Shown here: one piece after another, positions 1-43,457 of the stretch
Position numbering within the stretch: position 1 is the first letter of the stretch
Layout of the letters: the number at the start of each line of letters is the position of its first letter
DNA from: Escherichia phage JL1
Sequence record: JX865427
Direction: 5' to 3' (one strand)
DNA length: 43,457 bases
Program-made: the position numbers and the translations under genes
The notes under the pieces: generated by a model
Told to the model about the DNA's origin: nothing
The model's input: the letters and a program-made list of their open reading frames with translations, nothing else
Databases searched by the model: none

Positions 1-7
1 GGTTTCC

Positions 8-1393
8 TTAGTAGAAGTCTACGGTTGGAACAACGGCGATCGGACGAATCACAGGGAACAAGTGCGCAATAGGGTAGCCTGCCGCGTCATTCATGTGGTC
101 CACACCGGCAGTTTTATCCGGTTCGCCTTTCTTCAGGTCGTACACCTGCTGTTCCAGGCATTTCGCTAGTGTAGGGCATTTATCCAGGTTGACAAAATAC
201 TGGCGCACGCCCTTCGAGTTGCACATCATCGTATTCATCGCGATAAGTCTGTCTTTCACAGGTGGGTTAACGCTGTCATACTCCACCTCGAAGCCCGCGT
301 CTTCCAGTTGTGCGATATCGGACGACGACGCGTTGACCGTCTTGCGGGATTTGCCGCTGCTATCCGGGTAAACGACAACACGACCGGCAGCACAATGATC
401 GGGGTAGCGCTCCTCGATCGCCTCAATCATAGCCGGGGTATCAAACAGGTCCACGAATTCATCCACCGCGTGAATCTCGTCGCGGAACTCCCTGTTCTCG
501 GTGACTCGCTGCCGTCTGACGTACACGACCGCCGCCATTTTCGTGACGTTAAAGTCCATACCGATAATCAGCGTGTCTTCCGGCTGCACTTCTTCGGTGC
601 TGGCGTTCTCCTCGCGGTTGAACATCTTGTACACCGCGCCCGACGTAAGGTTAACAAACAGGCCGTTCAGGTACGCATCGATCAGGTTAGTCGGGTACTG
701 ACTGCGCAGCGTGTCGATAAAGTCTGCCGGTAAATGGTGGTTGTCCGTGGTCTTCGCCCGGATCAGGCGCTTCTGGCTACCCTTCTCCACCTCGAAAATT
801 TGATACATCGCCCGGTAGCCTTCCGGCGTGGACACGATGACAAACTGGCGGACGAAGCCCGCGCGCAGACGACCGAGCAATTTGTGGTATGCCGCCATTG
901 CGACGTCTTGTTTCGTGGTGTCGAACTCGTCGGCAACAATCCACGCGGCGTTGACCCCGATCAGGCGGGTATAGTTCTCCATTGATTCACAGATAACGCG
1001 AGTCCATTTGCCTTTCACCAGCACGTTATAGATCTTGTCCTGCTTATTGAACTTCCACCGGAATCCGGCCTCGTCGAATGCCTTCTCCAGTTCCGGATAC
1101 ATGATTTTAACCAGGAGTGGAATAGTCGGTTCGGTCACGATGCCGTCATAACCAGGGTTAAGTGTCAGAAGCTGGATGACCTTACGCGCAGCTACCCACG
1201 ACTTGCCACCACCGAAGCCGGAACACAGGCCGAGGATTTTAGTCTTCGTGTCGCGCAGTAGTTCAACCTGGTGCGGCAAGCAATCAGGCTGGTAAATGCG
1301 GACGGCCTGCGCAACGCGTGTGGGGCGTGGCGGTCGGTTGCGCTTTGCGATCGCGCGTTCCAGTGCGCGGTGTTCTGCCGCATAGTTACGCAT
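8..1393 (-). CDS. terminase large subunit
   Basis: 461 aa; Walker A-like GFGGGKS near N-terminus; ATPase plus nuclease-length architecture; start overlaps upstream small-subunit stop (ATGA). Confidence 0.9.
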   Translation of the reverse strand: MRNYAAEHRALERAIAKRNRPPRPTRVAQAVRIYQPDCLPHQVELLRDTKTKILGLCSGFGGGKSWVAARKVIQLLTLNPGYDGIVTEPTIPLLVKIMYPELEKAFDEAGFRWKFNKQDKIYNVLVKGKWTRVICESMENYTRLIGVNAAWIVADEFDTTKQDVAMAAYHKLLGRLRAGFVRQFVIVSTPEGYRAMYQIFEVEKGSQKRLIRAKTTDNHHLPADFIDTLRSQYPTNLIDAYLNGLFVNLTSGAVYKMFNREENASTEEVQPEDTLIIGMDFNVTKMAAVVYVRRQRVTENREFRDEIHAVDEFVDLFDTPAMIEAIEERYPDHCAAGRVVVYPDSSGKSRKTVNASSSDIAQLEDAGFEVEYDSVNPPVKDRLIAMNTMMCNSKGVRQYFVNLDKCPTLAKCLEQQVYDLKKGEPDKTAGVDHMNDAAGYPIAHLFPVIRPIAVVPTVDFY

Positions 1394-1965
1394 TATTCAC
1401 CCTGGCCTTTGCCGGAAGGTTCGACAACTACGTCGCCGTTATCATCTTCGTCGTCGTCCAGCGGTACATCGTCGCGGACGCCGTGGTTTGCTTTAAGCAG
1501 GAATGTAGCGAAGCCCGCCGCGATGGTCACGCCGCCAGCTTCCATCAGGAAAGTTTTCTGCAACTCCATAGCATCCGCCATCGCCTCGGCGAACTCCTCA
1601 TGTGCTCGCGCCCAGCGATACAGGCAAGCTACGCCCACACCGATTTCCGCGGCAAATCGACCGAAGGTTGGCATTTTGTTGCGGGGGATTACTTGCGCAG
1701 CGCCTTTAGCGGAGTAGTTCACCTGCCAGGCGTCGGCGTCGGCAAAATAGCGGCGAAGCTGGTCGCAGTAAACGGATCGGTAGTCGGTCGGGCGTCCGCA
1801 TTTGCCGCCTTTACGGCGCTTTCCGTACTCGATTTCAGGTCCGAGATTGGTGTGCTCAGTTTGCTCGCCTGGTTTACGGCGCGGGGTTACTGCTACTCGT
1901 CCGTCCAGTTTGGCGCGTCGGCCCTTAACTTTGATTTCTGCCATGATATAAGCCCTTTTGTTCAT
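1393..1965 (-). CDS. terminase small subunit (start uncertain: 1965 or 1944)
   Basis: Immediately upstream of and translationally coupled to terL; HTH-like segment GRFAAEIGVGVACLYRWARAHEEF; the ORF-track start at 2043 is a TTG with an implausible N-terminus. Confidence 0.7.
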   Translation of the reverse strand: MNKRAYIMAEIKVKGRRAKLDGRVAVTPRRKPGEQTEHTNLGPEIEYGKRRKGGKCGRPTDYRSVYCDQLRRYFADADAWQVNYSAKGAAQVIPRNKMPTFGRFAAEIGVGVACLYRWARAHEEFAEAMADAMELQKTFLMEAGGVTIAAGFATFLLKANHGVRDDVPLDDDEDDNGDVVVEPSGKGQGE

Positions 1966-2074
1966 ATGCGCCGACCATCGGCAACATAGGAGACGGCCCT
2001 GCCATCTAACGGGGATTATAACAGGCACAAAAAAGCCCACCAAATCGGCAGGCTGGGAGGATTACTAGTTGCCG

Positions 2075-3217
2075 TTACTTCAACATTTCCGGGCTAATGG
2101 TTAAGCGCGCTACTTCTCCGTAGTTGGCGCTATAGGTGATGACGTTTGCGCTGCGGCCGGACATCCAACCGCCGCGACTGGCGTAGGCGTCTTTCGCTGC
2201 GAGCGTCCTGTGCTGTTCAACAATCATGTTGCGAGACTCGACAATCTTCTGGTGGTGCAAATGACCTACGTGCGCGTAGCTGTATTCGCTCGCCCCGAAC
2301 GCCTGTCGGAATTTAGCGATCATAACCTGCTCGATAACATCGAATCGCGCTTTGTGCCCGTGGTGGAAGAATAGCGTGGTCTTTCCGTGTTGCACCATTT
2401 TGTAGACATCCGGGGACGTGTCCACATCGACGCGCGGCTCGTTCTCATACAGGGTATTGAACATCTCAGCGAGCCAAATCATACCCGATTCGTCATGATT
2501 ACCCTGGACGATTAGCAATTTGACTTTGTGGTGTTTTTGCAGCGCCAGGTCTACCACGTTGCGCACCATGCGAATCATGTAGCGGACAAGTTTCTGGTAT
2601 CGGGTGTCGGCGTCAAGTACGTGACCGCTTGCCGGTGTGACGGCATCAAGGCTATCAAAGTGCGCCATATCCCCGAGGATATTGATCACGGCAGTGCCTG
2701 CGTCTGGTGCGCGGGCGAAGGCTTCGACAAACCAGCGGTAGAACAGGTCTTCGGCGATCGCCATATCCCAGTCTTCGCCAGTCTCCTCGCCCCAGGCCAA
2801 CATCCCCAGGTGGAAGTCTGACACGGTGTACAGGTTGAGCAAGTCGAGCGCCTGGATCGGTACTGGCTGGGCTTTTACGGGCGCTGCCGGTGTGATTTCG
2901 CTGTTCATACCCTCGACAACAGCGCGCATGGCTTCGAGTTGGCGCTCTTTGTCCTGCTCAGTGATGACCCACGACATGACCTCTTCGCCATTGCCGCGCA
3001 CCAGGGCCGATACGCGCTTAACCCCAAAGCCATCGGCAACGCGCTTGCGGATTACGGCATCATTACCGTGACCAATCCCCTTTTTCGACAGGCGGGCTTT
3101 GCGCATGTAGACATTTCGAAGTGCAATGCCGTACTTCTTCGCAATCTCCTTAACCGTAGTCCCTGCCTGAATTTCTGCGATCAATTGCTCATCGGTAATT
3201 TTAGTTTGCGGGTGCAT
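2075..3217 (-). CDS. HTH domain fused to calcineurin-like metallophosphoesterase
   Basis: N-terminal HTH (TVKEIAKKYGIALRNVYMRKARL); phosphoesterase motifs DFHLG, GDMAHFD, GNHDE, HHGH, GHLHH; RBS AGGA upstream of ATG at 3217. Confidence 0.75.
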   Translation of the reverse strand: MHPQTKITDEQLIAEIQAGTTVKEIAKKYGIALRNVYMRKARLSKKGIGHGNDAVIRKRVADGFGVKRVSALVRGNGEEVMSWVITEQDKERQLEAMRAVVEGMNSEITPAAPVKAQPVPIQALDLLNLYTVSDFHLGMLAWGEETGEDWDMAIAEDLFYRWFVEAFARAPDAGTAVINILGDMAHFDSLDAVTPASGHVLDADTRYQKLVRYMIRMVRNVVDLALQKHHKVKLLIVQGNHDESGMIWLAEMFNTLYENEPRVDVDTSPDVYKMVQHGKTTLFFHHGHKARFDVIEQVMIAKFRQAFGASEYSYAHVGHLHHQKIVESRNMIVEQHRTLAAKDAYASRGGWMSGRSANVITYSANYGEVARLTISPEMLK

Positions 3218-3388
3218 ATTTAATTAATTCCTGATTAGTGGACCGGGGACAATATACCACGGTCCGTATGGCGGCGGGCTATATCAATTCGCAAATAACC
3301 ATGCCGATAAACGCCGCGGTGGTCCAGATCGCTAATACCCAAATATCTTTACGTGCCATCTTGATTACTCCTCTCGTTGATTGGTTGC

Positions 3389-3418
3389 AGTATGGCCTCT
3401 ATGTTGGTTGCGAGTCAA
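3389..3418 (-). promoter_or_regulatory. sigma70-like promoter candidate (TTGACT-18-CATACT) for the phosphoesterase/terminase operon
   Basis: Read on minus strand directly downstream of the terminator at 3427-3448; contains two GCAACCAA motif copies. Confidence 0.4.
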
Positions 3419-3426
3419 GCAATAAA

Positions 3427-3448
3427 AAGCCCGGAATTAACCGGGCTT
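3427..3448 (-). terminator. rho-independent terminator ending the lysis cassette
   Basis: Stem aagcccgg / ccgggctt with 6-nt loop, followed on the minus strand by TTTTTATT. Confidence 0.65.
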
Positions 3449-3464
3449 AATTGTTTACGCTGCG

Positions 3465-3621
3465 GGGCCGGATTCCTCCTGCGGTGGTGGGCTTGGCAGC
3501 TTCGCATCAAAGACCCCCGCGTGGCTGATAGTGTCCGCGATGATAGCGCGTGCGCCCGGATCTTCGGTTTTAGCCAGTGCGGCAAGCGCGTCCGCATTAT
3601 GATCAAGAATACTTTTTAACA
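3465..3621 (-). CDS. small hypothetical protein (52 aa)
   Basis: ORF below the track's 60-aa cutoff found by manual translation (MLKSILDHNADALAALAKTEDPGARAII...); GAGGTGA RBS 7 nt upstream of ATG; ends just before the terminator. Confidence 0.3.
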
Positions 3622-3638
3622 TACTGTGTCACCTCATA

Positions 3639-4130
3639 TTATGCTGCGTTACGACCGATTCGCTCGGCAACGTCCCACTGCTTTCCATCAAACAACGCCT
3701 GTCTGCCGATTGCGCGGCGTACCAGACCCTTAAGCACTTCACCACCTTGCTTGCGGAACTGCGGCAGAGTAGCACGGACCTTCGCCCAGTCGCCAAGTCG
3801 CACCGCATCATCGAAATCATTCGCGACGTCATCCGGTACGATCGGACCAGGGCCAGCGTTGATTACCAGGTCCACCAGCGCATCGAATTGCGCCTGGTTA
3901 ATGCTCGGATGTGCGTATTTGTTCACCCAGTCCTCAGCATACGCCACATCGCGCTTGAGCAGTTCCAGCGCTTCTTCGCGGGTAATGCTTCGAGGCGGAT
4001 TAGTGCCGGTATGACCATAACCCCAGGTGTACAGGCCGCGGGCCTGCTCTTTCTTGGTCGCGAAATACGGCACCGGGCTGAAAGCCTCCCATGCTGCCGT
4101 AAATCGTAGACCGTTGTCACTGAATCGCAT
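3639..4130 (-). CDS. endolysin, lysozyme family (GH24-like)
   Basis: 163 aa; lysozyme-like segment GLYTWGYGHTG with typical flanking residues; adjacent to two small membrane-protein genes. Confidence 0.8.
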   Translation of the reverse strand: MRFSDNGLRFTAAWEAFSPVPYFATKKEQARGLYTWGYGHTGTNPPRSITREEALELLKRDVAYAEDWVNKYAHPSINQAQFDALVDLVINAGPGPIVPDDVANDFDDAVRLGDWAKVRATLPQFRKQGGEVLKGLVRRAIGRQALFDGKQWDVAERIGRNAA

Positions 4131-4362
4131 GTTTTACCCCATTCAAAACAGCATTACGCAGTGTGCGCAATGCAAACAGCCAGATTAACGCGGTCCAGGT
4201 GGTATCCGATACGTCTCCTGTTTGCAACAGTCCGATAATACAGATCATTGCCGTTAGCAGATACAGCACCCGACCGAAAATGCCATCCTGGACGGACGGC
4301 GCATACACGTTAAACAGGGACGAAGCCCCGATGATAACAAACAACAGGACGGAGATAATCAT
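4117..4362 (-). CDS. holin/antiholin-like small membrane protein
   Basis: 81 aa with 2-3 hydrophobic helices; overlaps endolysin start and upstream holin stop. Confidence 0.6.
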   Translation of the reverse strand: MIISVLLFVIIGASSLFNVYAPSVQDGIFGRVLYLLTAMICIIGLLQTGDVSDTTWTALIWLFALRTLRNAVLNGVKHAIQ

Positions 4363-4649
4363 TTTGCACCCCCCGGAAGTCGGAACGACGCAATAGTCTC
4401 CCTGATCCGGTCGGCGATTGGCATCCAGAAGATCGCGGTTACGAAGCCCAAACCGGCGACAGTGCGCTCACCCGACAAACCAGCCCACTCAGCGATAGCC
4501 GGTGCGCCAAATATGGCACACAGGAAGCCAACTACGACATACAAAACGAAGTTTAGCGGCCCTTTCGTAGCCTCACCATGAATGCGTGCGCCTACGAAGC
4601 CACCCGCCAGACATGCCAGGGCGAATAGCCACTCGTTTAGCTTATCCAT
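4359..4649 (-). CDS. holin-like membrane protein
   Basis: 96 aa with three hydrophobic segments and a charged C-terminus; first gene of the lysis cassette. Confidence 0.65.
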   Translation of the reverse strand: MDKLNEWLFALACLAGGFVGARIHGEATKGPLNFVLYVVVGFLCAIFGAPAIAEWAGLSGERTVAGLGFVTAIFWMPIADRIRETIASFRLPGGAK

Positions 4650-4650
4650 A

Positions 4651-4690
4651 AAAAAAGTCCCAGTAAGTTTTAGCTCACTGGGACTATATC
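4651..4690 (-). terminator. rho-independent terminator abutting the holin start codon
   Basis: Minus strand: agtcccagtgagctaaaacttactgggact followed by TTTTTTT, then ATG of holin with no intervening Shine-Dalgarno. Confidence 0.6.
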
Positions 4691-4702
4691 ACGCTTGCAT
4701 AA

Positions 4703-4990
4703 TTAATCGAAAACGGACCACTTGCCGACGCCTTTCCACTCCCACCCGGATGATCGGACGGCTTCGAATGTTCGACCGCCTATCATATCCCGATACCACA
4801 GCCACCACATGCGCAACCTGGTCGGGTGCTCCGTGATTCCACGGCGCTTGTAGATCTCGAACGTCATGCGGGTAATGCTGGCGGCTTCCACGGCGGGCCA
4901 TACGACGAACATCAGGAGGCACAACAGCACCACAGTAAGCAGGCACAGTCCCCAGATCAAACCAAACCAATAAATCACATCATGAATCAT
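4703..4990 (-). CDS. hypothetical membrane protein
   Basis: Strongly hydrophobic N-terminal half (WFGLIWGLCLLTVVLLCLLMFVVW); start set at internal ATG (MIHDV). Confidence 0.45.
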   Translation of the reverse strand: MIHDVIYWFGLIWGLCLLTVVLLCLLMFVVWPAVEAASITRMTFEIYKRRGITEHPTRLRMWWLWYRDMIGGRTFEAVRSSGWEWKGVGKWSVFD

Positions 4991-5209
4991 AATCTGCCCC
5001 ATAGGTATTTAACCAGACTAATAACCGACGCCAACAGCACCAGGGCCGCCAGGCCACCCCCACATACTACCGCGAAGACGTATAGCATCTAATTGCCCCT
5101 TCCGGTTTGCCAATATGGCGCGCCCATGCACGCGCCACGAAGTAATTGCGAAATACCCGACCGCCTATCTCAAAGCGGTTGTGCTGAAGCATATCACGGA
5201 TCGTCGCAC

Positions 5210-5479
5210 TCATTTCAGAATCACCGAGCGCGGGTCGATGGCTTTCATGCTGCCGTCTCGTTCTACCCGGATGAATCCAACGCCGTATTCCTGCGCATGG
5301 CGCTGTGCGTTCGTCACAGCATCAAAGCGATTGACGATTTGGCGTACTGCGTTGCCCATCTTTGCTTGCACCTGGTGGGAGTCGTAGGTTGCATAGGCGG
5401 GCTGCGACTTGCGGAACTCCACTCGCTCATGCGGCTGGCGGTCACGAAGGCAGTATTTGCGGCGGAATAGTAATTTCAT
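5210..5479 (-). CDS. hypothetical protein
   Basis: 89-aa ORF in a co-oriented, tightly packed early gene string. Confidence 0.45.
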   Translation of the reverse strand: MKLLFRRKYCLRDRQPHERVEFRKSQPAYATYDSHQVQAKMGNAVRQIVNRFDAVTNAQRHAQEYGVGFIRVERDGSMKAIDPRSVILK

Positions 5480-5619
5480 TGTTCTGCCTCCTCAATCTCA
5501 TCGGCAGTTTTCGTGTCGCCATCGCACACCGTAGCGATGCCGTCCATCTCATAATCTGCTATGCAGGCATCAACAGAAATAAACTTCTGCGAGAATCCCG
5601 CCATTAGTGCTGGTGTCAT
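5476..5619 (-). CDS. small hypothetical protein (47 aa)
   Basis: Manual translation MTPALMAGFSQKFISVDACIADYEMDGIATVCDGDTKTADEIEEAEQ; GGAG RBS; stop overlaps the next start (ATGA). Confidence 0.3.
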   Translation of the reverse strand: MTPALMAGFSQKFISVDACIADYEMDGIATVCDGDTKTADEIEEAEQ

Positions 5620-5885
5620 TTGCTCAGTCTCCAGTGTTTGCCTACCCGCTCAACGGCGGGCTTCCGGCGTAATGTAATACGTATGCCGATTGGTTGCAAG
5701 GATGTTTTTATGGCAAGTCCATGCTCCCTGGCGAACTGGTGCAGGTAGCGGGTCTGCGTTAATGGCTTCACATCGTCGCGATAGCTCCAGAACACAGAAT
5801 CTCCCTCAACCGCATTCTGCGCCCATATTCGAATGCAATGCAGCGGAATATGCCATGAAAGCTGTTTAGCTAGTCTGCGGCCCAT
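5616..5885 (-). CDS. hypothetical protein
   Basis: 89-aa ORF; AAGGGA RBS upstream of ATG at 5885. Confidence 0.45.
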   Translation of the reverse strand: MGRRLAKQLSWHIPLHCIRIWAQNAVEGDSVFWSYRDDVKPLTQTRYLHQFAREHGLAIKTSLQPIGIRITLRRKPAVERVGKHWRLSK

Positions 5886-5894
5886 TTTGGTCCC

Positions 5895-6221
5895 TTATTT
5901 CGCAAGCTGGGCGAATAGCTCACGCTGGGCTTTAATCCGGGCAACGTTTGTCACTGCCGTCTCGCCGATTCCGAAGCGATACGCCAGGCGTTCACGGGCA
6001 AATGCAAGCGCGTAGTCCTGGATAGCGTTCGCCAACGGCTGGATCTCCGCCATCGTGTCGAAGCTGCGCTCAAGCATACAGGAGATGGCCTGCTGCGTGA
6101 CGCGAACAACGGACCACGCTGCCGCTAGTCTTTCGACCGCTTCCGCTCCTTCACCGGCGAACTCCGCCGCTTCTTGTGCCGCCGCCATAGCCATTGCGTA
6201 ATTCCAGATAATTGCTTTCAT
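5895..6221 (-). CDS. hypothetical protein (Ala-rich)
   Basis: 108-aa ORF; start overlaps upstream stop (ATGA coupling). Confidence 0.5.
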   Translation of the reverse strand: MKAIIWNYAMAMAAAQEAAEFAGEGAEAVERLAAAWSVVRVTQQAISCMLERSFDTMAEIQPLANAIQDYALAFARERLAYRFGIGETAVTNVARIKAQRELFAQLAK

Positions 6222-6397
6222 AGTTCCGTAACCCTCTCAACCAGTTTATGCCCTAAACGATAGCTGTCGCCCCAAAGTAGCAGGCCCATAAATTCATCGA
6301 TGCTAAACGCTCGCCTGCACACAGTGCGAAGCTCCCCGTTGTGGACTACCGTATCGCCGATCTTGATTTCGTGCTTATCAACCATTTCGGTTTTCAT
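6218..6397 (-). CDS. hypothetical protein (59 aa)
   Basis: Start moved to internal ATG (MKTEMVDK) preceded by AGGAGGG RBS and a near-consensus promoter. Confidence 0.5.
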   Translation of the reverse strand: MKTEMVDKHEIKIGDTVVHNGELRTVCRRAFSIDEFMGLLLWGDSYRLGHKLVERVTEL

Positions 6398-6424
6398 GTT
6401 CCGCCCTCCTGTTGGTGTGCAACC

Positions 6425-6453
6425 AATATAGCAGGGTGCCGGGGTGGATGCAA
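6425..6453 (-). promoter_or_regulatory. sigma70-like promoter TTGCAT-17-TATATT
   Basis: Read on minus strand; -35 embedded in ATTGGTTGCAT, second ATTGGTTGCA copy immediately after -10; ~20 nt upstream of RBS/ATG at 6397. Confidence 0.55.
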
Positions 6454-6612
6454 CCAATATTAATCACGCGCATGAAAAAGTTGATCGCTATCTGCTGTGA
6501 CTGCAAATTGCATTTTTCGCCCCACGTTCTGCATCTTGCATTGGTTGCCTAGTTCAGCGACGACCGCAATCCGCAACATGCTGCCGTATATTTTGCAATC
6601 CCGGATTTTATG

Positions 6613-6783
6613 CAGTCTCAGACGAGGGGGGTGACAGACCCCCCGTCTAGTCTGAAAGACTGGGAGTTGTCCCGCCTGTCCCGCTCCCCGCCAGGCCGCG
6701 TAATCCGGGGCGGGACAGGGGTGCTGTCCCGCCTTGTCCCGCCCCTGGTTTGTCCCGCTTTTTGTCCCGCTTACTTTATGCAG
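6613..6783. repeat. structured iteron element, copy A (52-bp hairpin module + 7 TGTCCCGC octamers)
   Basis: 52 nt identical to 33957-34008; contains G6/C6 hairpin, agtct-gaa-agact hairpin, octamers in both orientations including palindrome GGGACAG-N5-CTGTCCC. Confidence 0.8.
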
Positions 6784-6876
6784 TTTTATTGCATAACTAT
6801 GCATTATATTCACACTACACGGCAACCAATGCGACCAGCTAAAAGCACACAAAATGGCAACCAATGCGCGCAAAAT

Positions 6877-9141
6877 TTAATCTTTCAGGTCATCATCTGT
6901 CGCAGAAAGCGTGATGGGGATATCCGATTTGATGACTAAATTCGACGACCCATATATGGCCCCGGTGTGCGGATCTGTATAGAAACCAATCACGCCGCGC
7001 TCGACCATATCGTCGATTGCCTTCGTCGAAGTGCCACCCTTAGCGAGTCCCGCCTGGCGGACAATTGCCGATTTACTGAAACCAGTATGGTCCGGGTTAT
7101 CTTCCATCAGTTTTTCCAGGGCCGCATAGAGCACTTTCTCTTTTTCGTTGCGCGGACCGGCGGCGTTTTCCTCCTTAACCGCTGCTTTGCCCGCGGCCTT
7201 CGCCTGTTCTATAGCGAACGGAGCCAGGGCGACCGGAACGAGGTATAAAGTCTCGTCGCGTGGCGTGGACGCAATTGGTTTGACGTCCCAACCGGCAACA
7301 ACGTCTCCGAAGTCCGGCCCGGTGCTGGTGGACTGGTGCGCCTCGAACGCTTCTGACTTGCGGAGATCCACCTTCACCTTGCACTTGAGCAAGACGAAGC
7401 CACGCGGCGCTTGCTTGATGCCGTTACGTGATTTTTCGTGATACAGGTTAAGTTGTCCCGGCTGGTTGTCGTCCGGTTGTTCCAGGAAGAACGCAGAATC
7501 AACAGCACCATGCAGCGCACCGGATCCGCGTGGGGTTCTGCTGCCGTTTGCACCTTTCGCGGGGTGGTGGATGACGCCCGCACTGCCACCTGTATTTTCC
7601 GCAATGGCTTTCAGCGCTTTGACCACTTCACCCATATCGCTGGCGTTGTTCTCGTCGAACGGTTTAGCCTCGGCGGACCGCAGCGCAACAGTCTGGTTGA
7701 GTGAGTCGAACGCCACCAGGCCAACTGGTTCGCCGTTAGCGGTGCGGTTGATGAAGCTGATAACTTCGCGCAAGCCGGATTTGCTGGTGATATCCCAGCC
7801 GCGTGATTGCAGATCGATAATGTGCAGCTTGTCCAGGTCGTGCTCGTATTTAATCTGCAATGCTTCTTTACGCTGATTTGAGGCTTCGCCACCTTCCGCA
7901 TCGAAATAGAAGCAATGCGACTGGACTACCTTCGCACCACCAAACGGAATACCAGCGGCAACCGCACCCATCTGCCCCAGCACATAGAAGGACTTGCCGA
8001 TGTTCGACTCGCCCGCCATATACCAGGTCGATTTAAAGTTAATCAGACCTTCGATGATCGGGTCGTGTTTACTGAATAGTGCGACCGGCTCGTTATCCAG
8101 ATCCGCATCGGTGCACACGCCGTATTCTTCGCCGTCACCAACCGCATCAACAATATGCTCGTATAAGGATTCGACTTCCTCGTCGTCCAGCCCCGGCAGG
8201 ATGGCGGCGATTTGCTTACGGGACATATTGTGTGGCTCGACGTTCAGGTGGTCCGGGATACCTATAAGACGTAGCGCCAGGTGCTGGTGTCTATTCAGTT
8301 CCGAGCAACACTCGTTGCCGGTGTGCATACACTTGAAACGGATCTCGCCATCCTTGACCATGATAGCCGTTGACCCTTCGCCGCTGTGCAGATGTTCGTT
8401 CGGGCACGGCACTTCATAACCGCGACCGGACGACAGCGGTTCGAATCCTGCCTGGAAGCACCAGTCCAGAATACCGTCCGCCACTGCGTCGTCGCCCTGG
8501 GTAAGCTCGCGGCGTACTTCCTCCTTCTCCACCCCCAGCTTGTCCGCCAGGCGCAGCAGACGACGCACACTGGCGCGCTTGCCGTGGTGGCACTTAATGA
8601 CAGACTGCTGGTGTGGTAGGTACATAAGACGGTTTGTGTCTTTCGTGCAGTCGTCGAAGTCCACATCCGACAGACCAAGTTGGTGTAATAGAGCATACTG
8701 GACACGGCCCAGGTCTTCCGCCGGGACAGGCTTATCAGTGAGCACCAGGAAACGGGCGCAACGCGTTCCGCCCTTCAGCGGGTGGCGGTCGCCGGTAGTG
8801 GTGTGGAATACGTGCTCCAGCCCCGCGTCGATGAAAGCCTTACGGCAGCGGCGTAAAGTGCGGGTGTCGGTGCGGTCAATATCGAAGAACAGGATCGAGC
8901 GGTCCACCGCACTGGTCTTACGACGCAATCCGTCACTGGTATACGCCACGATGCCGTCGGCCTTACGCTTGCGGCGCGCATACTCGGCTTTATCTTCTGT
9001 CTTGTTGATATGCACCGAGGAGATTTCTTTCGCATCTTTGATAAATTCGAAAAATTCATCGGTGGTCATCTGGAAGTTTTCCGCCCTGGCTTTTTCGCCT
9101 TTTTTAGCGGGTCGTGTTACAGCGAATTTAATTAAGCTCAT
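6877..9141 (-). CDS. DNA primase / RecA-family replicative helicase fusion
   Basis: 754 aa; Walker A GESNIGKS in central ATPase domain, N-terminal primase-like region, C-terminal putative DNA-binding region. Confidence 0.8.
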   Translation of the reverse strand: MSLIKFAVTRPAKKGEKARAENFQMTTDEFFEFIKDAKEISSVHINKTEDKAEYARRKRKADGIVAYTSDGLRRKTSAVDRSILFFDIDRTDTRTLRRCRKAFIDAGLEHVFHTTTGDRHPLKGGTRCARFLVLTDKPVPAEDLGRVQYALLHQLGLSDVDFDDCTKDTNRLMYLPHQQSVIKCHHGKRASVRRLLRLADKLGVEKEEVRRELTQGDDAVADGILDWCFQAGFEPLSSGRGYEVPCPNEHLHSGEGSTAIMVKDGEIRFKCMHTGNECCSELNRHQHLALRLIGIPDHLNVEPHNMSRKQIAAILPGLDDEEVESLYEHIVDAVGDGEEYGVCTDADLDNEPVALFSKHDPIIEGLINFKSTWYMAGESNIGKSFYVLGQMGAVAAGIPFGGAKVVQSHCFYFDAEGGEASNQRKEALQIKYEHDLDKLHIIDLQSRGWDITSKSGLREVISFINRTANGEPVGLVAFDSLNQTVALRSAEAKPFDENNASDMGEVVKALKAIAENTGGSAGVIHHPAKGANGSRTPRGSGALHGAVDSAFFLEQPDDNQPGQLNLYHEKSRNGIKQAPRGFVLLKCKVKVDLRKSEAFEAHQSTSTGPDFGDVVAGWDVKPIASTPRDETLYLVPVALAPFAIEQAKAAGKAAVKEENAAGPRNEKEKVLYAALEKLMEDNPDHTGFSKSAIVRQAGLAKGGTSTKAIDDMVERGVIGFYTDPHTGAIYGSSNLVIKSDIPITLSATDDDLKD

Positions 9142-9151
9142 TGCCGTGGCC

Positions 9152-9481
9152 TTACTTAGAAGTTTTATTATTGCGTACCCAGGAGCGCACTGTGCTCTGA
9201 TTAATCCCAGTCAACTCGGCAATCATCGCCCAGGATTTGCCCTCGGCGCGCAAACGGATAACCTGTTTTTTATATTCTTCCATTTCTTCATTGTGCTTCT
9301 GCAGCTTGCTCGCCGCTGTACCGTTGAGCAATTCCAGCCTGGCGCGTAATTCTTTTTCTACACTGCGCAGGCGCTCGACCTCAAATAGCACCGCCCCAAC
9401 GGCATCGGTATAAGCCCACGACCGGCTTGTTTCACTGCTAACAGTCTTCGTTAACATTTCGATTGCGTCGTTTATATTCAT
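9152..9481 (-). CDS. HTH transcriptional regulator
   Basis: 109 aa; C-terminal HTH (SWAMIAELTGINQSTVRSWV); first gene transcribed leftward from the divergent control region. Confidence 0.6.
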   Translation of the reverse strand: MNINDAIEMLTKTVSSETSRSWAYTDAVGAVLFEVERLRSVEKELRARLELLNGTAASKLQKHNEEMEEYKKQVIRLRAEGKSWAMIAELTGINQSTVRSWVRNNKTSK

Positions 9482-9505
9482 TGCTCTGCCCTCAGTTGGT
9501 TAATG

Positions 9506-9541
9506 ACCAACGAAACTACACCTAAAACCGCAAGGTGTCAA
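9506..9541 (-). promoter_or_regulatory. promoter TTGACA-17-TAGTTT with near-palindromic operator gttggttaatgaccaac (9495-9511)
   Basis: Read on minus strand upstream of the HTH regulator; 8-1-8 inverted repeat with one mismatch overlaps -10/TSS. Confidence 0.45.
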
Positions 9542-9553
9542 ATCCTTTGGATA

Positions 9554-9581
9554 TTGAAACGGGTGCGCACGCGTGTAATAA
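9554..9581 (+). promoter_or_regulatory. candidate promoter TTGAAA-16-TAATAA
   Basis: Plus-strand hexamers ~30 nt upstream of an ORF-free stretch ending in an intrinsic terminator. Confidence 0.35.
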
Positions 9582-9612
9582 TAATTCCCGTCTCATTGTC
9601 TCTTATTGGTTA

Positions 9613-9649
9613 GCGCCGTCGCATTTTGCCTCGGCGCTTTTTTTTTTTG
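9613..9649 (+). terminator. rho-independent terminator (stem gcgccg/cggcgc + T11)
   Basis: Hairpin followed by eleven T residues on the plus strand; no plus-strand CDS upstream. Confidence 0.55.
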
Positions 9650-9658
9650 AAATTAGTT

Positions 9659-9687
9659 GTTGACTCCCTTCTGCAACCAATCTAATA
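9659..9687 (+). promoter_or_regulatory. strong sigma70-like promoter TTGACT-17-TAATAT for the rightward operon
   Basis: Near-consensus hexamers with T-rich upstream tract; TGCAACCAAT motif fills the spacer. Confidence 0.6.
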
Positions 9688-9884
9688 TTCACTCCGTCGA
9701 CAGGATGCAGGACGCAAACTGGAGAGGGGCAACGCAGGGGCCGGATCGAAGTGTCAGGATTCCCAACCGTGATTATATAACCAGGTCCACTACCCGAAAG
9801 GGAGAACGCGTAACCTGGCTCTATGTTAAGGCCACCGACGAAGTTTACTGCCGACACCTAAACTTAACCAATCGGAGATATACC

Positions 9885-10427
9885 ATGTTTGAGCAAATCG
9901 TAAACCTGATCACTCGCGGCGTAGTAGCACTGGAAACCATCGCTAAACATTATGAAACTGTGGGCGCTGCCGTAGACCCAAAAGCAAACGGCACTGCTAA
10001 GAAAGGCAAGGCCAAGCCGGATACTGAAGTCGAAGACGACGATCAGGACGAAGTCGAAGATACGCCTAAAACGAAAAAAGGCGCGGCAAAAGAAACCAAG
10101 TCTAAAGGAAAGGCCAAAAAACAAGTCGAAGAGGATGACGACGAGGATGATGAAGCCGAAGACGAAAAACCGGCGAAGGGTAAAAAAGCACCAGCGAAAG
10201 GCAAAGGTAAGAAAGATGCCGATCCGCTGGCAGAGATGCGCGACGAGATCAAACAGTATGCCGCTATTATTGCAGGCGGCGATGATGATGATGCGAACGA
10301 CGAATTCGACGACCTGCTGGAATCGTTCGAGATCAAATCAATCGCTAAACTGGAAGACGACGACGTCGAAGACTTCCACACCGAGCTAAAAGAAATCGTC
10401 GAAACTTATTTCGAACTGGAAGACTAA
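9885..10427 (+). CDS. highly charged acidic protein (hypothetical; first rightward gene)
   Basis: 180 aa, long D/E runs interleaved with K-rich segments; GGAG RBS 7 nt upstream of ATG at 9885; alternative in-frame ATG at 9704 lacks RBS. Confidence 0.6.
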   Translation: MFEQIVNLITRGVVALETIAKHYETVGAAVDPKANGTAKKGKAKPDTEVEDDDQDEVEDTPKTKKGAAKETKSKGKAKKQVEEDDDEDDEAEDEKPAKGKKAPAKGKGKKDADPLAEMRDEIKQYAAIIAGGDDDDANDEFDDLLESFEIKSIAKLEDDDVEDFHTELKEIVETYFELED

Positions 10428-10433
10428 TATTAT

Positions 10434-10462
10434 CCGGCCCGCTAATCTGCGGGCCTCTTTTT
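10434..10462 (+). terminator. rho-independent terminator
   Basis: Stem ccggcccgc / gcgggcc followed by TCTTTTT. Confidence 0.6.
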
Positions 10463-10475
10463 AGAGGACGAGACA

Positions 10476-10727
10476 ATGGCACGCTTCACGCTAATCGAGG
10501 CGGTGGATTCCCGCGACCAGCGCCCGTACTATTGGTTATTCGAACGCATCGGCAGCTTTCAATCGCGCGTTGCTGTAATTGATAAACGCCGCAACACCCC
10601 CGCGCAAATTAAGCGCACCACCTTTACTAATCCCGACTTTTATATTTGGGCGGATTCCAATCTGGAGTATGTTCGTTTCGCAGTTGCATCCGAAGCAAAA
10701 ACAATTGACCGCTGGGAGACAAAATAA
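10476..10727 (+). CDS. hypothetical protein
   Basis: 83-aa ORF with GAGGA RBS. Confidence 0.5.
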   Translation: MARFTLIEAVDSRDQRPYYWLFERIGSFQSRVAVIDKRRNTPAQIKRTTFTNPDFYIWADSNLEYVRFAVASEAKTIDRWETK

Positions 10728-10916
10728 ATGGCTATATTCTTTGTTTTATTTCGTTGCCGTATTACCGGCGATGAGCAACCGGAAATCGTTATGAATCAGA
10801 ACTGGAATTGCTGCTGGACTCAAGCCAGAGGACTGGCGGCTACCATGAACGAAGCCGCGAAGCGGGCTGGGGTTAAACATGAATATTACATTGCTCAGTT
10901 TTCAAGGGTGGAATAA
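10728..10916 (+). CDS. hypothetical protein
   Basis: 62-aa ORF; ATG directly after upstream stop, GGGAGA RBS; stop overlaps the next start. Confidence 0.4.
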   Translation: MAIFFVLFRCRITGDEQPEIVMNQNWNCCWTQARGLAATMNEAAKRAGVKHEYYIAQFSRVE

Positions 10917-12346
10917 TGGCGATTAAACCAAAACGTAAAACGCAATCCGGTAGCAATACGGAACACTCATTACTTGGTCCATCCGGTGCTAAAAAATGGA
11001 TGGGTTGCCCTGCCGCCCTGGTGGTGGAAAAAGATATCCCGAACGAATCCGGGCAAGCCGCGATTAACGGTACGAGTATGCACACCGTATCTGAGGTGGT
11101 GCTAAACCGCATTATCGCCGGTGAGAAGCTGATAACCGCGAAGACGTATAAAGGGTGCTACGTCGAGAACGAAGGCAAGGGGCCAGTAAAGGCACACCCT
11201 AAAGCCCCGAAAGGCGGCGTACTGGTCAACGACGACATGGTGAAACAGTGCAACGCGTACATCGACCACTGGCGACCGCTCCTCGAAGTGGCGGAGTTTG
11301 TCCAGCTTGAGATGCGCGCCGATCTGACCCGCGTCCTTCACTCGGGCTTCGAGATCGACGGCAACAGGGTTAAGACGTTCGGTACTGCCGATATGGTCAT
11401 GGTCATGAAAAAGACCGACGGCACGTACATGCTGATTGTTGGCGACCTGAAGACCGGGCGGCATAAGGTCGAGGCGAAAGAAAACAAACAGCTTATGTTG
11501 TACGCGCTCGGCCTGCTGCGCAAGCTGCAAACCATGTACGACATTACGACCGTGCGCCTGGTCATCTTCCAGCCGTATTGCGGCGGGGCGTCAGAGTGGG
11601 ATATTTCTGTAGAAGCACTGGAGATATTCGCGAAGTTTGCATCCAAGCGCGCTATCGCCGCACTGGAAGCGTACGCCCGAGGCAAAAAGGGACTCACCCG
11701 CGCCGACTTCCGACCGAGCGTTGATGCGTGCCAGTGGTGCAGATTTGCGGATCAGTGTAGCGCCAGGGCGAAGGCCGCAATCGATACGATGACACCACCA
11801 ACGGCAACCGACGAAGACCTGGGCGACGACGTGAGTATCGCTACAGAGGAGGAATGCGCCAACCATGACCGCAATATGGCCCGCGAAGCCCGGAAGGCGG
11901 CACGACGTGCGAAGCGTGGTACGAAGGAATCCACACCAGGCGCTATGAGCGCTGCGGAACTGCGCAAGGCTTATGAAGGCCTGGACGCAATGCGCCAGCA
12001 CATCAAGGCTATCGAGTCCGCGGTATTCAAGGCGGTCATGGCGGGCGATGGCGAATCGCTGGGCCTCAAGATGGTTGCCGGTAAGGAAGGGATCCGTAAG
12101 TGGGCGGACGAGAGCGAAGTGATTGAAATCTTCACGAAGGCCCGGATCAAGCGCGATGTGATGTACAAAGAAACATTGCTCAGCCCGACAGATGCCGAGA
12201 AGGTACTGAAGGACGAAAAACCGAAAGTGTGGGCGAAGCTGTGTGCTAAAATCACACGCGCACCCGCTAAACCGGTGTTAGCACCTATCGACGACCCGCG
12301 CCCCGCGTGGTCGGAGGCCACTGACGAGGACTTAAGCAATGAATAA
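10916..12346 (+). CDS. Cas4/RecB-like PD-(D/E)xK nuclease (DUF2800-type)
   Basis: 476 aa; N-terminal Cys (WMGCPA), nuclease motif IVGDLKTGRHK, C-terminal Cys cluster CQWCRFADQC. Confidence 0.7.
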   Translation: MAIKPKRKTQSGSNTEHSLLGPSGAKKWMGCPAALVVEKDIPNESGQAAINGTSMHTVSEVVLNRIIAGEKLITAKTYKGCYVENEGKGPVKAHPKAPKGGVLVNDDMVKQCNAYIDHWRPLLEVAEFVQLEMRADLTRVLHSGFEIDGNRVKTFGTADMVMVMKKTDGTYMLIVGDLKTGRHKVEAKENKQLMLYALGLLRKLQTMYDITTVRLVIFQPYCGGASEWDISVEALEIFAKFASKRAIAALEAYARGKKGLTRADFRPSVDACQWCRFADQCSARAKAAIDTMTPPTATDEDLGDDVSIATEEECANHDRNMAREARKAARRAKRGTKESTPGAMSAAELRKAYEGLDAMRQHIKAIESAVFKAVMAGDGESLGLKMVAGKEGIRKWADESEVIEIFTKARIKRDVMYKETLLSPTDAEKVLKDEKPKVWAKLCAKITRAPAKPVLAPIDDPRPAWSEATDEDLSNE

Positions 12347-12581
12347 AGTATTTGCGATCTTATTGATGTTTTTGCTCGGCGCGCTGGGCTTTATCCTGCA
12401 TTGCGTGCACGGCGTGTTAATGGTGGCGTGGATGATTCGTCATCCGACCCGCTGGCTGGATGACGGTTATAGTGACGCTGCCGTCGACTGGGTGGCGAAG
12501 AACATCGACCGACCGCCGTTAAGCTGGATCGAGAACGCCACTAACTACGTGACCCGAAATCTTTTTAACGAAAATGCTTGA
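12339..12581 (+). CDS. small membrane protein (hypothetical)
   Basis: 80 aa with two hydrophobic helices. Confidence 0.45.
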   Translation: MNKVFAILLMFLLGALGFILHCVHGVLMVAWMIRHPTRWLDDGYSDAAVDWVAKNIDRPPLSWIENATNYVTRNLFNENA

Positions 12582-12606
12582 CCGCTTAGGTGCAACCAAG
12601 TAGATT
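12578..12606 (+). promoter_or_regulatory. promoter TTGACC-17-TAGATT
   Basis: TGCAACCAAG motif in the spacer abutting the -10; precedes the DUF2815 gene. Confidence 0.5.
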
Positions 12607-12671
12607 AACAACCAAGCCGAACGGGGTGGCTCACAATAACCCCGATACATGTGAAAATGAGGAATTGGAAA

Positions 12672-13400
12672 ATGGCTAAAGTCAACCTGAAAAATGTGCG
12701 CGTATGTTTCCTTAAAATTTGGGAACGCGATACCCCTAAACAGGATGGTCAAAAACCGGCATACCGTGCAGTGATTCTTCTGGATAAAGAAGATCCGCAG
12801 GTGGACAAAGTGGAAGCGGCAGCGCGCGCAGTGCTCACCGACAAGCTGAAATCCGAGAAGAATGCTGATAAGTGGATGGACCGCCACTACGCCCTGGATT
12901 CTAAGGAATGCGCAGTTCGCGACGGTGACGAGCGCGACGAAGTAACCGAAGAATTCGAAGGCATGTTGTACATCAATGCCAAATCGTTCAAACAGCCGAT
13001 CATTCAAACGTCACTCGGCGAGAAGCAGACGGAACAAGGTCTGACCGTAGAAGGCGACGAGATCGAAGGCCAGGAGATCTACTCCGGTTGTTATTGCAAC
13101 GTGTCACTCGATATCTGGGCGTGGAACAATACCAACGGCAAGGGACTCGGTGCTGGTCTTTTGGGTCTGCGCTTCCGCGATGATGGTGAATCCTTCGGCG
13201 GTGGCGGTTCTTCTTGCTCCGACGAAGACCTGGACAACGATGACGAAGATGAAAGCCCGCGCAAGTCCAAAAAGTCAAAACGTCGTGATGACGATGACGA
13301 AGACGACAAGCCGCGCAAGTCCAAAAAGTCCAAGCGCCGCGATGACGAAGATGAGGACGACGACGAAGACGAAGCGCCACGTAAACGTCGCCGCCGTTAA
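12672..13400 (+). CDS. DUF2815-type putative ssDNA-binding protein
   Basis: N-terminus MAKVNLKNVRVCF; lies between the DUF2800 nuclease and Pol A; C-terminal tandem charged repeats; GAGGA RBS. Confidence 0.65.
   Translation: MAKVNLKNVRVCFLKIWERDTPKQDGQKPAYRAVILLDKEDPQVDKVEAAARAVLTDKLKSEKNADKWMDRHYALDSKECAVRDGDERDEVTEEFEGMLYINAKSFKQPIIQTSLGEKQTEQGLTVEGDEIEGQEIYSGCYCNVSLDIWAWNNTNGKGLGAGLLGLRFRDDGESFGGGGSSCSDEDLDNDDEDESPRKSKKSKRRDDDDEDDKPRKSKKSKRRDDEDEDDDEDEAPRKRRRR
13253..13350 (+). repeat. tandem ~54-bp coding repeat (PRKSKKSKRRDD-acidic) in the DUF2815 C-terminus
   Basis: Two near-identical units ccgcgcaagtccaaaaagtc...gatgacga. Confidence 0.7.
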
Positions 13401-13418
13401 GGGCAAAGCCCACTATTC

Positions 13419-13443
13419 AAGCCCGCTTAATGCGGGCTTTTTA
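13419..13443 (+). terminator. rho-independent terminator
   Basis: Stem gcccgc / gcgggc with loop ttaat followed by TTTTT. Confidence 0.6.
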
Positions 13444-13458
13444 ATAGGACAATGAAAA

Positions 13459-13629
13459 ATGCGTATTAAAGCCAGCGAAGTAAAAGTCGGAATGCAAGTA
13501 TGGTCCAAAATGCTGGGCGAATATTTCACAGTTGCCGAGATTCGCAACAACGGCGAGGAGATTACCCTTTCCGACGGCATCTTCTCCGTGATCGGCAGTG
13601 CTGACGCCGTGGTGAGGATTAAGCAATGA
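13459..13629 (+). CDS. small hypothetical protein (56 aa)
   Basis: Manual translation MRIKASEVKVGMQVWSKMLGEYFTVAEIRNNGEE...; stop overlaps the Pol A start (ATGA). Confidence 0.35.
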   Translation: MRIKASEVKVGMQVWSKMLGEYFTVAEIRNNGEEITLSDGIFSVIGSADAVVRIKQ

Positions 13630-15917
13630 AAGACTTCGAACGCCTGTTTCTCGATACCGAGACATTTAGCGGGGTAGACCTGAAGAAAGTTGGCGCATAC
13701 GCCTACGCAGAGCACCCAACCACCGAGATTATGATTTGCACCTACGCCATCGACGAGGGCCGCGTGCAGACATGGGATTGCACCGAGTCCCCCACAATGC
13801 CGCGTGAACTGCGCAAGGCGCTCCGCCGGGTATCTCGCAAGAAAGCAAAAATCGTGATGGCTAACGGCCTCCTGTTTGACCGCCTGGTTATTCGCGAGAA
13901 GTGGGGCATTGACCTGCCGGTAGGCCAGATCGAAGACACCATGATTATGGCCTTCCGACACGCGCTGCCGGGGAGTCTCGACATGCAATGCCAGGTGCTG
14001 GGCGTTGACGCAGAACACGCGAAGGATAAGGCTGGCAAGGCGCTGATCAAACGCTTCTGTAAGCCAACCCCTAAGACCTACAAAATCCGCCGCTACACCC
14101 GCGAGACTCACCCTGAAGAATGGGCTAAATTCCTGCGCTATGCCGCGCTGGATATCATCGCGATGAGGGAAGTCTATTGGCGCATACCGGACTGGGGTAA
14201 TACGCCGAAGGAAGACGAAATCCTGCTTATTGACCAGTTGATTAACGACCGCGGCTTCTATGTGGACGTTGACCTGGCACGCGCTGCGATCAAAGCGGTA
14301 CAGGCGCATAAGGAAGAATTAAAGGAAGAAGCCTGGGAGCGCTTCGGCGGTAAGCTAACCGGCAATGACTTCCTGCCCGCGCTGCGCGACCTCGCGCCTG
14401 CGTTCACAATCCACAACGCGCAGAAATCCACGCTTAACGACCTGCTGGAAGATCCAGACTTCCCGGACGAAGGCAAAGCGCTTATCGAGATGCGCCTCGG
14501 TGCGTCATCCACGGCGTCGACTAAGTACAATCCGCTCGTTAATGGCCTATCCGCCGATGGTCGCCGCCGTGGGTGTCTTCAGTATGGCGGCGCAAAGCGC
14601 ACGCTACGCTGGGCCGGTAAAGGCTTCCAGCCGCAAAACCTGGCACGCGGCGAATATAGCGACGACCACGAAGGGAAGATTAAACGCCGTGAAGGCGAGA
14701 GCGACGTCGCTTTTTGGGTGCGGTCGCACATGCTCACCAACGGCATCAACTCCCTGTTACGTGGGACAGCGCACTGGGCGTATGACATATCGAAGCTAAC
14801 GGCCTCGACTGTCCGCGGGTGCATTATTCCGGCGAAGGGTAAGAAGTTTGTCGTAGCGGACTACTCCAACGTGGAAGGGCGTGGACTTGCCTGGATCGCT
14901 GGCGAGAAAACCGCGCTAATGGTGTTTAGGGCCGGTCGCGATATCTATTGTGAAACTGCCGGTAAGATGTTCGGCCTTGACCCAGAATACATTAAAGCCA
15001 ACCGCAAAGACTTACGCCAGATCGGTAAGGCGTGCGAATTGGGCCTGGGCTATGGTGGTGGCGTGGCGGCGTTCTTGCAGTTCGCTAAAAACCTGGGCCT
15101 CGACCTTTACGCGATGGCGGACGTCATGAAGGGCACATTTCCCGATCACATTTGGGCCGCGGCGAAACGGGGTTATGAGTACGCCCGCATTAACGAGGCG
15201 AAGCGCCCGCCGAAGCCTGGCAAGAAGGACGAGCGCCCAACTTACATACTGCCGAAAAACGTATGGCTTACATGTGATGCGATTAAACGTATGTGGCGCG
15301 AGGCTCACCCGAAGACGGTAGCATTTTGGGCCGAACTGGAAGACGCGGTGTTGTGCGCGATCCGCAATCCGGGCAAAGCGTACTGGGCTGGCGCGAACGT
15401 TCGCCCGGATGGTAAGAAAGCGCTCAAGATAGTCCGCACGAAGGCGAAGCATGACCCAACCTTCGACGAGGAGCGCGACGACCCGAACGCCGCGGGGTGG
15501 TGGTTGAAAATTGAGTTGCCGTCGGGGCGTATTATGAGTTACCCAGGCATTGCGCTGTCAGTGACGACCGAGATCGACGAAGATACCGGCAAGAAGCGCA
15601 CCAGCACCCGCATTAAATATCAGGGTGAGAATCAGACGACGCGCCAGTGGGGATTCCAGTACACCTACGGCGGCAAACTGACGGAAAACATCGTGCAGGC
15701 GCTGTGCCGCGATATCCTCGCATGGTCCATGCCGGGCGTTGAAGCTGCGGGGTATGAGATCGTACTGTCCGTACACGATGAACTGATAACCGAAGTGCCG
15801 GATACCGACGACTACACAACCGAGGAGTTGTGCGCGCTGATGTGCGACCTGCCTGTTTGGGCGAAAGGCTTCCCGCTTGCCGCGGAAGGCGACATCATGT
15901 ACAGGTACAGAAAATGA
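13626..15917 (+). CDS. DNA polymerase, family A, with 3'-5' exonuclease domain
   Basis: 763 aa; exo motif LFLDTETFS; polymerase motifs RQIGKACELGLGYGGG and VHDELITEV. Confidence 0.92.
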   Translation: MKDFERLFLDTETFSGVDLKKVGAYAYAEHPTTEIMICTYAIDEGRVQTWDCTESPTMPRELRKALRRVSRKKAKIVMANGLLFDRLVIREKWGIDLPVGQIEDTMIMAFRHALPGSLDMQCQVLGVDAEHAKDKAGKALIKRFCKPTPKTYKIRRYTRETHPEEWAKFLRYAALDIIAMREVYWRIPDWGNTPKEDEILLIDQLINDRGFYVDVDLARAAIKAVQAHKEELKEEAWERFGGKLTGNDFLPALRDLAPAFTIHNAQKSTLNDLLEDPDFPDEGKALIEMRLGASSTASTKYNPLVNGLSADGRRRGCLQYGGAKRTLRWAGKGFQPQNLARGEYSDDHEGKIKRREGESDVAFWVRSHMLTNGINSLLRGTAHWAYDISKLTASTVRGCIIPAKGKKFVVADYSNVEGRGLAWIAGEKTALMVFRAGRDIYCETAGKMFGLDPEYIKANRKDLRQIGKACELGLGYGGGVAAFLQFAKNLGLDLYAMADVMKGTFPDHIWAAAKRGYEYARINEAKRPPKPGKKDERPTYILPKNVWLTCDAIKRMWREAHPKTVAFWAELEDAVLCAIRNPGKAYWAGANVRPDGKKALKIVRTKAKHDPTFDEERDDPNAAGWWLKIELPSGRIMSYPGIALSVTTEIDEDTGKKRTSTRIKYQGENQTTRQWGFQYTYGGKLTENIVQALCRDILAWSMPGVEAAGYEIVLSVHDELITEVPDTDDYTTEELCALMCDLPVWAKGFPLAAEGDIMYRYRK

Positions 15918-16195
15918 TGACACCAGAAGGCAAGATTCAAAGTCACCTTATGAAGCTGGTGAAAGCCGTCGGCGGATTCTGCCGTAAAGTGGCATGGGAG
16001 GGGCGCGCAGGAGCGCCCGACCTGATAATCATAATCAACGGCAAGATAGTTTTCGTCGAAGTGAAGCGCCCCGGCGGCAAACCGAAGCCGCACCAGGTAC
16101 GAGAACATGAGCGAATGGCCCGCCGCGGTGCGGACGTTCGCGTCATCGACAACATAGACGACTGTGATTTATTGGTTGCTGAATTGGTCGCGTAG
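15914..16195 (+). CDS. VRR-NUC domain nuclease
   Basis: Motif GAPDLIIIINGKIVFVEVKRPGGKPKPHQ; overlaps the Pol A stop. Confidence 0.7.
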   Translation: MMTPEGKIQSHLMKLVKAVGGFCRKVAWEGRAGAPDLIIIINGKIVFVEVKRPGGKPKPHQVREHERMARRGADVRVIDNIDDCDLLVAELVA

Positions 16196-16235
16196 CAGTA
16201 TAGTGGGCCGGTTAGCCCTATCGAGGATTTTAGAA

Positions 16236-16409
16236 ATGGTTGAAGAAAAACGTTGTAGTAATTGCGGTTGTGTTAAACCGCTATCCCAGTTCCACAAATA
16301 CACCGGAAAGACGGCGCGTAGCCCAGACGGGTATCGGGCCGAGTGCAAATCGTGCCGAAATAAAAAAGAGCGTGAACGGCAGCGCCGCTACCGTGCCGCG
16401 CAAGCATAA
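16236..16409 (+). CDS. small zinc-ribbon protein (hypothetical)
   Basis: 57 aa with CxxC...CxxC and basic C-terminus; GAGGA RBS. Confidence 0.45.
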   Translation: MVEEKRCSNCGCVKPLSQFHKYTGKTARSPDGYRAECKSCRNKKERERQRRYRAAQA

Positions 16410-16411
16410 TT

Positions 16412-16437
16412 AATACGGCGGGCTTGTCCCGCCATTT
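16412..16437 (+). terminator. putative terminator/attenuator
   Basis: Stem ggcggg / cccgcc followed by ATTTTT. Confidence 0.4.
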
Positions 16438-16452
16438 TTGGGAGACATGACG

Positions 16453-16671
16453 ATGAAAGAACACTACCGACTAACCACACTGGGCGAATGCAAACCAGGC
16501 GATCGAGTATGGTTTATCGCGGGCATGAATAACCCGCTGCCGTTAACGGTGTGCTGGCAAAAATTTAAGAGCTTCCGGGCGACCGGCGTGCACATCGGAC
16601 ACGCCACCAACTACGACGCCACAAAAAGGAACTGGAACAGTGAGACAGAAGTCTGGAAAAAGGCGGAATAA
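16453..16671 (+). CDS. hypothetical protein
   Basis: GGAG RBS 8 nt upstream of ATG at 16453 (alternative ATG at 16447). Confidence 0.45.
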   Translation: MKEHYRLTTLGECKPGDRVWFIAGMNNPLPLTVCWQKFKSFRATGVHIGHATNYDATKRNWNSETEVWKKAE

Positions 16672-16675
16672 AGAT

Positions 16676-18100
16676 ATGGCACGATTCCGACGCCGCGAAT
16701 ATCAGAAGTTGATAACCGCGTTCATCCTCAAGCATAAGCGATGCAATATATGGGCGACAATGGGGTCGGGTAAAACTGGCGCGACCATGTGGGCGCTGAA
16801 TAAAATGTTCCAGACCGGCATCCTGTCCCACCAGGAGGACCGCGTACTGGTGCTGGCCCCTCTACGCGTTGCATCCGGCACATGGCCCCCGGAACAGGAA
16901 AAATGGCGCTTCCCCGCCTTGCTGGTAGTAGATGGCACTGGGTCGGAGAAGGACCGCATCGCTGCGCTTGAGAGCGACGCTAACGTGGTTTGTATTAACT
17001 ATGATGTAGTTGAGTGGCTCGTCGAGTATTGCGGCGACGAGTGGCCCTTTACGGTCGTGGTTGCCGATGAATCGACTAAGCTGAAAGGCTATCGAAGCAA
17101 GCAGGGAAGTAAGCGCGCCCGTGCGCTGGCAGCGATCGCACATAAGCACGTCAAGCGCTGGATTAACCTGACCGGCACACCCGCGCCAAACGGGCTGAAA
17201 GACCTATGGGGCCAGACGTGGTTTGTCGACGGGGGCGAACGCCTCGGCAGTAGTTATAAGGCATTCACGGATCGCTGGTTTATTAGCAAGCCTGTTAAGC
17301 CTGGCAGCTTCACTATGCAGCACGCCCCGCTTAAGAACTCCGAGAAAGAAATCCAACAACGCCTGTCCGACGTGTCGCTAACAGTTGACGCGGCTGAATA
17401 CTTCGGGTGTGACAAGCCAATCTACACGCCGGTTGTAGTGGACCTGCCGAAGAAAGCCCGCAAGATTTATGACCAGTTCGAAGCGGAGCTATTTGCGGAA
17501 CTGGAAAGCGGAACAGTGGAGGCGGCTAACGCTGCGTCGAAGACTATTAAGTGCCTTCAGCTTGCTTCCGGGGCAGTGTATAAAGTCGACGAAGACGGCG
17601 AGCGCACCGACGAATGGGTGAAAATCCACGACGCTAAACTGGACGCGCTGGAAAGTATCGTGGAGGAGTTGAACGGCGCACCGTTGCTCGTCGCATACCA
17701 ATATAAGCATGATCTGGCGCGTCTCAAGAAGAAATTCCCGCACGGAGTAGCGATGGGTAAGGGTACGCAAGGAAATAAGGATATGGAAGCGTGGAACAGG
17801 GGTGAGATCCCCATCATGTTCGCACACCCGGCATCGGCGGGTCACGGCCTTAACTTGCAGGATGGCGGACACCACCTTGCTATTTTTTCAGACACCTGGA
17901 ACTATGAGCACTTTGCGCAGATCGTGGAGCGTATCGGGCCAGTTCGCCAGATGCAAGCCGGACACCCTCGTCCAGTATTCGTCTACATTATCCAGGCGCG
18001 CGGCACGCTGGATGAACTGGTCGCCGAGCGTCGTGACAGTAAGCGAGACATTCAGGACGATTTAATGGAATACATGAAAGCTAAAAAGGCGCGCAAATGA
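16676..18100 (+). CDS. SNF2-family helicase
   Basis: Walker A MGSGKTGA, motif II VVADEST, SNF2 signature LTGTPAPNGLKDLW; start set at internal ATG (MARFRRR). Confidence 0.85.
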   Translation: MARFRRREYQKLITAFILKHKRCNIWATMGSGKTGATMWALNKMFQTGILSHQEDRVLVLAPLRVASGTWPPEQEKWRFPALLVVDGTGSEKDRIAALESDANVVCINYDVVEWLVEYCGDEWPFTVVVADESTKLKGYRSKQGSKRARALAAIAHKHVKRWINLTGTPAPNGLKDLWGQTWFVDGGERLGSSYKAFTDRWFISKPVKPGSFTMQHAPLKNSEKEIQQRLSDVSLTVDAAEYFGCDKPIYTPVVVDLPKKARKIYDQFEAELFAELESGTVEAANAASKTIKCLQLASGAVYKVDEDGERTDEWVKIHDAKLDALESIVEELNGAPLLVAYQYKHDLARLKKKFPHGVAMGKGTQGNKDMEAWNRGEIPIMFAHPASAGHGLNLQDGGHHLAIFSDTWNYEHFAQIVERIGPVRQMQAGHPRPVFVYIIQARGTLDELVAERRDSKRDIQDDLMEYMKAKKARK

Positions 18101-18792
18101 TTATCTGGTCATTATTTGACGGCAGCGGCTTGATGATTGAACGTGCTGCCGAGATGGGGCATAAGTGTTATTGCTTCAACTACTCCGAAGCCGATCACGG
18201 GTCGTACCTGGACTACCGGATTTATGGGCGCGGTATCCGATATCGTAATGAGTTTATCGATCTGGACTTCGTGGACCGCGCGATGAATGGTGATTTCGGC
18301 ACGCCGGATATCATTTATGCATTCCCGCCGTGTACGGATCTGGCGGTGAGTGGCGCGCCCGCTTTCCCGCGCAAACGCGCCCGCGACCCTGCCTTCCAGC
18401 TTAAGGCGGTGCGCACCGCGAAGATTGCAGCTTACCTGGGTGATTTCTTTGAAGTGCCGTATATGATTGAGAATCCGCGCAGCGTGCTCTCCACTCAATG
18501 GCGTAAGCCGGACCACTCGTTTGACCCGTGGGAGTATGGCGGATATCTGCCGGAGGGTGACGTACACCCGCTCTTCCCGGAATACATCAACGCCCGCGAT
18601 TCATATCCGAAGCTGACCTGCTTATGGACCGGCAACGGCTTCCGTATGCCAGAGAAAAAGCCGGTATTCGTTGAAAAAGGGTACTCGAAGCAGTATAGTC
18701 GCCTCGGAGGCAAATCTGCCCGCACCAAATTAATCAGGTCGCTCACCCCGCGCGGCTTCGCGATAGCGGTTAACGAGGAAAATTTAAAATGA
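18097..18792 (+). CDS. compact DNA (cytosine-5) methyltransferase-like protein
   Basis: 231 aa; motif I LFDGSG, motif IV FPPCTDLAVSG (Pro-Cys), motif VI ENP; very short region where a target-recognition domain would sit. Confidence 0.6.
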   Translation: MIIWSLFDGSGLMIERAAEMGHKCYCFNYSEADHGSYLDYRIYGRGIRYRNEFIDLDFVDRAMNGDFGTPDIIYAFPPCTDLAVSGAPAFPRKRARDPAFQLKAVRTAKIAAYLGDFFEVPYMIENPRSVLSTQWRKPDHSFDPWEYGGYLPEGDVHPLFPEYINARDSYPKLTCLWTGNGFRMPEKKPVFVEKGYSKQYSRLGGKSARTKLIRSLTPRGFAIAVNEENLK

Positions 18793-19112
18793 ATACTGCA
18801 TTCGACGCCATCGACTTTTCAGTGGCAATGACCAATCAGCTTTTTTCCTACGACAGCAAAACAGGCGTTATCCGCCTAAAGTCCACCGGCTGCAAGATTG
18901 GCAACCTCAATACTGCCGATGGCGGTACTCGTATCGAATGCAACGGCAAGACGCTGTCTGGCGCACGTGTGGCGTGGATTATTGAGACTGGCAATACAAT
19001 CCCCCCAGGCTTTGCCGTTGTGTGCCGTCAGCGTACGCCGGGCCATTACGGCAACCGGATCAGCAATCTTTATTTGGTAGACGTAGCGCGCGACCCAAAT
19101 TTTTATTCGTAA
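18789..19112 (+). CDS. HNH_3-like putative endonuclease/DNA-binding protein
   Basis: FSYDSKTGVIRLK, ARVAWIIETGNTIPPGF and GHYGNRISNLYLV resemble phage HNH_3/NUMOD-type proteins; catalytic residues uncertain. Confidence 0.45.
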   Translation: MNTAFDAIDFSVAMTNQLFSYDSKTGVIRLKSTGCKIGNLNTADGGTRIECNGKTLSGARVAWIIETGNTIPPGFAVVCRQRTPGHYGNRISNLYLVDVARDPNFYS

Positions 19113-19117
19113 ATTGG

Positions 19118-19146
19118 TTGCATAACCGTATTGGTTGCATTATATT
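19118..19146 (+). promoter_or_regulatory. promoter TTGCAT-17-TATATT with tandem ATTGGTTGCAT motifs
   Basis: Two direct copies of ATTGGTTGCAT, one forming the -35 and one abutting the -10. Confidence 0.55.
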
Positions 19147-19193
19147 GAGGGTGTCCAGTTTGGACGCCCTTTTTAATACCCGGAGACAACACG

Positions 19194-19529
19194 ATGAAAA
19201 TTTTACAAGAAGAGAAAAATTACTGGGCCGCACAATGCCTCGAAGCCCGCGAGCAGGCCGAACGAGCTAACGCGTTGGCGGACACCAACCAGGCGCTATA
19301 TGAAGGAGAGAAGAAAGTGCGCCAGGAGCTAGAGGAGCGCTTCGAACTGCTGTTCGAATTGATGGGGATTATGCAGCGCACCGGATACACCACCAGCGTT
19401 GCACTAAACCGCATCACTGCCGACGGGCTGCGTGAGCATTGCAAACGGGCCGAGGAGTACGTGCGTCCGAAGGGCCGCCAGTCTAAGATTGCCCTGTACG
19501 CGATAGACCCAGATCATGCAGAAGAGTGA
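19194..19529 (+). CDS. hypothetical protein (coiled-coil-like)
   Basis: 111-aa charged helical sequence. Confidence 0.5.
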   Translation: MKILQEEKNYWAAQCLEAREQAERANALADTNQALYEGEKKVRQELEERFELLFELMGIMQRTGYTTSVALNRITADGLREHCKRAEEYVRPKGRQSKIALYAIDPDHAEE

Positions 19530-20001
19530 GCAAAAAGATAGCTGGCGCACGCCGCCAGCTTTATTCAAACCGCTTCGTCGGAAGTACCGATTCCGTTACG
19601 ACATGGCGGCGAGCGACGCCAACCATCTGCTACCTCGTTACTTCACGGCAGAGCACAGCGCGCTTGAGGTGGACTGGTCAGAGTTGAAAGGGTGGAAGTG
19701 GTGCAACCCGCCGTATTCCGATCCGCTGCCGTGGGTCGAGTGCGCAGCGCATGGACGTCGGACCGTCATGCTACTAAATCAGGACACGTCGACAAAGTGG
19801 GCACGGTTGGCCCGGAAGACTGCAAACCTGATAATTCTTCTGGACTGGCGTATCAGATTTATACACGCTGTAACCGGTGAAGTCGGGCCGAGCAATAACA
19901 AGTGCCAGCAATTGATAATCTTTGACGAAGCGCCACCCACCGGCAGCGCACAAATTGAAATAATGAGCGAGGGAGAACTACGTGAATATCTTAATCGTTG
20001 A
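19516..20001 (+). CDS. phage-type DNA N6-adenine methyltransferase (Dam-like)
   Basis: N-terminal WRTPPALF and catalytic NPPY motif (WKWCNPPYSD). Confidence 0.85.
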   Translation: MQKSEQKDSWRTPPALFKPLRRKYRFRYDMAASDANHLLPRYFTAEHSALEVDWSELKGWKWCNPPYSDPLPWVECAAHGRRTVMLLNQDTSTKWARLARKTANLIILLDWRIRFIHAVTGEVGPSNNKCQQLIIFDEAPPTGSAQIEIMSEGELREYLNR

Positions 20002-20206
20002 TCGCGACCCTGCGGTCGTAGACCAAATGCAAAAAGACTACTGCATAGACCCGCGACGCAATCGTGTGGTGCGCGCGTCTCGTCCCGAATACATCTTGGG
20101 CCTTGACCTCACCGGTTGGCTTGTCATGACTCAGCGTTGCCATTTCGTGTGCAACTCCTTTACCGCGCGAAGCGCCCGTTACACCCTTATTGAGAGCTTA
20201 AAATGA
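19982..20206 (+). CDS. hypothetical protein (non-ATG start)
   Basis: 74-aa ORF with apparent GTG start, no clear RBS. Confidence 0.3.
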   Translation: MNILIVDRDPAVVDQMQKDYCIDPRRNRVVRASRPEYILGLDLTGWLVMTQRCHFVCNSFTARSARYTLIESLK

Positions 20207-20673
20207 AATTACTGATTTGTGATCTGGATGGCGTTATTAATGGATCAAGCGATGCGCGCGCCGACCTGGTGCCGGGGATAAAAACGAAATCCACCTTTTG
20301 GGCGAAGTGGCACAAAGCGCACGTCCGCGAAGACCTGAACATGGATATGCTGCCGCTACTGCGCATGTATAAAGAGCAAGGCTTCGAGATCGCGTATCTG
20401 ACAAACCGGCAGCGCGAATGCTGGGACACCACCGCCGAGCAATTGGAGGTCTTCCCGGTCGGCCGGTTGTTTATGCGCCACATGCTGGACGACACCCCGC
20501 CGCCAGAGTTTAAGGCGTGCGCCGTGTTCAAAATGGTCTGCTACGCGGACGTGTCTGAACTGGTCATCATTGAAGATTGCGAGAAGAACATCGCGGCAAT
20601 TCGTCGGGCGTGTGGTGATTTGGTCCCGAAAATTTACGCAATAAACGTTGCAAAATTCACTTGCAACCAATAG
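20203..20673 (+). CDS. HAD-superfamily phosphatase-like protein
   Basis: Motif I DLDGV at N-terminus; downstream LTNR and acidic motifs. Confidence 0.6.
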   Translation: MKLLICDLDGVINGSSDARADLVPGIKTKSTFWAKWHKAHVREDLNMDMLPLLRMYKEQGFEIAYLTNRQRECWDTTAEQLEVFPVGRLFMRHMLDDTPPPEFKACAVFKMVCYADVSELVIIEDCEKNIAAIRRACGDLVPKIYAINVAKFTCNQ

Positions 20674-20690
20674 GTTGGTTGCACTATAGT
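20661..20690 (+). promoter_or_regulatory. promoter TTGCAA-18-TATAGT over an inverted TGCAACCAA repeat
   Basis: Palindrome tgcaaccaa-tagg-ttggttgca spans -35 and spacer. Confidence 0.5.
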
Positions 20691-20735
20691 AAACGTGTCG
20701 GGGGCAATACAGCCCCCACTAAAAAGGGTAATACT

Positions 20736-21290
20736 GTGAAAGCATACGAATACTGCAAAAACGCCGCCACCACTATGGAACAGCGCGGGAAAGAAAACGG
20801 CTATGACAACGCGAAAGAAGAACGCAGCGCTAAACAAATCGCTGCCGTGTTTAACGCGCTTACCGGGCGAGACCTGTCCGAGCAAGAAGCCTGGACCTTC
20901 CTGATCTGCCTGAAGCTGGTGCGCCAGCACCGTAAGCACCAGGAAGATAATATCGTGGACCTGGTAGCGTATGCCGCCCTGCTGGGAGAGTCTTACATGA
21001 CCGTTCATGATGAGATTCAGATCGATACAACGGCGGCACAATTCGACAGCCTCAAAGGCCTGTCCATGCGTCTCGACGGTGAGATTAATGCGTATAACAG
21101 CGCAATTCGCGTTGCAGAAGATACGGTGGCCTCGTTTGGCAAGACGGTGAAGGCCCACGATTTTGGGGTTGTAGCGCAAGACGTCCAGCCTATGGTAGTG
21201 CTCACGGGCGAAGACGGATCGAAAATCTGCATGACGCAGGAAGATTTCCGTAACATGGAAAAAACACTTGTGACTGGCGCACTTAAATAA
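20736..21290 (+). CDS. hypothetical protein
   Basis: GTG at 20736 has an AAGGG RBS; the ORF-track ATG at 20661 lies inside the promoter. Confidence 0.5.
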   Translation: MKAYEYCKNAATTMEQRGKENGYDNAKEERSAKQIAAVFNALTGRDLSEQEAWTFLICLKLVRQHRKHQEDNIVDLVAYAALLGESYMTVHDEIQIDTTAAQFDSLKGLSMRLDGEINAYNSAIRVAEDTVASFGKTVKAHDFGVVAQDVQPMVVLTGEDGSKICMTQEDFRNMEKTLVTGALK

Positions 21291-21331
21291 TTTAATCGCG
21301 GGCTTCGGCCCGCATCAATGAGGGATTCACA

Positions 21332-21907
21332 ATGTACGGCGAATATGAAATAACCGGTAAACAATTCCACCTGGCGGCAATGATAGCAAGCATCGAGTTT
21401 GAACAGTGGCGCTTAAAGTCTGACGCGTGCAAACAAAGCCGCCTGGTCGGTGTGCTTGGTGAGATGTTTGCAGGCATGTACCTCGAAGGGCAGGCGGGCG
21501 GGCGTAGCTGTATCCCGCAAGGTTTGCTAATGCGTACCGGCCTGTTTAGCGCTAACACAATCGACCGCGGCGATATTATCATGGTCGGCAAGCGCAAGGT
21601 AAAATCCGGCCCCGACTTCCGAGAACATATGATTGATGCCGTCTGGACCTACGAGGTTAAGGCAACCAGCAGCATCCGTCGCGGACTGGTCGAGGCACGT
21701 TGCGCTCGCGAATACCTTACCCGTCGCGTTGCCGGTGTTATCCTGGTGGGCGTATCGTTCGGGCAACATAGCGCGCATGGCGTGATTGAAGATATTGCGG
21801 AGCCATACGTGATAGTGAACGACTGGCCCCTGGTGGAAGTGGATGGTAAGGAATACTACGAAAGCCCGCTGGTTCGGCGCAAAATGGACTGGGAGAACTC
21901 AAACTAA
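21332..21907 (+). CDS. hypothetical protein
   Basis: 191-aa ORF, last gene of the plus-strand arm, followed by the convergent terminator. Confidence 0.5.
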   Translation: MYGEYEITGKQFHLAAMIASIEFEQWRLKSDACKQSRLVGVLGEMFAGMYLEGQAGGRSCIPQGLLMRTGLFSANTIDRGDIIMVGKRKVKSGPDFREHMIDAVWTYEVKATSSIRRGLVEARCAREYLTRRVAGVILVGVSFGQHSAHGVIEDIAEPYVIVNDWPLVEVDGKEYYESPLVRRKMDWENSN

Positions 21908-21931
21908 AAAAAAAAGGGGCCGCACGGCCCC
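21906..21931. terminator. bidirectional terminator between the convergent plus-arm and tail fiber genes
   Basis: A10 + stem ggggccg / cggcccc; reads as hairpin + T10 on the minus strand. Confidence 0.7.
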
Positions 21932-21937
21932 TTCTCC

Positions 21938-23734
21938 TTATTTACCTTCCAGCTTCTCCACTTTATGCAACAGGTGGACGAAGGCGGCACACAGGTCCAT
22001 CAACAGCACGTTACTGTCCAGAGACAGCACATCGTCGGTATACCCGATCTCCTTGCGGTCGACTACAACCTCGTTCCCTTCCTCGTCAACCCCCTTGACG
22101 TCCTCATAAATGGCGTAACCCGGCAGCAAATGCACGTATTCCGGGTCAATCCTTGCCAGGTCCTGCGCGATAAGGCCGTATCGCTGTACGTCAGACTCCT
22201 TATACTTGAACATCGCCGGAAGCCATTGTCGAACTCGGTTGTAACTTTCCTCGCCGTCCGTGTATTTGATTTCTTTTTTAAGGTCGCGGTCTGATAGCGG
22301 CGCTTTCTGGAACTCGTTAACCGACGGGTTGCCGCTGTTACCACTAATAAGCCTGCCGTCCGGTAGGAATCGGAATAGCGCCTCAGTAAAGCCGTCCTTC
22401 CACACATGGACGCGGTAGTCTGATAAGTGGGCATCCCCGGCCCTTACCAGGCCCGCGCGCGTCCAATCCGTGTACCACTTATGCATCGTCTGCCCAACCC
22501 AGCTATCAATCCCGAAAGACGCATTGGATATAATCAAACCGTTACGCTCGACATCATTGAAGACTAGCGATTCACCACCGTTCAGGCGCAACGTGCCAAG
22601 TTTTACTTTATTGTTATCGCCCAACCCGAAATTAGAGCGCGCCTTCGCTGCCGTTGTTGCCGCAGTGCCGCCTTTTTCGATCGGAACGGTGTTTTCAGTG
22701 GCAACAGACCCAAGACCAAGATTAGAGCGCGCCTTCGCTGCCGTTGTTGCCGCAGTGCCGCCTTTTTCGATCGGAACGGTGTTTTCCGTGGCAACAGACC
22801 CAAGACCAAGATTAGAGCGCGCAGCGGCTACCGTCGTCGCGGCGGTTCCCCCTTTCTTGATCGGAACGGTGTTTTCAGTGGCAACAGACCCAAGACCAAG
22901 ATTAGAGCGTGCCGCCGATTTATCAGTTAGCCCCGCCAGGTTGCCGGTTTTGGTTAGCAGATTATCGGCGTTTACGCTTTGTGCCCATTCTTTGGCCTGA
23001 TCGCGAAATCCCTGCGCGGCAGCGCTGGCGGCCTGCGCGTCAGTCTTCGCCGTATTAGCTTTGTCACGAATAACGCCGGTTTCAGTCTTAATCTGGTTCG
23101 TCTGCGTCTTGATGGCCTGCGTATCCGCCTTAATCTTGTCCGTCTGCGTCTTGATGGTATTGGTGGCGTCGTGGACCGCCTGCGTGTCGCTGAGGATTGC
23201 CAGGCTCTGCACCTTGTATCCTTCGGCCTCATTGCGAAATCCTTCGGCCTCATTGCGAAATCCTTGCGCTGCTGCTTCAGACGCGGCGGCTTGTTGTTGC
23301 AGGTTGCGCATCTCAACTGGGTCAACTTCCTTCAGCAATTGCGACAGATAGCCCCATGACATACCCTGCATAACTTGCCCGTTCGGCAGCGTTACCGCGA
23401 TTTCTTCCTCGTCTCCGAAGATTGCGCGCCAGTTGTTTTCGTCCGCGAGCATCAAGCGCAACGCTTTCTGCGCCTGTACTGTTACGCCCATCGTTGCCAG
23501 CGACATGGTATCGCGCTTAACGCCATCCCACGCGAGGCCCGTTGCCGTGGGGCCGTCGAACGGCAGCACAAGCGTAAGCGCGGTGTCGCTTTCTACGGAC
23601 GAGATCGCAACAGTGTAAGGAACTTGCCCCACTACCAGCGATAAGAAGTCGCCTGCTTTAAACGCGGTAAACGTCGTGCCTACCCCGACAACCGCCTTGC
23701 TGTTATTCTTTACGGATAGTGTACCCGCTGCCAT
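21938..23734 (-). CDS. side tail fiber with C-terminal intramolecular chaperone (peptidase S74-like) domain
   Basis: 598 aa; three 30-aa repeats ...GGTAATTAAKARSNLGLGSVATENTVPIEK; C-terminal SDRDLKKEI... region typical of self-cleaving fiber chaperone domains. Confidence 0.8.
   Translation of the reverse strand: MAAGTLSVKNNSKAVVGVGTTFTAFKAGDFLSLVVGQVPYTVAISSVESDTALTLVLPFDGPTATGLAWDGVKRDTMSLATMGVTVQAQKALRLMLADENNWRAIFGDEEEIAVTLPNGQVMQGMSWGYLSQLLKEVDPVEMRNLQQQAAASEAAAQGFRNEAEGFRNEAEGYKVQSLAILSDTQAVHDATNTIKTQTDKIKADTQAIKTQTNQIKTETGVIRDKANTAKTDAQAASAAAQGFRDQAKEWAQSVNADNLLTKTGNLAGLTDKSAARSNLGLGSVATENTVPIKKGGTAATTVAAARSNLGLGSVATENTVPIEKGGTAATTAAKARSNLGLGSVATENTVPIEKGGTAATTAAKARSNFGLGDNNKVKLGTLRLNGGESLVFNDVERNGLIISNASFGIDSWVGQTMHKWYTDWTRAGLVRAGDAHLSDYRVHVWKDGFTEALFRFLPDGRLISGNSGNPSVNEFQKAPLSDRDLKKEIKYTDGEESYNRVRQWLPAMFKYKESDVQRYGLIAQDLARIDPEYVHLLPGYAIYEDVKGVDEEGNEVVVDRKEIGYTDDVLSLDSNVLLMDLCAAFVHLLHKVEKLEGK
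22621..22910. repeat. three tandem 90-bp repeats inside the tail fiber gene
   Basis: Units 22631-22720 and 22721-22810 differ at ~1 nt; third unit diverged centrally. Confidence 0.8.
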
Positions 23735-23755
23735 AGCTGAATCCTCTTAAATTGG

Positions 23756-23790
23756 TTGCAATCTTGGTCGAGCGGTGCAATACTAAAACT
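23756..23790 (+). promoter_or_regulatory. promoter candidate (TTGCAA-17-AATACT) for the lipoprotein cassette
   Basis: ATTGGTTGCAA motif forms the -35; weak -10. Confidence 0.35.
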
Positions 23791-23814
23791 CAACCAAATA
23801 TAGGGGATGATACC

Positions 23815-24036
23815 ATGAAAACATTAATTGTGATTTGTGCGGTTCTTCTGTCCGGCTGTGCGGTAGAACGTAACAACGGCGATTGCATTACGGTCGCTTA
23901 CGGTAGCTGCATGTTGCGCTACGTTGACGGGCAAAAAGCCCCTGCCGGGGATGTTGACATGCGCTTCGCTGGCCTGTCCGCGGATAGTGACGGCAACTTC
24001 TCTGGTACGGTATCAGTTAAATCTCGGGAGTGGTAA
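23815..24036 (+). CDS. small lipoprotein
   Basis: Signal peptide MKTLIVICAVLLSGC with lipobox LSGC; AGGGGA RBS. Confidence 0.65.
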   Translation: MKTLIVICAVLLSGCAVERNNGDCITVAYGSCMLRYVDGQKAPAGDVDMRFAGLSADSDGNFSGTVSVKSREW

Positions 24037-24038
24037 TT

Positions 24039-25004
24039 ATGGGCGCTGGAATACTTATAGACTACAACGACGGAAGGCCGGTGATGGAGATAACCGCCGG
24101 ACTTCGCGCTCCGTCATACTGCACTACGTTTGATCAGCGCTGCCAGTCCGATAAGACGCTGACCATTAATACTCCGCTAACCCCAGGGTCGGATCTTGTC
24201 GTTGCGCTCACGCGTCCGGTAGAAGTGATTGAGGTCTTCGACCAAACGCTGGTGCTCCCGGACCCATTCTACGTTACGTCTGTACAACGTAACGGGGATA
24301 ACGGCATTATTCTACGAGGTGCGGACGCGTATAACGCATACAGTGGTCTTCCGCAATGGGCTGGGATAATTATGGAAGTGCTGCCGGTTGGGTCGCGCAA
24401 TGCGGGCTTACTGGTGGCGAACTCTACTGACTTCACCGCGATATCGAACGTATCCCGGCTAATGACCTGCCGATACGCGCAGCGCGTGCGTGTAAACGGC
24501 AGTATGCCGCTGCCGGTGGGTGGCATCCCGTTCGCGCGCTGGGATGACGGCAACGTGTCGGTAGGATTCGACGGCGGTAGTATTATCGTCCGCAACGCGT
24601 CCTATGGTGGTATTGACGATGTGGCGGCTTCGGTGGATATGGACCTGGTGATCTTCAACAATACGCCGCCAGCACCGGGGACCGGCATTACCATGACTAA
24701 CAACCAGGGCCAGGTCACGTTCTCCACTGTGAATAAGCCGTTTGTCCTCAATTCCGTAATTAATATCAGCACTGGTGGTCAGAATATTGGCAACAGCCTC
24801 GTACAGCTCTCATATACCGGCGCGCTCATTAAGAACAACAGCGGATATAACCACGTGCGAATGAACGGGATACGCATGGCGGGCAACGTGGTTAGCGCGG
24901 CACGAAATCGCGTGATCGGTAACTACTCACGGCAGCAATTCCAGATGCCTAATCGTAATGTAACCGTACCCACACCGTTACTAGTCATCCCTAACATGTA
25001 TTAG
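24039..25004 (+). CDS. hypothetical beta-rich protein
   Basis: 322 aa, G/N/T/V/S-rich without signal peptide; GGGAG RBS; co-oriented with the lipoprotein, opposite to flanking tail genes. Confidence 0.5.
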   Translation: MGAGILIDYNDGRPVMEITAGLRAPSYCTTFDQRCQSDKTLTINTPLTPGSDLVVALTRPVEVIEVFDQTLVLPDPFYVTSVQRNGDNGIILRGADAYNAYSGLPQWAGIIMEVLPVGSRNAGLLVANSTDFTAISNVSRLMTCRYAQRVRVNGSMPLPVGGIPFARWDDGNVSVGFDGGSIIVRNASYGGIDDVAASVDMDLVIFNNTPPAPGTGITMTNNQGQVTFSTVNKPFVLNSVINISTGGQNIGNSLVQLSYTGALIKNNSGYNHVRMNGIRMAGNVVSAARNRVIGNYSRQQFQMPNRNVTVPTPLLVIPNMY

Positions 25005-25027
25005 AAAGGGGCCAGATGGCCCCTTCG
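25005..25027. terminator. bidirectional hairpin terminator between convergent genes
   Basis: Stem ggggcc / ggcccc with 4-nt loop; T-rich flank on the minus strand. Confidence 0.55.
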
Positions 25028-25030
25028 CAT

Positions 25031-28000
25031 TTACCACGTCCCCACTTTCACCCTACCACCGCCAGGTAATGGCACGTTGACGCCAGTTGCGTCGATCGTA
25101 ACGGACCCGCCGGAGAATCCGAAATTACCCGTAGTCGCGAACAAGTTGCCTCGGACCGTTACGTTGTTGAACTCCGCCCCGCCATCCTTCGCGATACGCC
25201 AGCCGCTGCGACCAGGATTCCAGTTATTGGATTGCAGCGTGTCCGTGATCTGTGCGAAGTTGATGGACGCATTCTTGATGCGTGCGGTGTCAATGTACAC
25301 CTGTCCGCCGTCAACAATAAACGCGGACGAAAGCGACCCATTCGACGGGTGCATGATGTAGAACTGGTCCGCCTTGAACGCGATGCGTGATTTAACCGCG
25401 CCACCTTCCGCAACGACGGAAAGCTGCATACCGGCGTCGTAGTAAGCCCCGTTATACGTCACGCCCGCCTTAAGGCTATATGTGGCGCTGCCACCAGCAT
25501 GGTTAAACGTAGACGTCATCTTCTGCTCGATAGCGGCGGACTGCTGCCCGAACTGTGCCGCCACCTGGGTCTTGTACTCCGCCAGCGCGCCCGCTACGTC
25601 GGCAGTCGCCGTTTGTACCTGCTGGATGGCGGCTTCCTGTTCCCCGAACTTAGCGGCAACAGTTTGCTGATACTTGGCGAATGCTTGTTCGTGCGTGCTT
25701 TGCGCGGTCTGCAACGTGTGGATTGACGCCTCCGCATCATCAAGTCGTGTGCCGATCAACGTTTCCAGTTGCGCGACTGCCTTGTGGGCGTCTGCCGCCA
25801 CGTTATACGCCACCTTGATTTCCGCATAAATCCCTTTGTACTTGGCGCGGGCGTTGAATAACTGCTGGGCATCTGTGAGCATTGACTCGTAAATGCCTTG
25901 CGGGATCGTGTTAATAGCTTCCTGGAAGTGTTTACCATCCTCAGAAGTCAAGAACTCGTCATCAAGCCCCTTCATGTACTCGTCAACTTTGTCACTCACC
26001 TGGCCTTCGAACGGGGCGGACCAGTCCGACAGGTTGCCGATTTTATCCGCTACACGGGCGCGCAACTGCTGGTATATGCCGAACTCCAGCGACGTTTGCG
26101 CGTACTCCGCGCCAGGATAGGGGACGTTTGTTAAGAATTTCCATTCCGTTTCACCCGTCTTGCGCACTTCAAGCTCGGTGTATGATATATCAGTCGCAGC
26201 GTTGTTGTGGTTCCACTTCCATAGAATCTGGTGCAGACCCGAAATCGCGTTGGTGATGATTGGGGCGTTAAGCCCACCGAGGCGACCTTCCACCGGCGTG
26301 ATCGCGGAAGACACCCACGGGGACGAGATTTCGCCCATACCAATTGCGCGGACGCGTGCCTGATAGTTACCGGAGAACACGTTAGGGATGTGCGCCCCAT
26401 TCGACGCCGTGCGCGGGATATTCACCCAGTCGTTACCCCACTGGATCTCCATATTCTGCAGGCTAGTACGCCTCCACTGGATTTCATACACCACGGCATC
26501 TTTCACCGGCGGGAAAACAATATCCACGTTGGTGATTAGCTGGCCTTGCGATGAGATCTGCGACGGGGTGATGGTAACGGATTCCGGCCCCTTCATTACA
26601 CCGTCTGGCACTTGCGTAAAGATGCCTGGGTCTAGTCGTGCGCCATTATCAACGGCATCATACTTGCTATCGTTGTATTCAATCCCGCGCACCGAGAAAG
26701 TGCTGGTAGAGTCGTCATATTCCAGATCGGTGATGCGGAATTTCTGCAACTGGATATCATCGCCGTCAACGCAAAACGGTTGGTCTGGAATCGGGTCGGC
26801 ATCCAGTGCGGTTTTTAGCGTGACCTTGTTGCCGTTGACGCTGGCGATCTCGCGAGTCTCCACATTTCCGCTATCGGTGCGCACCAGGAACTTATCACCA
26901 GGGCGGAATGTGATTTCGCTGTCCGTGTTCAGCACGGTACGCGTTCCTGGGTCCGACAACAGGCGACCGCCGCGAGTCTCGAATCCGCCAGAAATGTTTG
27001 TATCCGCGATCGCGACTACGCTACCAGGAATAAAGAATAACCCTTCCATGCCCACCTTAAAACTAACTTGCTGGTCAAGCTGGTTGGATATTAGCGCCCA
27101 ATGCCCGCGGCGTTGCGCTTCGGATTCGCGCGTACAGCCGATCGCCGTAATATCAAGACGGTTAATCTTATGGCGGCGTACCAGTTCAACACGTTGGCCC
27201 GTTGCGATGGCGTCATCGTAGTGGTTTTTCGGATTGCCGTATGCTACCGCGAATGTGGAATAGCGAGTTTTCTGGCTGCCAGATGCGTAGTCGAATCGCC
27301 CATCAATAACAGATGCGTTGGTGATAGTGTGCGACACTGCTGCGACCGGTTGGTCACTGACGATATTCAACATCTGGTTGCCCCACCAGGTCATTCCGGC
27401 GAAGATGGCGGCCAAATCCTTAAGCACGGTCCAGGCATCCGTCTGTGACTGAATGTACATATCATTCTTAAAGCGGATTTCTCGACCACCGTTGCCGTCG
27501 CTGACCAACTGATCGCAGCGCTGCGCGATCTGGTAGAGCGCGTACCGGTTTAACATTTGCGGTTTGATACGCCGACCGAGGCCGAAGCGCTCAGTAATAC
27601 AAATATCGTACCAGTGCCACGCAGGGTTATCCGTCCATGCGCGTTTAAACGTGCCGTCCCAGTCCCCGGAATAAGTATGATTAATCGGGTCGTAGTTGTT
27701 CGGTATTAGAACTTTGCGGCCTTTGCACTTGATGGACACGCGCGGGATGTTCTGGAACGCTTTGGCGTCGAACTCCACAAACAACAGCGCGGTTAGCGGG
27801 TAACGCAGGCGGGCGTCGATAATCTCAGTGATGGACTGCACCTGGATATCATTAACCACTTTCGCCGATGTGGAGTCTGCCGTTATGCGGTGCACCTCCA
27901 CGCGCCAGCCGGTGTTAACGTTCGGCGGTAGCTCGATGCGGTGATCGCGCTCGTATAGCGACATTGTTTTACCAACGGCAGCGAAGGTAAACTCACGCGG

Positions 28001-28477
28001 GTCGGCGTTATCCGTATACACAACGATCTTATAGTCGATGCGCCCACCCACCAGGTCGCCATTATCTTCGTTTGTGTACAGGGCCGGAATGCCGATGCGA
28101 ATGCGCACGGCGTCCAGACTGGTATCGTTAATCTGGCGTACCCACGGCGTGCCGTTTTCCAGTTTTACGCCAACAGATTGCTCACTTTCCACCGCTGAAA
28201 ATCCGTGGATCACATCCTGGTGCTGTGTGCCGGGGCGGAACTCCACACGCGCGCCTGGGAAGTTTTCAGACAGGTCTGCATTCTGGATCGGTGTTCCGTC
28301 CAGATATACGCGCCGCCGTAATTCGTTAGGGTCTGGAATACCTTCGAACTCACCTTCTCCCAGCGCAAGCAAGATGCGGATTTTAGCCAGCGAATGCAGG
28401 CTATCGGGCGTCTCCTGTGGGGTGTGCTGTTTGCCGCCGCCGCCTTTATGCCCTGTGACGTCGTAGATAATCGTCAT
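25031..28477 (-). CDS. tail tip / host specificity protein (lambda J-like)
   Basis: 1148 aa; N-terminus with GGGGK...PDSLHSLAKIRILLALGEGEFEG, characteristic of J-family central tail fibers. Confidence 0.88.
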   Translation of the reverse strand: MTIIYDVTGHKGGGGKQHTPQETPDSLHSLAKIRILLALGEGEFEGIPDPNELRRRVYLDGTPIQNADLSENFPGARVEFRPGTQHQDVIHGFSAVESEQSVGVKLENGTPWVRQINDTSLDAVRIRIGIPALYTNEDNGDLVGGRIDYKIVVYTDNADPREFTFAAVGKTMSLYERDHRIELPPNVNTGWRVEVHRITADSTSAKVVNDIQVQSITEIIDARLRYPLTALLFVEFDAKAFQNIPRVSIKCKGRKVLIPNNYDPINHTYSGDWDGTFKRAWTDNPAWHWYDICITERFGLGRRIKPQMLNRYALYQIAQRCDQLVSDGNGGREIRFKNDMYIQSQTDAWTVLKDLAAIFAGMTWWGNQMLNIVSDQPVAAVSHTITNASVIDGRFDYASGSQKTRYSTFAVAYGNPKNHYDDAIATGQRVELVRRHKINRLDITAIGCTRESEAQRRGHWALISNQLDQQVSFKVGMEGLFFIPGSVVAIADTNISGGFETRGGRLLSDPGTRTVLNTDSEITFRPGDKFLVRTDSGNVETREIASVNGNKVTLKTALDADPIPDQPFCVDGDDIQLQKFRITDLEYDDSTSTFSVRGIEYNDSKYDAVDNGARLDPGIFTQVPDGVMKGPESVTITPSQISSQGQLITNVDIVFPPVKDAVVYEIQWRRTSLQNMEIQWGNDWVNIPRTASNGAHIPNVFSGNYQARVRAIGMGEISSPWVSSAITPVEGRLGGLNAPIITNAISGLHQILWKWNHNNAATDISYTELEVRKTGETEWKFLTNVPYPGAEYAQTSLEFGIYQQLRARVADKIGNLSDWSAPFEGQVSDKVDEYMKGLDDEFLTSEDGKHFQEAINTIPQGIYESMLTDAQQLFNARAKYKGIYAEIKVAYNVAADAHKAVAQLETLIGTRLDDAEASIHTLQTAQSTHEQAFAKYQQTVAAKFGEQEAAIQQVQTATADVAGALAEYKTQVAAQFGQQSAAIEQKMTSTFNHAGGSATYSLKAGVTYNGAYYDAGMQLSVVAEGGAVKSRIAFKADQFYIMHPSNGSLSSAFIVDGGQVYIDTARIKNASINFAQITDTLQSNNWNPGRSGWRIAKDGGAEFNNVTVRGNLFATTGNFGFSGGSVTIDATGVNVPLPGGGRVKVGTW

Positions 28478-29091
28478 TCGTTCAAGTCCTCGGTTACGAT
28501 TCCGGCTGAAATAATAGCGCCGCCGATCTCACGCTCTCCCCATAATACACCAAGTGCCGTGCCTTGCGCGGTAGTGTTTACGGGGCCGCCGAACGCATAC
28601 GACGCCTTGTTATCCACGTCCTGCCTTGTCTGCAATCCTTTCGGTTGTGGCGACAGCAATTGCATAACGCCACCCAGCGCCATCGACATCCCGAACGAAA
28701 AGGTCGCCGTTCCGATAGCGGCAGCGGTTGAAGCCGAAGCCCCGAAAGCGGCAGTAGCAAGTCCGCCCGTATAGAACGACGCCACTACGATCGCTACACC
28801 CGCCAGCAATTGTCCCAACCCTCTTTTTGCGCCAGTCATAACCGGCGCGATGGTAACGACGCGGTTGCCGTGGAACTCGCCTAGCTCATCATAGCCGGTC
28901 ATTGTGTGGTCGCCTTTGCGCACCTTGAACATCATGTTGTCCAGGTGGGCGGACATTAAAAAGTCTTGTAACCCTGGCAACTTCACACACAAGCCGGTGA
29001 TTCCTTCGCCCGGTGTGAAGCAGTCCAGCTTATGCACTTTGCCGAATCGACGCCCTAAGACGCCGTACAATTTAAACGTGGTCATTGCCAT
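28474..29091 (-). CDS. tail assembly protein (lambda I-like)
   Basis: 205 aa with Gly/Ala-rich hydrophobic C-terminal half; between K-like and J-like genes. Confidence 0.75.
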   Translation of the reverse strand: MAMTTFKLYGVLGRRFGKVHKLDCFTPGEGITGLCVKLPGLQDFLMSAHLDNMMFKVRKGDHTMTGYDELGEFHGNRVVTIAPVMTGAKRGLGQLLAGVAIVVASFYTGGLATAAFGASASTAAAIGTATFSFGMSMALGGVMQLLSPQPKGLQTRQDVDNKASYAFGGPVNTTAQGTALGVLWGEREIGGAIISAGIVTEDLNE

Positions 29092-29822
29092 TCTGTGATA
29101 TTCCCCGGTAGGTCTTTATGACGTACCCATTTAACCACATTGTCGCGGAAAAATCCTGCCCGGAAGGGGACTACGCTCGACAGACTGCCGTAGATATGGT
29201 GTAGTAGTTGGTTGCCCGGAAGGAATATCCCTGCGTGGTTTGGCACTGGTGCGCTAATCTGCATGATGACCATTGCCCCCGGCGTATTCTCCTCACACTC
29301 CCTGAAGCCCGCGCCGTACCAATTATCCATATACAGGTTTTCGCCTGTCTCCCACCAGTTATACGGCACGCGGAAGTCTGGCAGGTTTACTCCCTGCTTT
29401 TTGTGCCAGTCCATGACGAGGCCGTAACAATCCGTAATTCCGAGAACAAATCGGCGGCCTACCAGCGGCGGGTCTTCAGGGTCGATCTCGATAAAGTCGC
29501 CATATTCGTTAGTGATGGTCCAGACTACGCCGCTGCTGTTGCATCCGTTAACGTCGCCCAGCGAGGGGGTAAGCTCTCGCTGGCCTGGATGCGAGTGGAC
29601 TACGCGCACGACGTCGCCCATATCCTCGGCATCCATCCAGGCCATATCGCTAATCGTGAATGCGTCTTTACGTGAACGCACGCCGGTAGGGTCTTCGAAT
29701 ACGTTCATGCACGGGACAAATACTTGTTTGCGGCCCACCATGACGACCAGCCCACAGGCTTCTTCCGGCAGACATGCCGCAACGTGCGCGGCGATATCGC
29801 TTTTAACCTTTTTCGTTAACAT
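29082..29822 (-). CDS. tail assembly protein (lambda K-like; JAB/MPN + NlpC/P60)
   Basis: HSHPG metal-binding motif followed by S..D; C-terminal Cys/His region. Confidence 0.8.
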   Translation of the reverse strand: MLTKKVKSDIAAHVAACLPEEACGLVVMVGRKQVFVPCMNVFEDPTGVRSRKDAFTISDMAWMDAEDMGDVVRVVHSHPGQRELTPSLGDVNGCNSSGVVWTITNEYGDFIEIDPEDPPLVGRRFVLGITDCYGLVMDWHKKQGVNLPDFRVPYNWWETGENLYMDNWYGAGFRECEENTPGAMVIMQISAPVPNHAGIFLPGNQLLHHIYGSLSSVVPFRAGFFRDNVVKWVRHKDLPGNITEWQ

Positions 29823-29824
29823 GG

Positions 29825-30613
29825 TTACCCCTTAATCAATTTGGACCCAGGAAAACCACCGAAGTCCAGCACCGCAGCTTTCGGGTCGGCAAGCCCCTGG
29901 CCAAAACGAAGATAACAGTCAGACAAACAGCCGCCACATCGGTCCATATTCATCGCTATGACTTCGTTCCCTCGTTCGTCGTAATACTTGATGCCAGGCT
30001 TCGCAAGGTTCCATGTGCACCCGTCACCGCTGGCGTACTTCCCGTTGAGCGCCCATTCGCACATATTCATGATTTGGCGACGGGGAACGACCTGCCCTTC
30101 CATATCCGCAGGTGAGGATAGTGCGAAGGTGATTTGCTTGCCAGGATTGCGCCCGACCTGCGAGTCGATGTAATACTCCTGAACTCGTTTCTGCGTCGGG
30201 TCTGGATCTGTCCCGTTGTCCAGGAACTTCGCGAACGTGTCGATTATTTCAACCTTTGCGCCCAGTAGCTGGTCGTGATTCAGCGACAGCCGGGTTATTA
30301 TGCCGCCAATATCGACGATTGTTAGTTGCGGTTCCGCTGCCGTTGACGTGGAGAAGTTGAGGCCGGACAAATCAAAGGGCCAAAATTCGAACTCCTGCCC
30401 GCCGAAGAAGATGGATTTAGGCTTCAGCTTGTCCTCGTCACCCCCAGCGGCAGCAATATCCTCGGCAGTGTGTGGGATAAAGCAGTAATGAAAATAGTGG
30501 TGGCCCGCGCCGATCGCACCGTCTCCTGGTTCCACGTCCTGCGCGTCAATGTGAATCAGGCGAACGCGGCCCGATGGGTCAAAGCGCGTCGCCTCACGAT
30601 ATAATTTATTCAT
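29825..30613 (-). CDS. minor tail protein (lambda L-like)
   Basis: 262 aa; C-terminal cysteine cluster CGGCLSDC; gene order. Confidence 0.8.
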   Translation of the reverse strand: MNKLYREATRFDPSGRVRLIHIDAQDVEPGDGAIGAGHHYFHYCFIPHTAEDIAAAGGDEDKLKPKSIFFGGQEFEFWPFDLSGLNFSTSTAAEPQLTIVDIGGIITRLSLNHDQLLGAKVEIIDTFAKFLDNGTDPDPTQKRVQEYYIDSQVGRNPGKQITFALSSPADMEGQVVPRRQIMNMCEWALNGKYASGDGCTWNLAKPGIKYYDERGNEVIAMNMDRCGGCLSDCYLRFGQGLADPKAAVLDFGGFPGSKLIKG

Positions 30614-31209
30614 CTTACAAACCCGATAGCAGTCTTAAGGGTGGCGGATACCGTTGCCGTGTAGTGTCCGTTGTCAGTGTACGACAAGCTCGAGCGCTCG
30701 ACCACGAATAAACCTGTTTCGCCATCCGGCGCGGTGACGATGAACGGTTTTACGAAGTGCCCGCGAAGGAAGTTGTAAACCAGTTTAGGGTTGCACCACT
30801 TGTCGGTAGTCAGTCCTATGAATTGCACGGGGAACTGTTTCGTTTCGGCGTTCGGGCCGTCCGCAATGTTCTGTCCGTAACCGTTACCGAATTGCAATTC
30901 CTCGGACCGGAAAGCCAACTGCACGTCTCCGCCGCCTTGCAATTGCATGTGCCAGTAATAGGGCCATTCGTTTGATCGCGGGTCGTGTGCTTCGATTAGC
31001 TCATATACCGCACCGGATTTCGTTGGACCGGCCCAGTTATCCACCAGAGTGATGACGGTGTTAGAGTTGAATGCCGCAATTTTTCCGGTGTAGTCGTTGC
31101 CGTCGATGCGGGCGAATACGCGTACCTTCCCGACCTCGCTCAAGAACGCCGTTCCCGCGCCCGTGACGGTCTTACTTCCGTTCGTTAGTGTGATTGTACC
31201 TTGTGCCAT
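30610..31209 (-). CDS. minor tail protein in the M position, with a fiber-like N-terminal motif
   Basis: Follows tape measure; N-terminus MAQGTITLTNGSKTVTGAGTAF parallels the tail fiber N-terminus. Confidence 0.55.
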   Translation of the reverse strand: MAQGTITLTNGSKTVTGAGTAFLSEVGKVRVFARIDGNDYTGKIAAFNSNTVITLVDNWAGPTKSGAVYELIEAHDPRSNEWPYYWHMQLQGGGDVQLAFRSEELQFGNGYGQNIADGPNAETKQFPVQFIGLTTDKWCNPKLVYNFLRGHFVKPFIVTAPDGETGLFVVERSSLSYTDNGHYTATVSATLKTAIGFVR

Positions 31210-31245
31210 AGAAAATCCCCCACGATGGATGTGGGGGCCATTTTA

Positions 31246-33888
31246 TCATCGTTTGTAAAGTACACCACCCGGTTTCGTCGCCTTCACGATCTCGGCCTTC
31301 ACCGCCTCGGTGATTTGCTTGCCGAACGCCTGCGCGGTACGTGGGTCCGGCCCGCCAACACTGGTATCCGTCTTACCGGTCCCCGTGTAAACGTTAGTCG
31401 TCACGACCATACCACCGCCTGCGCCAGACGCGGCAACGCCCAGTTTCCCGTCCGGCCCGCGCTTCAGTGGCATGATGGCCTCGGGTCCAGCCTCACCCAT
31501 CAACCCAGCGCCCTTAGCGAACGCCTGGACGCCATAACTGAAAAAGGTAGGCTGGCTTACCACTTTCCCCGAATAGGCCGCGAGATTGCCTCCTGCGTAC
31601 GCTCCGCCGTCCGCATTCTTAGTAAGGCCAGAGAAGATAGCGCCGAACAATCCGTTTTTGCCGCCGTCACCACCGAAAGCGCTAACGATGGACTTGAACG
31701 CCTGCGAGGTAGCCAGCTTGATTAATTCGCTCAGGATGGACTTAACCATATCCTTTGCGTTCAGCTTGCCAGTCTCGAAAAACTCGTTCATCGTGTCCTG
31801 CATAGCGCTGAATGTGAATTTCGTGAGAGACGCCATCTGCGTATATCCGTTACCCATCTCATCCACGCTATCCTTAAGCCCGCGACTGAATCCATCCCAT
31901 AACGAGGCGTTAGCGCCGGTCTGTGCTTCCTGCACTTCTCGCAGCTTAGACACCGCCTTGTCAATATCGGTATCGTTAGCGCCTACACGCTTCAGGCGGT
32001 CGATTAGCTGCAATTCTTCGCGCAGGTTTGCCGCTTCGCGAGTGGAAAGCGCATAGCCCGCGGCGGTGGCTTTTAGTTCGGCGTTCTGGTTCTTAACGAA
32101 GGCATCGATCTGCGCGTGCGCCTTAACCTGCTTCTCTTTCGCGTCCAGCAATTTGGCTTCTTCGACGATCTGCTCGCGGACTTCCTTCACGCGCCCGAAC
32201 TCGACTAATTGCTGCTTTTCGGCTGCCGTTAGCGCTCTTTCTTTGCTTGCGGCGATTAACTGCTCATTGTCGGCGATCAGCTTGTTTAAGGCCGCTTGCG
32301 CGCGTTGCGTGCGTGTCTGCGTAGACGCGTTGGCTTCGATCTGCTTGCCGGATTCTCGAAGCTGGGCCAGTTCGCTCCGTGCGACTTCCAGCATTTTCAT
32401 ACCGGCATCCACGCGAACAGCCGCGGCCTTCTTCGGGGCCGGGTCTTTGTAACGCTCGTTTACCTGCTTAACCGCCTCGGCAAGCTCTTTCTCATCAATA
32501 ACGCCGCGCTTATTCAGCAAATTGAGGCGGGCGATCTCGTCGGCGCGCTTCTTCGCGTTAGTTGCGTACTCCTTTTCAAACGCGGCGCGGTCGCGGGCGG
32601 TGCGGTTGGCCTCCTCGTTCGCCTTTGCGGATTCATCTGCGGCGCGGGCGTTGTCTCGCTCCGCACGGTTACGCAGGGTGAGCGACGCCACTACCTTTTC
32701 CTGGGCGACCAGTTCGCTGTAAAGCATGTTAATACGTGCTTTCTGCGCTTCAGTCATTACCCCACCGGCAGCGTTTACCGCTTTCATCTCGGCATAGTAA
32801 GCCGTGGTCATGCGCTGGAGTGATTCGCGCGCTTTCATCTCGGACTCATTGGAGGACTGCGCGCGACCCACATCCAGGATAGCGTCCCACATTGATTTAG
32901 CTGCCGATGTGACGACGTTCATAGACCGCTCAAGCGTACCCATGTTCGCCTTGATCTCATTGGTCATGCTGGTGAACGACGCAGCGGCTGTTTTGTTAGC
33001 CAACGCAACTGCGTCTGTCTCACGACCCGCATCAACCAGCGACTGTACCTGCTGGATCTGCGCTTCGTTTACGACGTGATACTTATCCGCCAGTGCGCGC
33101 AAGCCGCCTACCGGGTCGGTTGACAGCTTCGCCACCGCCGCCACCACATCCTCGATCGGCTGGCTGGACACCTTCGCAAAGTCATTCACTACCTTAGCCA
33201 ATGCGCCAAAGTCACCACCCGCTTTCACACCCGCCGCCGCCAGCGCCTGGATTGTGTCACGCGTCTTGCGAAATGACCCGCCCATGCGCTCGGCGTTCTC
33301 GGACAGCACAAGGATCTGGTTAGCTGTCAGGCCTGAAATATTACCGGACAGCGCCAGCGTCTTATTAAGCGCCGCCACCTGGTTCTCTGCGCGGGTCGTA
33401 ATTGCCACCCCTACGCCGAGCGTTGCCGTTAATGCAGCGATGCCAATCCCTAACGGGCCGAGTGTGCCGACGACATAATGCAGCGTGTTTCCCAGTCCGC
33501 CAAACGCCCCAGTAAGCTGCGGTAGCTGCTGAAGCATAACGCGGTGCACCGGCATACCCATCTCAAGCGTAACCGCGATATCCTGTAACTGGAATGCGGC
33601 GTTCCGCGATGCGAATCCCAGGTTCTTGGTCGACATGCCTAATCGGCTGGCTAGTCGCTCCTGTTTCGTCATGCCGTCGGCGGCGCGCTGCGATTCAGTC
33701 GCTAACTTTTCCATTCCGCCCGCGGCGTCGCCAGTAACCTTTTTCGACTTGCCGAGGGTGTCGTTTAATTTTTTGACTTTCTGTTCTGTGTTCTCGGATT
33801 TCTGCGCAAATGTGTCCAGCACAGTATTCGCCGTTTTAATTTGCGCGACGTCCGCCTTGAGCGTGATGCCCGCTGCCTGATCTGCCAT
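31246..33888 (-). CDS. tail tape measure protein
   Basis: 880 aa, long alpha-helical A/K/E/Q-rich middle, Gly-rich hydrophobic segments; position. Confidence 0.9.
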   Translation of the reverse strand: MADQAAGITLKADVAQIKTANTVLDTFAQKSENTEQKVKKLNDTLGKSKKVTGDAAGGMEKLATESQRAADGMTKQERLASRLGMSTKNLGFASRNAAFQLQDIAVTLEMGMPVHRVMLQQLPQLTGAFGGLGNTLHYVVGTLGPLGIGIAALTATLGVGVAITTRAENQVAALNKTLALSGNISGLTANQILVLSENAERMGGSFRKTRDTIQALAAAGVKAGGDFGALAKVVNDFAKVSSQPIEDVVAAVAKLSTDPVGGLRALADKYHVVNEAQIQQVQSLVDAGRETDAVALANKTAAASFTSMTNEIKANMGTLERSMNVVTSAAKSMWDAILDVGRAQSSNESEMKARESLQRMTTAYYAEMKAVNAAGGVMTEAQKARINMLYSELVAQEKVVASLTLRNRAERDNARAADESAKANEEANRTARDRAAFEKEYATNAKKRADEIARLNLLNKRGVIDEKELAEAVKQVNERYKDPAPKKAAAVRVDAGMKMLEVARSELAQLRESGKQIEANASTQTRTQRAQAALNKLIADNEQLIAASKERALTAAEKQQLVEFGRVKEVREQIVEEAKLLDAKEKQVKAHAQIDAFVKNQNAELKATAAGYALSTREAANLREELQLIDRLKRVGANDTDIDKAVSKLREVQEAQTGANASLWDGFSRGLKDSVDEMGNGYTQMASLTKFTFSAMQDTMNEFFETGKLNAKDMVKSILSELIKLATSQAFKSIVSAFGGDGGKNGLFGAIFSGLTKNADGGAYAGGNLAAYSGKVVSQPTFFSYGVQAFAKGAGLMGEAGPEAIMPLKRGPDGKLGVAASGAGGGMVVTTNVYTGTGKTDTSVGGPDPRTAQAFGKQITEAVKAEIVKATKPGGVLYKR

Positions 33889-33949
33889 TATGCAGTCCCC
33901 CTTTTTATGCAGTTGCCGTCGGTCATTGTATCAGCGAATTTAAAACAAA

Positions 33950-34270
33950 CCTTATTCAGTCTCAGACGAGGGGGGTGACAGACCCCCCGTCTAGTCTGAA
34001 AGACTGGGCTTTGTCCCGCCTGTCCCGATCGGCTAAAACCCGCGGCAGCACTGGCGGGGACAGGGGTGCTGTCCCGCTTTGTCCCGCCCAATTCTGTCCC
34101 GCTTTTTGTCCCGTTTGTTTTATGCACGAAAATCGAATAGATATTCACATTTTGGGGGCGGGACAAAGCGGGACAGCACCCCTGTCCCGCTTTTAATTTA
34201 TGCAATGAAAGTGAGTATATATGCGGTTTAGTGGTGGCGGGACAAAACGGGACGTCCCGCCTGTCCCGCT
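33950..34270. repeat. structured iteron element, copy B (52-bp hairpin module + ~14 TGTCCCGC octamers)
   Basis: 52 nt identical to 6613-6664 plus homologous octamer array; extra inverted octamers; fills the ~385-bp gap between the GT stop and the tape measure start. Confidence 0.8.
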
Positions 34271-34273
34271 CCG

Positions 34274-34950
34274 TTATGCGTGGTTCTGCCGCGCCATTTC
34301 ATCCAGCGCAACTCGTTCCATTAGCTTGATATCTTTAAACGCACGTTGCGCGTTTTCGATGCCGTGCATCTTAAAAAGCCATTCCAGTACGCCGTAGTCG
34401 ATGCCGTATGCGCCGCCGAATCCGGTGCGCCATTGCGTGGAGCAATCCGTGAAGACGGCGACTACCTTCGCGTTGTCGGGCCATAGCGCAACTGGTGGGC
34501 AAACATCTTCAGGGGCCGCGCCCCATAAACTCGCGGCTAAATCTTCGGAGGGTGGCGGCGGGCCATAAAAGCGCCGCGCCGCCTCAATTAGTTTTTTTCA
34601 CGCAACCCCATCAATTCGAGGTAGTACGACGTATGGAACACGCCGAACGCGCGCGGGTAGTTGACCACCAGGCGGCGGACGTTCTCCGCGTTAAATTCGT
34701 CCGGCAGATTCCAGCCTTCTGCGACGTGCATGATGGCCTCGACCATAACATTAAAGCCGTCCGGGTCATTGTCGTCATATTCTGACAACTTGCGCTCAGT
34801 ATCCTGCATGGTCTGCGAAAACTCGTCGATCGGACGGTGGCGCACGGTAAACGTCATTTTGCCAGGTTCGTTTTCTCCGGGGCGCGGGATCTCAATCGGT
34901 AGCTTAAAGGTCGGCTTAGGGTCAAGTGTGAAGAGTGGTGATTTAGCCAT
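34274..34950 (-). CDS. tail assembly chaperone G-T fusion via programmed -1 frameshift
   Basis: A 105-codon stop-free -1-frame ORF with no start codon of its own begins at the slippery heptamer A AAA AAC (plus 34591-34598) at the G stop. Confidence 0.6.
34588..34950 (-). CDS. tail assembly chaperone (lambda G-like)
   Basis: 120 aa directly upstream of the tape measure region; ends GAA AAA AAC TAA; GGAGA RBS. Confidence 0.7.
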   Translation of the reverse strand: MAKSPLFTLDPKPTFKLPIEIPRPGENEPGKMTFTVRHRPIDEFSQTMQDTERKLSEYDDNDPDGFNVMVEAIMHVAEGWNLPDEFNAENVRRLVVNYPRAFGVFHTSYYLELMGLREKN

Positions 34951-34965
34951 TATGTAATTCTCCAA

Positions 34966-34989
34966 TAAAAAAGGGGCCGTACTGGCCCC
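34966..34989 (-). terminator. attenuator/terminator after the major tail protein gene
   Basis: Minus strand hairpin ggggcc-agtac-ggcccc followed by TTTTTT. Confidence 0.6.
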
Positions 34990-35019
34990 ATATTAACACC
35001 CGCTATTTAAGCGACCAAA

Positions 35020-35745
35020 TTACGACAGCGCCTCGACCAAGTCCTTACGGTAAATAACCATATCGGACTGCATAGTGAGGGTGGACTCCACCGTCTCCAC
35101 GTTGTTTACTTCAGCAGATGGAATCTTCTGGAAAGACACCTTAGCCGGGTAAATGCGGATCTCACCTTTGCCGCTTGCCGCTGCCGGGTTGGTGAACTTA
35201 ATCACAGTGGTTTTCTGTGTGTCGTCCAGGTCTTCCAGAATCGGGCGGATCGGGTCTTCTTCGTCGTGGGTGAAAGTGTAGGTCTGGACCAACGGGTTTT
35301 TCGTGGTGTTCAGACTGATCGCGGTATTCACCTGCAACGGCTGGAAGGTGGTGGTCTGCTGGTCGCCACCCGACACACCAACGTTAGTGATAAACGGGAA
35401 GTCGATAAAGCTCGACACCTTCACCACCTCACCCGGTGTGCCTACGCCGAAAGCACCGGTCGGGTATTTGGTTACGTCTTGAGTATCGAAGCGCGCCAGC
35501 GTCACGTCGTTAGCATCCACTTTACCCACGATGAACGCGCGGTTAAGCGCACGTACCCACGGGGTTTTAGTGAACATAACCACGTCTCCCACAGCAAGAC
35601 CATGCGACTCCGCGCAGGTGATAACGCAGCCTTGCGTAAGATCGGAGATTGACGCCGCGGCGTTGGTCGCTGCCGTAACTGCGATGCCTGCACCCAATAC
35701 GGACCCGATCTGCACGCTGGACCCGTTAGGAAGTTGATAACCCAT
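35020..35745 (-). CDS. major tail protein
   Basis: 241 aa; position upstream of the G/GT chaperone genes; AGGAG RBS; followed by terminator. Confidence 0.75.
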   Translation of the reverse strand: MGYQLPNGSSVQIGSVLGAGIAVTAATNAAASISDLTQGCVITCAESHGLAVGDVVMFTKTPWVRALNRAFIVGKVDANDVTLARFDTQDVTKYPTGAFGVGTPGEVVKVSSFIDFPFITNVGVSGGDQQTTTFQPLQVNTAISLNTTKNPLVQTYTFTHDEEDPIRPILEDLDDTQKTTVIKFTNPAAASGKGEIRIYPAKVSFQKIPSAEVNNVETVESTLTMQSDMVIYRKDLVEALS

Positions 35746-35806
35746 AATGAACGCTCCTGTTTAGATATACGGTTTAATGATACAGCACGCGCATAATTGC
35801 GCCAAA

Positions 35807-36229
35807 TCAGGCGCAACAGGTGTAGGGGACTGTAACCACGATGCGGGCGCGATCAACGTCCTCGACCACCGAACTGGTATAAGGCGAGTCCTGAAGCTGG
35901 AAGGCCGCTCCGGAAATCCTTACGGCCTGCCATTTATCCGACGTCGCGATGGCGTCCGCCAGTTCGCTCGCATACTGTGTACCAGTGCCCGCGGGAAACA
36001 CTACGGCAACCTGATATACGCCAGCATAGATCCGGCCCTTCTGCTGGAAGCCCACAAACTGGGTCGGGGCCGGTAGCAGGTACGGCTCCAGGTAGACACC
36101 GCTGCCGTTTGCGTGGTCGCCGCTCACGTTCTCCCAGTTAACCTGGATCGGGCGCTGGCTAGTGCTCAGGCTTACCGATAACTCTTCTACCACGCTGTTA
36201 AGCGCTTTGCGGATTGCGGTATTGCTCAT
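35807..36229 (-). CDS. tail terminator/completion protein (by position)
   Basis: 140 aa between neck and major tail genes. Confidence 0.45.
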   Translation of the reverse strand: MSNTAIRKALNSVVEELSVSLSTSQRPIQVNWENVSGDHANGSGVYLEPYLLPAPTQFVGFQQKGRIYAGVYQVAVVFPAGTGTQYASELADAIATSDKWQAVRISGAAFQLQDSPYTSSVVEDVDRARIVVTVPYTCCA

Positions 36230-36822
36230 TATTTCACCTTCGAATTGATTTCTGCCGCTACGACGCGAACAATCCCCGCGGGCGCTTGTTTACTCCAGCC
36301 ATACTCAAGTCGCTGCGCGTATGGCACGTTGTTAGTAAACCAGATCGACCCGTATTCACTCGAATCGTAATGCGCCAGCACTTCACGCCCCGCGGCTAAT
36401 GTTGCCGTTCCGGCCTTGTCAACGCGGTCAATAGCACCGACAGCCGGGCGATCAAATGTCACCTGCCAGTTCCCCCGGAAGCGCCCCCCGGTGTAGTTCT
36501 TCGCGGCCCAGCCGCGCTGGCGGAATGTCACATTGCCGTTTTTAGTCTTGAATGATACCAGCACACTGGCGTGCTTCTTCTGCCCGCGCTTCAGTTTGCC
36601 GCCATTCTTGCGGCGCTGTGCGGCGTTCACCTTGTTCGCGTGCTGGCGGGCCATTGCATAAGCCTTGTTAATCTTCCACCGGCGAGGGTCGCCCACCGGG
36701 GAGATCTCAATAAGGCGTCCGAGTATTTGCATCCCGTACGCCCGCACCGCCTTATCGTTGTTCTCCTTCGTCTTATCCACCCATGTAGCAATAGTGGCGG
36801 CGAATGAGTAGACTTCAGCCAC
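36229..36822 (-). CDS. neck/head-tail joining protein (by position)
   Basis: 197-aa ORF in the connector module. Confidence 0.45.
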   Translation of the reverse strand: MAEVYSFAATIATWVDKTKENNDKAVRAYGMQILGRLIEISPVGDPRRWKINKAYAMARQHANKVNAAQRRKNGGKLKRGQKKHASVLVSFKTKNGNVTFRQRGWAAKNYTGGRFRGNWQVTFDRPAVGAIDRVDKAGTATLAAGREVLAHYDSSEYGSIWFTNNVPYAQRLEYGWSKQAPAGIVRVVAAEINSKVK

Positions 36823-36823
36823 G

Positions 36824-37177
36824 TTAGCCCCTTAGCTGTAGTTGAAACAGCATGGTCTGGCCCGCCGGTTGCAGGGGGTTTGGATTGATAACCCGGTAGT
36901 CTGTATTGTTCAGGCTAACCAAATCCCCGACCTTTACCTGCTTGACGGCCTGACACAAAAACTTCACATCACCGGCAACGATACGCGTCCCGTCGATCTC
37001 GCTTGGCTTGTACTCCTCTCGAAGACCGATGACGTCGAACGACGTTGGCGGGATTATCACTTCGTCGCCGTCTACGCGGTCAACCGACCCCGGACGCGTC
37101 ACCGTAGCCGTCATGCCGAACTTTTTAATCAGCGGATTGACTTTCCGCTTTAACCCCGCGTAATTAAAGCCCGCCAT
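36824..37177 (-). CDS. head-tail adaptor/head closure protein (by position)
   Basis: GGAGG RBS 8 nt upstream of ATG at 37177. Confidence 0.45.
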   Translation of the reverse strand: MAGFNYAGLKRKVNPLIKKFGMTATVTRPGSVDRVDGDEVIIPPTSFDVIGLREEYKPSEIDGTRIVAGDVKFLCQAVKQVKVGDLVSLNNTDYRVINPNPLQPAGQTMLFQLQLRG

Positions 37178-37280
37178 TATCATCCTCCTGTACCGGTGGT
37201 TCCGGTTCTGGCGCTGGTTCCGGTTCTGGTTGGCGTTTAGTATTTGCGGCGATAATAGCCGCCAGTAATGCAGGATTCAT
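37164..37280 (-). CDS. small Pro/Glu-repeat protein (38 aa)
   Basis: Manual translation MNPALLAAIIAANTKRQPEPEPAPEPEPPVQEDDNGGL; overlaps both neighbours; encoded by an 18-bp tandem repeat. Confidence 0.3.
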   Translation of the reverse strand: MNPALLAAIIAANTKRQPEPEPAPEPEPPVQEDDNGGL

Positions 37281-37281
37281 A

Positions 37282-37782
37282 TTACCCCCGGAATACATCA
37301 AAATTACCCGCTGCGTTGCCGTCTGAGTCAATCCAGTGGCCCAGCAAGCCATCCCACCACGGGAACGAGACACCGCTACCAATCGTCGCAGGGTCATATT
37401 CCATCGTGATCGGGCCGACAGTTTCGCGGATAGTCTCCTTACCACTGCCAACAGGAGAAATATCGACCTCGTCCGCCACCAACATCGCCAACCTGTAAAC
37501 GGCTTGCTCGACGGCAATGGGGATTGATGCAAAATCTACGATCTGCCCTGCGGGCACTACTGCCACGACGTCAGTGAGCGTGTCGCGCACCGGCTTACCG
37601 TCCGATTGGTAATTGATGCGAGGCCATGCGTCGATGCCTGTCTGGTCTGCGGGTTCTCCGATCCAGTTGATGCCGTTAAGGAAGTCATTAACTACGGTAA
37701 GGTGTCGCGTTGCATCGCTCAGCGTGACTTCAACGCCTCGCGCCGCGGCATAATCGACAAATGTTTGCGGGTCGCCATACAT
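37282..37782 (-). CDS. head-tail connector protein (by position)
   Basis: Start moved to MYGDPQ with AGGAGTG RBS; the ORF-track start lies inside the terminator hairpin. Confidence 0.45.
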   Translation of the reverse strand: MYGDPQTFVDYAAARGVEVTLSDATRHLTVVNDFLNGINWIGEPADQTGIDAWPRINYQSDGKPVRDTLTDVVAVVPAGQIVDFASIPIAVEQAVYRLAMLVADEVDISPVGSGKETIRETVGPITMEYDPATIGSGVSFPWWDGLLGHWIDSDGNAAGNFDVFRG

Positions 37783-37796
37783 TGTATTCACTCCTA

Positions 37797-37821
37797 TAAA
37801 AAAGGCGGGCATAAGCCCGCC
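37797..37821 (-). terminator. attenuator/terminator after the major capsid gene
   Basis: Minus strand hairpin ggcgggc-ttat-gcccgcc followed by TTTTTT. Confidence 0.6.
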
Positions 37822-37840
37822 CCTTTGGGATGTGCGCCTG

Positions 37841-38941
37841 TTAGGACGCTGTGGTCGCAGTCAGCGTAACCAGTACGCCCGCCGTTTCCTTGATGTGACG
37901 GGTAGGCACTGCCTGTGCGGCCTGGGTCTTACGACGGACTTTAGTATCGCCATCACCCACCGCACCAACGTCCTGAACGGTTGCCGGTGCGTTGTCTACC
38001 TGGCCCTGATCCAGCTCCCAGTTGTCCTTAGTGGTGATATCGGACAGCGTGAACGAGCGTACCCCTTCGATCGGAGTACGAGCGGACGCCTTCAGACGAT
38101 AGCCTTTAACAGCCACGTTGAAGTCGAACTCGCCCTGCCACCAGCGCTCAATGTTCTCGTTACCGCCTTTTTCCTGCGCCAGCATATCAAGGCCGTTGGT
38201 GGTAACTGCAACCGCGCCAGGGACCAGACCCAGCATTTTACCCGCGCCCATTGCATCGGCAGCGGCATCGGAGATAATGAAACGGCGGCCCAGACCATCG
38301 CCCATTACCTGCAGATCGCCGATCGCGAATACCTGCTCGGCAGATGGAAGCGCCTGGTAAGCGATGAAGTTTGCCCAGGTAACGCCATCCATAAACCAGG
38401 ACTTAATCAAAGACGCCTGATCGCCGAACTTAGAAGCCGCCAGCGGGAAGTCTGCCAGGGTCGGGAATGTACGACCGCCAACGCCGTCAACGCGAGCCGG
38501 TTGGGTGTAGTTTGCCGCTGTGTTGCTTTCGATAGCCGCTTTACCCGCGCCGATACCAGCTTTCAGATAGTGCAGCATAATCGCTTGAGTTGCCTGTGCC
38601 GCAATCTCAGCCGCAACGCTGTTAACGTTGGTTTCGATTTTAGCCATCATGGCCTTCGTGATCGCAACCGGACCCACTTTCGCGGAAAGGTTAACCGAGT
38701 TGGTCAGCATACGCGCCAGCACTTTTGCGGTTGCCGGTGTACCGACAGGGGCATAGGCGTTACGGTCGGTAACGAGGTTGGCGATCAAGCCTACGGACAT
38801 TTTTTCTACAACGTCCTTAAGCACTTCACCCGTACCGAGAACAACAGCGCCGTTAGCGGCAGCGTTGAACACGTTCAGGTTATCGGGAATCATTTGCGTA
38901 ACCGCGGTGACGAGTTTACGCTGGAACACTGTTAAAGACAT
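37841..38941 (-). CDS. major capsid protein
   Basis: 366 aa; position after the scaffold gene; AAAGGA RBS; followed by strong terminator. Confidence 0.85.
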   Translation of the reverse strand: MSLTVFQRKLVTAVTQMIPDNLNVFNAAANGAVVLGTGEVLKDVVEKMSVGLIANLVTDRNAYAPVGTPATAKVLARMLTNSVNLSAKVGPVAITKAMMAKIETNVNSVAAEIAAQATQAIMLHYLKAGIGAGKAAIESNTAANYTQPARVDGVGGRTFPTLADFPLAASKFGDQASLIKSWFMDGVTWANFIAYQALPSAEQVFAIGDLQVMGDGLGRRFIISDAAADAMGAGKMLGLVPGAVAVTTNGLDMLAQEKGGNENIERWWQGEFDFNVAVKGYRLKASARTPIEGVRSFTLSDITTKDNWELDQGQVDNAPATVQDVGAVGDGDTKVRRKTQAAQAVPTRHIKETAGVLVTLTATTAS

Positions 38942-39009
38942 ATTAGAATCCTTTGAGTTGTGAGCATTCGCCCAGTGCCGTTAATGTTACCTTAGATTTA
39001 CGCGCTCGC

Positions 39010-39032
39010 AAAATCGCCCGCTTTCGCGGGCG
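39010..39032 (-). terminator. hairpin attenuator after the scaffold gene
   Basis: Stem cgcccgc / gcgggcg with tetraloop, weak U-tract. Confidence 0.4.
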
Positions 39033-39038
39033 GCCTGC

Positions 39039-39740
39039 TTACTCGTCGCCCATTTTAGCAATGATATCCCCGGCCTGTTTCGTCAAGTCAGTGATACCGA
39101 AGCTGTGTCCCATAGTGATTTTCGACTTCACATCTTCGACGACCTGCGTCGGTTTGCTCGGAGCACCACCGGCTGGCGTGCCAGCCAGGACGGATGCAAA
39201 ATCGGCGTTACTACGGAACTCTTTTTCTAGCTCTTCCATAGTCAGCGCGGAGGGTTTGCCGTCCTTCAGTACCCGCACCTTCAAGCTGCCGTCCTCGCCG
39301 TCTTCCAGCGTGAGGCGGTCCATAACGTGGCGTTGCATGATGCCGGCATTCTTACCGAACAGCTTCGAGGCCAAATCTTTGGCAGCGCTGCCGATGGTTA
39401 AGTCGTGGATCTGCTTGCGGTAGGCTTCGATTTTCCCCGATGTGTCCGCTTCATGTTTTGCGAACTTATCCTTCCAGGATTTATCAATCGCTTCGAGGTC
39501 GCCATTTTTGCGCGCGGCGGCTTCCTCTTTCTCTTTCGCAAGGCGCTCGGCTTCGGCGCGACGTTCGGCTTCTGCTTTCTTCTCGCTCACCAGCTTCGCG
39601 TTGTTGTCTTTCAGACCCTTGATCTCCGCCTGTACTTCTTCGGCGGTCATGAACGTGGATTTATACCCATCACCATCGGCAACAAATAAAGCCTTCATGC
39701 CTTCTGGCAACGCGTCATATTCTGCTTTAGTAAGTTTCAT
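39039..39740 (-). CDS. scaffolding protein
   Basis: Highly charged A/E/K-rich helical sequence immediately upstream of the capsid gene; start set at MKLTKAEY with AGGGGGA RBS. Confidence 0.7.
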   Translation of the reverse strand: MKLTKAEYDALPEGMKALFVADGDGYKSTFMTAEEVQAEIKGLKDNNAKLVSEKKAEAERRAEAERLAKEKEEAAARKNGDLEAIDKSWKDKFAKHEADTSGKIEAYRKQIHDLTIGSAAKDLASKLFGKNAGIMQRHVMDRLTLEDGEDGSLKVRVLKDGKPSALTMEELEKEFRSNADFASVLAGTPAGGAPSKPTQVVEDVKSKITMGHSFGITDLTKQAGDIIAKMGDE

Positions 39741-39880
39741 GCTATCCCCCTGGGATTGTGGCAAAGCGGGCCACCCGCTTGACTTCACGCCTTAATATTA
39801 TCAGTGATAAAAATAATCGCAAAATTCGCTTGCGCTGCTGGAATTGGTTGCACACCAACATAGATATGAAGGAAAACAAA

Positions 39881-40195
39881 ATGACTAACATGACCGTAGC
39901 AACTCCAGTAGACGCCGCAATGGCCCGTTTCAATAAAGCTACTGTAGCGAATACCTTTACCTTTCACGCAATGCGTAACGCGGAAGCGCTGAATCTGTGC
40001 CAGAGCATGAATGCTTCTGAAGCGGCAAAAGCGGCGATCAACTCCGCGACATTCGATAATCCGGCTTGCGGCCTGGTTCCGGCATCTTTCATAAACGCCC
40101 TGGTCGAAGCCTTTAACGATTTCATGTGCGTCGATGCCGTTGAAGCTGTATGTGCTCGCTTAACCTCAACCAGCGGCAACATCAAATTTAACTAA
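39881..40195 (+). CDS. hypothetical protein (opposite-strand insert)
   Basis: AAGGA RBS 7 nt upstream of ATG; ATTGGTTGCA motif in the upstream intergenic region. Confidence 0.5.
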   Translation: MTNMTVATPVDAAMARFNKATVANTFTFHAMRNAEALNLCQSMNASEAAKAAINSATFDNPACGLVPASFINALVEAFNDFMCVDAVEAVCARLTSTSGNIKFN

Positions 40196-40234
40196 ACCAA
40201 TCGGGGCGAAAGCCCCAATAATGAGGACACAAAA

Positions 40235-40459
40235 ATGAGACTGACGAAAGATATTAAACATCAGATCCTGGCTAACATCCTGCGCGACCACGAAATCGCA
40301 ACCGAAGCCAAACAAATCATGATGGACTCACGCGATCTGGCGTACGCAATCACGCTGGACTGTATGCCGGACGGCATTCGCACATTCGCCGCGCTAACGA
40401 AAAAGGGGCCATTACGGCCCCTTAATTATTTGCTGCAACTCCAGCACCTGCGCCCTTAG
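40235..40459 (+). CDS. hypothetical protein (opposite-strand insert; 3' end uncertain)
   Basis: GAGGA RBS 7 nt upstream of ATG; reading frame runs through the bidirectional terminator. Confidence 0.4.
   Translation: MRLTKDIKHQILANILRDHEIATEAKQIMMDSRDLAYAITLDCMPDGIRTFAALTKKGPLRPLNYLLQLQHLRP
40403..40419. terminator. bidirectional hairpin terminator
   Basis: ggggcc-atta-cggcccc with A-run upstream and T-rich tract downstream. Confidence 0.55.
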
Positions 40460-40651
40460 CTTCGCCCCGCATTCCATATTTTTAACATCAATCATCAAAT
40501 CTTCGTCGGGGTCCGCAGACGGGTTATCGAACTTGCACGGCGGTCGCAGTGCCGACTCCGTTAGCGGCATCAACGGCGCGTTGCTTGATCCGCACGCGCT
40601 CAGCATCAAAACTACAATCAGGGCGGTTAGGGCGCGTAACATATTTAACAA
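40412..40651 (-). CDS. o-spanin (Rz1-like outer-membrane lipoprotein)
   Basis: Signal peptide with lipobox LSAC, Pro-rich mature region; out of frame and partly embedded in the upstream gene. Confidence 0.6.
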   Translation of the reverse strand: MLNMLRALTALIVVLMLSACGSSNAPLMPLTESALRPPCKFDNPSADPDEDLMIDVKNMECGAKLRAQVLELQQIIKGP

Positions 40652-40853
40652 CCTCTTTCGTGATAGTCCGGTATTCTACGTCGCGGGCTTGTTCGGCCTG
40701 CACGGAGCGCTCAACAACTTTAGTTTGCTGCCGTTGGGCTTTGGCTTGCGCTTCTTGCGCCGCCTCCGCCACTACGCCAGCGCGATAGGAGTCGCCTAGC
40801 CAGAATCCTACCGCCAGACCGATAACCAGTCCAATCGCTGCATACTTAATCAC
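40524..40853 (-). CDS. i-spanin (Rz-like)
   Basis: N-terminal TM helix followed by A/Q/E-rich helical periplasmic domain; overlaps the lipoprotein ORF. Confidence 0.6.
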   Translation of the reverse strand: MIKYAAIGLVIGLAVGFWLGDSYRAGVVAEAAQEAQAKAQRQQTKVVERSVQAEQARDVEYRTITKEVVKYVTRPNRPDCSFDAERVRIKQRAVDAANGVGTATAVQVR

Positions 40854-41949
40854 GCCATAACCCCCGGTTTTTAAGCTGTGCGATAGTCATTAGTTCGCCG
40901 GAATCGGAGAACATCTTCGGCACTTTCACGCCGCGCATAATCTGGTCGGCGCGTTGCACTCCGTATAATTCTTCCAGGATATGGCGCGGCTGGCGCTGCA
41001 CCCATGAGAAGAAATCAGTCTGCGCGTCGACCTGCTCACTCAGCAACCTACCCGCGTCAGCCTTCAGTGCCGGACGCTTACCACTGGGCCAATCTTCCAT
41101 GCCTTTAACCTTCCACGTCTCCGTAGACCGGCAGCAATAATGCAACTTGCCCGGACCAGCGCCATATTGTGATCCAGCCACCACTTTCCCGCCGCGCTTT
41201 CCTTTGGTGTCGGGAGTAACATCAACCGGATAAAACAGGCGATCGCGTAGCTGGCACATGGGAGAAGTATGCGTGTCCAATGTAGATAACCATTGGCGAC
41301 CTTCGAGAATATCGTCATTTGCTTTTACCATTAGTTCGCGGGCGGTCGCCGCATAGTGGTTGACTGCGGACTTAACAACGCTTGAGAGAGCTTGCGCACT
41401 ACGACCGCCGAGCGCGCGCCTCACGTCCGCTATAATTTCCAAAGTCGGCTTACCCTGGATGAATCCCGCGCGCACCTGATTGCCGATCTGCGTCCTGGTC
41501 CATTCTGAAAGTGAATCGGGCCATTGCATCATCGTATTACCCTGGAACGGGTTTTTAATCGCAGTCGCTGCGATCTGCGCACCTGTCACCACGCCCACCA
41601 CCTCGATCGCAGGTACGGCGACCACCGGCTGGATCGCTGCCGTTAATGTGTCGGTGAGATAATCAGCCTCCGTGTCGGCGAACTCCTGAAGGCTTTCAGC
41701 CAACGCCTTAAACTCGGTGCGCAATTCTGATTTAACGGTCTTGTCGATTTGCGTTAGCAGGGTGGAAAGTGCCCTGTTATTCATTGACGATTTGCCATCA
41801 AGCAACTCGGTCAGCTTTCCCAGTAATGTGGGCCGGAACTTCTCCCACATGGACAGCACCCTTCGCGCCTGGTCATTGCTAAGGCGCTGGGTGAAGATGT
41901 GACGGCGAATCATTCGATCCGCCATATATTGATTAATTGTCTTCGCCAT
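40846..41949 (-). CDS. head morphogenesis protein (Mu F / SPP1 gp7-like)
   Basis: 367 aa directly downstream of and overlapping the portal gene. Confidence 0.75.
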   Translation of the reverse strand: MAKTINQYMADRMIRRHIFTQRLSNDQARRVLSMWEKFRPTLLGKLTELLDGKSSMNNRALSTLLTQIDKTVKSELRTEFKALAESLQEFADTEADYLTDTLTAAIQPVVAVPAIEVVGVVTGAQIAATAIKNPFQGNTMMQWPDSLSEWTRTQIGNQVRAGFIQGKPTLEIIADVRRALGGRSAQALSSVVKSAVNHYAATARELMVKANDDILEGRQWLSTLDTHTSPMCQLRDRLFYPVDVTPDTKGKRGGKVVAGSQYGAGPGKLHYCCRSTETWKVKGMEDWPSGKRPALKADAGRLLSEQVDAQTDFFSWVQRQPRHILEELYGVQRADQIMRGVKVPKMFSDSGELMTIAQLKNRGLWRD

Positions 41950-43453
41950 TGTCCGCTACCTTGTCCTGGTCTTCTTCGGTAGATTCTACCGCATCCGGGG
42001 ACATTTGAGGCAATGGATTCTGATTTCGCAGTTCGTCTTCCACCTGCTCGACGGTTTGCGAGTCATCGATAACGCCCTGGGCCATCATCCACTTGATAAA
42101 GTCCGCCAGACGGACCGTACCGGTCTGCACACCCGCCATCATTGCGGTCATAAGCTGTGCATCCACCGTGATCTCGGTGTAGAACTTATTCAGCGTTACA
42201 CGTTGATCTGCGGTGTCCCCCGTGAACAGCTTGACGATTTGCAGCGCACGGTTGAAAGCCTTCTCAACGTTACCGGCAATAAGTGACAGGATACTGTTAT
42301 CAGTCTGCGCATCGTAGGCCGCTTCAGTTGCCGTCTTAGGTGCGGTCCCCTTCTCGACCAGGGCCGCGCCCAGTTTAGCCATTTGCAATTCGCGTCGCTC
42401 ACACAGCGCAACTGACAGGTTTCGCTCCTCCGCCTGAAGCAGTTTAGCGTCCATGTTCTGACCCAGGATGACGCCTTTAGTTGCCCCGAGCGCGATGCCG
42501 CCCTTCAGGTTTTTATCAGCCCATGATTGGGTCAAGCCGGTCGCAACTAGGGTAGGTTGACCTACGATGTGCGCAATCTCTGCGACGTCAGCTTCGGCGT
42601 TGTAGTGCTTAATGTTGATGGACGCGATATCCGCCAGCGGTGCGGCATCTGGTGTCGCATTGTTATCCACCGCGCCACACCAACAGAAAGGCAGTTGAGT
42701 AAGCGCATTACCGTCGGCATCCACCAGCGGCACAAGGTCGGTGCGGGTGAAGCCACGCGGCAAGTCCATTTGCACTTCGGACGTGTCCGCGTTGTAAAAC
42801 CAGCGGCGGGCGTGTGCCACACCGTTAATCATGCGAAGCTCAGTCCAGATCGTTACTTCGTGGTTTGCGAAGTCGTCCGGGTCTTCGGTGCTGATTTCAT
42901 CCGTCTCCTTCAGCACGATTAGCGTGTCGACGCCGTGTGTCTGCCGCCAGTTGATGATCTGTTCAGCCGTATACAGGCGGATAAGCGGGCGGTGTGCCGC
43001 CATTTCAGCGGCTGTCTGCGGCACTACGTTACCCAGTTCGTCAAAATGCGCCTGGCGGTCGTAGTCCACCATAAAGCCCGCGCGGCCCGATTGCAGCACT
43101 TCCGACATAGCGCCGCGCAGGAGTTGCGCCAGCGGCATCCCGCTGCCGTCTACGTCATCAATCAGGTCAGCCATTGCCCCGGAAATGTCCATACTCACCG
43201 GTTTGGCGAAGGCCACGCCTAACAGTGCATTCAGTGTGCGGGCGGTGGCGTTCAGGAAGACAGCGCGTTGCTTATATGCCTTATAGCGTGCCCGTGATTT
43301 CGGGTCGGTGGTGTCGCCGCTGGCTGGGTGTGGCAGGTACAATGGTCCGCACGCCTTCACGGCTCGCTCCCCTGCTACGCAGTCACGGATCATTTTCCAC
43401 TCGGGCGCGATGCGCGCATAGAGCGGGTGCTGGTTGTCAACGTTAACGGTCAT
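41933..43453 (-). CDS. portal protein
   Basis: 506 aa with acidic C-terminal tail; precedes the head morphogenesis gene; its RBS lies across the window ends right after the terL stop. Confidence 0.85.
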   Translation of the reverse strand: MTVNVDNQHPLYARIAPEWKMIRDCVAGERAVKACGPLYLPHPASGDTTDPKSRARYKAYKQRAVFLNATARTLNALLGVAFAKPVSMDISGAMADLIDDVDGSGMPLAQLLRGAMSEVLQSGRAGFMVDYDRQAHFDELGNVVPQTAAEMAAHRPLIRLYTAEQIINWRQTHGVDTLIVLKETDEISTEDPDDFANHEVTIWTELRMINGVAHARRWFYNADTSEVQMDLPRGFTRTDLVPLVDADGNALTQLPFCWCGAVDNNATPDAAPLADIASINIKHYNAEADVAEIAHIVGQPTLVATGLTQSWADKNLKGGIALGATKGVILGQNMDAKLLQAEERNLSVALCERRELQMAKLGAALVEKGTAPKTATEAAYDAQTDNSILSLIAGNVEKAFNRALQIVKLFTGDTADQRVTLNKFYTEITVDAQLMTAMMAGVQTGTVRLADFIKWMMAQGVIDDSQTVEQVEDELRNQNPLPQMSPDAVESTEEDQDKVADNGEDN

Positions 43454-43457
43454 GGTC

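Follow-up and report, generated by a model that had tools for sequence, protein, structure and literature searches.

The 43,457-bp sequence of Escherichia phage JL1 (54.8% GC; the whole stretch of DNA analysed, hereafter the window) opens next to the stop codon of terL and closes next to the start codon of the portal gene. This arrangement raises the question of whether the two ends of the window are ends of the phage DNA or only the place at which a circular map was opened and, if the latter, whether the genome is complete and how it may be packaged. The plus strand opens with ggtttcc followed by tta at position 1, and the terL stop codon, located at 8-10 on the minus strand, is read there as TAA from 10 to 8. 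At the other end the plus strand closes with cat followed by ggtc at position 43457, and the portal ATG, located at 43451-43453 on the minus strand, is read from 43453 to 43451. Direct reading thus places both codons where a previous inspection limited to the letters and open reading frames (the sequence-only reading) had put them. Joining the ends generates TAAGGAAACCGACCATG, and the minus strand over the join reads CTAC TAA GGAAACCGACC ATG ACC. The resulting terL-portal spacer is 11 nt long, 7 nt being contributed by the start of the window and 4 nt by its end:

1..7, minus strand: proximal part of the spacer, GGAAACC, which contains the GGA of an AAGGA Shine-Dalgarno-like core.
43454..43457, minus strand: distal part of the spacer, GACC, directly 5' of the portal ATG.

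The AAGGA core shares bases with the terL stop codon, and its end lies 8 nt upstream of the portal ATG. Alignment showed that in phages HK578 and SSL-2009a the spacer and the junction are base-for-base identical to those of the joined window, and that all relatives examined have a spacer of 10-13 nt with a Shine-Dalgarno-like core; in phage Ioannina, with 82% identity, the spacer sequence differs and GAGGA is kept. A 1200-nt probe over the join was found as a single unbroken piece in 153 of the 155 phage GenBank records that it matched. The join falls within a 5112-nt ungapped alignment to phage B2, and the two ends of the window fall on neighbouring bases in B2, YD-2008.s, Lzu_P3 and Lzu_P1. 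The window ends do not overlap as prefix and suffix by 8 nt or more, and an inverted terminal repeat or an assembler-type overlap was sought there and not found. Therefore the join neither lacks nor repeats a base, and the last base followed by the first restores the native sequence without gap or duplication. As judged from these comparisons, the match to the relatives is far beyond chance and the join is the native terL-portal spacer. The native junction can be considered established, and the proposal that the window ends form a genuine terL-to-portal junction stands.

The window gives the reverse complement of the Dhillonvirus records and has its opening between terL and the portal gene, not at terS; in the proposed scheme it would be a linear record of the usual terS-first layout, turned over and cut inside the 11-nt spacer. 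Since the opening lies inside this spacer, the window ends are ends of the record and not of the DNA. The record of Opt212 (NC_073055.1), a separate isolate about 94% identical across the compared region, has the same orientation and an opening 4 nt from that of the window. As in the window, its terL is found next to the record start (12..1397, minus strand) and its portal start codon next to the record end; in Opt212 this codon constitutes the final three bases, the record being opened 4 nt further on, directly at the portal ATG. The records of other relatives open at terS, at the DNA polymerase gene or elsewhere.

If the genome were linear and physically ended here, between terL and the portal gene, Opt212 would be the sole support for it, as one other public record opened within 4 nt. 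The paper describing this phage, however, itself gives a circular assembly and headful packaging (PMC9022532). Moreover, a cut inside the 11-nt spacer would part the portal gene from its ribosome-binding site, the window ends lack terminal repeats or overlaps, the sequence is continuous at the join in nearly all matching relatives, as described above, and the ends of relatives that were defined by reads map to window position 6497. Physical termini at this place are hence hardly credible. A cut within an 11-nt spacer, together with the opening of Opt212 4 nt away, looks like one chosen at a gene boundary, and the opening was probably deliberate rather than random. The suggestion of an assembly that was opened arbitrarily fits in that the opening is clearly not biological, with the refinement that its site was probably chosen. 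Any "different gene arrangement" seen against HK578 or SSL-2009a comes from the site of opening and the orientation of the record and is an artefact. Differences of this kind were taken for rearrangements in earlier comparative papers on the genus, according to a passage quoted in PMC5945888. Annotation pipelines would best handle terL and the portal gene as neighbours.

The genes located around the join and those that follow are:

8..1393, minus strand: terL, large terminase subunit, 461 aa, with Pfam Terminase_6N and Terminase_6C above the curated cut-offs and the PHROG annotation "terminase large subunit".
1393..1965, minus strand: terS, small terminase subunit, 190 aa, with the start as annotated in B2 and HK578.
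2034..2054, minus strand: hairpin resembling a terminator and carrying a T-run, located between terS and the gene for the phosphoesterase.
41933..43453, minus strand: portal protein, 506 aa (PHROG 145 portal; Pfam DUF4055).
40846..41949, minus strand: head morphogenesis (minor head) protein, 367 aa (PHROG 241).
39039..39788, minus strand: head scaffolding protein (PHROG 206).
37841..38941, minus strand: major head protein (PHROG 247).
35020..35745, minus strand: major tail protein (PHROG 584).
31246..33888, minus strand: tail length tape measure protein (PHROG 24).
25031..28477, minus strand: central tail fibre J / host specificity protein (PHROG 31).

TerL shows 98.7% amino acid identity to that of B2 and 97-99% to those of the genus Dhillonvirus, and its ATG shares bases with the terS stop codon (TAATG). 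In the alignment the start of most terS homologues corresponds to the ATG at 1944, which is 7 codons further downstream. The list of open reading frames includes a 216-aa terS version starting from a TTG at 2043, which was rejected as over-extended; PHROG 3064 "terminase" aligns from its residue 37. After the hairpin at 2034..2054 an extended -10-like sequence, TGTTATAAT, was read by eye, on which the scan made no call. The portal ORF matches the solved portal structures 10ec_A and 11cq_A from end to end (residues 1-506, about 1100 bits), and the gene overlaps the following one, for head morphogenesis, by 17 nt. From terS through terL and portal to the head morphogenesis gene, the genes lie close together and are probably co-translated. 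The identities of the genes and their order are established: PHROG assignments and the annotation of HK578 agree with the terS-terL-portal-head-tail order that had been predicted to appear after joining.

These results place the window in the genus Dhillonvirus, which includes HK578, SSL-2009a, B2 and YD-2008.s as well as Shigella phage EP23 and Sodalis phage SO-1, with gene content and order as in the window. The ICTV genus criterion, as quoted in PMC8306585, asks for a nucleotide identity above 70% across the length of the genome; the window has 91-97% identity with 92-100% coverage to HK578, SSL-2009a, B2, YD-2008.s, SO-1 and others. The terS-terL-portal-head-tail module, the lysis cassette, the helicase-primase gene and the DNA polymerase I gene are syntenic. 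Members of the genus are siphoviruses with a lytic lifestyle on Enterobacterales, and the long tape measure protein and the tail tip of the lambda J type fit such a morphology. No identical record exists in the searched collection, the best local identities being 96-97%.

When rotated to the start of terS, the window is collinear with B2 round the full circle, and the differences are limited to known variable accessory regions, e.g. about 20.3-23.5 kb and 39.1-40.0 kb in the rotated coordinates. In other relatives 92-99% of the central 20 kb (window 10000-30000) is covered. The length is within the range of the genus, 42.6-47 kb. It lies toward the short end of this range, as it would if the assembly were partial or chimeric, the genome incomplete and the ends near terL and the portal gene by chance. 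That explanation is very improbable given the collinearity round the whole circle, a junction that is base-for-base that of the relatives, and the presence of every core module. The completeness of the genome, which the sequence-only reading had thought likely, is therefore established. The window is an ordinary complete Dhillonvirus unit of the HK578/SO-1 type, a kind of genome that was already known, and the main value of this result, itself already known, is practical: the window is the whole genome and its ends have no biological meaning.

A different position stands out when the record starts of relatives are compared. In at least six independent related GenBank records (UDS3lw, WFI, PTXU06, Zar3M, Pandora71 and 101114B2) the start is one common nucleotide, which corresponds to window position 6497. 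In the study that described WFI and PTXU06 the records were linearized at the position at which most reads stopped, and stopped abruptly, and the organisation of published relatives was used as a fallback when no ends were detected (Korf et al., PMC6563267). The shared start could in part stem from authors having adopted the layout of an older record rather than from independent mapping of ends. The features at this locus are:

6497..6498, minus strand: candidate start of the packaging series (pac end), deduced from the record starts of relatives.
6425..6876, minus strand: "region B", a conserved noncoding stretch that lies downstream of the helicase-primase gene and is annotated as repeat_region in SO-1.
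6877..9141: helicase-primase gene.

At the candidate pac the minus strand reads TTTGCAGTCA followed, across the putative cut, by CAGCAGATAGCGATCAAC. The noncoding sequence round 6497 is near-invariant across the genus in the alignment and is also present in the window. A promoter of the form TTGCAT-17-TATATT read by eye just downstream of 6497 is not claimed, the consensus scan having made no call. Region B includes seven exact copies of GCGGGACA (6668-6770) and five exact copies of ATTGGTTGC. A second noncoding island, "region A" (window about 34012-34269), is found inside the tail operon and carries GCGGGACA arrays like those of region B. The literature search retrieved no paper describing regions A and B of SO-1.

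Among the published analyses of relatives that drew on reads, the majority arrived at headful packaging with circular permutation; two reports disagree. Opt-212 gave a circular assembly with a headful call by PhageTerm (PMC9022532), BF9 was described as headful, permuted and P1-type (PMC10059673), and UDS3lw received a headful PhageTerm call with a preferred pac site (PMC13348001). Four of the five bov Dhillonviruses were scored as circularly permuted, the fifth, bov25_1D, being scored as having "fixed" termini (PMC8407724), and for EE09 a 5' cos of 10 nt, ATCTTAAGGG, was called (PMC10673088). The packaging-strategy paper of Merrill et al. does not cover the phage group of the window. Headful packaging, as suggested by the sequence-only reading, is predicted for the phage studied here from these relatives.

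A lambda-like 5' cos such as that of EE09 was considered for the window and rejected. The decamer ATCTTAAGGG has no exact copy in the window, and its two matches with one mismatch are at chance level (48 of 100 shuffles gave at least two). The flanking 28-mer and 38-mer of EE09 are absent from the window at up to 3 mismatches, the first 100 nt of EE09 have no counterpart in it, and EE09 carries the conserved 6497 region internally.

Defined, non-permuted ends may nevertheless lie elsewhere, for instance at 6497 or close to it, in the form of cohesive ends or of a short direct terminal repeat. The window would still be artificially opened and yet not circularly permuted, and the circularity of the assembly would come from nothing more than cohered ends or the collapse of a repeat in the contig. 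This would account for the exact base shared by the record starts and for the "distinct start and end points" where reads stopped abruptly that were described by Korf et al. (PMC6563267), as well as for the "fixed" score of bov25_1D (PMC8407724) and the "COS 5'" score of EE09 (PMC10673088). Against it, seven relatives were scored headful or permuted from reads, and one of the records that start at the 6497 base, that of UDS3lw, was called headful with pac, a situation in which one sharp end is found. The record ends of WFI, Zar3M and Pandora71 adjoin their own starts, and hence there is no repeat in these records. The results with EE09, whose decamer occurs in the window at chance level only and which holds the 6497 region internally, argue in the same direction. 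Defined ends at or near 6497 are thus unlikely, and headful packaging from a preferred site is favored.

We are fairly confident that the window is one full genome of a Dhillonvirus, a presumably lytic siphovirus of E. coli, that the record was artificially opened in the terL-portal spacer and that the DNA would be packaged by a pac/headful mechanism. Replication would generate concatemers, on which the terminase would make its first cut at a preferred site (pac), placed from the record starts of relatives at window 6497. Heads would then be filled with slightly more than one genome length, proceeding toward the lysis, terminase and structural genes. The virion DNA would as a result be terminally redundant and circularly permuted, and would assemble as a circle. 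The position of pac and the direction of packaging are what we infer from the relatives; judged by the record starts, 6497 is the likeliest start of the packaging series in the window. It is possible, although we put this forward only tentatively, that the series starts by a precise cut between 6497 and 6498 in region B and that the GCGGGACA arrays bind a phage protein that organises the initiation of packaging or replication. TerS is one candidate for this binder, a replication factor or a late-gene factor another. If true, this would be a pac architecture unmapped so far for Dhillonvirus, experimental pac mapping for this genus having not been found in the literature searched. The read-defined end common to several relatives at 6497 is in any case a cheap, testable lead for work on packaging in this widely used coliphage group.

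The terminase subunits were compared with those of other systems. TerL showed only a sub-threshold match to the PBSX-family model TIGR01547 in NCBIfam, and a sequence search of the PDB gave at best E ~0.3, to the terminase of 5oe8/5oea. For TerS, the matches to Pfam GP3_package (E=1.8e-4; 22.1 bits, below the cut-off of 29.4) and Sf6_terminase (E=8.6e-4) were sub-threshold, and precomputed PF16677 and PF20901 matches exist on two TerS homologues. Neither the single TerS sequence nor a 10-sequence profile had a significant match in the PDB, where the profile found Sf6 gp1 at E ~0.08-0.1. Outside the genus the closest TerL is that of Pantoea phage MED16 (52% identity), followed by those of Jerseyvirus and Kagunavirus (about 40%). 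For MED16, whose TerS matches that of P22 by HHpred, PCR spanned the ends of the contig and defined termini were not found (PMC8306585). For MED16, Jerseyvirus and Kagunavirus defined ends are reported or assumed to be absent; these phages belong to other genera, with about 23% genome nucleotide identity to HK578 (PMC8306585).

The headful pac phages P22, Sf6, SPP1 and P1 share with the window a Terminase_6-type TerL and a circular genome map, and the similarity of the window TerS to P22 gp3 and Sf6 gp1 is weak, below curated thresholds. In P22, Sf6 and SPP1 the pac site is located in or next to terS, whereas the candidate pac of Dhillonvirus would lie in a noncoding region with repeats, some 4.5 kb upstream of terS. 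A recent read-validated example of headful pac packaging is Morganella phage Mecenats66. The Dhillonvirus relatives resemble such phages in that one sharp read-defined end goes together with calls of permutation.

The record ends are flanked by two minus-strand genes:

8..1393, minus strand, 461-aa ORF (terL), TAA stop at 10..8
41933..43453, minus strand, 506-aa ORF (portal), ATG at 43453..43451

Read directly, the plus strand starts with the 10 bases ggtttcctta and its last 12 bases are acggtcatggtc. With 43457 joined to 1, the minus strand reads ...GACTTCTAC TAA GGAAACCGACC ATG ACCGTT..., in which terL and portal are separated by an 11-nt spacer across the joined ends. The AAGGA core of this spacer overlaps the terL stop, with 8 nt between its last base and the portal ATG. 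The coordinates and joined sequence proposed in the sequence-only reading were correct when both ends and the join were read directly. The window ends share no prefix/suffix overlap as long as 8 nt.

Alignment of relatives across the join showed that the joined sequence is identical, base for base, to those of HK578 and SSL-2009a, that the spacer of SO-1, UDS3lw and BF9 has one C fewer, and that the distant Ioannina (82% identity) has another spacer, of 13 nt, with GAGGA retained. The window ends fall on neighbouring bases of B2 (30619 and 30620), YD-2008.s (29439 and 29440), Lzu_P3 (9811 and 9812) and Lzu_P1 (40417 and 40418). Of the 155 records that match a 1200-nt junction probe, consisting of the last 600 and first 600 window bases, 153 cover it without a break. 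When the window was rotated to the terS start and compared to B2, a 5112-nt gap-free alignment crossed the join and the other alignment blocks followed in order round the circle. Because the ends map to adjacent bases, the probe is unbroken, the genomes are collinear, the junction is identical in relatives and the ends do not overlap, the window is exactly one genome unit that joins without loss or duplication. The adjacent mapping, the probe and the B2 collinearity support the earlier proposal that the ends form a functional terL-portal junction of a complete genome. One related record, PQ843332.1 (Escherichia phage P-GXEC-L2P5), is 88,607 bp long, about twice the unit length, and is matched by each probe at two or three places; this probably reflects assembly as a head-to-tail dimer, not a larger genome.

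The terL ORF matches Terminase_6N and Terminase_6C above the curated Pfam thresholds, as well as PHROG large-terminase families. Residues 1-506 of the 41933..43453 product align with residues 1-506 of the solved portal proteins 10ec_A (PDB title 'Portal protein gp03') and 11cq_A, with bit scores of about 1100, and the PHROG portal family is also matched. Many GenBank relatives call this gene 'minor tail protein' or 'structural protein'; despite these labels it is the portal gene. PDB 10ec and 11cq are structures of near-identical portal proteins, and 8xb5 is a more distant one. Upstream of terL are found:

1393..1965, or 1393..1944 from the commonest homologue start, minus strand, terS (small terminase), PHROG 3064
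2054-2034, minus strand, terminator-like hairpin within the over-extended part of the terS ORF

Pfam matches of terS to P22 gp3 and Sf6 gp1 were weak and sub-threshold. The PHROG profile and nine homologues place the terS start at the ATG at 1944 (MAEIKVKG...); the B2 and HK578 annotations place it at the ATG at 1965. The mechanical ORF from TTG 2043 (216 aa) is an over-extended terS, and its added part also includes TGTTATAAT, read by eye as an extended -10. Directly upstream of terS, at 2075-3217 and with the hairpin standing in between, is a 380-aa calcineurin-like phosphoesterase/DNA-repair-exonuclease homologue (PHROG 704), whose position is kept genus-wide. In the sequence TAATG the stop of terS overlaps the start of terL, and portal overlaps the head-morphogenesis gene by 17 nt. 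The minus-strand order from terS is terS, terL, portal, head morphogenesis, scaffold, major head, major tail, chaperones, tape measure, minor tail proteins, J and tail fibre; the PHROG assignments and the HK578 annotation bear out the terS-terL-portal-head-tail order claimed before.

The chance of a random cut falling in the 11-nt spacer is 11/43457. The Opt212 RefSeq record (NC_073055.1) has the window's orientation and opens 4 nt away, at the portal ATG, which forms its final three bases; its terL is at 12..1397. Records of HK578, SSL-2009a, EP23 and SO-1 open at terS, that of B2 at the DNA polymerase gene, and further records elsewhere. We infer that the window opens at a gene boundary picked by the depositor and not at a DNA end.

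Evidence on the packaging mode comes from read-based reports on relatives. Opt-212 and four sister phages gave circular assemblies, with a PhageTerm call of headful for Opt-212 (PMC9022532); for BF9 the call was headful, permuted and P1-type (PMC10059673); PhageTerm assigned UDS3lw headful packaging with a preferred pac site (PMC13348001); and of five bovine Dhillonviruses, four were scored as circularly permuted (PMC8407724). Discordant calls are those of bov25_1D, scored 'fixed' (PMC8407724), and EE09, assigned a 10-nt 5' cos, ATCTTAAGGG (PMC10673088). Nothing corresponding to this decamer or its flanks is present in the window. Outside the genus, the nearest TerL is that of Pantoea phage MED16 (52% identity), followed by those of Jerseyvirus and Kagunavirus (about 40%). 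The MED16 contig ends were bridged by PCR, no defined termini were found, and its TerS was matched to P22 TerS by HHpred (PMC8306585). PDB sequence searches with TerL and TerS gave no informative match for placing TerL among experimentally typed terminases.

A candidate physical end lies at 6497. The first base of UDS3lw matches minus-strand position 6497 of the window; in the WFI, Zar3M and Pandora71 records the last base adjoins the base matching 6497; and alignment of record starts showed that UDS3lw, WFI, Pandora71 and Zar3M start from one and the same nucleotide, reading CAGCAGATAGCGATC.... PTXU06 and 101114B2 also start there. In all, at least six independent related GenBank records, from laboratories in the USA, Germany, Kazakhstan and Greece, start exactly at this point (6497/6498, minus strand ...TTTGCAGTCA before the break and CAGCAGATAGCGATCAAC... 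after it), and one of the six was called headful with pac. The site is within about 450 nt of noncoding sequence that lies downstream of the helicase-primase gene and that the SO-1 record labels repeat 'region B'. The 100 nt past the break are nearly invariant, the most divergent members included, and GATC is present just past the break. Coverage over window 6400-6600 was below 80% in 15 of 156 records; Opt212, one of these, is divergent in this interval. Some depositors may have copied the layout of an earlier record. Two of the six records come from a study that linearized genomes at abrupt read ends if any were detected, and only otherwise followed the arrangement of published relatives (PMC6563267). 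Position 6497 probably marks where the packaging series of the genus starts. A preferred first cut (pac) at 6497/6498, about 4.5 kb upstream of terS, is the reading that fits best; packaging from it would run toward the lysis, terminase and structural genes.

Two short motifs are over-represented in the window. The exact 8-mer GCGGGACA is present in 17 copies versus 1.8 expected, clustered on both strands in two noncoding islands, with one further copy at 16425:

6668-6770, both strands, region B copies, after the helicase-primase gene
34012-34269, both strands, region A copies, flanked by the tail chaperone genes on one side and the tape measure gene on the other

Region A has a perfect 33-nt inverted repeat (34057-34089/34156-34188), and the SO-1 GenBank record annotates both regions as repeat regions of possible function. 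Iterons, regulator sites and terminase binding sites are possible roles of these arrays. The 9-mer ATTGGTTGC is present in 14 copies versus 0.5 expected:

3380, 5689, 6419, 6450, 6540, 6822, 6857, 9673, 16171, 19113, 19130, 20663, 23751, 39843, copies of ATTGGTTGC

Five of them are in region B, and several are by eye noncoding or at or near gene boundaries. This element looks like a phage-specific promoter or operator; a sigma-70 consensus scan called no promoters at its copies.

The window is the complete genome, with arbitrary record ends, of a well-sampled phage genus, and as such is ordinary and already known at genus level; the sole mildly novel lead is the common read-defined end in region B together with the surrounding repeat arrays. 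No record identical to the window was found in the collection searched. The window's best matches, B2 and YD-2008.s, are also the phages described as nearest to JL1 (PMC5945888). If the window is JL1, the 'different gene arrangement' of the JL1 paper would be explicable by rotation and reverse complementation. The Campylobacter and Acinetobacter host labels of MG065648.1 (Campylobacter phage A144) and OQ221563.1 (Acinetobacter phage NJ01), which share more than 90% identity with E. coli Dhillonviruses, look like host mis-attribution or contamination. The window ends match about 155-177 Dhillonvirus records at 90-97% identity, the central 20 kb has Dhillonvirus matches likewise, and by sequence the window belongs with these HK578/SO-1-like E. 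coli siphoviruses.

Follow-up and report, generated by a model that had tools for sequence, protein, structure and literature searches.

A helix-turn-helix metallophosphoesterase resembling Mre11/SbcD-type nucleases at the lysis/packaging boundary of Escherichia phage JL1

A gene between the lysis and packaging genes of Escherichia phage JL1 (JX865427; the window, i.e., the whole stretch analysed, comprises 43,457 nucleotides) encodes a helix-turn-helix (HTH) fused to a metallophosphoesterase (MPE) with an intact catalytic set, and our results support its resemblance to nucleases of the Mre11/SbcD type. The reading that we tentatively favour, at somewhat below an even chance, is that of a DNA-tethered metallonuclease serving host-takeover DNA metabolism and not packaging. 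The N-terminal LuxR/GerE-type HTH would bind DNA, and a binuclear (probably Mn2+) core of the Mre11/SbcD/PolD-DP1 type would cut phosphodiester bonds, self-contained and needing no partner of the Rad50/SbcC type. The MPE gene, with a micro-ORF before it in some phages, would form a small transcription unit of its own at the lysis/packaging boundary, served by its own promoter-like elements and terminator, and this unit may move between T1-like, Dhillon-, Kaguna- and Jersey-type siphophages as a single-gene module. Most probably the enzyme would break down host (or competing) DNA and feed nucleotides to phage replication, as reported for A1 of phage T5. The elements of the locus are the following.

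3427..3448, minus strand: intrinsic terminator ending the lysis unit (holins, lysozyme, 55-aa ORF), 8-bp GC-rich stem and U-run
3389..3418, minus strand: sigma-70-like promoter TTGACT-18-CATACT, 9/12 consensus match
3404..3411, minus strand: GCAACCAA, copy 1, abutting the -35 element
3381..3388, minus strand: GCAACCAA, copy 2, directly downstream of the -10 element
3279..3359, minus strand: 26-codon hydrophobic micro-ORF (MARKDIWVLAIWTTAAFIGMVICELI), with an AGGAG Shine-Dalgarno (3372-3368) 8 nt upstream
3251..3259, minus strand: extended -10-like element TGgTATATT, from the upstream alignment; putative promoter role
3232-3228, minus strand: ribosome-binding site AGGAA of the HTH-MPE gene
2075..3217, minus strand: HTH-MPE gene, ATG start, 380 aa, PHROG 704
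3083..3193, minus strand: LuxR/GerE-type HTH (aa 9-45), from AF2 helices and a GerE profile match
2903..3028, minus strand: conserved beta-hairpin plus helix (aa 64-105; G77 and W83 nearly invariant)
2078..2857, minus strand: metallophosphoesterase core (aa 121-380), with all metal ligands and the family-specific insert H186-D188-T194-D202-R206
2034..2054, minus strand: intrinsic terminator ending the MPE unit, hairpin and U6, -12.3 kcal/mol
2015..2023, minus strand: extended -10 TGtTATAAT, read from the sequence as a promoter-like element of terS/terL's own

The complete set of calcineurin-like phosphoesterase motifs claimed in an earlier note on this DNA was recovered: the binuclear MPE motifs D134-x-H136, G182-D183(-x-x-H186), G239-N240-H241-D242, H286, and G318-H319-x-H321 are all present, as is the MPE beta-sandwich fold. 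Among 136 representatives, each 32 to 47% identical to the query protein, D134, H136, G182, D183, N240, H241, H286, G318, and H321 were invariant and H186, D242, and H319 were at least 90% conserved; all seven metal ligands are thus invariant or nearly so in these distant relatives. The window protein scored below the Pfam gathering thresholds of Metallophos (23.2 bits versus 27) and Metallophos_2 (20.2 versus 21.5), and only 13 of the 69 representatives scanned against Pfam matched PF00149 at E <= 1e-3. The family is a divergent MPE branch without a Pfam family of its own. A PDB sequence search with the single protein returned spurious repeat-protein matches only. Motif variants of the Mre11/SbcD type (GDxxH, GNHD) were found together with a closest-fold match of that type. 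The signature of PPP Ser/Thr phosphatases (GDxHG, GDxVDRG, GNHE) was not found in the HTH-MPE protein. Phage lambda encodes such a phosphatase of the MPE superfamily, PPase/NinI, and a DNA-targeted protein phosphatase had been proposed for the present gene; membership of the shared superfamily speaks for that proposal, which is, in our judgement, highly improbable.

The N-terminal HTH, which could have been an artefact of a wrong start choice, proved genuine. Three helices were predicted by AF2 (residues 9-17, 22-29, and 33-45; pLDDT about 93-95), and the N-terminal profile best matched GerE (1fse; E = 4.3e-5, residues 5-57), followed by DesR, NarL, VraR, and RhlR, while family members matched Sigma70_r4_2 at 1.5e-9 and GerE at 2.4e-8 in the Pfam scan. 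An N-terminal extension of 96 to 159 aa with the signature G-S...AA..LG..S..TV was present in 136/136 representatives, and T1 ST16 and the Kagunavirus orthologue align with the window protein from residue 1-4.

No cognate site for this HTH was found among the two candidates considered. The 8-mer GCAACCAA occurs 18 times in the window versus 1.95 expected; Dhillonvirus shows this enrichment, whereas a Kagunavirus genome and Kaguna/Jersey-type loci do not. It was rejected as the HTH target: Dhillonvirus genomes hold 18 copies each, the Kagunavirus with a 76%-identical MPE holds one, and the 8 copies of T1 are mostly intragenic. Nor was support found for autoregulation through an inverted repeat over the gene's own -10, which is perfect only in some Dhillonviruses, is degenerate in the window (3265-3260 and 3245-3240, flanking 3251..3259; fold, -13.9 kcal/mol), and is absent from loci L009-L011 and L015 and from all other lineages. 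These results bear on the proposal that the protein is a nucleotide or second-messenger phosphodiesterase or "trigger enzyme" (acting on a cyclic nucleotide, dNTP/dNDP, or immune signal), with the HTH as a substrate-responsive transcription regulator. The repeat is not conserved within the genus, no equivalent was seen in other lineages, and the abundant promoter motif does not track the MPE gene; moreover, nucleases take the top structural rank, and no PADLOC or anti-defence family was matched. We give this proposal a rather slight chance. Searches of NCBIfam and Rfam likewise gave nothing relevant.

The gene is present in 15 of 15 IMG/VR Dhillonvirus loci (95 to 99% identity), and deposited Dhillonvirus proteins are 98% identical to the 380-aa product. 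Its family is already catalogued as PHROG 704 ("DNA repair exonuclease"), the profile of which is matched over its full length (E = 7.4e-161; residues 5-380 versus profile positions 2-390 of 390), and is a core gene of Drexlerviridae; 2,057 phage records contain it, and at 50% identity it falls into ~4,600 protein clusters. The T1 orthologue, ST16, aligns end to end with the window protein, HTH included; alike in sequence, the two genes differ in place, ST16 lying before the lysis cassette and the window gene between that cassette and terS. Therapy candidates come from coliphage, Klebsiella, and Salmonella phage groups with PHROG 704. For this persistent core gene, found also in the model phages T1 and SECphi4, the existing label is automatic only, and our literature search yielded no functional study of the family and a single synteny description (PMC13164509).

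The earlier note had the gene immediately before terS/terL and leading the packaging operon. The position was borne out, with terS (1393-1944) and terL (8-1393) directly downstream in the window and the same adjacency in all Dhillonvirus loci that reach that far; the operon was not, since a conserved terminator and an extended -10 divide the MPE gene from terS and the linkage is absent in other lineages. Every Dhillonvirus locus examined retains both the terminator at 2034..2054, its stem bearing a compensatory change in L015, and the extended -10 before terS (TGnTATAAT; TGaTATAAT in L015), which, as read from the sequence, would mark the boundary of the packaging operon. Co-transcription signals combined with a conserved terminase linkage were not found for the HTH-MPE gene. 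Adjacency to terS is specific to Dhillonvirus: homologues at 44 to 76% identity occupy other places, in T1-like phages ahead of the lysis cassette and in Kagunavirus within the tail module in antisense orientation, and the linkage to the terminase does not hold in Kagunavirus, Jerseyvirus, T1, Tlsvirus, and Webervirus.

A packaging or maturation nuclease working with TerS/TerL on concatemers, like the HNH proteins of HK97-type terminases, was weighed against this distribution. The constant Dhillonvirus adjacency favours it, as does one unrelated metagenomic phage with a Nu1/GpA-type (lambda-type) terminase that repeats the order lysis-MPE-small ORF-terS-terL; since that terminase is of another type, an MPE gene at the module boundary recurs without tracking terminase type. 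However, the terminator and the separate promoter-like element before terS speak against it, and so does a Kagunavirus in which terS is of the same PHROG (3064) and yet the 76%-identical MPE gene lies about 30 kb away on the opposite strand; in T1, ST16 is 32 kb from terS. The packaging nuclease, moreover, is already carried by TerL itself. The conserved neighbour in Drexlerviridae is instead the lysis cassette, the MPE gene preceding holin-endolysin-spanin in T1 and in 508/522 Drexlerviridae (PMC13164509). We consider a packaging role very unlikely; of the earlier suggestion of an Mre11/SbcD-like nuclease in DNA maturation, the resemblance to nucleases stands and the maturation role, given the signals before terS and the lost linkage, is not supported.

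In favour of the metallonuclease reading, the neighbours of the gene in its relatives indicate nucleotide or DNA-end metabolism. Downstream of the MPE gene, both Kagunavirus and Webervirus have genes for a HAD_PNKP 3'-phosphatase (PF25109; E = 1e-19 to 1e-20) and for a P-loop kinase with a dNMP kinase annotation, the stop and start codons overlapping in Kagunavirus, and the trio was found in 18 of 56 non-Dhillonvirus IMG/VR loci. According to the published survey, these two genes are the commonest downstream of the exonuclease in Drexlerviridae without an SH3 gene (PMC13164509). Such linkage favours an end-healing phosphoesterase (2',3'-cyclic phosphodiesterase or 3'-phosphatase) that, with Pnkp-like HAD phosphatase and kinase partners, would repair the ends of DNA or of RNA, such as tRNA that host anticodon nucleases have cleaved. 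In Clostridium thermocellum Pnkp, the MPE domain acts in end healing. The genes concerned are, however, separate and not fused as in C. thermocellum or T4 Pnkp, the ligase module is absent, and the HTH-MPE protein is structurally nearer to nucleases than to lambda-phosphatase-type MPEs. No homologue of the HAD_PNKP phosphatase or the kinase was detected in the window (tblastn, E > 0.2), the ST16 locus has neither partner adjacent (T1 pnk lies 36 kb away), and the annotated genomes examined yielded no credible ligase, the 152-aa "DNA ligase" of HH3 being doubtful. The HTH, furthermore, suggests double-stranded DNA and not RNA as the ligand. We judge end healing to be unlikely. A conserved small partner downstream of the MPE gene was considered and rejected: the window lacks the 70-aa ORF that overlaps the MPE stop in 6 of 11 Dhillonvirus loci, and the small ORFs after the MPE gene in L080 and L082 (the latter overlapping the MPE stop) share no similarity with it or with each other.

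Upstream, the unit is set off from the lysis genes by the terminator at 3427..3448 (folding energy, -15.8 kcal/mol; z = -5.2), which is conserved in Dhillonvirus loci. Both the motif-bearing promoter and the hydrophobic micro-ORF that had been proposed before the HTH-MPE gene were found, the former as TTGACT-18-CATACT with its two GCAACCAA copies and the latter on the strength of its Shine-Dalgarno, its conservation, and a variation that favours codon position 3 (10/7/2 variable sites for positions 3/1/2). Promoter and micro-ORF form an optional cassette, which about 12 of 16 Dhillonvirus loci have and L009-L011 lack; the micro-ORF itself is kept in about 11 of the 16. Loss of its stop codon in HH3 has led to its annotation there as a 52-aa CDS. 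The sole upstream element conserved in 16/16 Dhillonvirus loci is TGgTATATT at 3251..3259. A small hydrophobic ORF before the MPE gene in several lineages, unannotated in the three Drexlerviridae records examined, is a new observation: it precedes the gene in 78 of 80 Drexlerviridae loci (22 to 32 aa, ending 1 to 27 nt before the aligned MPE start), the T1 micro-ORF spanning about 40750-40821, and in Kaguna/Jersey-type phages the small gene before the MPE gene encodes an Imm_superinfect protein (PF14373). These overlooked membrane micro-ORFs are a separate annotation gap that is cheap to test.

A peptide of this kind could recruit or regulate a DNA-binding nuclease at the inner membrane, forming a membrane-coupled exclusion module aimed at destroying the DNA of incoming competitor phages or at controlling DNA entry. 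The 26-aa Dhillonvirus peptide, its Drexlerviridae counterparts, and the PF14373 genes all suit such a module, and a small-membrane-ORF test was passed upstream of 45/77 MPE loci versus 19% of control ORFs, the loci counted being phylogenetically non-independent. T5, too, has a 65-aa two-TM gene directly before A1, which is reported to be membrane associated. On the other side, 4 to 5 of the 16 Dhillonvirus loci lack the micro-ORF, as do a Vibrio phage, Pam1, and several metagenomic loci; no homology is detectable between the three kinds of peptide; and no small membrane-protein gene was seen upstream of distant A1 homologues in two loci. Exclusion has, in our estimation, only a small probability. 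Possible, though on balance doubtful, is an extension of the metallonuclease reading in which micro-ORF and HTH-MPE gene are together conserved as a host-takeover module of two genes: a translationally coupled transmembrane micro-protein would anchor or gate a Rad50-independent, HTH-tethered Mre11-like nuclease at the membrane, the pair being the counterpart in T1, Dhillon, and Guernsey phages of the T5 trio A2-membrane protein-A1 and supplying the unassigned host-chromosome degradation of T1-like phages.

For the metallonuclease itself, the analysis establishes the domain architecture, the complete catalytic set, the nuclease-like fold, the regulatory signals of its own, and a position that shifts relative to the terminase; a DNA substrate, host-DNA degradation, and the time of expression are inferred. 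Against the metallonuclease reading, both the HAD phosphatase and the kinase are missing from the window phage, the Pfam Metallophos scores fall below threshold, and the profile match to the T5 A1 family is weak. A temperate-looking contig with an integrase also carries a PHROG 704 member, which makes wholesale destruction of host DNA awkward there. Were the protein an A1-like, host-DNA-degrading nuclease, it would account for the dismantling of the host chromosome by T1-like phages and could bear on the frequency of generalised transduction; transduction is more efficient in T1 mutants with a defect in the breakdown of host DNA. Defence systems that respond to DNA damage or to freed nucleotides could then plausibly be triggered by the protein or act on it. 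It would also represent a stand-alone Mre11-like core made DNA competent by a fused HTH in place of Rad50.

Compared with Mre11/SbcD, to which it is 12 to 17% identical in sequence, the HTH-MPE protein lacks the C-terminal capping domain and the Rad50/SbcC-binding helices and has the N-terminal HTH and beta-hairpin domain instead; no Rad50/SbcC gene was annotated beside the MPE gene in any locus examined. From DP1, the small subunit of archaeal PolD and a 3'-5' proofreading exonuclease (12% sequence identity), it differs in having no N-terminal OB fold predicted by AF2 and in being a stand-alone phage protein without a DP2 partner. Gp48 of the cluster A mycobacteriophage A10ZJ24 is likewise a phage-encoded MPE with five motifs, for which phosphodiesterase activity, host genomic DNA damage, and evasion of host defence were reported (PMC12287305), and it offers a second precedent for attack on host DNA by a phage MPE. 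Its motif-I aspartate is at residue 10 (D10G mutant), so that it has no N-terminal HTH domain, and it comes from a phage of a different host group; the two proteins are likened at superfamily level.

T5 A1 is the best functional analogue and not a demonstrated homologue. Membership of one family was rejected, as hhalign of the two families gave too weak a match (probability, 22%; E about 1e-3), in which only motifs III-V and a C-terminal "ITY" line up, and A1 was not visibly among the 50 BFVD matches listed, many of them nameless. A1 is longer (556 versus 380 aa), essential, and equipped with a separate DNA-binding partner, A2; it is also pre-early, whereas the HTH-MPE gene adjoins late and lysis genes. 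The invariant residues of the A1 family alignment nonetheless reproduce the MPE signature, and Pfam HTH matches, of unspecified position and at least one of them faint, occur in some A1 homologues. A1 is reported to be necessary and sufficient for host DNA degradation. Both proteins place an N-terminal DNA-binding domain before a C-terminal MPE-type nuclease domain, as described for A1 (bioRxiv 10.1101/2022.08.27.505566), and the membrane-protein gene immediately upstream of A1 and dmp, a nucleotide phosphatase gene within the A1 operon, parallel the micro-ORF or Imm gene and the HAD phosphatase found beside PHROG 704 members.

The ORF at 2075-3217 (minus strand), whose 380-aa product joins a helix-turn-helix (HTH) to a metallophosphoesterase (MPE), is real. 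The product showed 98% identity to proteins already deposited and matched PHROG 704 over the full length of the profile (E = 7e-161), a catalogued family labelled 'DNA repair exonuclease'. Pfam matches to Metallophos, Metallophos_2 and HTH were all below threshold. When 1.84 billion cluster representatives were scanned in full, 4,629 related clusters emerged (1,124 at E ≤ 1e-30). In an alignment of 136 representatives, each 32-47% identical to the query (redone with 69 sequences), D134, H136, G182, D183, N240, H241, H286, G318 and H321 were invariant and H186, D242, H288 and H319 nearly so. Because of this invariance at such identities, the MPE motif set, described as complete in the earlier note, is indeed complete and strongly selected. 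An insert after motif II, specific to the family, is also conserved (H186, D188, T194, D202 and R206).

AlphaFold2 on the 136-sequence alignment (mean pLDDT 92.2, pTM 0.81) predicted helices at residues 9-17, 22-29 and 33-45 and one short helix; beyond these lie a long beta-hairpin spanning 64-88, a further helix at 90-105 and, at 121-380, the MPE core. Searched as a profile, the N-terminal 112 residues matched GerE over the whole LuxR-type domain (E = 4.3e-5), and then DesR, NarL, VraR and RhlR; single PHROG 704 members matched Sigma70_r4_2 (1.5e-9), GerE (2.4e-8), HTH_8 and HTH_1. A wrongly chosen start, which would have made the HTH an artefact, is ruled out, since all 136 representatives carry an N-terminal extension of 96-159 aa with an HTH signature, and alignment with the orthologues of T1 and Kagunavirus begins at the first residues.

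In the PDB, Foldseek placed first Thermotoga maritima Mre11, PolD DP1 and Methanocaldococcus jannaschii Mre11, at E values of about 1e-8 to 1e-7; lower down came Rv0805, purple acid phosphatases and other entries. Hydrolysis of small nucleotides is a live alternative for this protein. Of the two activities first proposed, nuclease and protein phosphatase, Mre11 and PolD DP1 at the head of the list support a nuclease-like protein; protein phosphatase is not supported, and the protein contains no PPP signature motifs. Mre11 has a capping domain that is missing here, and no Rad50/SbcC gene was found near the MPE gene in any locus examined. As modelled, the protein would work like a nuclease-type MPE, yet it falls outside Mre11/SbcD proper; a LuxR-type HTH joined to an Mre11/DP1-like core that does without Rad50 is a variation on nuclease types already known.

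The gene lies between lysis and terminase genes, arranged as follows.

Features around the HTH-MPE gene
4359-4649, minus strand, first of two holins
4117-4362, minus strand, second holin
3639-4130, minus strand, lysozyme
3455-3622, minus strand, 55-aa ORF after lysozyme, PHROG 11068 (unknown function)
3448-3427, minus strand, terminator between the 55-aa ORF and the promoter
3418-3389, minus strand, sigma-70-like promoter (TTGACT/CATACT)
3279-3359, minus strand, micro-ORF of 26 codons
2075-3217, minus strand, HTH-MPE gene (380-aa product)
2054-2034, minus strand, terminator between the HTH-MPE gene and terS
1393-1944, minus strand, terS
8-1393, minus strand, terL

The first 6 kb of the window were 92-95% identical in nucleotide sequence to the E. 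coli Dhillonvirus phages PC2, Sponge, B2, jat and SECphi4. The PHROG 11068 ORF is labelled inconsistently (HH3 calls it 'major tail protein' and Sponge 'lysozyme downstream ORF'), and in some Dhillonviruses it is swapped for a version with just 36% identity. The label 'DNA ligase' on a 152-aa HH3 protein, whose homologue (64% identity) lies at 19194-19526, is doubtful at a size far below ligase length. At 4649-4701 (minus strand) Rfam gave a match below threshold to NsiR1, a cyanobacterial sRNA (28.7 bits versus 39). The matched stretch is also that of a strong terminator hairpin preceding the first holin, and chance almost certainly accounts for the match.

The MPE gene had been thought to lead the packaging operon. 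It is separated from terS by a hairpin with U6 (-12.3 kcal/mol) and a TGtTATAAT extended -10, both kept in all Dhillonvirus loci reaching terS; one locus (L015) has a compensatory change in the terminator stem and TGaTATAAT as extended -10. Just one upstream element is kept in 16/16 Dhillonvirus loci: TGrTATATT, which resembles an extended -10 and lies about 35 nt 5' of the ATG. An optional cassette, missing from L009-L011 and reduced in L015 to TTGACT and one GCAACCAA copy, comprises the stronger TTGACT/CATACT promoter, the GCAACCAA pair and the micro-ORF. Linkage to terminase is confined to the genus Dhillonvirus. Because of the intervening signals, the gene's own -10-like element and this genus-limited linkage, we place it outside the packaging operon. 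The earlier interpretation is partly supported: it stands as to a nuclease-like protein and falls as to packaging and protein phosphatase.

In Kagunavirus vB_VIPECOTH07, the MPE is 76% identical and terS belongs to the same PHROG 3064, yet the two lie ~30 kb apart, the MPE being in an antisense island within the tail module (Imm-like membrane protein, MPE, HAD phosphatase, P-loop kinase); Jerseyvirus SP-101 is arranged similarly. The island in Kagunavirus locus L083 (30377-32773: Imm_superinfect, MPE, HAD phosphatase, kinase), antisense to flanking tail-morphogenesis genes, looks like a moron-like accessory cassette. In T1, annotated terminators flank the orthologue ST16 on either side, and HNH, ST14, holin, endolysin and spanin come after it; in Tlsvirus YSP2 and Webervirus Domnhall, MPE and optional HAD and kinase genes precede holin, endolysin and spanin. 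An exonuclease-holin-endolysin-spanin order was reported in 508/522 Drexlerviridae (gene-order survey, 2026; PMC13164509). Endolysin also adjoins the MPE gene in one Vibrio phage and one cyanophage. The order lysis-MPE-terS-terL recurs in one metagenomic phage, but with a lambda-type terminase, and on other contigs the MPE gene lies amid early/recombination genes or beside an integrase. The gene behaves like a mobile one-gene unit placed at the borders between modules.

The terS leader (1945-2014, minus strand, TGtTATAAT to ATG) is conserved, with two hairpins (GAUGGC/GCCGUC and UGCCGA/UCGGCG), the first with compensatory changes in L015; by z-score (-0.9) the folding of the leader is unremarkable. 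The leader may have a regulatory or pac-related role. Four linear IMG/VR isolates (L005, L006, L008 and L012) share an identical end site (...GGGCTTTTTTGTGCCTGT) directly before the terS TATAAT, which could be a physical end or an inherited record-start convention. The P22 gp3/Sf6-like look of terS would suggest headful packaging.

In Kagunavirus and Webervirus the genes next after MPE are labelled 'polynucleotide kinase' and 'dNMP kinase'. The former (PHROG 415; L072 6122-6607, L074 6166-6657) has a DxDGT motif and matched PF25109 above threshold (E = 1e-19 to 1e-20); judged from these, it is a Pnkp-type HAD 3'-phosphatase domain, not a kinase. Any kinase activity would reside in the latter, a generic P-loop kinase. 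Stop and start codons of the three genes overlap in Kagunavirus, and the trio occurs in 18/56 non-Dhillonvirus IMG/VR loci; neither partner was found in the window. End-healing is a live alternative role for the protein. In 6/11 Dhillonvirus relatives (L001, L002, L004 and L013-L015) the MPE stop codon is overlapped (ATGA) by the start of a 70-aa ORF, which the window, L007 and L009-L011 lack; this ORF showed no similarity to small ORFs 3' of MPE in other lineages.

The hydrophobic micro-ORF noted earlier holds up, with a good Shine-Dalgarno sequence and one hydrophobic helix. Differences among Dhillonviruses favour the third codon position (10/7/2 for positions 3/1/2); codon changes in L013 are 5 synonymous and 0 non-synonymous, and HH3 has lost the stop codon, giving an annotated 52-aa CDS. 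T1 has a 23-aa upstream ORF (MKLYFAVVLTPLISFSVMYFIIM; L076, about 40750-40821) 7 nt 5' of the ATG and not in the RefSeq annotation; YSP2 has one of 27 aa, Weberviruses have ones of 25-28 aa overlapping the ribosome-binding site, and L052 and L071 have analogous ORFs, as do Kaguna/Jersey-type phages, where the product is a 59-63-aa Imm_superinfect protein. Among 80 further Drexlerviridae loci (L084-L163), 78 have a 22-32-aa hydrophobic ORF ending 1-27 nt before the aligned MPE start; these ORFs (also L076, L079 and L074) share a Pro mid-helix and a MYxIVM-like C-terminal end, and none is annotated in the T1, YSP2 and Domnhall records. Variable sites in the Webervirus subgroup number 7/1/9 at codon positions 1/2/3. 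A uniform test was positive in 45/77 MPE loci, which are phylogenetically non-independent, versus 19% of control ORFs; ten tested peptides gave no PHROG match. The micro-ORF is missing from 4-5 Dhillonvirus loci and several distant lineages. At the sequence level, these patterns are suggestive of a pairing of small hydrophobic ORF and MPE that would not be obligatory. Membrane-coupled exclusion is a further live alternative. L005 and L007 carry ~175 nt extra, apparently one added ORF, between micro-ORF and MPE gene, which marks this interval as a hotspot of small-gene gain and loss.

The claimed promoter with GCAACCAA motifs was likewise recovered, with a GCAACCAA pair within 3381-3411. This 8-mer occurs 18 times in the window versus 1.95 expected, an about nine-fold excess (3381-3411, 5690, 6419-6457, 6541, 6822-6864, 9673, 12592, 16172, 19114-19138, 20663-20682, 23752, 29208 and 39844), frequently paired and within or beside promoter-like sequences; one pair, at 20663-20682, is palindromic, and TTGGTGTGCAACCAA occurs at 6419 and 39844. 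The 8-mer is kept across Dhillonviruses, absent from one Kagunavirus genome and present in T1 without promoter association, and was for these last two reasons rejected as the site of the protein's own HTH; it is probably a site or operator of another Dhillonvirus or host factor.

The best-supported mechanism, held tentatively and at somewhat less than even odds, is that the HTH would tether the MPE nuclease to DNA, to break DNA down during host takeover and supply nucleotides, because of the relatives' neighbour genes, the T5 protein A1 as analogue and the precedent of the mycobacteriophage MPE Gp48, for which host DNA damage was reported (PMC12287305). A1 is reported to be necessary and sufficient for host-DNA degradation and is described as a predicted metallophosphatase like double-strand-break-repair nucleases and polymerase proofreading subunits (2026 preprint), the same structural neighbours as found here. 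It was modelled with an N-terminal DNA-binding and a C-terminal nuclease domain (bioRxiv 10.1101/2022.08.27.505566) and is reported to be membrane-associated. Its alignment (54 homologues) showed an invariant MPE signature (GD304xH306, D340, N396-H397-D398, H476 and H501xH503), and several distant homologues gave Pfam HTH matches. In the T5 operon, the DNA-binding A2 is followed by a 65-aa protein with two TM segments, then by A1 and, further along, by dmp (5'-dNMPase). Profile-profile similarity between A1 and PHROG 704 was weak (probability 22%, E about 1e-3), so A1 is treated as an analogue and not as an established homologue; as such it is the best functional model for the family.

Follow-up and report, generated by a model that had tools for sequence, protein, structure and literature searches.

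In SaPIs, the C-terminal winged helix of Rep reads short iterons (5-6 nt), 6-12 of which lie immediately downstream of rep, and the origin has an AT-rich centre with iterons pointing in opposite directions (PMC9371898). Every island has its own Rep/ori specificity, and in SaPI5 a primase is fused to Rep (PMC9371898). The alpha protein of P4 carries on a single polypeptide a Toprim primase, an SF3 helicase and a C-terminal winged-helix origin binder, in this order (PMC4234260). At oriV of RSF1010, the RepC iterons recruit the RepA helicase, and unwinding exposes the ssiA and ssiB hairpins for the AEP-type primase RepB' (PMC4234260). Finally, in pRN1 a small HTH (repressor) gene is followed by the gene of ORF904, an AEP prim-pol/helicase/winged-helix protein with a helicase of the SF3 class; a long stem-loop origin, reported without iterons, lies just downstream, and the Bordetella phages BIP-1 and BPP-1 are grouped alongside (PMC4234260).

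We compared with these systems a repeat element of the E. coli siphophage JL1, which belongs to the genus Dhillonvirus (members named: HK578, SSL-2009a, EK99P-1 and Sodalis phage SO-1). Phage therapy and phage collections, BASEL for example, often include Dhillonviruses and Guernseyvirinae, and to our knowledge the origins of virulent non-model coliphages have almost never been mapped. The window, that is, the whole stretch of DNA analysed (43.5 kb), is an almost complete genome, and the conventional map orientation of Dhillonvirus corresponds to its minus strand. On this strand, a small gene (9481-9152) for a HTH_23 / sigma-70 region-4-like protein (Pfam) lies just upstream of, and in the same operon as, the gene of a 754-aa primase-helicase (9141-6877), which is followed by a non-coding region of ~470 bp and then by small genes, the lysis genes, the terminase genes (1393-2043 and 8-1393, minus strand) and the structural genes. 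In the GenBank record of SO-1 (GQ502199), both orthologous loci are annotated as repeat_region, 'region A' and 'region B', with the wording 'direct, inverted and palindromic repeat sequences' and a mention of the mutual similarity of A and B. This is a database note only, and we found no published description of the repeat element in the literature on SO-1, on Dhillonvirus members, on Guernseyvirinae or on the octamer itself. New with respect to the annotation are the link to the tail of the primase-helicase and the comparison outside the genus.

The window contains 17 exact copies of the octamer TGTCCCGC, whereas 2.03 are expected by chance and all of 100 shuffles gave fewer than 17. Two clusters hold 16 of these 17 copies, seven at 6668-6770 and nine at 34012-34269. 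At locus 1 ('region B'), the octamers start at 6668, 6677, 6725, 6735, 6751 and 6763 on the plus strand and one occupies 6710-6717 on the minus strand; the array spans 6668-6770. Read in gene orientation, it comprises four direct CGGGACA repeats (spacing 12, 16 and 10 bp), one inverted repeat, a variable spacer of ~25 bp and two more direct repeats, and the palindrome GGGACAG-N5-CTGTCCC is found at 6711-6730. The earlier note had reported both the seven octamers in direct and inverted orientation and this palindrome, and was right on either count. Beside the array, a 52-nt imperfect palindrome (6613-6664) had been described in the same note as a module with two hairpins. Both inverted repeats exist, a G-rich one (GACGAGGGGGG...CCCCCCGTC, 6621-6648, with one bulged A) and AGTCT-GAA-AGACT (6650-6662), but the preferred fold of the module as single-stranded DNA, on either strand, is a single long imperfect hairpin (dG about -15 kcal/mol; z about -3.5, none of 200 shuffles being equally stable), to which the two separate hairpins are an alternative pairing.

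The array lies 107-209 bp and the module 213-264 bp past the stop codon of the primase-helicase gene. The distance of about 100 bp first given for the element is thus correct for the edge of the array; since the gene is on the minus strand, it is the array that precedes the module and not the reverse. The complete order in gene orientation is stop codon, two CGCATTGGTTGCC boxes 35 bp apart (6820-6868), an AT-rich block (GTGAATA..TTATGCA..CTGCATAAA, 6771-6815), octamer array and module. The AT-rich block, which is kept in both loci of 17 Dhillonvirus genomes, is a candidate DNA-unwinding element, and at locus 1 it has iterons on one side only. The CGCATTGGTTGCC boxes belong to a genome-wide motif and are absent at the second locus; they are probably regulatory and lie outside the duplicated core. 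Close relatives differ by 1-nt indels inside this region, so the mechanical open reading frames 6460-6873 (minus strand) and 6610-6939 (plus strand) are spurious and the element is non-coding, as the earlier note had it.

A second alignable copy, locus 2 ('region A', 33957-34269), is located between the tail chaperone and tape-measure genes, inside the tail-gene operon; the earlier note does not mention it. The two loci are 27 kb apart, carry the same octamer and have the same orientation as the surrounding genes. The module of locus 2 (33957-34008) is 100% identical to that of locus 1, its array (34012-34114) can be aligned with 6668-6770, and the alignable length amounts to ~175 bp in total. 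Locus 2 has two additional iteron sets, at 34158-34190 and, as a palindromic set, at 34237-34269 (span 34158-34269), with a second AT-rich stretch between them; both are conserved in HK578, SO-1 and Ioannina. Because of these additional sets, the AT-rich block of locus 2 (34115-34152) is flanked by oppositely oriented iterons, with plus-strand copies at 34070-34114 and minus-strand copies at 34158-34175. The whole fills a gap of ~380 bp between the chaperone and tape-measure genes, which is unusual for a siphovirus tail operon.

The presence of the element in close relatives, on which the earlier note had made its reading depend, was established by BLAST: a 501-bp query around locus 1 matched 157 phage records, all of Dhillonvirus, at 76-95% identity, and in every one of them the array follows the primase-helicase gene. 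The matches fall in 348 places across these records, with at least two places in each of 50 records sampled across the ranking, and an exact-pattern scan of IMG/VR gave two matches in 14 of the 16 Dhillonvirus contigs matched and one in the other two. We aligned 34 copies, that is, both loci from 17 Dhillonvirus genomes, and obtained a shared plan. In gene orientation, it starts with the AT-rich block GTGAATA..TTATGCA..TGCATAAA, continues with four direct CGGGACA iterons (start-to-start 12, 16 and 10 bp), a degenerate inverted copy, a spacer of ~25 bp with a sequence that distinguishes locus A from locus B and two direct CGGGACA, and ends with the palindrome CAGTCT-TT-CAGAC-TA-GACGGGGG(G)-loop-CCCCCC-T-CGTCTG-AGACTG, followed by (C/A)ATAA. 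Direct iterons are more conserved than spacers (mean majority fraction per column 0.95, with 30 of 42 columns invariant, against 0.82; Mann-Whitney p ~1e-6), and the stem of the hairpin is kept while its loop varies freely (TCAATGG, TCAGCGG, TCTGTCA, TATTGT). Orthologous copies (A-A, B-B) are 89.4% identical and paralogous copies 82-83.5%, the A-B identity being 83.5% within a genome and 82.1% between genomes. Orthologs are therefore closer than paralogs and the within-genome excess is slight, which means that the duplication predates the genus, that the copies have been maintained separately and that gene conversion is weak: the loci at 6613-6815 and 33957-34269 are old paralogs.

Outside the genus, we compared Klebsiella phage 37P2, Enterobacter phage phiEap-2, Salmonella phage SE1 and IMG/VR contigs, that is, Guernseyvirinae and relatives, in which the primase-helicase is 37-49% identical to the JL1 enzyme, the range for Guernseyvirinae being 43-49%. 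An array follows the gene in 20 of 26 more distant relatives. In the other six, all metagenomic (L063-66, L068 and L071), no array was found within 650 bp downstream, despite a similar C-terminus. The layout is AT-rich units, 3-4 direct repeats, 1-2 inverted repeats, a spacer, 2-3 direct repeats and a palindromic module, and Guernseyvirinae with different iterons keep the AT-rich block as two GTGAATAGTTATGCA-like units. The repeat words are specific to lineages: CGGACA, CCGACA, GGGGGAGA, GGGATA, GGGGAT and TCGCAA. As MAFFT aligned the modules of different lineages out of structural register, the covariation of the arms was read from an explicit arm-by-arm table instead. The arms of the AGTCT/AGACT-type hairpin occur in four versions, all perfectly complementary (AGTCT/AGACT, TCATC/GATGA, TCCTC/GAGGA and CTCCT/AGGAG), and those of the G-rich/C-rich hairpin in 6-7 versions across lineages with complementarity kept; judged from these sequences, the palindrome arms change in a compensatory way. 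As for the loop, it carries an iteron in phiEap-2-like phages (tcTGTCCGa) and in CCGACA-type phages (tcTGTCGGa); a general rule to this effect was considered and rejected, most Dhillonvirus loops being TCAATGG, TCAGCGG or TATTGT. Since phiEap-2 and SE1 have just one copy, the one behind the gene, the system as such can do without a second. In 37P2, an independent second copy is found in the gap between a head-morphogenesis gene and the spanin gene, 9 kb away. The distal arrays of JL1 (27 kb away) and 37P2 each carry the repeat word of their own genome.

The primase-helicase (754 aa; Pfam AAA_25; PHROG 3228, 'replicative helicase-primase') begins with a primase-polymerase of the AEP type, which has a zinc motif, continues with a helicase of the AAA_25 (RepA/RecA) type and ends in a winged helix followed by an acidic tail. 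The AAA_25 domain spans residues 357-531 (E 2.4e-19), and the only sequence match of the protein in the PDB, a weak one, is RSF1010 RepA (1g8y). An AlphaFold model of residues 1-345 (pLDDT 85.6) gave as best Foldseek match the AEP domain of the cyanophage S-2L PrimPol (6zp9, E 1e-5), with further matches to Prim-PolC and the polymerase domain of LigD; the AEP fold agrees with the positions at which DxD, histidine and Cys/His are invariant. The model of residues 600-754 is confident only over residues 664-739 (pLDDT 77-89), which adopt an H-H-H-beta-beta topology (three helices, two strands). All top PDB matches of this C-terminal model are winged-helix DNA binders (MarR/MexR/PcaV, LexA, histone H1, ORC WH), at E 7.5e-3 or worse, and the origin-binding domain of P4 alpha is not among its top 50 fold matches. 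We propose that residues ~664-739 (codons 6925-7152, minus strand), predicted to fold into a DNA-binding domain of the winged-helix type, are the iteron reader; they belong to the segment that is swapped along with the iteron type. The acidic end of the protein (..DDDL.D) is found in all relatives. When the protein was searched against a plasmid collection, the sole full-length match was a 44-kb phage-like record, so no plasmid replicon offers a functional precedent.

Natural recombinants bear on which protein reads the repeats. Firstly, the enzymes of L075 and L076 are 99% identical over the N-terminus and helicase core and 47% identical over the last 100 residues, and their repeat words are CGGACA and CCGACA, respectively. 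Secondly, L062/L079 and L070/L072 are 94-98% identical elsewhere against 44-47% in the tail, and their words are GGGGGAGA and CGGACA. Thus, two independent pairs each combine a swap of the enzyme's last ~120 residues with a change of repeat word. Thirdly, pairs that share an iteron have at least 58% C-terminal identity even where the core is only 73-85% identical. These comparisons suggest, as co-variation only, a cognate specificity of the C-terminal domain for the iteron word. In both recombinant pairs, the divergent DNA block extends from about -360 to +240 around the stop codon and spans the tail codons, the array and the palindrome; as the protein tail and the nearest array adjoin, a single recombination event could exchange the two even if they were functionally unrelated. 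Pure linkage cannot explain that distal arrays, 27 kb or 9 kb away, carry their own genome's word, yet these could be mere duplicates of the proximal copy. The upstream HTH protein, which the earlier note had named as another possible binder, is HTH_23-like in Dhillonvirus; in Guernseyvirinae, where the array layout is the same, a Cro-like HTH protein that is not homologous to it takes its place. It is therefore an unlikely binder, and the primase-helicase is the conserved candidate reader.

We consider each locus to be most likely a replication origin, namely an iteron origin for a self-loading primase-helicase. An origin had already been proposed in the earlier note, and it is the best supported reading; the evidence is comparative (co-variation, winged-helix model, layout). 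It fits because the replication enzyme has a predicted DNA-binding tail, short repeats change with this tail, and an AT-rich block and a palindrome are adjacent. From the observed anatomy, conservation, duplication, domain folds and co-variation of the repeat word with the protein tail, we infer binding, unwinding, priming and origin activity, in the following order. The C-terminal winged helix of the primase-helicase would read the CGGGACA iterons, and several bound molecules would assemble the RepA-type helicase ring on the adjacent AT-rich block, self-loading without a separate loader. Unwinding would allow the ~50-bp imperfect palindrome beside the array to extrude as a hairpin on one or both strands, at which the N-terminal AEP primase would begin DNA synthesis. 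The family-A DNA polymerase of the phage would then take over, possibly recruited by the conserved acidic C-terminal tail. Either both copies would be origins, or one would be an origin and the other a distal cis-acting partner, like ori and crr of P4. GC skew changes sign only where the gene strand changes and marks neither locus; it is therefore uninformative on the origin.

The layout matches that of proven origins located just 3' of a helicase-initiator gene (PMC9371898, PMC4234260), which supports the origin reading. By analogy, the JL1 system would work like SaPI Rep/ori, P4 alpha/ori-crr, RSF1010 oriV and pRN1, and it is a member of none of them. With SaPIs it shares 7-16 iterons after the open reading frame, a predicted winged-helix tail, an AT-rich block and lineage-specific words. 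Iterons of opposite direction flank the AT-rich block in locus 2, and in locus 1 they stand on one side of it only. SaPI Rep is an AAA+ (SF3/MCM-like) helicase, whereas the JL1 enzyme is of the AAA_25, RecA/RepA type; neither a long palindrome next to the iterons nor a distal second copy is described for SaPI origins; and JL1 and its relatives are virulent Gram-negative siphophages with their own DNA polymerase. With respect to P4, the work of Ziegelin and Lanka reportedly found octamer repeats, direct and inverted, at the origin and a second cis-acting site, crr, kilobases away. The analogy with P4 alpha drawn in the earlier note is apt in that JL1 has one octamer in two arrays 27 kb apart, and the existence of this distal array reinforces it. 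It fails for the enzyme, whose primase is AEP and not Toprim and whose helicase is RepA/RecA-type and not SF3, with no detectable sequence homology between the two proteins; in addition, the second site of JL1 duplicates the whole element, AT-rich block and palindrome included. RSF1010, whose iterons are ~20-mers, resembles JL1 in combining three activities (a winged-helix reader, in JL1 a predicted one, a RepA-like helicase and an AEP primase) with two kinds of DNA element, iterons and hairpin-forming sequences. It differs in that three separate proteins are fused into one chain in JL1 and that the JL1 iterons are 7-8-mers; by analogy with the ssi hairpins, the JL1 palindrome may act as a priming signal. 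The likeness to pRN1 is one of anatomy only, with a HTH gene (9152-9481), a replication gene (6877-9141) and a stem-loop of ~50 bp (6613-6664) within 265 bp downstream; in JL1, iterons are dominant and the helicase is not of the SF3 class. In JL1, iterons and a long palindrome occur together.

Beyond this, we tentatively advance a set of four propositions, which taken jointly we regard as rather doubtful. Dhillonviruses would have a two-site replicon built around a single tri-functional, self-loading enzyme (AEP primase, SF4/RepA-type helicase and winged helix); the tail-operon copy would be a second or even the main bidirectional origin, or a P4 crr-like partner looping to the gene-side copy; the conserved palindrome would be a hairpin priming signal, read like the ssi sites of RSF1010; and 'winged helix + iterons + palindrome' would form a portable specificity cassette exchanged among virulent phages. 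If this is true, the cassette defines replicon groups, on which it would depend whether relatives infecting the same cell are able to make use of one another's initiator or to titrate it.

Of the new facts, three are the most useful: the additional copy among the tail genes, the layout kept across two phage groups with different words and the cassette swaps. The natural swaps of tail plus array make the origin hypothesis directly testable and are ready-made specificity controls. An origin here would give biochemistry a compact one-protein initiation system, with reader, helicase and primase in one chain, and a defined origin with its cognate initiator tail would be of use in engineering phages, through interference plasmids based on the origin, conditional replication or minimal replicons, for example. 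The tail-operon copy also raises the question of whether initiation in some lytic phages requires two sites, or an enhancer of the origin.

The main rival to the origin reading is a transcription-control array, in which the repeats would be operators or roadblock sites for a phage regulator, which could be the HTH protein or else the winged helix in the role of a repressor. Their effect would be to time read-through, at locus 1 from the early genes into the small-gene/lysis operon and at locus 2 from the chaperone genes into those for the tape measure and the tail, and the palindrome, as a structure in RNA or DNA, would cause pausing or processing of transcripts. Both loci are indeed at operon joints between co-oriented genes, inside transcribed regions, the neighbouring ATTGGTTGC motif looks regulatory, and one iteron palindrome is annotated as a terminator in HK578. 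At locus 1, however, no sigma-70 promoter passed the scan, and a terminator scan of 6200-7000 on either strand returned no terminator-like site. The module hairpin is followed by TGAGACTGCATAAAA (gene orientation) or TAGTCTGAAAGA (plus strand), with no T-run; given this and the empty scan, the module is not an intrinsic terminator. At locus 2, an extended -10-like TGATACAAT is found at 33925-33933, ~40 nt before the tape-measure ATG, and the only terminator-like site of the locus is antisense to the genes. Furthermore, the repeat word tracks the tail of the replication enzyme and not the HTH protein, and the site of the second copy differs by lineage, being the chaperone/tape-measure gap in JL1 and the head-morphogenesis/spanin gap in 37P2. 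We therefore hold transcription control to be unlikely.

A structured RNA is less probable again, and in our view improbable. The array and palindrome would be transcribed and act as RNA, for example in processing or stability, in antitermination or as a sponge for a protein, as could be suggested by the orientation of both copies, which is that of the surrounding genes, and by a palindrome that is more stable than its shuffles and whose arms co-vary. Yet this palindrome folds equally well on either strand, the repeats occur in both orientations, as expected for sites on duplex DNA, and the link with the winged helix of the helicase would be left unexplained. No Rfam family was recognized either: Rfam 15 gave zero gathering-level matches in the whole window and, at the loci, sub-threshold matches to miRNA-precursor-like hairpins only, and at E-value level the large palindrome at 34067-34178 was likewise picked up by sub-threshold generic hairpin matches only.

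The packaging site envisaged in the earlier note, in the wider form of a pac-like or centromere-like site for packaging, partition or DNA organisation bound by the small terminase subunit or another protein, is very improbable: such sites typically have short repeats that run both ways, but the loci lie ~4.6 kb and ~11 kb from the terminase genes, each genome carries two copies oriented alike and the repeat word co-varies with the primase-helicase tail. A selfish or neutral repeat, that is, a small mobile or recombination-spread element with no phage function, could account for the presence of two copies, the second being independent and differently placed in two lineages, and for the slightly higher A-B identity within genomes, but is scarcely credible for copies that occupy fixed positions in all 157 Dhillonvirus records, are old and have been maintained separately (orthologs being closer than paralogs), conserve iterons more than spacers and have no target-site duplication or transposase associated.

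One minor observation may be added: by plain comparison with the consensus, TGTGAATAT/TGTGAATAG matches the DnaA box TGTGNAWAA at eight of nine positions, which we record as a remark only.

We found that the motif ATTGGTTGC/GCAACCAAT occurs 14 times in the window, against 0.5 copies expected, at positions 3380, 5689, 6419-6458, 6540, 6822-6865, 9673, 16171, 19113-19138, 20663, 23751 and 39843. Nearly all copies are intergenic and tandem pairs are frequent; several take the form ATTGGTTGCAcaccaaca, immediately 5' of a ribosome-binding site. An analogous motif, GTTGGCTG/CAGCCAAC, occupies equivalent places in the Guernseyvirinae. ATTGGTTGC/GCAACCAAT is probably a promoter or operator motif used genus-wide. 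At the second locus, an extended -10-like sequence, TGATACAAT (33925-33933, minus strand), lies directly after the second palindromic module, with the ATG of the tape-measure gene about 40 nt downstream. HK578, SO-1 and Ioannina all retain this sequence, from which the tail genes may be transcribed as from an internal promoter.

Apart from both octamer clusters, a single TGTCCCGC was detected at 16425-16432, within the region of small genes that runs from the DNA polymerase to the second helicase; this lone copy is consistent with the approximately 2 expected by chance. Guernseyvirinae genomes carry a second repeat-rich intergenic region, which adjoins the spanin genes (11501-12153 in the compared sequence L006, 5477-5826 in L008 and 1572-1856 in L005). 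In phiEap-2 and in Shashou, this spanin-adjacent region contains clustered GGAATAA/TATTCCA repeats; in 37P2 it is occupied by the second iteron cassette. A metagenomic relative (L071) has a perfect intergenic tandem, (GGCAGCAT)x6, at 6930-6980; the same sequence carries no array within 650 bp after its helicase gene.

The primase-helicase itself ends in a conserved acidic C-terminus, ..ATDDDLKD (6880-6903, minus strand), and ..DDDL.D is found at this end of the protein in all relatives. T7 gp4 and gp2.5 contact DNA polymerase via acidic C-terminal tails, which the primase-helicase tail resembles. At the other end of the protein, the AEP domain (the first ~200 residues; 8540-9141, minus strand, compared with 36014-36620 of HK578) shows only 41-78% identity to its HK578 counterpart, and the remainder of the protein is 95-100% identical. 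This change in identity marks a second mosaic joint within the primase-helicase gene.

Two database records, MG065648.1 and OQ221563.1, share 92-94% identity with the JL1 Dhillonvirus region; the names they carry are 'Campylobacter phage A144' and 'Acinetobacter phage NJ01'. These host labels look doubtful, and contamination or mislabelling is a possible cause.

Follow-up and report, generated by a model that had tools for sequence, protein, structure and literature searches.

A probable small-RNA gene between the divergent early promoters of Dhillonvirus phages

The DNA analysed here, called the window below, is the 43,457-nt sequence of Escherichia phage JL1 (record JX865427). When its segment 9100–10000 was compared with the phages in GenBank by BLAST, 174 records were matched at 80–99% identity, nearly all of them Escherichia, Shigella or Sodalis phages of the genus Dhillonvirus, including HK578, SSL-2009a, SO-1 and phages of the BASEL collection such as TheodorHerzl (Bas14). 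Judged by similarity, the window is that of a dhillonvirus, a virulent coliphage of the HK578/SSL-2009a kind; dhillonviruses are virulent siphoviruses with genomes of about 44 kb. The subject of this report is a promoter-to-terminator unit of 95 bases (Table 1) located in the 403-nt gap that separates two divergent gene blocks. The leftward block opens with a 109-aa regulator having a C-terminal HTH domain (HTH_23, E 2e-7), which is followed by a 754-aa primase-helicase; the rightward block opens with a 180-aa protein (ATG at 9885) and also includes a PD-(D/E)XK/DUF2800 nuclease. Across the neighbouring proteins the only domains found are HTH, AAA_25 and PD-(D/E)XK/DUF2800, the others having none. 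The original prediction held that no plus-strand gene lies upstream of the unit, and this is borne out by UAE_MI-01, a phage 97–98% identical to JL1, in which the nearest annotated plus-strand gene upstream is about 2.8 kb away and only leftward genes occupy the stretch in between. As regards existing annotation, the equivalents of P_L, P1 and P2 are recorded as promoters in the GenBank entry of HK578, and the hairpin is recorded as a terminator in that of WF5505; the pieces are annotated separately, and none of the GenBank records examined has an RNA gene at the unit. In the same genome, a structured 160-nt leader RNA, common to unrelated phage families and absent from Rfam, occupies positions 9696–9855, and the motif GCAACCAAT is scattered genome-wide.

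Table 1. Features of the intergenic unit and its surroundings in phage JL1, with the variation seen among relatives (nucleotide diversity; variable positions in brackets).
Feature	Position	Strand	Description	Diversity (variable positions)
Candidate target 1, HTH regulator start region	9478..9502	–	7+6+7 bp with the seed, over UAACCAA, SD and AUG	
P_L, leftward promoter	9513..9541	–	TTGACA 9541..9536, 17 nt, TAGTTT 9518..9513; back to back with P1	
P1 –35 hexamer	9554..9559	+	TTGAAA	0.01 (1/6; 32 distinct relatives)
P1 extended –10	9574..9582	+	TGT-AATAAT; 17-nt spacer from –35; hexamer 9577–9582 invariant	0.0 (0/6; 32 distinct relatives)
Discriminator	9583..9589	+	7 nt between –10 and predicted +1; sole fast-evolving stretch; substitutions and 1-nt indels	0.25 (7/7, including 1-nt indels)
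Predicted sRNA	9590..9648	+	About 55–59 nt: GUCUCAUUGUCUCUUAUUGGUUA, hairpin and U-tail	
5' seed region	9590..9612	+	Single-stranded, pyrimidine-rich, 23 nt (G9590 to A9612)	0.008 (2/23)
Terminator hairpin	9612..9638	+	7-bp outer stem, 2x2 internal loop, 3-bp inner stem, UUU loop	
U-tract (T11)	9638..9648	+	G at 9649; length 8–14 in relatives	
P2, strong rightward promoter	9660..9688	+	TTGACT-17-TAATAT; 11 nt downstream of the U-tract	
Candidate target 2, first rightward gene start region	9865..9880	+	UAACCAAUcGGAGAUA (ATG 9885); 8 bp, mismatch, 7 bp with the seed, over SD	
Regulator gene, third codon positions			Reference for synonymous variation	0.26 (83/109)

The promoter with which the unit begins, P1, had been read as TTGAAA followed after 16 nt by TAATAA (9576–9581). 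Both hexamers are present, and the register shifted by one nucleotide, with AATAAT and a 17-nt spacer, is the better reading, giving 10 of 12 promoter matches together with a TG at –15/–14, i.e., an extended –10. The unit had also been described as lying between the leftward promoter of the regulator and a strong rightward promoter, and both of these, P_L and P2, are found in the sequence. The predicted start of P_L is near 9507, about 80 nt to the left of the RNA, with transcription running leftward, and a palindrome, TTGGT-N5-ACCAA (9496–9510), lies over this predicted start site. Taken by itself the match to P1 is within chance, four promoter-like sites having been found in 2.5 kb where 2.3 are expected, and the case for the unit rests on comparative data because promoter-like matches are no rarer here than chance would give. 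From the geometry of the promoter and from the point at which conservation starts, we infer a +1 at G9590; this nucleotide is located 8 nt past the –10 of P1, and P2 likewise has a G 8 nt past its TAATAT.

A transcript started at this position would end at a hairpin whose outer stem is made up of one A-U and six G-C pairs. The claim that hairpin and T11 form a strong intrinsic terminator is supported by the RNA fold of 9589–9649, with a free energy of –16.7 kcal/mol and z = –3.7 (among 200 dinucleotide shuffles, one folds as well), and the promoter, the hairpin and the T11 of the original prediction are each present at the positions given for them. A simple terminator scanner overlooked the hairpin, the apical part of which is larger than the loop limit of 8 used by the program. 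No structure other than this hairpin forms in the folded RNA, its 5' 23 nt being unpaired in both the MFE and the centroid fold. A bidirectional terminator was considered as well and rejected, as on the minus strand the hairpin is preceded by an A-run and is not followed by a T-run. The 3' part of the RNA consists, in this order, of the U-rich UCUCUUAUUGGUUA, the hairpin and a run of 8–14 U. The Hfq-binding module of enterobacterial base-pairing sRNAs is made up of these three elements, U-rich sequence, terminator hairpin and poly-U tail, and for the RNA described here we infer a 3' end of this Hfq type as well as Hfq dependence.

The comparative evidence comes from 50-odd dhillonvirus loci collected from GenBank, IMG/VR and metagenomes, among which there are 22 distinct versions of the RNA and 32–35 of the wider region. 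Divergence across the genus is modest overall. The two hexamers of P1 are practically constant, the discriminator matches synonymous sites in its rate of variation (0.25 and 0.26, respectively), and a single U-to-C substitution and a single 1-nt deletion make up all the change seen in the 23 nt that follow it, a pattern indicating that selection begins exactly at the expected start of the P1 transcript. As to the hairpin, each of the 22 distinct sequences keeps 10 out of 10 pairs (all 220 pair cells, or 100%), and when, as a control, the 3' partners were slid by 1–3 columns, only 33–61% of the cells remained paired. Two outer pairs have undergone compensatory double changes (G-C to U-A and G-C to C-G) and one inner pair has changed from A-U to G-U, the remaining hairpin substitutions being confined to unpaired positions (2x2 internal loop). 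Covariation analysis across related phages, named in the original prediction as a check, is therefore in its favour, with the limit that all the stem covariation comes from one lineage (LM40P1-like, two sequences) and may represent one or a few events only. It is because of this conservation pattern across relatives that the unit stands above chance.

The same data bear on the alternative, already raised in the original prediction, that the unit is an insulator. According to this explanation, the hairpin and the T-run block stray rightward transcription and aid P2, P1 is a decoy or competitor that modulates P_L through polymerase occupancy, and the RNA has no function of its own. It would account well for the position of the T-run, which ends 11 nt upstream of the –35 hexamer of P2 with the 10 nt between them invariant, and for the fact that no convincing unique target is found in the phage genome; furthermore, the –35 hexamers of P1 and P_L are separated by 12 bp, which makes competition between them plausible. 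A pure insulator, however, needs only the hairpin and the T-run: a promoter just upstream is unneeded, no plus-strand transcription arrives from the left, and it is left unexplained why variability is about 30-fold lower in the 23 transcribed, unstructured nucleotides than in the discriminator and why these nucleotides have the look of an anti-RBS. For these reasons an insulator with a functionless RNA is considered unlikely. An insulating role may nonetheless coexist with a functional RNA, as the U-tract, whose position relative to the –35 hexamer of P2 is –12 to –22, may serve that promoter as a UP-like A/T element.

The statement that the unit contains no ORF held in part. Two plus-strand ORFs, of 36 aa (9503–9613) and 42 aa (9535–9663), overlap it, as does a 24-aa minus-strand ORF starting at 9597, and in many relatives their frames are interrupted or missing. 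ORFs for hypothetical proteins are annotated over the unit in two GenBank records, those of TheodorHerzl (the 36-aa frame) and CHD5UKE2 (a related ORF), and about half of the relatives have a 36-aa frame open. In many relatives, the middle of the 36-aa peptide is read in another frame, WNIETGAHACNNT versus WILKRVRTRVIII, owing to +1 and –1 indels that flank this segment; other relatives have lost the ORF, have a truncated form of it or have it joined to the T-run frame, and the same 1-nt indels cut the 24-aa minus-strand ORF. An ORF whose frame is kept among the relatives was found on neither strand. Hence, as far as can be judged from the alignment, it is the nucleotide sequence that is conserved and not the peptides, and the coding reading was rejected for all three ORFs on account of the frame-breaking indels. 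That the 36-aa or the 24-aa ORF yields a functional small protein, as their existence and the partial annotation of the former might suggest, is improbable in the extreme, given the indels, truncations and ORF losses just described, the lack of an SD sequence before ATG 9503 and the location of this start upstream of P1.

Concerning its distribution, the module is covered to at least 80% in 153 GenBank phage records, all of them dhillonviruses by similarity even where, in a few cases, they bear other host names, and a primase-helicase at least 80% identical is found in 155 GenBank records; essentially every dhillonvirus, then, carries the unit. It is also present on contigs of about 44 kb in IMG/VR and in metagenomes. 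The block from about 9536 to 9704, comprising P1, the RNA and P2, remains intact while both of its flanks are swapped: on the left, three unrelated regulator N-termini and leaders occur among the relatives (the 109-aa regulator, and the regulators of 142–169 aa of the HK578, CHD5UKE2 and ERZ1034949 types), and on the right either a long or a short leader precedes the first rightward gene. By these comparisons the unit is a mobile, genus-specific module. The unit was not found in the intergenic regions of the nearest syntenic outgroups, Cornellvirus FSL SP-031 and Eiauvirus eiAU, which have a primase-helicase 44–47% identical and the same layout of a small HTH gene and primase facing a divergent operon.

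Rfam 15 at its gathering thresholds produced no hits over the whole window, and nothing credible emerged with E values up to 10 in 9480–9900, where the best sub-threshold matches were STnc480 (opposite strand; 20.6 bits, threshold 72) and ncS54 (18.1 bits, threshold 43). No match to the RNA was obtained by blastn (E up to 10) in 5,426 complete E. coli genomes, a search able to rule out matches from about 20 nt upwards only, and a pattern scan of 185,579 species genomes returned one chance-like match in a Dehalococcoidia MAG. Pattern scans of IMG/VR and metagenomes returned contigs of the dhillonvirus type; a few short contigs, non-homologous or chimeric, were also returned and were set aside. 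Searches guided by the regulator and primase-helicase proteins returned dhillonviruses alone. A description of this RNA was not found in the searched literature on Dhillonvirus, on HK578 or on phage-encoded sRNAs, Hfq and lytic phages.

The exchange of flanks is also informative with respect to the possibility that the 23 nt are kept as a DNA operator, bound by a phage protein that regulates P1 and P2, with TTGGTTA as a palindrome half-site and the RNA incidental. The genome is indeed rich in related motifs: ATTGGTT/AACCAAT occurs 21 times (5.1 expected), GCAACCAAT 14 times (0.5 expected) and the palindrome TTGGT-N5-ACCAA three times (0.02 expected); one GCAACCAAT is located in the spacer of P2, the palindrome covers the P_L start site, and an HTH protein is encoded next to the unit. 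The AUUGGUU of the seed is the complement of this over-represented motif, and part of the conservation of the seed could for that reason operate at the DNA level. The seed, however, has the 7-nt half-site only, at most one third of the invariant stretch, and lacks both the GC prefix and the palindromic partner; moreover, the 23 nt stay the same in phages in which unrelated sequences have taken the place of the regulator and of the P_L operator region, and the boundary of conservation falls at the predicted +1 and not at a symmetric site. An operator as the sole explanation is thus quite improbable.

If the unit produces an sRNA, its single-stranded 5' arm suggests a mode of action. The complement of the seed reads UAACCAAU-AAGAGA-CA-AUG-AGAC, that is, a motif, an SD-like sequence and a start codon. 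Paired with the 63 annotated start regions of UAE_MI-01, the seed gave a mean duplex energy of –12.1 compared with –10.2 ± 0.7 for shuffles (none of 300 as low), and eight start regions reached –17 kcal/mol or lower where 1.1 are expected (0/300 shuffles); the share of sequence windows reaching –17 was 2.4% inside genes versus 12.7% for start regions. This excess is in part trivial, in that a CUCU-rich seed meets purine-rich SD sequences. The best single start-region match, gp28 (–20.5), is equalled by 12% of shuffled seeds; in a duplex scan of the whole genome the best non-self site (–23.0) was no better than those of shuffles (–19.7 to –24.5), and the only near-exact complementary site in the phage genome (up to three mismatches) is the sRNA gene itself.

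Two start regions are of particular interest by virtue of their position, as they belong to the genes heading the flanking operons (Table 1). The duplex with the regulator start region has a predicted energy of –19.1 kcal/mol and ranks second, with 8 of 1000 shuffled seeds as good. In WF5505 the corresponding site forms 16 contiguous bp (–23.1 kcal/mol, 0/1000 shuffles), and the HK578-type regulators pair less (–14.4, 66/1000, and –16.4, 24/1000). The relationship is visible on the DNA as a plus-strand direct repeat of 15 nt, GTCTC(C/T)TATTGGTTA, which joins the regulator leader and the sRNA gene at a distance of 110 bp and matches at 14 of 15 positions in WF5505 and 11 of 15 in JL1. The substitution in the seed of TheodorHerzl, U15 to C, would replace a G.U predicted for the duplex with the regulator mRNA by a G-C pair, and lends weak support to this target. 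For the first rightward gene, the duplex amounts to –17.9 kcal/mol (6 of 1000 shuffled seeds as good), and the site is present in the long-leader and short-leader mosaic types alike. The LM40P1 lineage has lost AACCAAU from its rightward start region (–13.4, 67/1000), and the 1-nt deletion in its sRNA is not compensatory; in general, seed and targets show no compensatory co-variation in this divergent lineage, and elsewhere the seed is too invariant for any to be seen. The Edwardsiella phage eiAU has the arrangement of UAACCAA and SD and lacks the sRNA, from which it follows that the motif has a function independent of the sRNA and predates it. All in all, the flanking operons are proposed as specific targets only tentatively.

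Taken together, the conservation boundary at +1, the invariant promoter hexamers, the covariation of the stem and the lack of a conserved ORF support the original interpretation of the unit as the source of a small RNA of about 60 nt. On this comparative basis, the unit is probably a functional, stand-alone gene for a non-coding sRNA of about 57 nt that is specific to the genus Dhillonvirus. Since P1 is near-consensus, has an extended –10 and is without an obvious operator, immediate firing on infection is expected: host sigma-70 RNA polymerase would start at P1, probably at G9590, upon entry of the DNA, and would halt at the intrinsic terminator at about 9644–9648. The 5' arm would then base-pair over the SD and start-codon region of mRNAs and block their translation, the most likely targets being those of the HTH regulator heading the primase-helicase operon and of the first rightward early gene. 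As the RNA accumulates, early expression would come under a delayed negative feedback; possible further or alternative targets are host mRNAs. In its most specific form the proposal is a minimal, constitutively made anti-RBS riboregulator which, placed between the divergent early promoters, shuts down the translation of both operons and serves as an early-to-middle switch, in a role like that played by the protein RegA in T4; the RNA would have originated from an inverted duplication of an RBS, and would perhaps also act through Hfq titration or on host mRNAs. This extended scenario is speculative, and we would sooner doubt it than rely on it.

The interest of the unit lies in its being a genus-wide candidate sRNA of virulent, experimentally convenient coliphages. 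Characterised phage sRNAs come almost all from temperate phages and prophages (PMC12197685), and very little is known of the base-pairing RNAs of virulent coliphages. Dhillonviruses are common, grow easily on E. coli K-12 and are represented in the BASEL collection (Bas14 and others), so that direct genetic testing is feasible. If confirmed, the RNA would add a layer to early gene control and to replication-gene dosage in a virulent siphovirus, and would correct the spurious annotations of hypothetical proteins made at this place in several GenBank records.

Several known phage systems resemble the unit in one or another respect. In lambda pR'-tR', with its 6S RNA, a constitutive promoter has a strong terminator a short way downstream, ahead of an operon, and the dhillonvirus locus has the same layout, with a strong terminator within tens of nucleotides of the promoter and an operon downstream. 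A regulated leader could be derived from this layout, in which P1 transcripts read through the terminator into the rightward genes under the control of a phage antiterminator and the 57-nt RNA is a by-product. We consider such a leader very unlikely: unlike the lambda unit, the dhillonvirus one has an independent strong promoter, P2, 11 nt past the terminator, which already serves the operon, the folded transcript has no alternative antiterminator pairing over the 5' stem, and the transcribed part is seed-like and does not hold a pause-inducing –10 repeat. At the locus no pause- or QBE-like features and no antiterminator gene were identified, and of the neighbouring genes examined none is Q-like or N-like. 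The 6S RNA of lambda is mentioned in PMC12197685.

Lambda OOP and P22 sar are ORF-less phage transcripts of 60–80 nt, each with its own sigma-70 promoter and intrinsic terminator (PMC12197685), and like them the predicted dhillonvirus RNA is specified by a promoter-to-terminator unit in a control and replication region. OOP and sar are cis-antisense RNAs, fully complementary to the cII and ant genes that they overlap, whereas the dhillonvirus RNA has no conserved gene opposite. Assignment to the cis-antisense class was rejected, no conserved ORF being found on the opposite strand and the rightward genes lying on the same strand as the RNA.

The c4 RNAs of P1 and P7 and the CI RNA of P4 act in trans as antisense RNAs, and the sites they recognise repeat short pieces of their own sequence. 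As in the case of c4 and ant, a direct repeat on one strand would give rise, in the dhillonviruses, to divergent transcripts that are complementary over the RBS of the target. The c4 and CI RNAs are processed from longer transcripts and belong to the immunity of temperate elements, whereas the dhillonvirus RNA would have its own promoter and terminator in a virulent phage; the Rfam c4 family has no match in the window. P1 c4 RNA is summarised in PMC12197685.

A further analogy is offered by the Hfq-dependent, trans-acting sRNAs of phages and prophages, such as lambda PreS, VP882 VpdS, DicF and AgvB/AsxR (PMC12197685). The dhillonvirus RNA differs from them in that it has no sequence or Rfam relation to them, is very short (about 57 nt) with a single hairpin, has candidate targets in its own flanking operons and not among host genes, and is encoded by a strictly virulent siphovirus and not by a temperate phage or prophage. 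With these sRNAs it has in common an independent short unit, an unstructured and conserved seed, U-rich sequence ahead of a Rho-independent terminator hairpin, a long U-tail at the end of that terminator and a predicted imperfect pairing at ribosome-binding sites.

The rightward promoter P2 (9660-9688, + strand), which heads the early operon, is followed by a non-coding element of about 160 nt whose 5' end coincides with the predicted +1 of P2 and which forms the 5' leader of its transcript. The core of this element is 78-94% identical in unrelated phages, and about 170 GenBank records carry it in total, including Drexlerviridae (slyngel, swan01, tunus, KMI8 and the "Pseudomonas" phage Motto), Murrayvirus Lumpael, Enterobacter phage Arya, Serratia phage MQ-4 and others; it is absent from the short-leader dhillonviruses. 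In all four phages examined in detail, the element occupies an intergenic gap of 200-240 nt, directly preceded by a promoter-like site and followed by genes that differ from phage to phage.

The invariant blocks of the leader, among them GGAGAGGRGCRACGCAGGGGC, GGATTCCCAACCGTGA, AGAACGC and CCGACGAAG, are separated by strongly covarying helices: for the closing stem, 8 or more distinct pairs of complementary sequences occur; a 5-bp stem has 10 variants, 9 of which retain full complementarity; and the stem of a GNRA-type hairpin comes in 4 variants. No Rfam family matched the element. It has the appearance of a structured leader RNA of phages that has not been described before, possibly a riboswitch, a ribozyme or a translational element, and its novelty may exceed that of the predicted small RNA unit of about 57 nt encoded just upstream.

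Coordinates of the leader element, the repeated motifs and the regulator gene
Feature	Position	Strand	Remark
Non-coding element, ~160 nt	9696-9855	+	5' leader of the P2 transcript; ATG 9885 lies downstream
GCAACCAAT copies, left part	3380, 5689, 6419, 6450, 6540, 6822, 6857	both	
GCAACCAAT copies, right part	9673, 16171, 19113, 19130, 20663, 23751, 39843	both	
TTGGT-N5-ACCAA copies	9496-9510, 6412-6426, 39844-39858		
109-aa HTH protein gene	9152-9481	-	

The spacer of P2 also contains a copy of the 9-mer GCAACCAAT, which occurs 14 times on the two strands of the whole window against 0.5 expected; the core of the motif, AACCAAT, is present 21 times where 5.1 copies would be expected. Several copies take the form TTGCAACCAAT and have a –10-like hexamer 17-18 nt further on, as at 20663 (TTGCAA-18-TATAGT), an arrangement suggesting that the motif serves as a promoter or operator box specific to the phage. 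The seed of the small RNA (9590-9612, + strand), its predicted single-stranded 5' arm, contains the core in complementary form. Six motif copies, in both orientations, are clustered at 6400-6870, in the interval that separates the primase-helicase stop (6877) from the leftward genes that come next. This cluster, which includes three GGCAACCAATGCG repeats adjoining an A/T-rich stretch, resembles an iteron array and, beside the primase-helicase gene, is a candidate replication origin.

The palindrome TTGGT-N5-ACCAA is found three times against 0.02 expected. Its copy at 9496-9510 covers the predicted start site of P_L, the leftward promoter (9513-9541, – strand) of the regulator/primase-helicase operon, a position from which it is likely to serve the 109-aa HTH protein as an autoregulatory operator; phages with a different regulator type lack this copy. 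The protein itself is variously named "transposase", "resolvase" or "DNA recombination nuclease inhibitor gamma" in GenBank, probably through annotation drift, since the only domain with Pfam support is a C-terminal DNA-binding one of the HTH_23/HTH_28/sigma-70 region 4-like type.

The spacer of P1, the extended –10 promoter of the small RNA (9554-9582, + strand), is G+C-rich (9560-9576) and contains a perfect, partly palindromic 14-nt tract of alternating purines and pyrimidines, GTGCGCACGCGTGT, in place of which most relatives have GCGCGCACGCGTGT. Such a composition is unusual in a promoter spacer, and this one may serve as a site for a regulator or respond to supercoiling.

For the first rightward ORF, an in-frame upstream ATG at 9705 adds 60 codons spanning the structured leader (9705-9884), and the resulting long form, of about 230 aa, is annotated in several GenBank records. 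The extension is broken in other relatives, and the real product is therefore likely to be the 180-aa protein from ATG 9885, whose ribosome-binding site, UUAACCAAUCGGAGAUAUACCAUG, resembles the leader of phage T7 gene 10.

Follow-up and report, generated by a model that had tools for sequence, protein, structure and literature searches.

Described relatives of the compact phage methyltransferases

The closest described system is the Dcm protein of phage K42. Expressed alone from a plasmid, K42 Dcm triggers retron Ec86 (Retron-Eco1), and it raises the 5-methylcytosine (5mC) content of the retron msDNA, as determined by LC-MS (bioRxiv 10.1101/2023.08.16.553469). [quoted passage not shown] These findings on Dcm and the retron have been accepted by later papers. 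The K42 genome is reported to be 95.4% identical to that of phage KarlJaspers (Bas06) (bioRxiv 10.1101/2023.08.16.553469), whose gene bas06_0055 (711 bp) encodes a 236-amino-acid (aa) protein.

The KarlJaspers protein is 53% identical, end to end (E=1e-85), to a 231-aa protein of Escherichia phage JL1 (JX865427), the subject of this analysis. Two proteins of the same family and architecture are thus compared, and each is encoded by a stand-alone gene situated amid DNA-metabolism and small early-type genes. There are differences as well: K42 and KarlJaspers are Drexlerviridae, whereas the window (the whole stretch of 43,457 nucleotides that was analysed) comes from a siphovirus of E. coli, a Dhillonvirus, and the downstream neighbour of the KarlJaspers gene is unrelated to the 107-aa protein encoded next to the JL1 gene. 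Formation of 5mC and triggering of retron Ec86 by the Dhillonvirus enzyme would be properties carried over from its 53% identical homologue.

The JL1 protein is probably a stand-alone, AdoMet-dependent C5-cytosine methyltransferase of a compact 'Dcm-like' phage family, and the 107-aa protein is very unlikely to be its nuclease partner. The methyltransferase itself is already known, as Dhillonvirus GenBank records annotate a C5 or Dcm-like cytosine methyltransferase; Gp47 of Henu5_1, a 'putative DNA cytosine methyltransferase C5', is 99.6% identical to it. With a family member already studied experimentally as a trigger of retron Ec86/Eco1, the finding adds little in this respect. What stands out is that an enzyme family so widespread in phages escapes Pfam and NCBIfam almost entirely, that none of its members has a solved structure, and that at about 230 aa they are among the smallest C5-methyltransferases.

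The locus in phage JL1

Dhillonvirus genomes have 94-96% nucleotide identity to the window. The features of the locus are as follows.

16676..18100, + strand: SNF2-family DNA helicase (PF00176, E=2.5e-11; PHROG 62, E=1e-157), first gene of an overlapping chain
18097..18792, + strand: compact C5-cytosine DNA methyltransferase, 231 aa (PHROG 757, 'Dcm-like')
18789..19112, + strand: 107-aa protein of HNH_3/NUMOD type that lacks the catalytic Asp-His
19147..19174, + strand: hairpin of 11 bp with a T run after it, terminator-like (z = -2.3)
19516..20001, + strand: Dam-type N6-adenine methyltransferase, 161 aa, a second phage methyltransferase (PF05869, E=2.9e-35; context only)

The original prediction described two coupled genes, and both open reading frames are present, at 18097-18792 (231 aa) and 18789-19112 (107 aa) on the + strand, each with an ATG start. 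The overlap between them also holds, the TGA stop (18790-18792) and the ATG (18789-18791) being joined as ATGA. The helicase-methyltransferase junction carries the identical ATGA overlap, with the helicase stop at 18098-18100 and the methyltransferase start at 18097; the chain therefore consists of three genes and not two. For the helicase, the longest reading frame begins at a GTG at 16640, and relatives annotate a 474-aa protein that corresponds to the ATG at 16676. The ATGA overlaps represent tight operon packing, and they make translational coupling along the helicase, methyltransferase and 107-aa genes probable.

The hairpin at 19147-19174 looks like an intrinsic terminator that would end this unit. 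A simple terminator scan of 16300-19600 missed it. Terminator-like sites in that interval number 9 vs 4.2 expected, about a twofold excess, and promoter-like sites there are near the shuffled expectation.

A large family with few database matches

Could the 231-aa reading frame have arisen by chance? This is not the case, as the protein matches PHROG 757 ('DNA methyltransferase') over residues 1-229 (E=2e-82), has 2,675 homologues, nearly all of 226-252 aa, and shows dN/dS values of 0.02-0.06 within the genus. Matches to the family are found in 1,510 phage records, and representatives of 50%-identity clusters number 1,990. The protein had been described as unusually small, and it is small relative to canonical C5-methyltransferases, but family members range from about 210 to 260 aa, and within this large phage family 231 aa is a normal size.

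Searches with the protein gave no Pfam match even at E<=1, its score lying below the PF00145 gathering cut-off, and no NCBIfam match; with the protein and two family profiles, no methyltransferase was found among PDB chains. Of 69 diverse family members, only two match PF00145 at E<=0.01. Four relatives that are 62-63% identical to the JL1 protein do pass the PF00145 threshold, with 22.8-28.5 bits vs 22, by motifs I-IV only; the highest score, 28.5 bits, is that of protein P0019. Alignments by hhalign of the family profile with E. coli Dcm (E=0.2) and M.HhaI (E=0.3) are non-significant and limited to motifs IV-VI, and because of this limit the C-terminal half cannot be mapped by sequence onto motifs IX and X. 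A literature search on small phage C5-methyltransferases that lack a target-recognition domain (TRD) returned nothing relevant.

Motifs and predicted fold

The motifs that had been pointed out in the 231-aa protein are located at L6-G11, F76-G86 and E125-P127. Together with the segments that follow them, they are:

18112..18129, + strand: motif I, LFDGSG, residues 6-11, AdoMet-binding glycine loop after strand beta-1
18322..18354, + strand: motif IV, FPPCTDLAVSG, residues 76-86, in which Cys79 is the predicted catalytic nucleophile
18469..18477, + strand: motif VI, ENP, residues 125-127, with the invariant E125 as the counterpart of K42 Dcm E128
18604..18618, + strand: putative motif VIII position, YPKLT, residues 170-174, placed by spacing and a predicted strand at 174-179
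18628..18735, + strand: segment in the place of the TRD, residues 178-213, about 36 residues, with conserved P185 and LGGKSxxTK (203-211)
18736..18771, + strand: RSLTPRGFAIAV, residues 214-225, start of the last helix, resembling motif IX (RxLTxRE); a tentative assignment

Motif I of the C5-methyltransferase superfamily is present, as FDGSG (F7-G11) comes after a predicted strand at residues 2-6, and in the relatives this region aligns to positions 4-92 of the PF00145 profile. In the non-significant hhalign comparison with M.HhaI (E=0.3), PPC lies opposite the FPCQ of M.HhaI (C81) and ENP opposite ENV (residues 119-121). Across the 69 diverse members Cys79, the equivalent of C82 in K42 Dcm, is invariant, as are Glu125 and Pro127; Lys172 and Thr174 are conserved in at least 90%. 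The QxRxR of canonical motif VIII, present in M.HhaI, is absent: Lys172 and Thr174 stand in its place as KxT, with no RxR. Three of the four K42 active-site residues are kept, C79, E125 and K172 (the last corresponding to K175 of K42 Dcm), and the fourth, K176, is replaced by Leu173, at a position that varies inside the Dhillonvirus clade. WRKP, YGGYLP and LGGKSxxTK are conserved segments of the compact family that are non-catalytic.

The near absence of room for a TRD, also part of the original prediction, is borne out. Forty residues separate T174 from R214, vs 107 between motifs VIII and IX in M.HhaI, and 17 residues follow R214, vs 55 after motif IX in M.HhaI; a tail of that length is too short to hold motifs IX and X side by side as two elements. 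A separate TRD and distinct motifs IX and X, which characterize the superfamily, are thus not found.

The identification as a C5-methyltransferase type of protein is sustained by the predicted fold (pLDDT 91), which is closest to C5-methyltransferases. The catalytic domains of DNMT3A and DNMT3B head the list of solved structures, at a sequence identity of only about 13-16%. The DNMT3 catalytic domain is larger, about 285 aa vs 231 aa for the phage protein, and works in dimeric or tetrameric assemblies that include partner subunits. DNMT3A carries an arginine in motif X (GRSW), yet it is an ordinary methyltransferase.

How might such a small enzyme work? By C5-methyltransferase chemistry and the conserved residues, Cys79 would attack C6 of the flipped-out cytosine and Glu125 of ENP would hold the base; Lys172 and Thr174 may substitute for the canonical motif VIII arginines, and the FDGSG loop would bind AdoMet. 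As there is no separate TRD, any sequence readout would have to come from catalytic-domain loops, at residues 135-170 and 178-213, as in DNMT3A/B.

The downstream 107-aa protein

The likeness of the downstream protein to HNH proteins is partly upheld: it is real by PHROG 99 (E=2.5e-16) but weak by Pfam, where HNH_3 scores 13.1 bits vs a cut-off of 24.8. The HNH_3 (PF13392) match joins residues 60-77 to positions 5-21 of a 46-position profile and ends ahead of the catalytic core. Sequence and profile searches of the protein against the PDB gave chance matches only, and an AF2 model, built on a five-sequence alignment, has a pLDDT of 41.7.

A further comparison is with gp012 of phage PVP-SE1, an HNH_3 homing-type protein (PF13392, E=5e-10). 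NUMOD-like N-terminal strands, the conserved Trp63 and Asn93-Leu94 are common to the two. N93-L94, which does not vary, lies opposite the N-L of gp012, so that the structural Asn of the HNH core is present. The catalytic Asp-His was not found in an alignment to gp012 that, at 23% identity, is not firm: the V-D-H of gp012 faces a three-residue gap in the 107-aa family, which reads VVCRQ, TLRQ or RCID there. Relative to HNH_3 homing-type endonucleases, the protein also stops early, 14 residues past Asn93.

The 107-aa family is found in 160 phage records, all of them Dhillonvirus or Edwardsiella eiAU-type phages. Purifying selection on the gene (dN/dS 0.05-0.06) argues that the protein is functional. 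By its sequence, it looks like a nuclease relic, a lineage-specific HNH_3 derivative that no longer has the catalytic dyad of these nucleases.

The recognition sequence

Does the 'Dcm-like' name indicate the specificity of E. coli Dcm? The compact family has in common with E. coli Dcm and M.EcoRII, which recognize CCWGG, the annotation name, the chemistry of 5mC formation and motifs of the PC and ENV type. E. coli Dcm, however, has 472 aa and its TRD is large, with about 157 residues lying between QHRER and GNSV, and the hhalign comparison covers 25 columns around motif IV (E=0.2), with the recognition domain left unaligned. As the similarity is confined to motif IV, 'Dcm-like' is a label and not proof of a common specificity. 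For K42 Dcm, a CCWGG site was assumed from mutagenesis of a CCTGG in the msDNA and was not mapped (bioRxiv 10.1101/2023.08.16.553469). Literature searches found no direct map of the recognition sequence of the compact family, and nothing relevant on phage methylomes of Drexlerviridae or Dhillonvirus or on SECphi18 with cytosine methyltransferase. Counts of CCWGG, GATC and other sites were computed as a hint of specificity; CCWGG occurs 156 times in the window vs 159 expected, a neutral count that allows no inference on specificity.

An alternative is an active C5-methyltransferase with a site other than CCWGG, very short or degenerate (2-4 bp), as with DNMT3 and CpG or CmoX and GC. The 36-40 or so residues in place of a TRD, the DNMT3A/B catalytic domains as closest folds and a resemblance to E. 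coli Dcm that can be traced only in motif IV are all consistent with it. So is the msDNA itself, as 5mC was low in the dcm+ host control and was raised by the phage enzyme (bioRxiv 10.1101/2023.08.16.553469); since that control, MG1655, is dcm+, a plain Dcm-like specificity fits poorly. Against a different site, a change of either C in the CCTGG of msDNA abolished defence (bioRxiv 10.1101/2023.08.16.553469), and the strong conservation of WRKP, YGGYLP and LGGKSxxTK suggests a defined DNA interface. Family members also occur in phages isolated on wild-type K-12 MG1655, which has McrBC. As McrBC of MG1655 cleaves at purine-5mC sites, dense R-5mC methylation should be penalised. A site of this kind, in line with the relaxed specificity raised in the original prediction, is rather unlikely.

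A more elaborate proposal combines several of these elements. The protein would be a TRD-less C5-methyltransferase that reads a short or unusual motif other than CCWGG by catalytic-domain loops, possibly as a DNMT3-like dimer; in Dhillonvirus the dead 107-aa protein would modulate its targeting, and the repeated natural knock-outs of the methyltransferase gene would record a continuing conflict with 5mC-sensing defences, among them Retron-Eco1 or type IV restriction. The combination as a whole is unlikely.

The two genes and the role of the methyltransferase

Do the two proteins act together? In such a pair, the methyltransferase would protect phage DNA from its own nuclease, in a restriction-modification or addiction-like arrangement, or the 107-aa protein would supply DNA recognition. 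The ATGA overlap is kept across Dhillonvirus, both genes are under purifying selection, and in the eiAU phages the 107-aa homologue also adjoins a C5-methyltransferase, but one of a different family. The two families are not found together throughout, however: against 1,510 phage records with the methyltransferase family stand 160 with the 107-aa family. In KarlJaspers, PVP-SE1, VSe103, ukendt and GH-K3, representing five lineages, a different gene lies downstream of the methyltransferase gene, and K42 Dcm works alone from a plasmid (bioRxiv 10.1101/2023.08.16.553469).

The catalytic Asp-His of HNH nucleases is missing from the 107-aa protein, and the gene remains intact beside destroyed methyltransferase alleles, an arrangement that could not persist if the nuclease were active and left unguarded. 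Shigella phage 1b retains a 61-aa remnant of the methyltransferase, one contig (L010) carries a 10-bp frameshift in the gene, and another (L011) encodes a methyltransferase with an in-frame deletion (P0010); the downstream gene of 105-107 aa is intact in all three loci. With incomplete co-occurrence, no Asp-His in the alignment to gp012 and survival of the 107-aa gene after loss of the methyltransferase, the idea of a methylase that guards against a partner nuclease, raised in the original prediction, is not supported, and a functional pair of either kind is very improbable.

A methyltransferase-like protein without catalytic activity, kept in Dhillonvirus for DNA binding or another role, is equally improbable. 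K176 of K42 Dcm is Leu in the Dhillonvirus protein, and Asn28 of the Dhillonvirus clade stands where at least 90% of diverse family members have Asp, but the KarlJaspers protein, homologous to the active enzyme of K42, has Asn28 as well. Cys79, Glu125 and the FDGSG loop are intact, dN/dS is 0.02-0.06, and recurrent natural knock-outs are to be expected of an activity that is costly.

A further suggestion was that the fold had been repurposed for another base modification, for example transfer of a non-methyl group such as carboxymethyl from Cx-SAM (made by E. coli CmoA), as in CmoX; this can hardly be the case, as 5mC was the product detected by LC-MS for the K42 homologue (bioRxiv 10.1101/2023.08.16.553469) and DNMT3A/B score above CmoX in the fold comparison. 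CmoX is of canonical size (crystallised chain of 372 aa), uses Cx-SAM and is encoded with a phage CmoA; its type is marked by SPPC, where the JL1 protein has FPPC, by an Arg at the position of HhaI N304 (CmoX R350) and by the nearby phage CmoA (PMC12783734). Arg219 of the JL1 protein is a candidate for the N304 position. Three readings were rejected on these grounds: the pair of restriction-modification type, the pseudoenzyme and the carboxymethyltransferase.

As a stand-alone C5-methyltransferase, the enzyme may pre-methylate phage DNA and so protect it from cytosine-sensitive restriction. Where 5mC-sensing defences exist, it would be a liability, and such a cost would explain the broken alleles of the gene in wild Dhillonviruses. 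These natural loss-of-function alleles could be used to test selection by 5mC-sensing defences, and two further methyltransferase proteins with in-frame deletions, P0004 and P0108, add to them.

The methyltransferase gene and its setting

The 231-aa gene of phage JL1 encodes a phage C5-cytosine methyltransferase that is compact and stands alone. It has been annotated before, and one member of its family has been characterised. A 3.4-kb region shares 92-96% nucleotide identity with about 150 Dhillonvirus genomes, among them SSL-2009a, Henu5_1, YD-2008.s and BASEL phages. Dhillonvirus records name the gene 'putative DNA cytosine methyltransferase C5', 'Dcm' or 'Dcm-like C5 cytosine methyltransferase', and its downstream neighbour 'HNH endonuclease' or 'putative homing endonuclease'; the Henu5_1 methyltransferase is 99.6% identical to that of JL1. 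The local features, with ORFs as read from the window, are as follows.

stop at 18098-18100, SNF2-type helicase (PF00176 and PHROG 62 matches)
18097-18792, + strand, methyltransferase ORF, 231 aa, with LFDGSG at residues 6-11, FPPCTDLAVSG at residues 76-86 and ENP at residues 125-127
18789-19112, + strand, HNH_3-like ORF, 107 aa
19147-19174, hairpin of 11 bp with a T run behind it, at the end of the three-gene chain

The original prediction of two ORFs with overlapping stop and start, the first carrying these three motifs, is confirmed; the overlap reads ATGA. The helicase overlaps the methyltransferase ORF by ATGA as well, and because both junctions are built this way the three genes form a chain; the overlap of the methyltransferase and 107-aa genes is operon packing.

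A large family of small enzymes

Is the protein unusually small, as had been proposed? It is far shorter than M.HhaI after motif VIII, but its size is ordinary for its phage family. A large protein collection holds 2,675 homologues, nearly all of 226-252 aa, and 1,990 representatives of 50%-identity clusters match at E<=0.001; tblastn matches 1,510 phage records, from phages of Escherichia, Klebsiella, Salmonella, Shigella, Vibrio, Arthrobacter and others, some labelled Campylobacter. Small size is therefore the norm of a very large family. Across 69 diverse members, Cys79, Glu125, Pro127, Pro144, Tyr170, Trp177 and Pro185 are invariant, and conservation is 90% or higher at Phe76, Pro77, Asn126, Lys172, Thr174, Arg214, Pro218 and Gly220.

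The JL1 protein matches PHROG 757 'DNA methyltransferase' (E=2e-82). It has no Pfam or NCBIfam match, and a PDB sequence search gave no methyltransferase. Although more than 1,500 phage genomes carry this family, it escapes PF00145 and every NCBIfam model, with just a handful of members narrowly passing the Pfam threshold, and since these models miss it, many records read 'hypothetical protein'.

Relation to canonical C5-methyltransferases

Four relatives, 62-63% identical to the JL1 protein, exceed the PF00145 gathering score, through motifs I-IV only; one of them, P0019, reaches 28.5 bits, its residues 5-104 lying on profile positions 4-92 of 324. Profile comparisons of the family with E. 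coli Dcm (E=0.2) and M.HhaI (E=0.3; sequence identical to PDB 10mh_A) align the motif IV-VI region only and are not significant. Fold comparison scored DNMT3B highest (13.9, 186 residues aligned), followed by the prophage methyltransferase 3g7u and the carboxymethyltransferase CmoX (8yf3), both 12.4, DNMT3A (12.3), M.HhaI (11.5) and M.HaeIII (10.9). Foldseek, independently, placed DNMT3-family chains in the first 44 positions (best E 1.6e-6).

Motif spacing is normal up to motif VIII (I-IV 72 residues, IV-VI 46, VI-VIII 47). From the motif VIII position (K172/T174, where the QxRxR of canonical enzymes is replaced by Y-P-K-x-T) to RSLTPRG (214) there are 40 residues, whereas the equivalent stretch of M.HhaI, R165 to R272, has 107, and the remaining C-terminal tail is 17 residues against 55. 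The protein therefore has no separate recognition domain, which bears out the earlier view that there is almost no room for one, and it cannot contain motifs IX and X as two separate elements. DNA readout might instead be performed by two strongly conserved loops, 135-170 (WRKP...YGGYLP...RDxYPK) and 178-213 (LGGKSxxTK), in what would be a DNMT3-like manner.

The K42 homologue and specificity

The family owes its characterised member to work on retron Ec86 (preprint by Wang et al., 10.1101/2023.08.16.553469). [quoted passage not shown] Expressed alone, the gene was toxic only to Ec86-carrying cells, and LC-MS showed that it raised msDNA 5mC; the combined C82A/E128A/K175A/K176A mutations abolished activity (10.1101/2023.08.16.553469). 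Later papers take the result as established, and the study also has a journal version. The 711-bp gene is present in KarlJaspers (MZ501090, bas06_0055), and its product is 53% identical to the JL1 protein over the full length (E=1e-85). C82, E128 and K175 correspond to C79, E125 and K172 in JL1, while K176 is replaced by Leu173. One member of the JL1 gene's family has thus been demonstrated to form 5mC.

Could the enzyme be CmoX-like and transfer a carboxymethyl group? This is unlikely, because the product detected for the homologue is 5mC and the predicted fold of the JL1 protein is closer to DNMT3.

The CCWGG specificity of K42 Dcm is an assumption based on mutated msDNA CCTGG, and a caveat to it is that msDNA 5mC was low in the dcm+ MG1655 control (10.1101/2023.08.16.553469); a literature search turned up no study that maps the methylome directly. 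The window has 156 CCWGG sites against 159 expected, with no avoidance or enrichment, a count that is no guide to the specificity. In the whole window several 6-bp palindromes are far rarer than expected (observed against expected: GGCGCC 0, 19; GCCGGC 1, 21; AAGCTT 0, 14; GGGCCC 0, 13; CAGCTG 0, 12), and GATC is only mildly avoided (170, 207).

The downstream protein and the question of a partner nuclease

The 107-aa protein matches PHROG 99 'HNH endonuclease' (E=2.5e-16). Against Pfam HNH_3 it reaches 13.1 bits (cut-off 24.8), in a match that stops short of the catalytic core. Aligned to PVP-SE1 gp012, a bona fide HNH_3 protein, it has a gap at the Asp-His dyad, where its family carries VVCRQ, TLRQ or RCID; Asn-Leu is retained, and the C-terminus follows 14 residues further on. 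The protein is probably not a nuclease. Its gene is under purifying selection (dN/dS 0.05-0.06, comparable to helicase and Dam), so the protein works. An AF2 model reaches a pLDDT of only 41.7. In SSL-2009a (L006:3650-3985) the C-terminus differs from about residue 73, apparently by a frameshift, which removes the HNH-like core; either the old record contains a sequencing error, or the C-terminal part is dispensable.

Homologues occur in 160 phage records, about 156 of Dhillonvirus type (some under other host names) and four of Edwardsiella eiAU type; protein searches, a profile search included, gave only about ten clusters. In the eiAU phages, the sole setting outside Dhillonvirus (eiAU-183, L008:2360-3835), the homologue has the helicase on one side and a canonical 330-aa PF00145 methyltransferase, which Dam follows, on the other. 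As in Dhillonvirus, the stretch from helicase to Dam thus includes a C5-methyltransferase, but this one is of a different family and on the opposite side of the HNH-like gene compared with Dhillonvirus, a layout read as inherited gene order with the methyltransferase replaced.

The original prediction also raised a methylase guarding against a partner nuclease. Four lines argue against it: the methyltransferase is found in about ten times as many phage records as the 107-aa protein; its neighbours in KarlJaspers, PVP-SE1, VSe103, ukendt and GH-K3 are unrelated to that protein; K42 Dcm functions by itself; and in wild Dhillonviruses destroyed methyltransferase alleles adjoin an intact downstream gene.

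Natural loss-of-function alleles

Several such alleles are independent, with four in-frame internal deletions and one 10-bp frameshift among loci L009, L010 and L011 and proteins P0004, P0010, P0018 and P0108. Those with context read are listed here.

L009:2489-2674, Shigella phage 1b, 61-aa in-frame remnant, downstream gene intact
L010:1262-1947, metagenomic lineage, 10-bp frameshift before Cys79, downstream gene intact
L011:1501-1998, contig encoding P0010, in-frame internal deletion, downstream 107-aa gene intact

All three keep the natural stop and the ATGA junction to the intact 107-aa gene; P0004 and P0108 show in-frame deletions at the protein level. The alleles would fit selection against methyltransferase activity by 5mC-sensing defences, though the metagenomic contigs may hold assembly artefacts.

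Sequences beyond the gene chain

The 11-bp sequence ATTGGTTGCAT stands twice in direct orientation, at 19113-19123 and at 19130-19140. The two copies jointly make a promoter-like TTGCAT-17 nt-TATATT (19113-19146) just ahead of the terminator-like hairpin (19147-19171); it was not picked up by a consensus scan. At 19194-19529, a 111-aa ORF with no Pfam domain matches PHROG 10530 'DNA ligase' (E=1e-66); this label, copied into RefSeq records, looks unreliable, the ORF being much too short for a ligase.

Follow-up and report, generated by a model that had tools for sequence, protein, structure and literature searches.

A ten-nucleotide word, TGCAACCAAT/ATTGGTTGCA, is enriched in the genome of an Escherichia coli Dhillonvirus of the HK578/SO-1 type. 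It overlaps predicted promoters, is under selection, and co-occurs exclusively with the family of a small helix-turn-helix (HTH) protein encoded by the phage, which we designate HTH-109. Taken together, the sequence comparisons suggest that the word is probably the operator of a phage-encoded, autoregulated regulator that acts mainly by promoter occlusion, with HTH-109 as its most likely reader. The analysis covered the whole stretch of 43,457 nt, referred to below as the window.

Enrichment and genomic placement of the word

Exact matches to TGCAACCAAT/ATTGGTTGCA on both strands of the window number 10, against 0.13 expected, and none of 100 shuffled windows reached this count. With at most one mismatch, TGCAACCAAT occurs 17 times (3.0 expected). 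It is the top-enriched 10-mer of the window under a third-order Markov model (P ~1e-17), and the same word is also the top 10-mer in the Ioannina and SO-1 genomes. The functional unit can be written as (A/G)TTGGTTGC(A/C).

Non-coding DNA makes up 7.6% of the window and contains 11 of the 14 exact 9-mer cores (binomial P = 1.4e-10). A preliminary description of this DNA had reported a recurrent motif at sites that are almost all intergenic, and both its enrichment and its placement are borne out by these figures. Every locus listed in that description carries a copy: 3380 (with a 2-mismatch partner at 3403), 6418 and 6449, 6540, 6821 and 6856, 9672, 12591 (partner at 12607), 19113 and 19130, the inverted pair 20662/20674, 23751, and 39843. 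Copies beyond that list are located at 5689 (exact, intragenic, on a candidate internal promoter) and at 16171/16183, in the last codons of the VRR-NUC gene. Eight intragenic matches to the 9-mer core with one mismatch (1276, 6982, 11000, 23159, 29207, 35690, 37375 and 39679) have no promoter nearby and are chance occurrences.

The approximately 19 copies are divided 11 to 8 between the strands. Given this lack of strand bias and the concentration in non-coding DNA, we rejected a methyltransferase target or a Chi-like sequence. A role at the RNA level was rejected as well: the window has neither an Rfam family nor a tRNA, many copies are in spacers that are not transcribed, and the leader at 9695-9884 is not unusually structured (z = 0.36).

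Predicted promoters and the position of the word

Sigma-70 promoters were predicted where TTGACA-like and TATAAT-like hexamers occur 16-18 bp apart and are oriented toward downstream genes. Eleven loci score 8-9 of 12, with the TTG and A2/T6 positions present, and their hexamers are conserved in relatives. Nearly every non-coding copy of the word overlaps such a predicted promoter facing downstream genes, with the copy falling on the -35, the spacer, the -10 or +1. The relevant features are as follows.

3380-3412, minus strand: predicted promoter P_A, following the terminator at 3427-3448 and leading into the phosphoesterase, terminase and structural genes; TTGACT (3413-3418), 18-nt spacer, CATACT (3389-3394); CGCAACCAAC (3403-3412) abuts the -35 and TGCAACCAAT (3380-3389) lies directly after the -10.
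5689-5698, minus strand: P_X, candidate internal promoter in gene 5616-5885, its -35 supplied by the motif; TTGCAA (5694-5699), 17-nt spacer, TACATT (5671-5676).
6418-6458, minus strand: predicted promoter P_H, for small genes and the lysis block; the copy at 6449-6458 gives the -35 TTGCAT (6448-6453) and the copy at 6418-6427 overlaps the -10 TATATT (6425-6430).
6540-6549, plus strand: a copy, ATTGGTTGCC, on the promoter-proximal flank of a putative origin block (region B).
6821-6865, minus strand: direct copies of ATTGGTTGCC at 6856-6865 and 6821-6830, 35 bp apart.
9152-9481, minus strand: HTH-109 gene (109 aa), the first gene of the leftward early operon.
9495-9511, minus strand: P_L, predicted promoter of HTH-109 itself; TTGACA (9536-9541), 17-nt spacer, TAGTTT (9513-9518); a degenerate copy of the word, GTTGGTCATTAACCAAC, lies just downstream of the -10.
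9672-9681, plus strand: P_R, predicted rightward early promoter; TTGACT (9660-9665), 17-nt spacer filled by TGCAACCAAT, TAATAT (9683-9688); conserved in all Dhillonviruses compared.
12591-12616, plus strand: predicted promoter P_C, preceding the genes for SSB and DNA polymerase; TTGACC (12578-12583), 17-nt spacer, TAGATT (12601-12606); TGCAACCAAG abuts the -10 and a second copy, AACAACCAAG (12607-12616), directly follows it.
16171-16192, plus strand: predicted promoter P_K, within the 3' end of the VRR-NUC gene; ATTGGTTGCT gives the -35 TTGCTG (16176-16181), with the variant ATTGGTCGCG 12 bp downstream and the -10 TATAGT at 16199-16204.
19113-19139, plus strand: P_D, promoter predicted to drive genes 19194-20673; ATTGGTTGCA is present as a direct pair at a distance of 17 bp; the copy at 19113-19122 gives the -35 TTGCAT (19118-19123), and the copy at 19130-19139 occupies the spacer up to 1 nt short of the -10 TATATT (19141-19146).
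20662-20683, plus strand: predicted promoter P_E, with the inverted pair TGCAACCAAT-AG-GTTGGTTGCA; the first copy gives the -35 TTGCAA (20661-20666) and the second ends 1 nt before the -10 TATAGT (20685-20690).
23751-23760, plus strand: predicted promoter P_F, for plus-strand lipoprotein and membrane-protein genes; ATTGGTTGCA gives the -35 TTGCAA (23756-23761); -10 AATACT (23779-23784).
39843-39852, plus strand: predicted 'moron' promoter, for opposite-strand genes 39881-40459 inside the structural block.

The motif had been described as forming the -35 or filling the spacer next to the -10, sometimes in tandem or inverted pairs, and the consensus hexamers of the predicted promoters agree with this. 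Relative to the -10 hexamer, both orientations of the word are found, with eight different offsets (-28, -16, -11 and +3 in forward orientation; -22, -17, -10/-9 and +6 in reverse). At four promoters a copy starts 28 nt before the -10 and provides TTGCA(T/A) as the -35 with a 17-nt spacer; these promoters otherwise match the -35 at only 3/6. Several predicted promoters share the module ATTGGTTGCA-n-TATAnT. Copies downstream of the -10 are found at 3380, at 12607, and at the HTH gene's own promoter in phages L008, L010 and L025, and no promoter is predicted at the copies at 6540 and 6856. The pair at 6821-6865 directly follows the helicase-primase stop codon and precedes a TATAAT (6807-6812) that points into an array of GCGGGACA; this site has 1 to 3 copies among Dhillonviruses. 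The copy at P_F is also 17 nt upstream of the start codon of the minus-strand tail-fibre gene.

Close pairs of the word are direct repeats in 25 of 28 cases, with spacings that vary from 9 to 37 bp. When tested for a fixed position and orientation relative to the -10, as in promoters of the T4 MotA-box type, the word showed neither. Two explanations had been offered in the preliminary description, a phage-specific promoter signature and a regulator site overlapping promoters of host RNA polymerase. The former is not favored, given the mixed orientations, the eight offsets, the copies downstream of the -10 and those with no predicted promoter; the latter is the one that the evidence supports. 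The mixed orientation and offset, together with direct pairs at variable spacing, fit an operator rather than a polymerase-recognition element.

Conservation of the word

Purifying selection acts on the word. Across six genomes, motif columns are 96% identical and 87% invariant, versus 83% and 56% for the flanks (P = 5e-20), and the ATTGG half is as invariant as the TTGCA half. Spacers between paired copies drift while the copies stay; at P_D, for example, both copies are invariant and the 7-nt spacer between them changes. P_E and the motif columns of P_H are 100% conserved, and at P_X the codons upstream vary, whereas the motif and the next 30 nt do not. We found no sequence information outside the 10-mer when sites were compared with each other.

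The word is also retained in the Sodalis phage SO-1, in L172 and, at ~72% genome identity, in L008 and L010, while spacers turn over. The P_D arrangement recurs in L008. In both L008 and L010, the P_R spacer contains two overlapping copies, the P_K pair is kept, including its TTGGTCGC variant, and the equivalent of P_A bears the motif. The degenerate copy at P_L corresponds in position to a canonical GCAACCAAT, 9 nt after the -10, in L008, L010 and L025. Copy number can differ between relatives: the P_F locus of Ioannina is a full two-copy promoter of the P_D type, and the 'moron' promoter has a single copy, ATTGGTTGCACACCAACA, in the window, from which 14 nt including the first copy have been lost, and a tandem pair with TATATT between the copies in other Dhillonviruses.

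Co-occurrence of the word with HTH-109

All 16 IMG/VR loci with an HTH-109 homologue contain 9-12 cores (3 in one truncated locus) versus 0.4-0.9 expected, and all 24 loci with the helicase-primase and without HTH-109 contain 0-2. The slot of HTH-109 is occupied by a Cro-type HTH protein in 23 of these 24 motif-negative relatives. In L008 and L010 (~72% DNA identity), and in L172, which has the most remote member of the HTH-109 family, ATTGGTTGC is again the top 9-mer. The phyletic profile of the word is matched only by HTH-109 and one membrane protein. All motif-positive phages form a single clade, so this perfect co-occurrence amounts to approximately one evolutionary event, and another clade-specific factor could formally still be the reader. 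We also looked for co-variation between the recognition helix and the word in HK578-type and L172-type proteins. The helices are altered and the DNA word is the same in HK578 and L172, and the comparison therefore gives a signal in neither direction.

A four-copy cluster of the core is present in the 3' end of the helicase-primase gene of Serratia phage Tsm2, which has no HTH-109 homologue. Tsm2 gp19 (109 aa, with a C-terminal HTH) was considered as a remote analogue and rejected, with an hhalign probability of 9.7%; its homologues occur in motif-negative phages. Viral contigs were also scanned for closely spaced copies of the 9-mer; unrelated 27-nt coding tandem repeats and chance matches dominated the result, which was uninformative.

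HTH-109 and other candidate readers

The HTH-109 gene is located directly upstream of the helicase-primase gene. In the protein, an N-terminal helix and a helix of 59 residues precede the C-terminal HTH, which is of the sigma-70-region-4/LuxR type and whose residues are near-invariant across the family. Above the Pfam cutoffs it matches HTH_23 (30.8 bits; cutoff 24.6), HTH_28 (28.5 bits), and Sigma70_r4_2 (28.1 bits; cutoff 25.7), and its match to GerE is below cutoff. In an AlphaFold2 model (pLDDT 88.9), the HTH superposes at ~1 Å, with 28-38% identity, on the DNA-binding domains of SdiA, LiaR, GerE, NarL and TraR, and also at ~1 Å on sigma-H. By profile and fold, HTH-109 belongs to the LuxR/GerE/sigma-70 region 4 HTH superfamily. 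From the profile matches and the predicted structure, we are confident of a DNA-binding fold, and the long helix probably dimerizes. The family forms three clusters at 50% identity, found exclusively in Dhillonvirus-like phages among 1.84 billion representatives searched. Sequence and fold searches for a characterized or solved relative returned only generic HTH or coiled-coil matches.

HTH-109 corresponds to PHROG 9366, which carries the database label 'transposase', and this label has already prompted speculation about recombination or lysogeny. We rejected the assignment. The protein has no catalytic domain of DDE, serine or tyrosine recombinase type, only the long helix and the HTH, and its gene occupies a conserved syntenic position in all genomes and is not flanked by mobile-element ends.

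Both a small HTH regulator and the N-terminal domain of an HTH-phosphoesterase had been proposed as binders of the motif. Co-occurrence strongly supports the former. The latter was rejected: the motif-free Kagunavirus Golestan encodes this protein at 76% identity, and it is absent from the motif-bearing L008, L010 and L025 and from Tsm2. The helicase-primase is disfavored as the sole reader, since its gene is present in 24 loci that lack the motif. AAA_25 is the single Pfam domain of this protein, and its C-terminal region has no solved relative to shed light on it. A 99-aa protein encoded at 4703-5002 shares the phyletic profile but is a membrane protein.

A proposed regulatory circuit and its alternatives

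We infer that HTH-109 binds the word and is its reader, and that regulation is predominantly negative. In the model that we favor, HTH-109 would be produced from the leftward early promoter P_L and would read single asymmetric 10-bp units, mostly present as two direct copies 9-37 bp apart, that cover the -35, spacer, -10 or +1 of approximately eleven predicted sigma-70-type promoters. Its targets would include the rightward early/replication operon with its internal promoters, the small-gene/lysis operon, the packaging/structural promoter, two opposite-strand accessory cassettes, and its own promoter. Occlusion of RNA polymerase is predicted because the sites lie on core elements, and the promoters concerned have good hexamers and spacers of the optimal 17-18 bp. 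Bound protein would mainly exclude the polymerase and generate a global autoregulated throttle or timing circuit; through the copies that flank the putative origin (region B), this circuit may be linked to replication. Besides the single clade, the unaltered word in HK578 and L172 and the Tsm2 cluster, two considerations speak against the model. Dhillonvirus is regarded as a virulent genus, and a virulent phage has no obvious reason to repress the promoter of its structural genes with an early protein. In addition, four copies are exactly where sigma region 4 would bind, a position equally compatible with activation.

These four promoters, with their identical offset, TTGCA(T/A) as the -35 and 17-nt spacer, are an argument for a phage-specific promoter element, in which the word would be an alternative -35 and HTH-109, as a surrogate of sigma region 4 or an activator resembling MotA, would retarget host RNA polymerase and switch promoters on. 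That HTH-109 passes the Sigma70_r4_2 cutoff and superposes on sigma and LuxR HTHs fits this reading. We nevertheless consider it unlikely: the other copies are reversed, in the spacer, on the -10 or after it; P_R, P_C and P_A have a near-consensus TTGAC(T/C) -35 with the motif in the spacer; the copies at 6540 and 6856 have no predicted promoter; and cross-hits among Sigma70_r4_2, HTH_23 and HTH_28 are generic to the HTH class. HTH-109 passes the Sigma70_r4_2 cutoff but lacks sigma region 2, and among the 30 early or small proteins compared with Pfam and PHROG none resembled AsiA, MotA or sigma region 2. Similarly doubtful is a mixed role for HTH-109 as a free-standing surrogate of sigma region 4 that would activate P_D, P_H, P_K and P_F, where ATTGGTTGCA coincides with the -35 and HTH-109 would take over the contact of sigma-70 region 4 with it, and repress P_R, P_C, P_A and P_L, where the word is in the spacer, on the -10 or at +1, with the region B copies tying the switch to origin firing. 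If true, this would be a one-protein early-to-middle switch, in which sigma is appropriated without MotA or AsiA homologues. It is also improbable, to much the same degree, that the word is primarily the site of a replication initiator (the helicase-primase, or HTH-109 in the role of an origin-binding or helicase-loading protein), with promoter copies being secondary and coupling replication to transcription. The non-coding block that immediately follows the helicase-primase gene is always flanked by two to four copies, the HTH-109 gene is the upstream neighbor of the helicase-primase gene, the Tsm2 copies lie in the 3' end of the helicase-primase gene, and single asymmetric 9-mers in both orientations are reminiscent of DnaA boxes. 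However, about 15 of 19 copies are at dispersed promoters and only 3 of ~19 flank region B; the word does not form an array in one or two origin blocks beside an initiator gene. The origin-like blocks have a different iteron of their own, GCGGGACA, which occurs 7 times in region B and 11 times in region A; ATTGGTTGC is absent from region A, and the word is missing from 24 of 24 loci that have the helicase-primase and lack HTH-109.

Two further explanations dispense with a phage-encoded reader. The word contains TTGCA, a possible weak -35, and the ATTGGTTGCA-n-TATAnT module is common to several promoters, as might be expected if the word were a by-product of promoter-cassette duplication or of a TTGCA -35-like sequence preferred by this lineage of phages. 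This is very unlikely, since the sites share no homology outside the 10-mer, the ATTGG half is useless as a -35 and equally invariant, copies that are reversed, in spacers or after the -10 cannot serve as a -35, and the word is kept at ~72% genome identity while spacers turn over. Least probable of all is a host transcription factor site exploited by the phage, for instance one read by a CytR-like protein recognizing GTTGCA(T/A). The 3' half of the word, GTTGCAT(T), does resemble the CytR octamer, GTTGCATT, but the conserved ATTGG half is not part of a CytR site, related E. coli phages without HTH-109 (Golestan and the 24 IMG/VR loci) are not enriched for the word, and the word is kept in the Sodalis phage SO-1.

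Implications

Searches of the literature for the word and for Dhillonvirus promoters, transcriptomes or mapped 5' ends of transcripts returned nothing relevant, and promoters are nowhere mentioned in the Dhillonvirus genome literature that we examined. Dhillonviruses, including HK578, SO-1, SECphi18 and BASEL isolates, are widely used in phage-defence and phage-therapy work. For these phages, the analysis provides a testable map of approximately eleven predicted promoters, a defined 10-bp putative operator, and a candidate master regulator. If confirmed, the circuit would offer engineering handles, for example promoters that can be tuned or one gene whose knock-out deregulates the phage, and would correct a recurrent mis-annotation as 'transposase'. 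Most likely, it is an undescribed but conceptually ordinary circuit; being of a familiar type, it would overturn nothing.

Comparison with known systems

Several known systems share individual features with the proposed circuit. T4 MotA boxes replace the -35 and keep a host-type -10, and four predicted promoters in the window likewise have the word exactly on the -35. However, the MotA box has one orientation and one position and needs AsiA, whereas the word varies in both respects and no MotA or AsiA homologue is present among the scanned proteins. NarL heptamers occur singly or in pairs, in either orientation, around promoters, and the HTH of HTH-109 superposes on HTHs of the NarL/GerE/LuxR type (~1 Å, 28-38% identity); HTH-109 differs in having no receiver or ligand domain and in carrying its HTH on a 59-residue helix. 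P2 Cox and 186 Apl are ~90-aa HTH proteins that bind 9-bp direct-repeat boxes over a promoter, usually requiring at least two boxes. The small HTH protein and the 25 of 28 close pairs that are direct repeats are similar, but cox boxes are found in a single switch region and also function in excision, whereas the word is genome-wide, is spaced 9-37 bp apart, and has no integrase or excision context.

Mycobacteriophage L5 gp71 is a monomeric HTH repressor with ~20-30 short asymmetric 'stoperators' in short intergenic regions. The word is also short, asymmetric and present in many copies concentrated intergenically; in contrast to stoperators, which all point the same way relative to transcription and mainly block elongation, it occurs in both orientations relative to downstream genes and on core promoter elements. 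Operators on the core elements of most operons of a mobile element are characteristic of IncP KorA/KorB, small autoregulated repressors whose operators lie over the -10 or -35 and whose regulon is expressed in a burst upon entry and then throttled. That system differs in being plasmid-borne and having palindromic operators, and its proteins are unrelated to HTH-109. Phage P1 C1, a temperate-phage immunity repressor, recognizes a 17-bp non-palindromic operator at more than a dozen genome sites, single or paired, over the promoters of many operons and in its own control region. The window offers a 10-bp word, a 109-aa protein with a sigma-region-4/LuxR-type HTH, and no detectable similarity to C1, but dispersed asymmetric operators on many promoters, with the regulator's own control region included, are common to both.

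Results

Enrichment and conservation of the word

The 10-bp word TGCAACCAAT (ATTGGTTGCA on the opposite strand) has 10 exact matches in the window against 0.13 expected, and 17 against 3.0 when one mismatch is allowed, so the recurrence noted in the preliminary description is a true enrichment. In an unbiased k-mer scan the word was the top over-represented 10-mer of the window (P ~1e-17), as it was in phage Ioannina (81% identity) and in Sodalis phage SO-1. All coordinates listed previously hold copies of the word, and copies at 5689 and at 16171/16183 (a pair) can be added. The remark that copies are almost all intergenic also stands: 11 of the 14 exact 9-mer cores fall in the non-coding 7.6% of the window (P = 1.4e-10), and the remaining three overlap either the final codons of a gene or a candidate internal promoter. 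Alignment of all copies gave an invariant TTGGTTGC core with A (or G) on the 5' side and A (or C) on the 3' side, and no sequence information outside the 10 bp.

Five other Dhillonvirus genomes carry 17-21 copies each at syntenic positions. Alignments of 12 site regions show next to no change in the copies, against drift in inter-copy spacers and in the non-coding bases around them (identity 96% for motif columns and 83% for flanks; invariant columns 87% and 56%; P = 5e-20). Site-specific arrangements are kept over ~30% DNA divergence, for example at three predicted promoters: P_K (~16171-16204) has a pair 12 bp apart that includes a TTGGTCGC variant, P_D (19113-19146) a pair 17 bp apart, and P_R (~9660-9688) copies within the spacer. 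Compared with the five other Dhillonviruses, 14 nt are deleted from the window at site 39843 (within 39780-39900). The first of two motif copies and the TATATT -10 serving an opposite-strand cassette (39881-40459) are lost with them, and the cassette's promoter may be weakened in this isolate.

The word on predicted promoters

The window represents nearly the whole genome of an E. coli Dhillonvirus, a siphovirus of the HK578/SSL-2009a/SO-1 type, and is 91-93% identical to records such as MT884014.1 and PQ295796.1. Its gene layout was assigned against annotated relatives.

Gene layout of the window
1-9481, minus: terminase, phosphoesterase, lysis genes, small genes, helicase-primase, 109-aa HTH gene
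9482-9884: divergent control region
9885-21907, plus: replication and nucleotide-metabolism operon
Rest of window: tail-fibre and structural genes

A consensus scan placed nearly every non-coding copy on a sigma-70-like promoter aimed at downstream genes, with a position and orientation relative to the -10 that vary between promoters.

Placement of the word (distances in the sense of transcription)
19113, 6458, 16171, 23751: ATTGGTTGCA starting 28 nt before the -10; TTGCA(T/A/G) is the -35, 17-nt spacer
19130, 20674: ATTGGTTGCA starting 11 nt before the -10
16183: ATTGGTTGCA starting 16 nt before the -10
6427: overlapping the -10 as TATATTGGTTGCA
20662, 5698: reverse orientation, giving a TTGCAA -35
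9672: reverse, in the spacer of near-consensus TTGACT-17-TAATAT
12591: reverse, in the spacer of near-consensus TTGACC-17-TAGATT
3412: reverse, in the spacer of near-consensus TTGACT-18-CATACT
12607, 3389: reverse, directly 3' of the -10
6540, 6856: region-B copies without a promoter

The word had been said often to form the -35 or fill the spacer abutting the -10, and sometimes to occur in tandem or inverted pairs. At the level of consensus hexamers, that placement holds for many copies; others overlap or follow the -10, and two lie where no promoter is predicted. Among close pairs, spaced 9-37 bp, direct repeats strongly predominate. No promoters were found at the eight one-mismatch intragenic matches, which are background. 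In the structural half of the genome, promoter-like sites are rarer than expected by chance, and the only motif copy is the one at 39843, at the opposite-strand cassette. Judged by sequence, the pattern is that of a putative operator overlapping core promoter elements, not of an RNA-polymerase recognition element. Of the two options offered previously, a regulator site over promoters is thus retained, and a phage-specific promoter signature is disfavored by the varying offset and orientation.

The leader of P_D has a G/C hairpin with a TTTTT tail (19149-19174, plus), immediately 3' of the -10 and upstream of the ribosome-binding site. Similar 5'-proximal hairpins follow the predicted promoters P_C (~12578-12616), P_E (~20661-20690) and P_K. 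All of these could serve as stabilisers, as attenuators, or to terminate upstream read-through.

Co-occurrence of the word with HTH-109

HTH-109 is a 109-aa protein whose gene (9152-9481, minus) opens the leftward early operon and immediately precedes helicase-primase. We collected 40 viral-contig loci via helicase-primase. The 16 loci with an HTH-109 homologue all exceed the 0.4-0.9 TTGGTTGC cores expected, with 9-12 each, or 3 in a single truncated locus. All 24 loci lacking a homologue, with helicase-primases 33-45% identical, have 0-2. ATTGGTTGC is the top 9-mer in three more divergent phages that retain HTH-109: L008 (10 copies against 0.16 expected) and L010 (8 against 0.29), both at ~72% DNA identity, and L172 (11 against 0.18), which has the most remote family member. 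Their copies are in the same types of location. Two window proteins alone, HTH-109 (81-82% identity) and a membrane protein of 99 aa, match the phyletic profile of presence in all motif-positive divergent phages and absence from all 26 motif-negative genomes or loci. In 23 of the 24 motif-negative loci, the HTH-109 slot holds an unrelated Cro/XRE-type HTH. Because all positives belong to one clade, the co-occurrence is effectively one evolutionary contrast.

The promoter of the HTH gene itself carries a canonical GCAACCAAT 9 nt 3' of the -10 in L008, L010 and another motif-bearing phage, L025; all Dhillonviruses have there a conserved degenerate copy, TTAACCAAC within TTGGT-N5-ACCAA. The HTH-phosphoesterase, the other binder suggested previously, is excluded as the reader: it is 76% identical in the motif-free Kagunavirus Golestan and absent from motif-bearing L008, L010 and L025, as well as from Serratia phage Tsm2.

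The HK578-type protein is 49% identical to HTH-109, and the L172 recognition helix reads STIKNWIYR instead of STVRSWVRN, yet both go with the same DNA word; there is therefore no co-variation signal between helix and word in these cases. An S-T-(V/I)-(R/K)-x-W core is kept in the helix. In Tsm2 no HTH-109 homologue was detected; the 3'-terminal part of its helicase-primase gene nevertheless contains, within 125 bp (9373-9494) and in two reading frames, four same-orientation GCAACCAA copies. Eleven loci with equally related helicase-primases have none.

Features of HTH-109

Residues 65-105 exceed the Pfam cutoffs for HTH_23, HTH_28 and Sigma70_r4_2. The database label is transposase (PHROG 9366), and public records name family members transposase, resolvase or 'nuclease inhibitor gamma'. 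In the AlphaFold2 model (pLDDT 88.9) a short helix precedes a 59-residue helix, whose end doubles as helix one of a three-helix HTH. A fold search found no structural neighbour for the whole protein, nor did we find a solved sequence relative; the HTH superposes at ~1 Å on those of LuxR, GerE, NarL, SdiA, sigma and serine recombinases. The family is tiny: it comprises 24 clusters at 90% identity and, in a set of 1.84 billion representatives at 50% identity, three full-length clusters. There is almost no variation in its C-terminal 60 residues, whereas the N-terminal 45 are freely variable and are replaced between phages, which suggests a modular or fast-evolving partner-binding end.

Other repeats and control-region elements

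The helicase-primase gene is followed by a 400-bp non-coding block, which corresponds to the annotated "region B" of SO-1 and has three ATTGGTTGCC copies flanking a different repeat family, GCGGGACA(A/G).

GCGGGACA(A/G) arrays
6668-6763: 7 copies, region B, after the helicase-primase gene
34012-34262: 11 copies, "region A" of SO-1, non-coding, between tape-measure and tail-chaperone genes

Beside each array is an exact 51-nt duplicate (6613-6663, 33957-34007) that includes a long G/C palindrome. After the helicase-primase gene, L008 has 4 GCGGGACA(A/G) copies and L010 none. These arrays are better origin-iteron candidates than the word, and region A has no copy of ATTGGTTGC; for these reasons the word is probably not primarily an origin repeat. 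A link between regulator and origin is possible.

Back-to-back with P_L, the HTH-109 gene's own promoter, 9554-9648 (plus) has a promoter-like site (TTGAAA, 17-nt spacer, tgAATAAT), followed, shortly before P_R, by a hairpin and T11 terminator (9613-9648). A ~60-nt RNA with AUUGGUUAGC, a near-copy of the motif, could result; the region has no Rfam match. Most Dhillonviruses share the 195-nt leader from P_R to the first rightward gene (9690-9884, plus) at 94-99% conservation, which exceeds the genome average; Ioannina lacks it. T1-like phages of about 50 kb contain unannotated DNA with 92% identity to 52 nt of the leader (9721-9772), and weaker matches were found in Enterobacter phage Arya and in MQ-4, a Serratia phage. 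The predicted RNA structure of the leader is not unusual (z = 0.36). The gene that follows (9885-10427, plus), the first of the rightward early operon, codes for 180 aa with long stretches of Asp/Glu and of Lys (PHROG 3127; no Pfam match). The protein, also kept in 22 of 24 motif-negative relatives, could be a DNA mimic or anti-restriction candidate.

Elsewhere, three exact 90-nt tandem repeats (30-aa units; 22704-22907) in the minus-strand tail-fibre gene account for the enriched 12-mers CCAAGATTAGAG and ACAGACCCAAGA. The 8-9-mers ACGGCAGC(G)/GCTGCCGT and GTTGCCGT are strongly over-represented window-wide and in L004, L006 and L007 (Tsm2); this excess, shared with Golestan, which like Tsm2 is unrelated, is probably coding or codon-pair bias, with no site involved.

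Discussion

We somewhat favor the reading that the word is the operator of HTH-109 and has a transcriptional role. HTH-109, made early, would recognise single asymmetric 10-bp units, mostly in direct pairs, on core elements (-35, spacer, -10 or +1) of about eleven predicted sigma-70 promoters, including its own. Good hexamers, optimal spacers and sites covering -35, spacer, -10 and +1 make promoter occlusion the simplest prediction, resulting in a global, autoregulated throttle. Pure repression takes about half of the weight within the operator reading. HTH-109 may instead act as a dual repressor/activator or as a surrogate for sigma region 4, which is viable because four copies lie exactly on the -35 and its HTH is of the sigma-region-4 type.

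Literature searches returned no account of the word, of Dhillonvirus promoters or of HTH-109 function. An operator read by HTH-109 would be a conceptually unsurprising circuit; it would correct the "transposase" label and be useful for Dhillonvirus, a genus now common in defence-system research. No homology to proteins of the C1, L5, Cox, KorA, NarL or MotA systems was found. To our knowledge, the closest functional analogues are the dispersed asymmetric operators of P1 C1, the L5 stoperators, the P2 Cox boxes, the IncP KorA regulon and the NarL heptamers, and, for the rival reading of the word as a phage-specific promoter element, the T4 MotA boxes.
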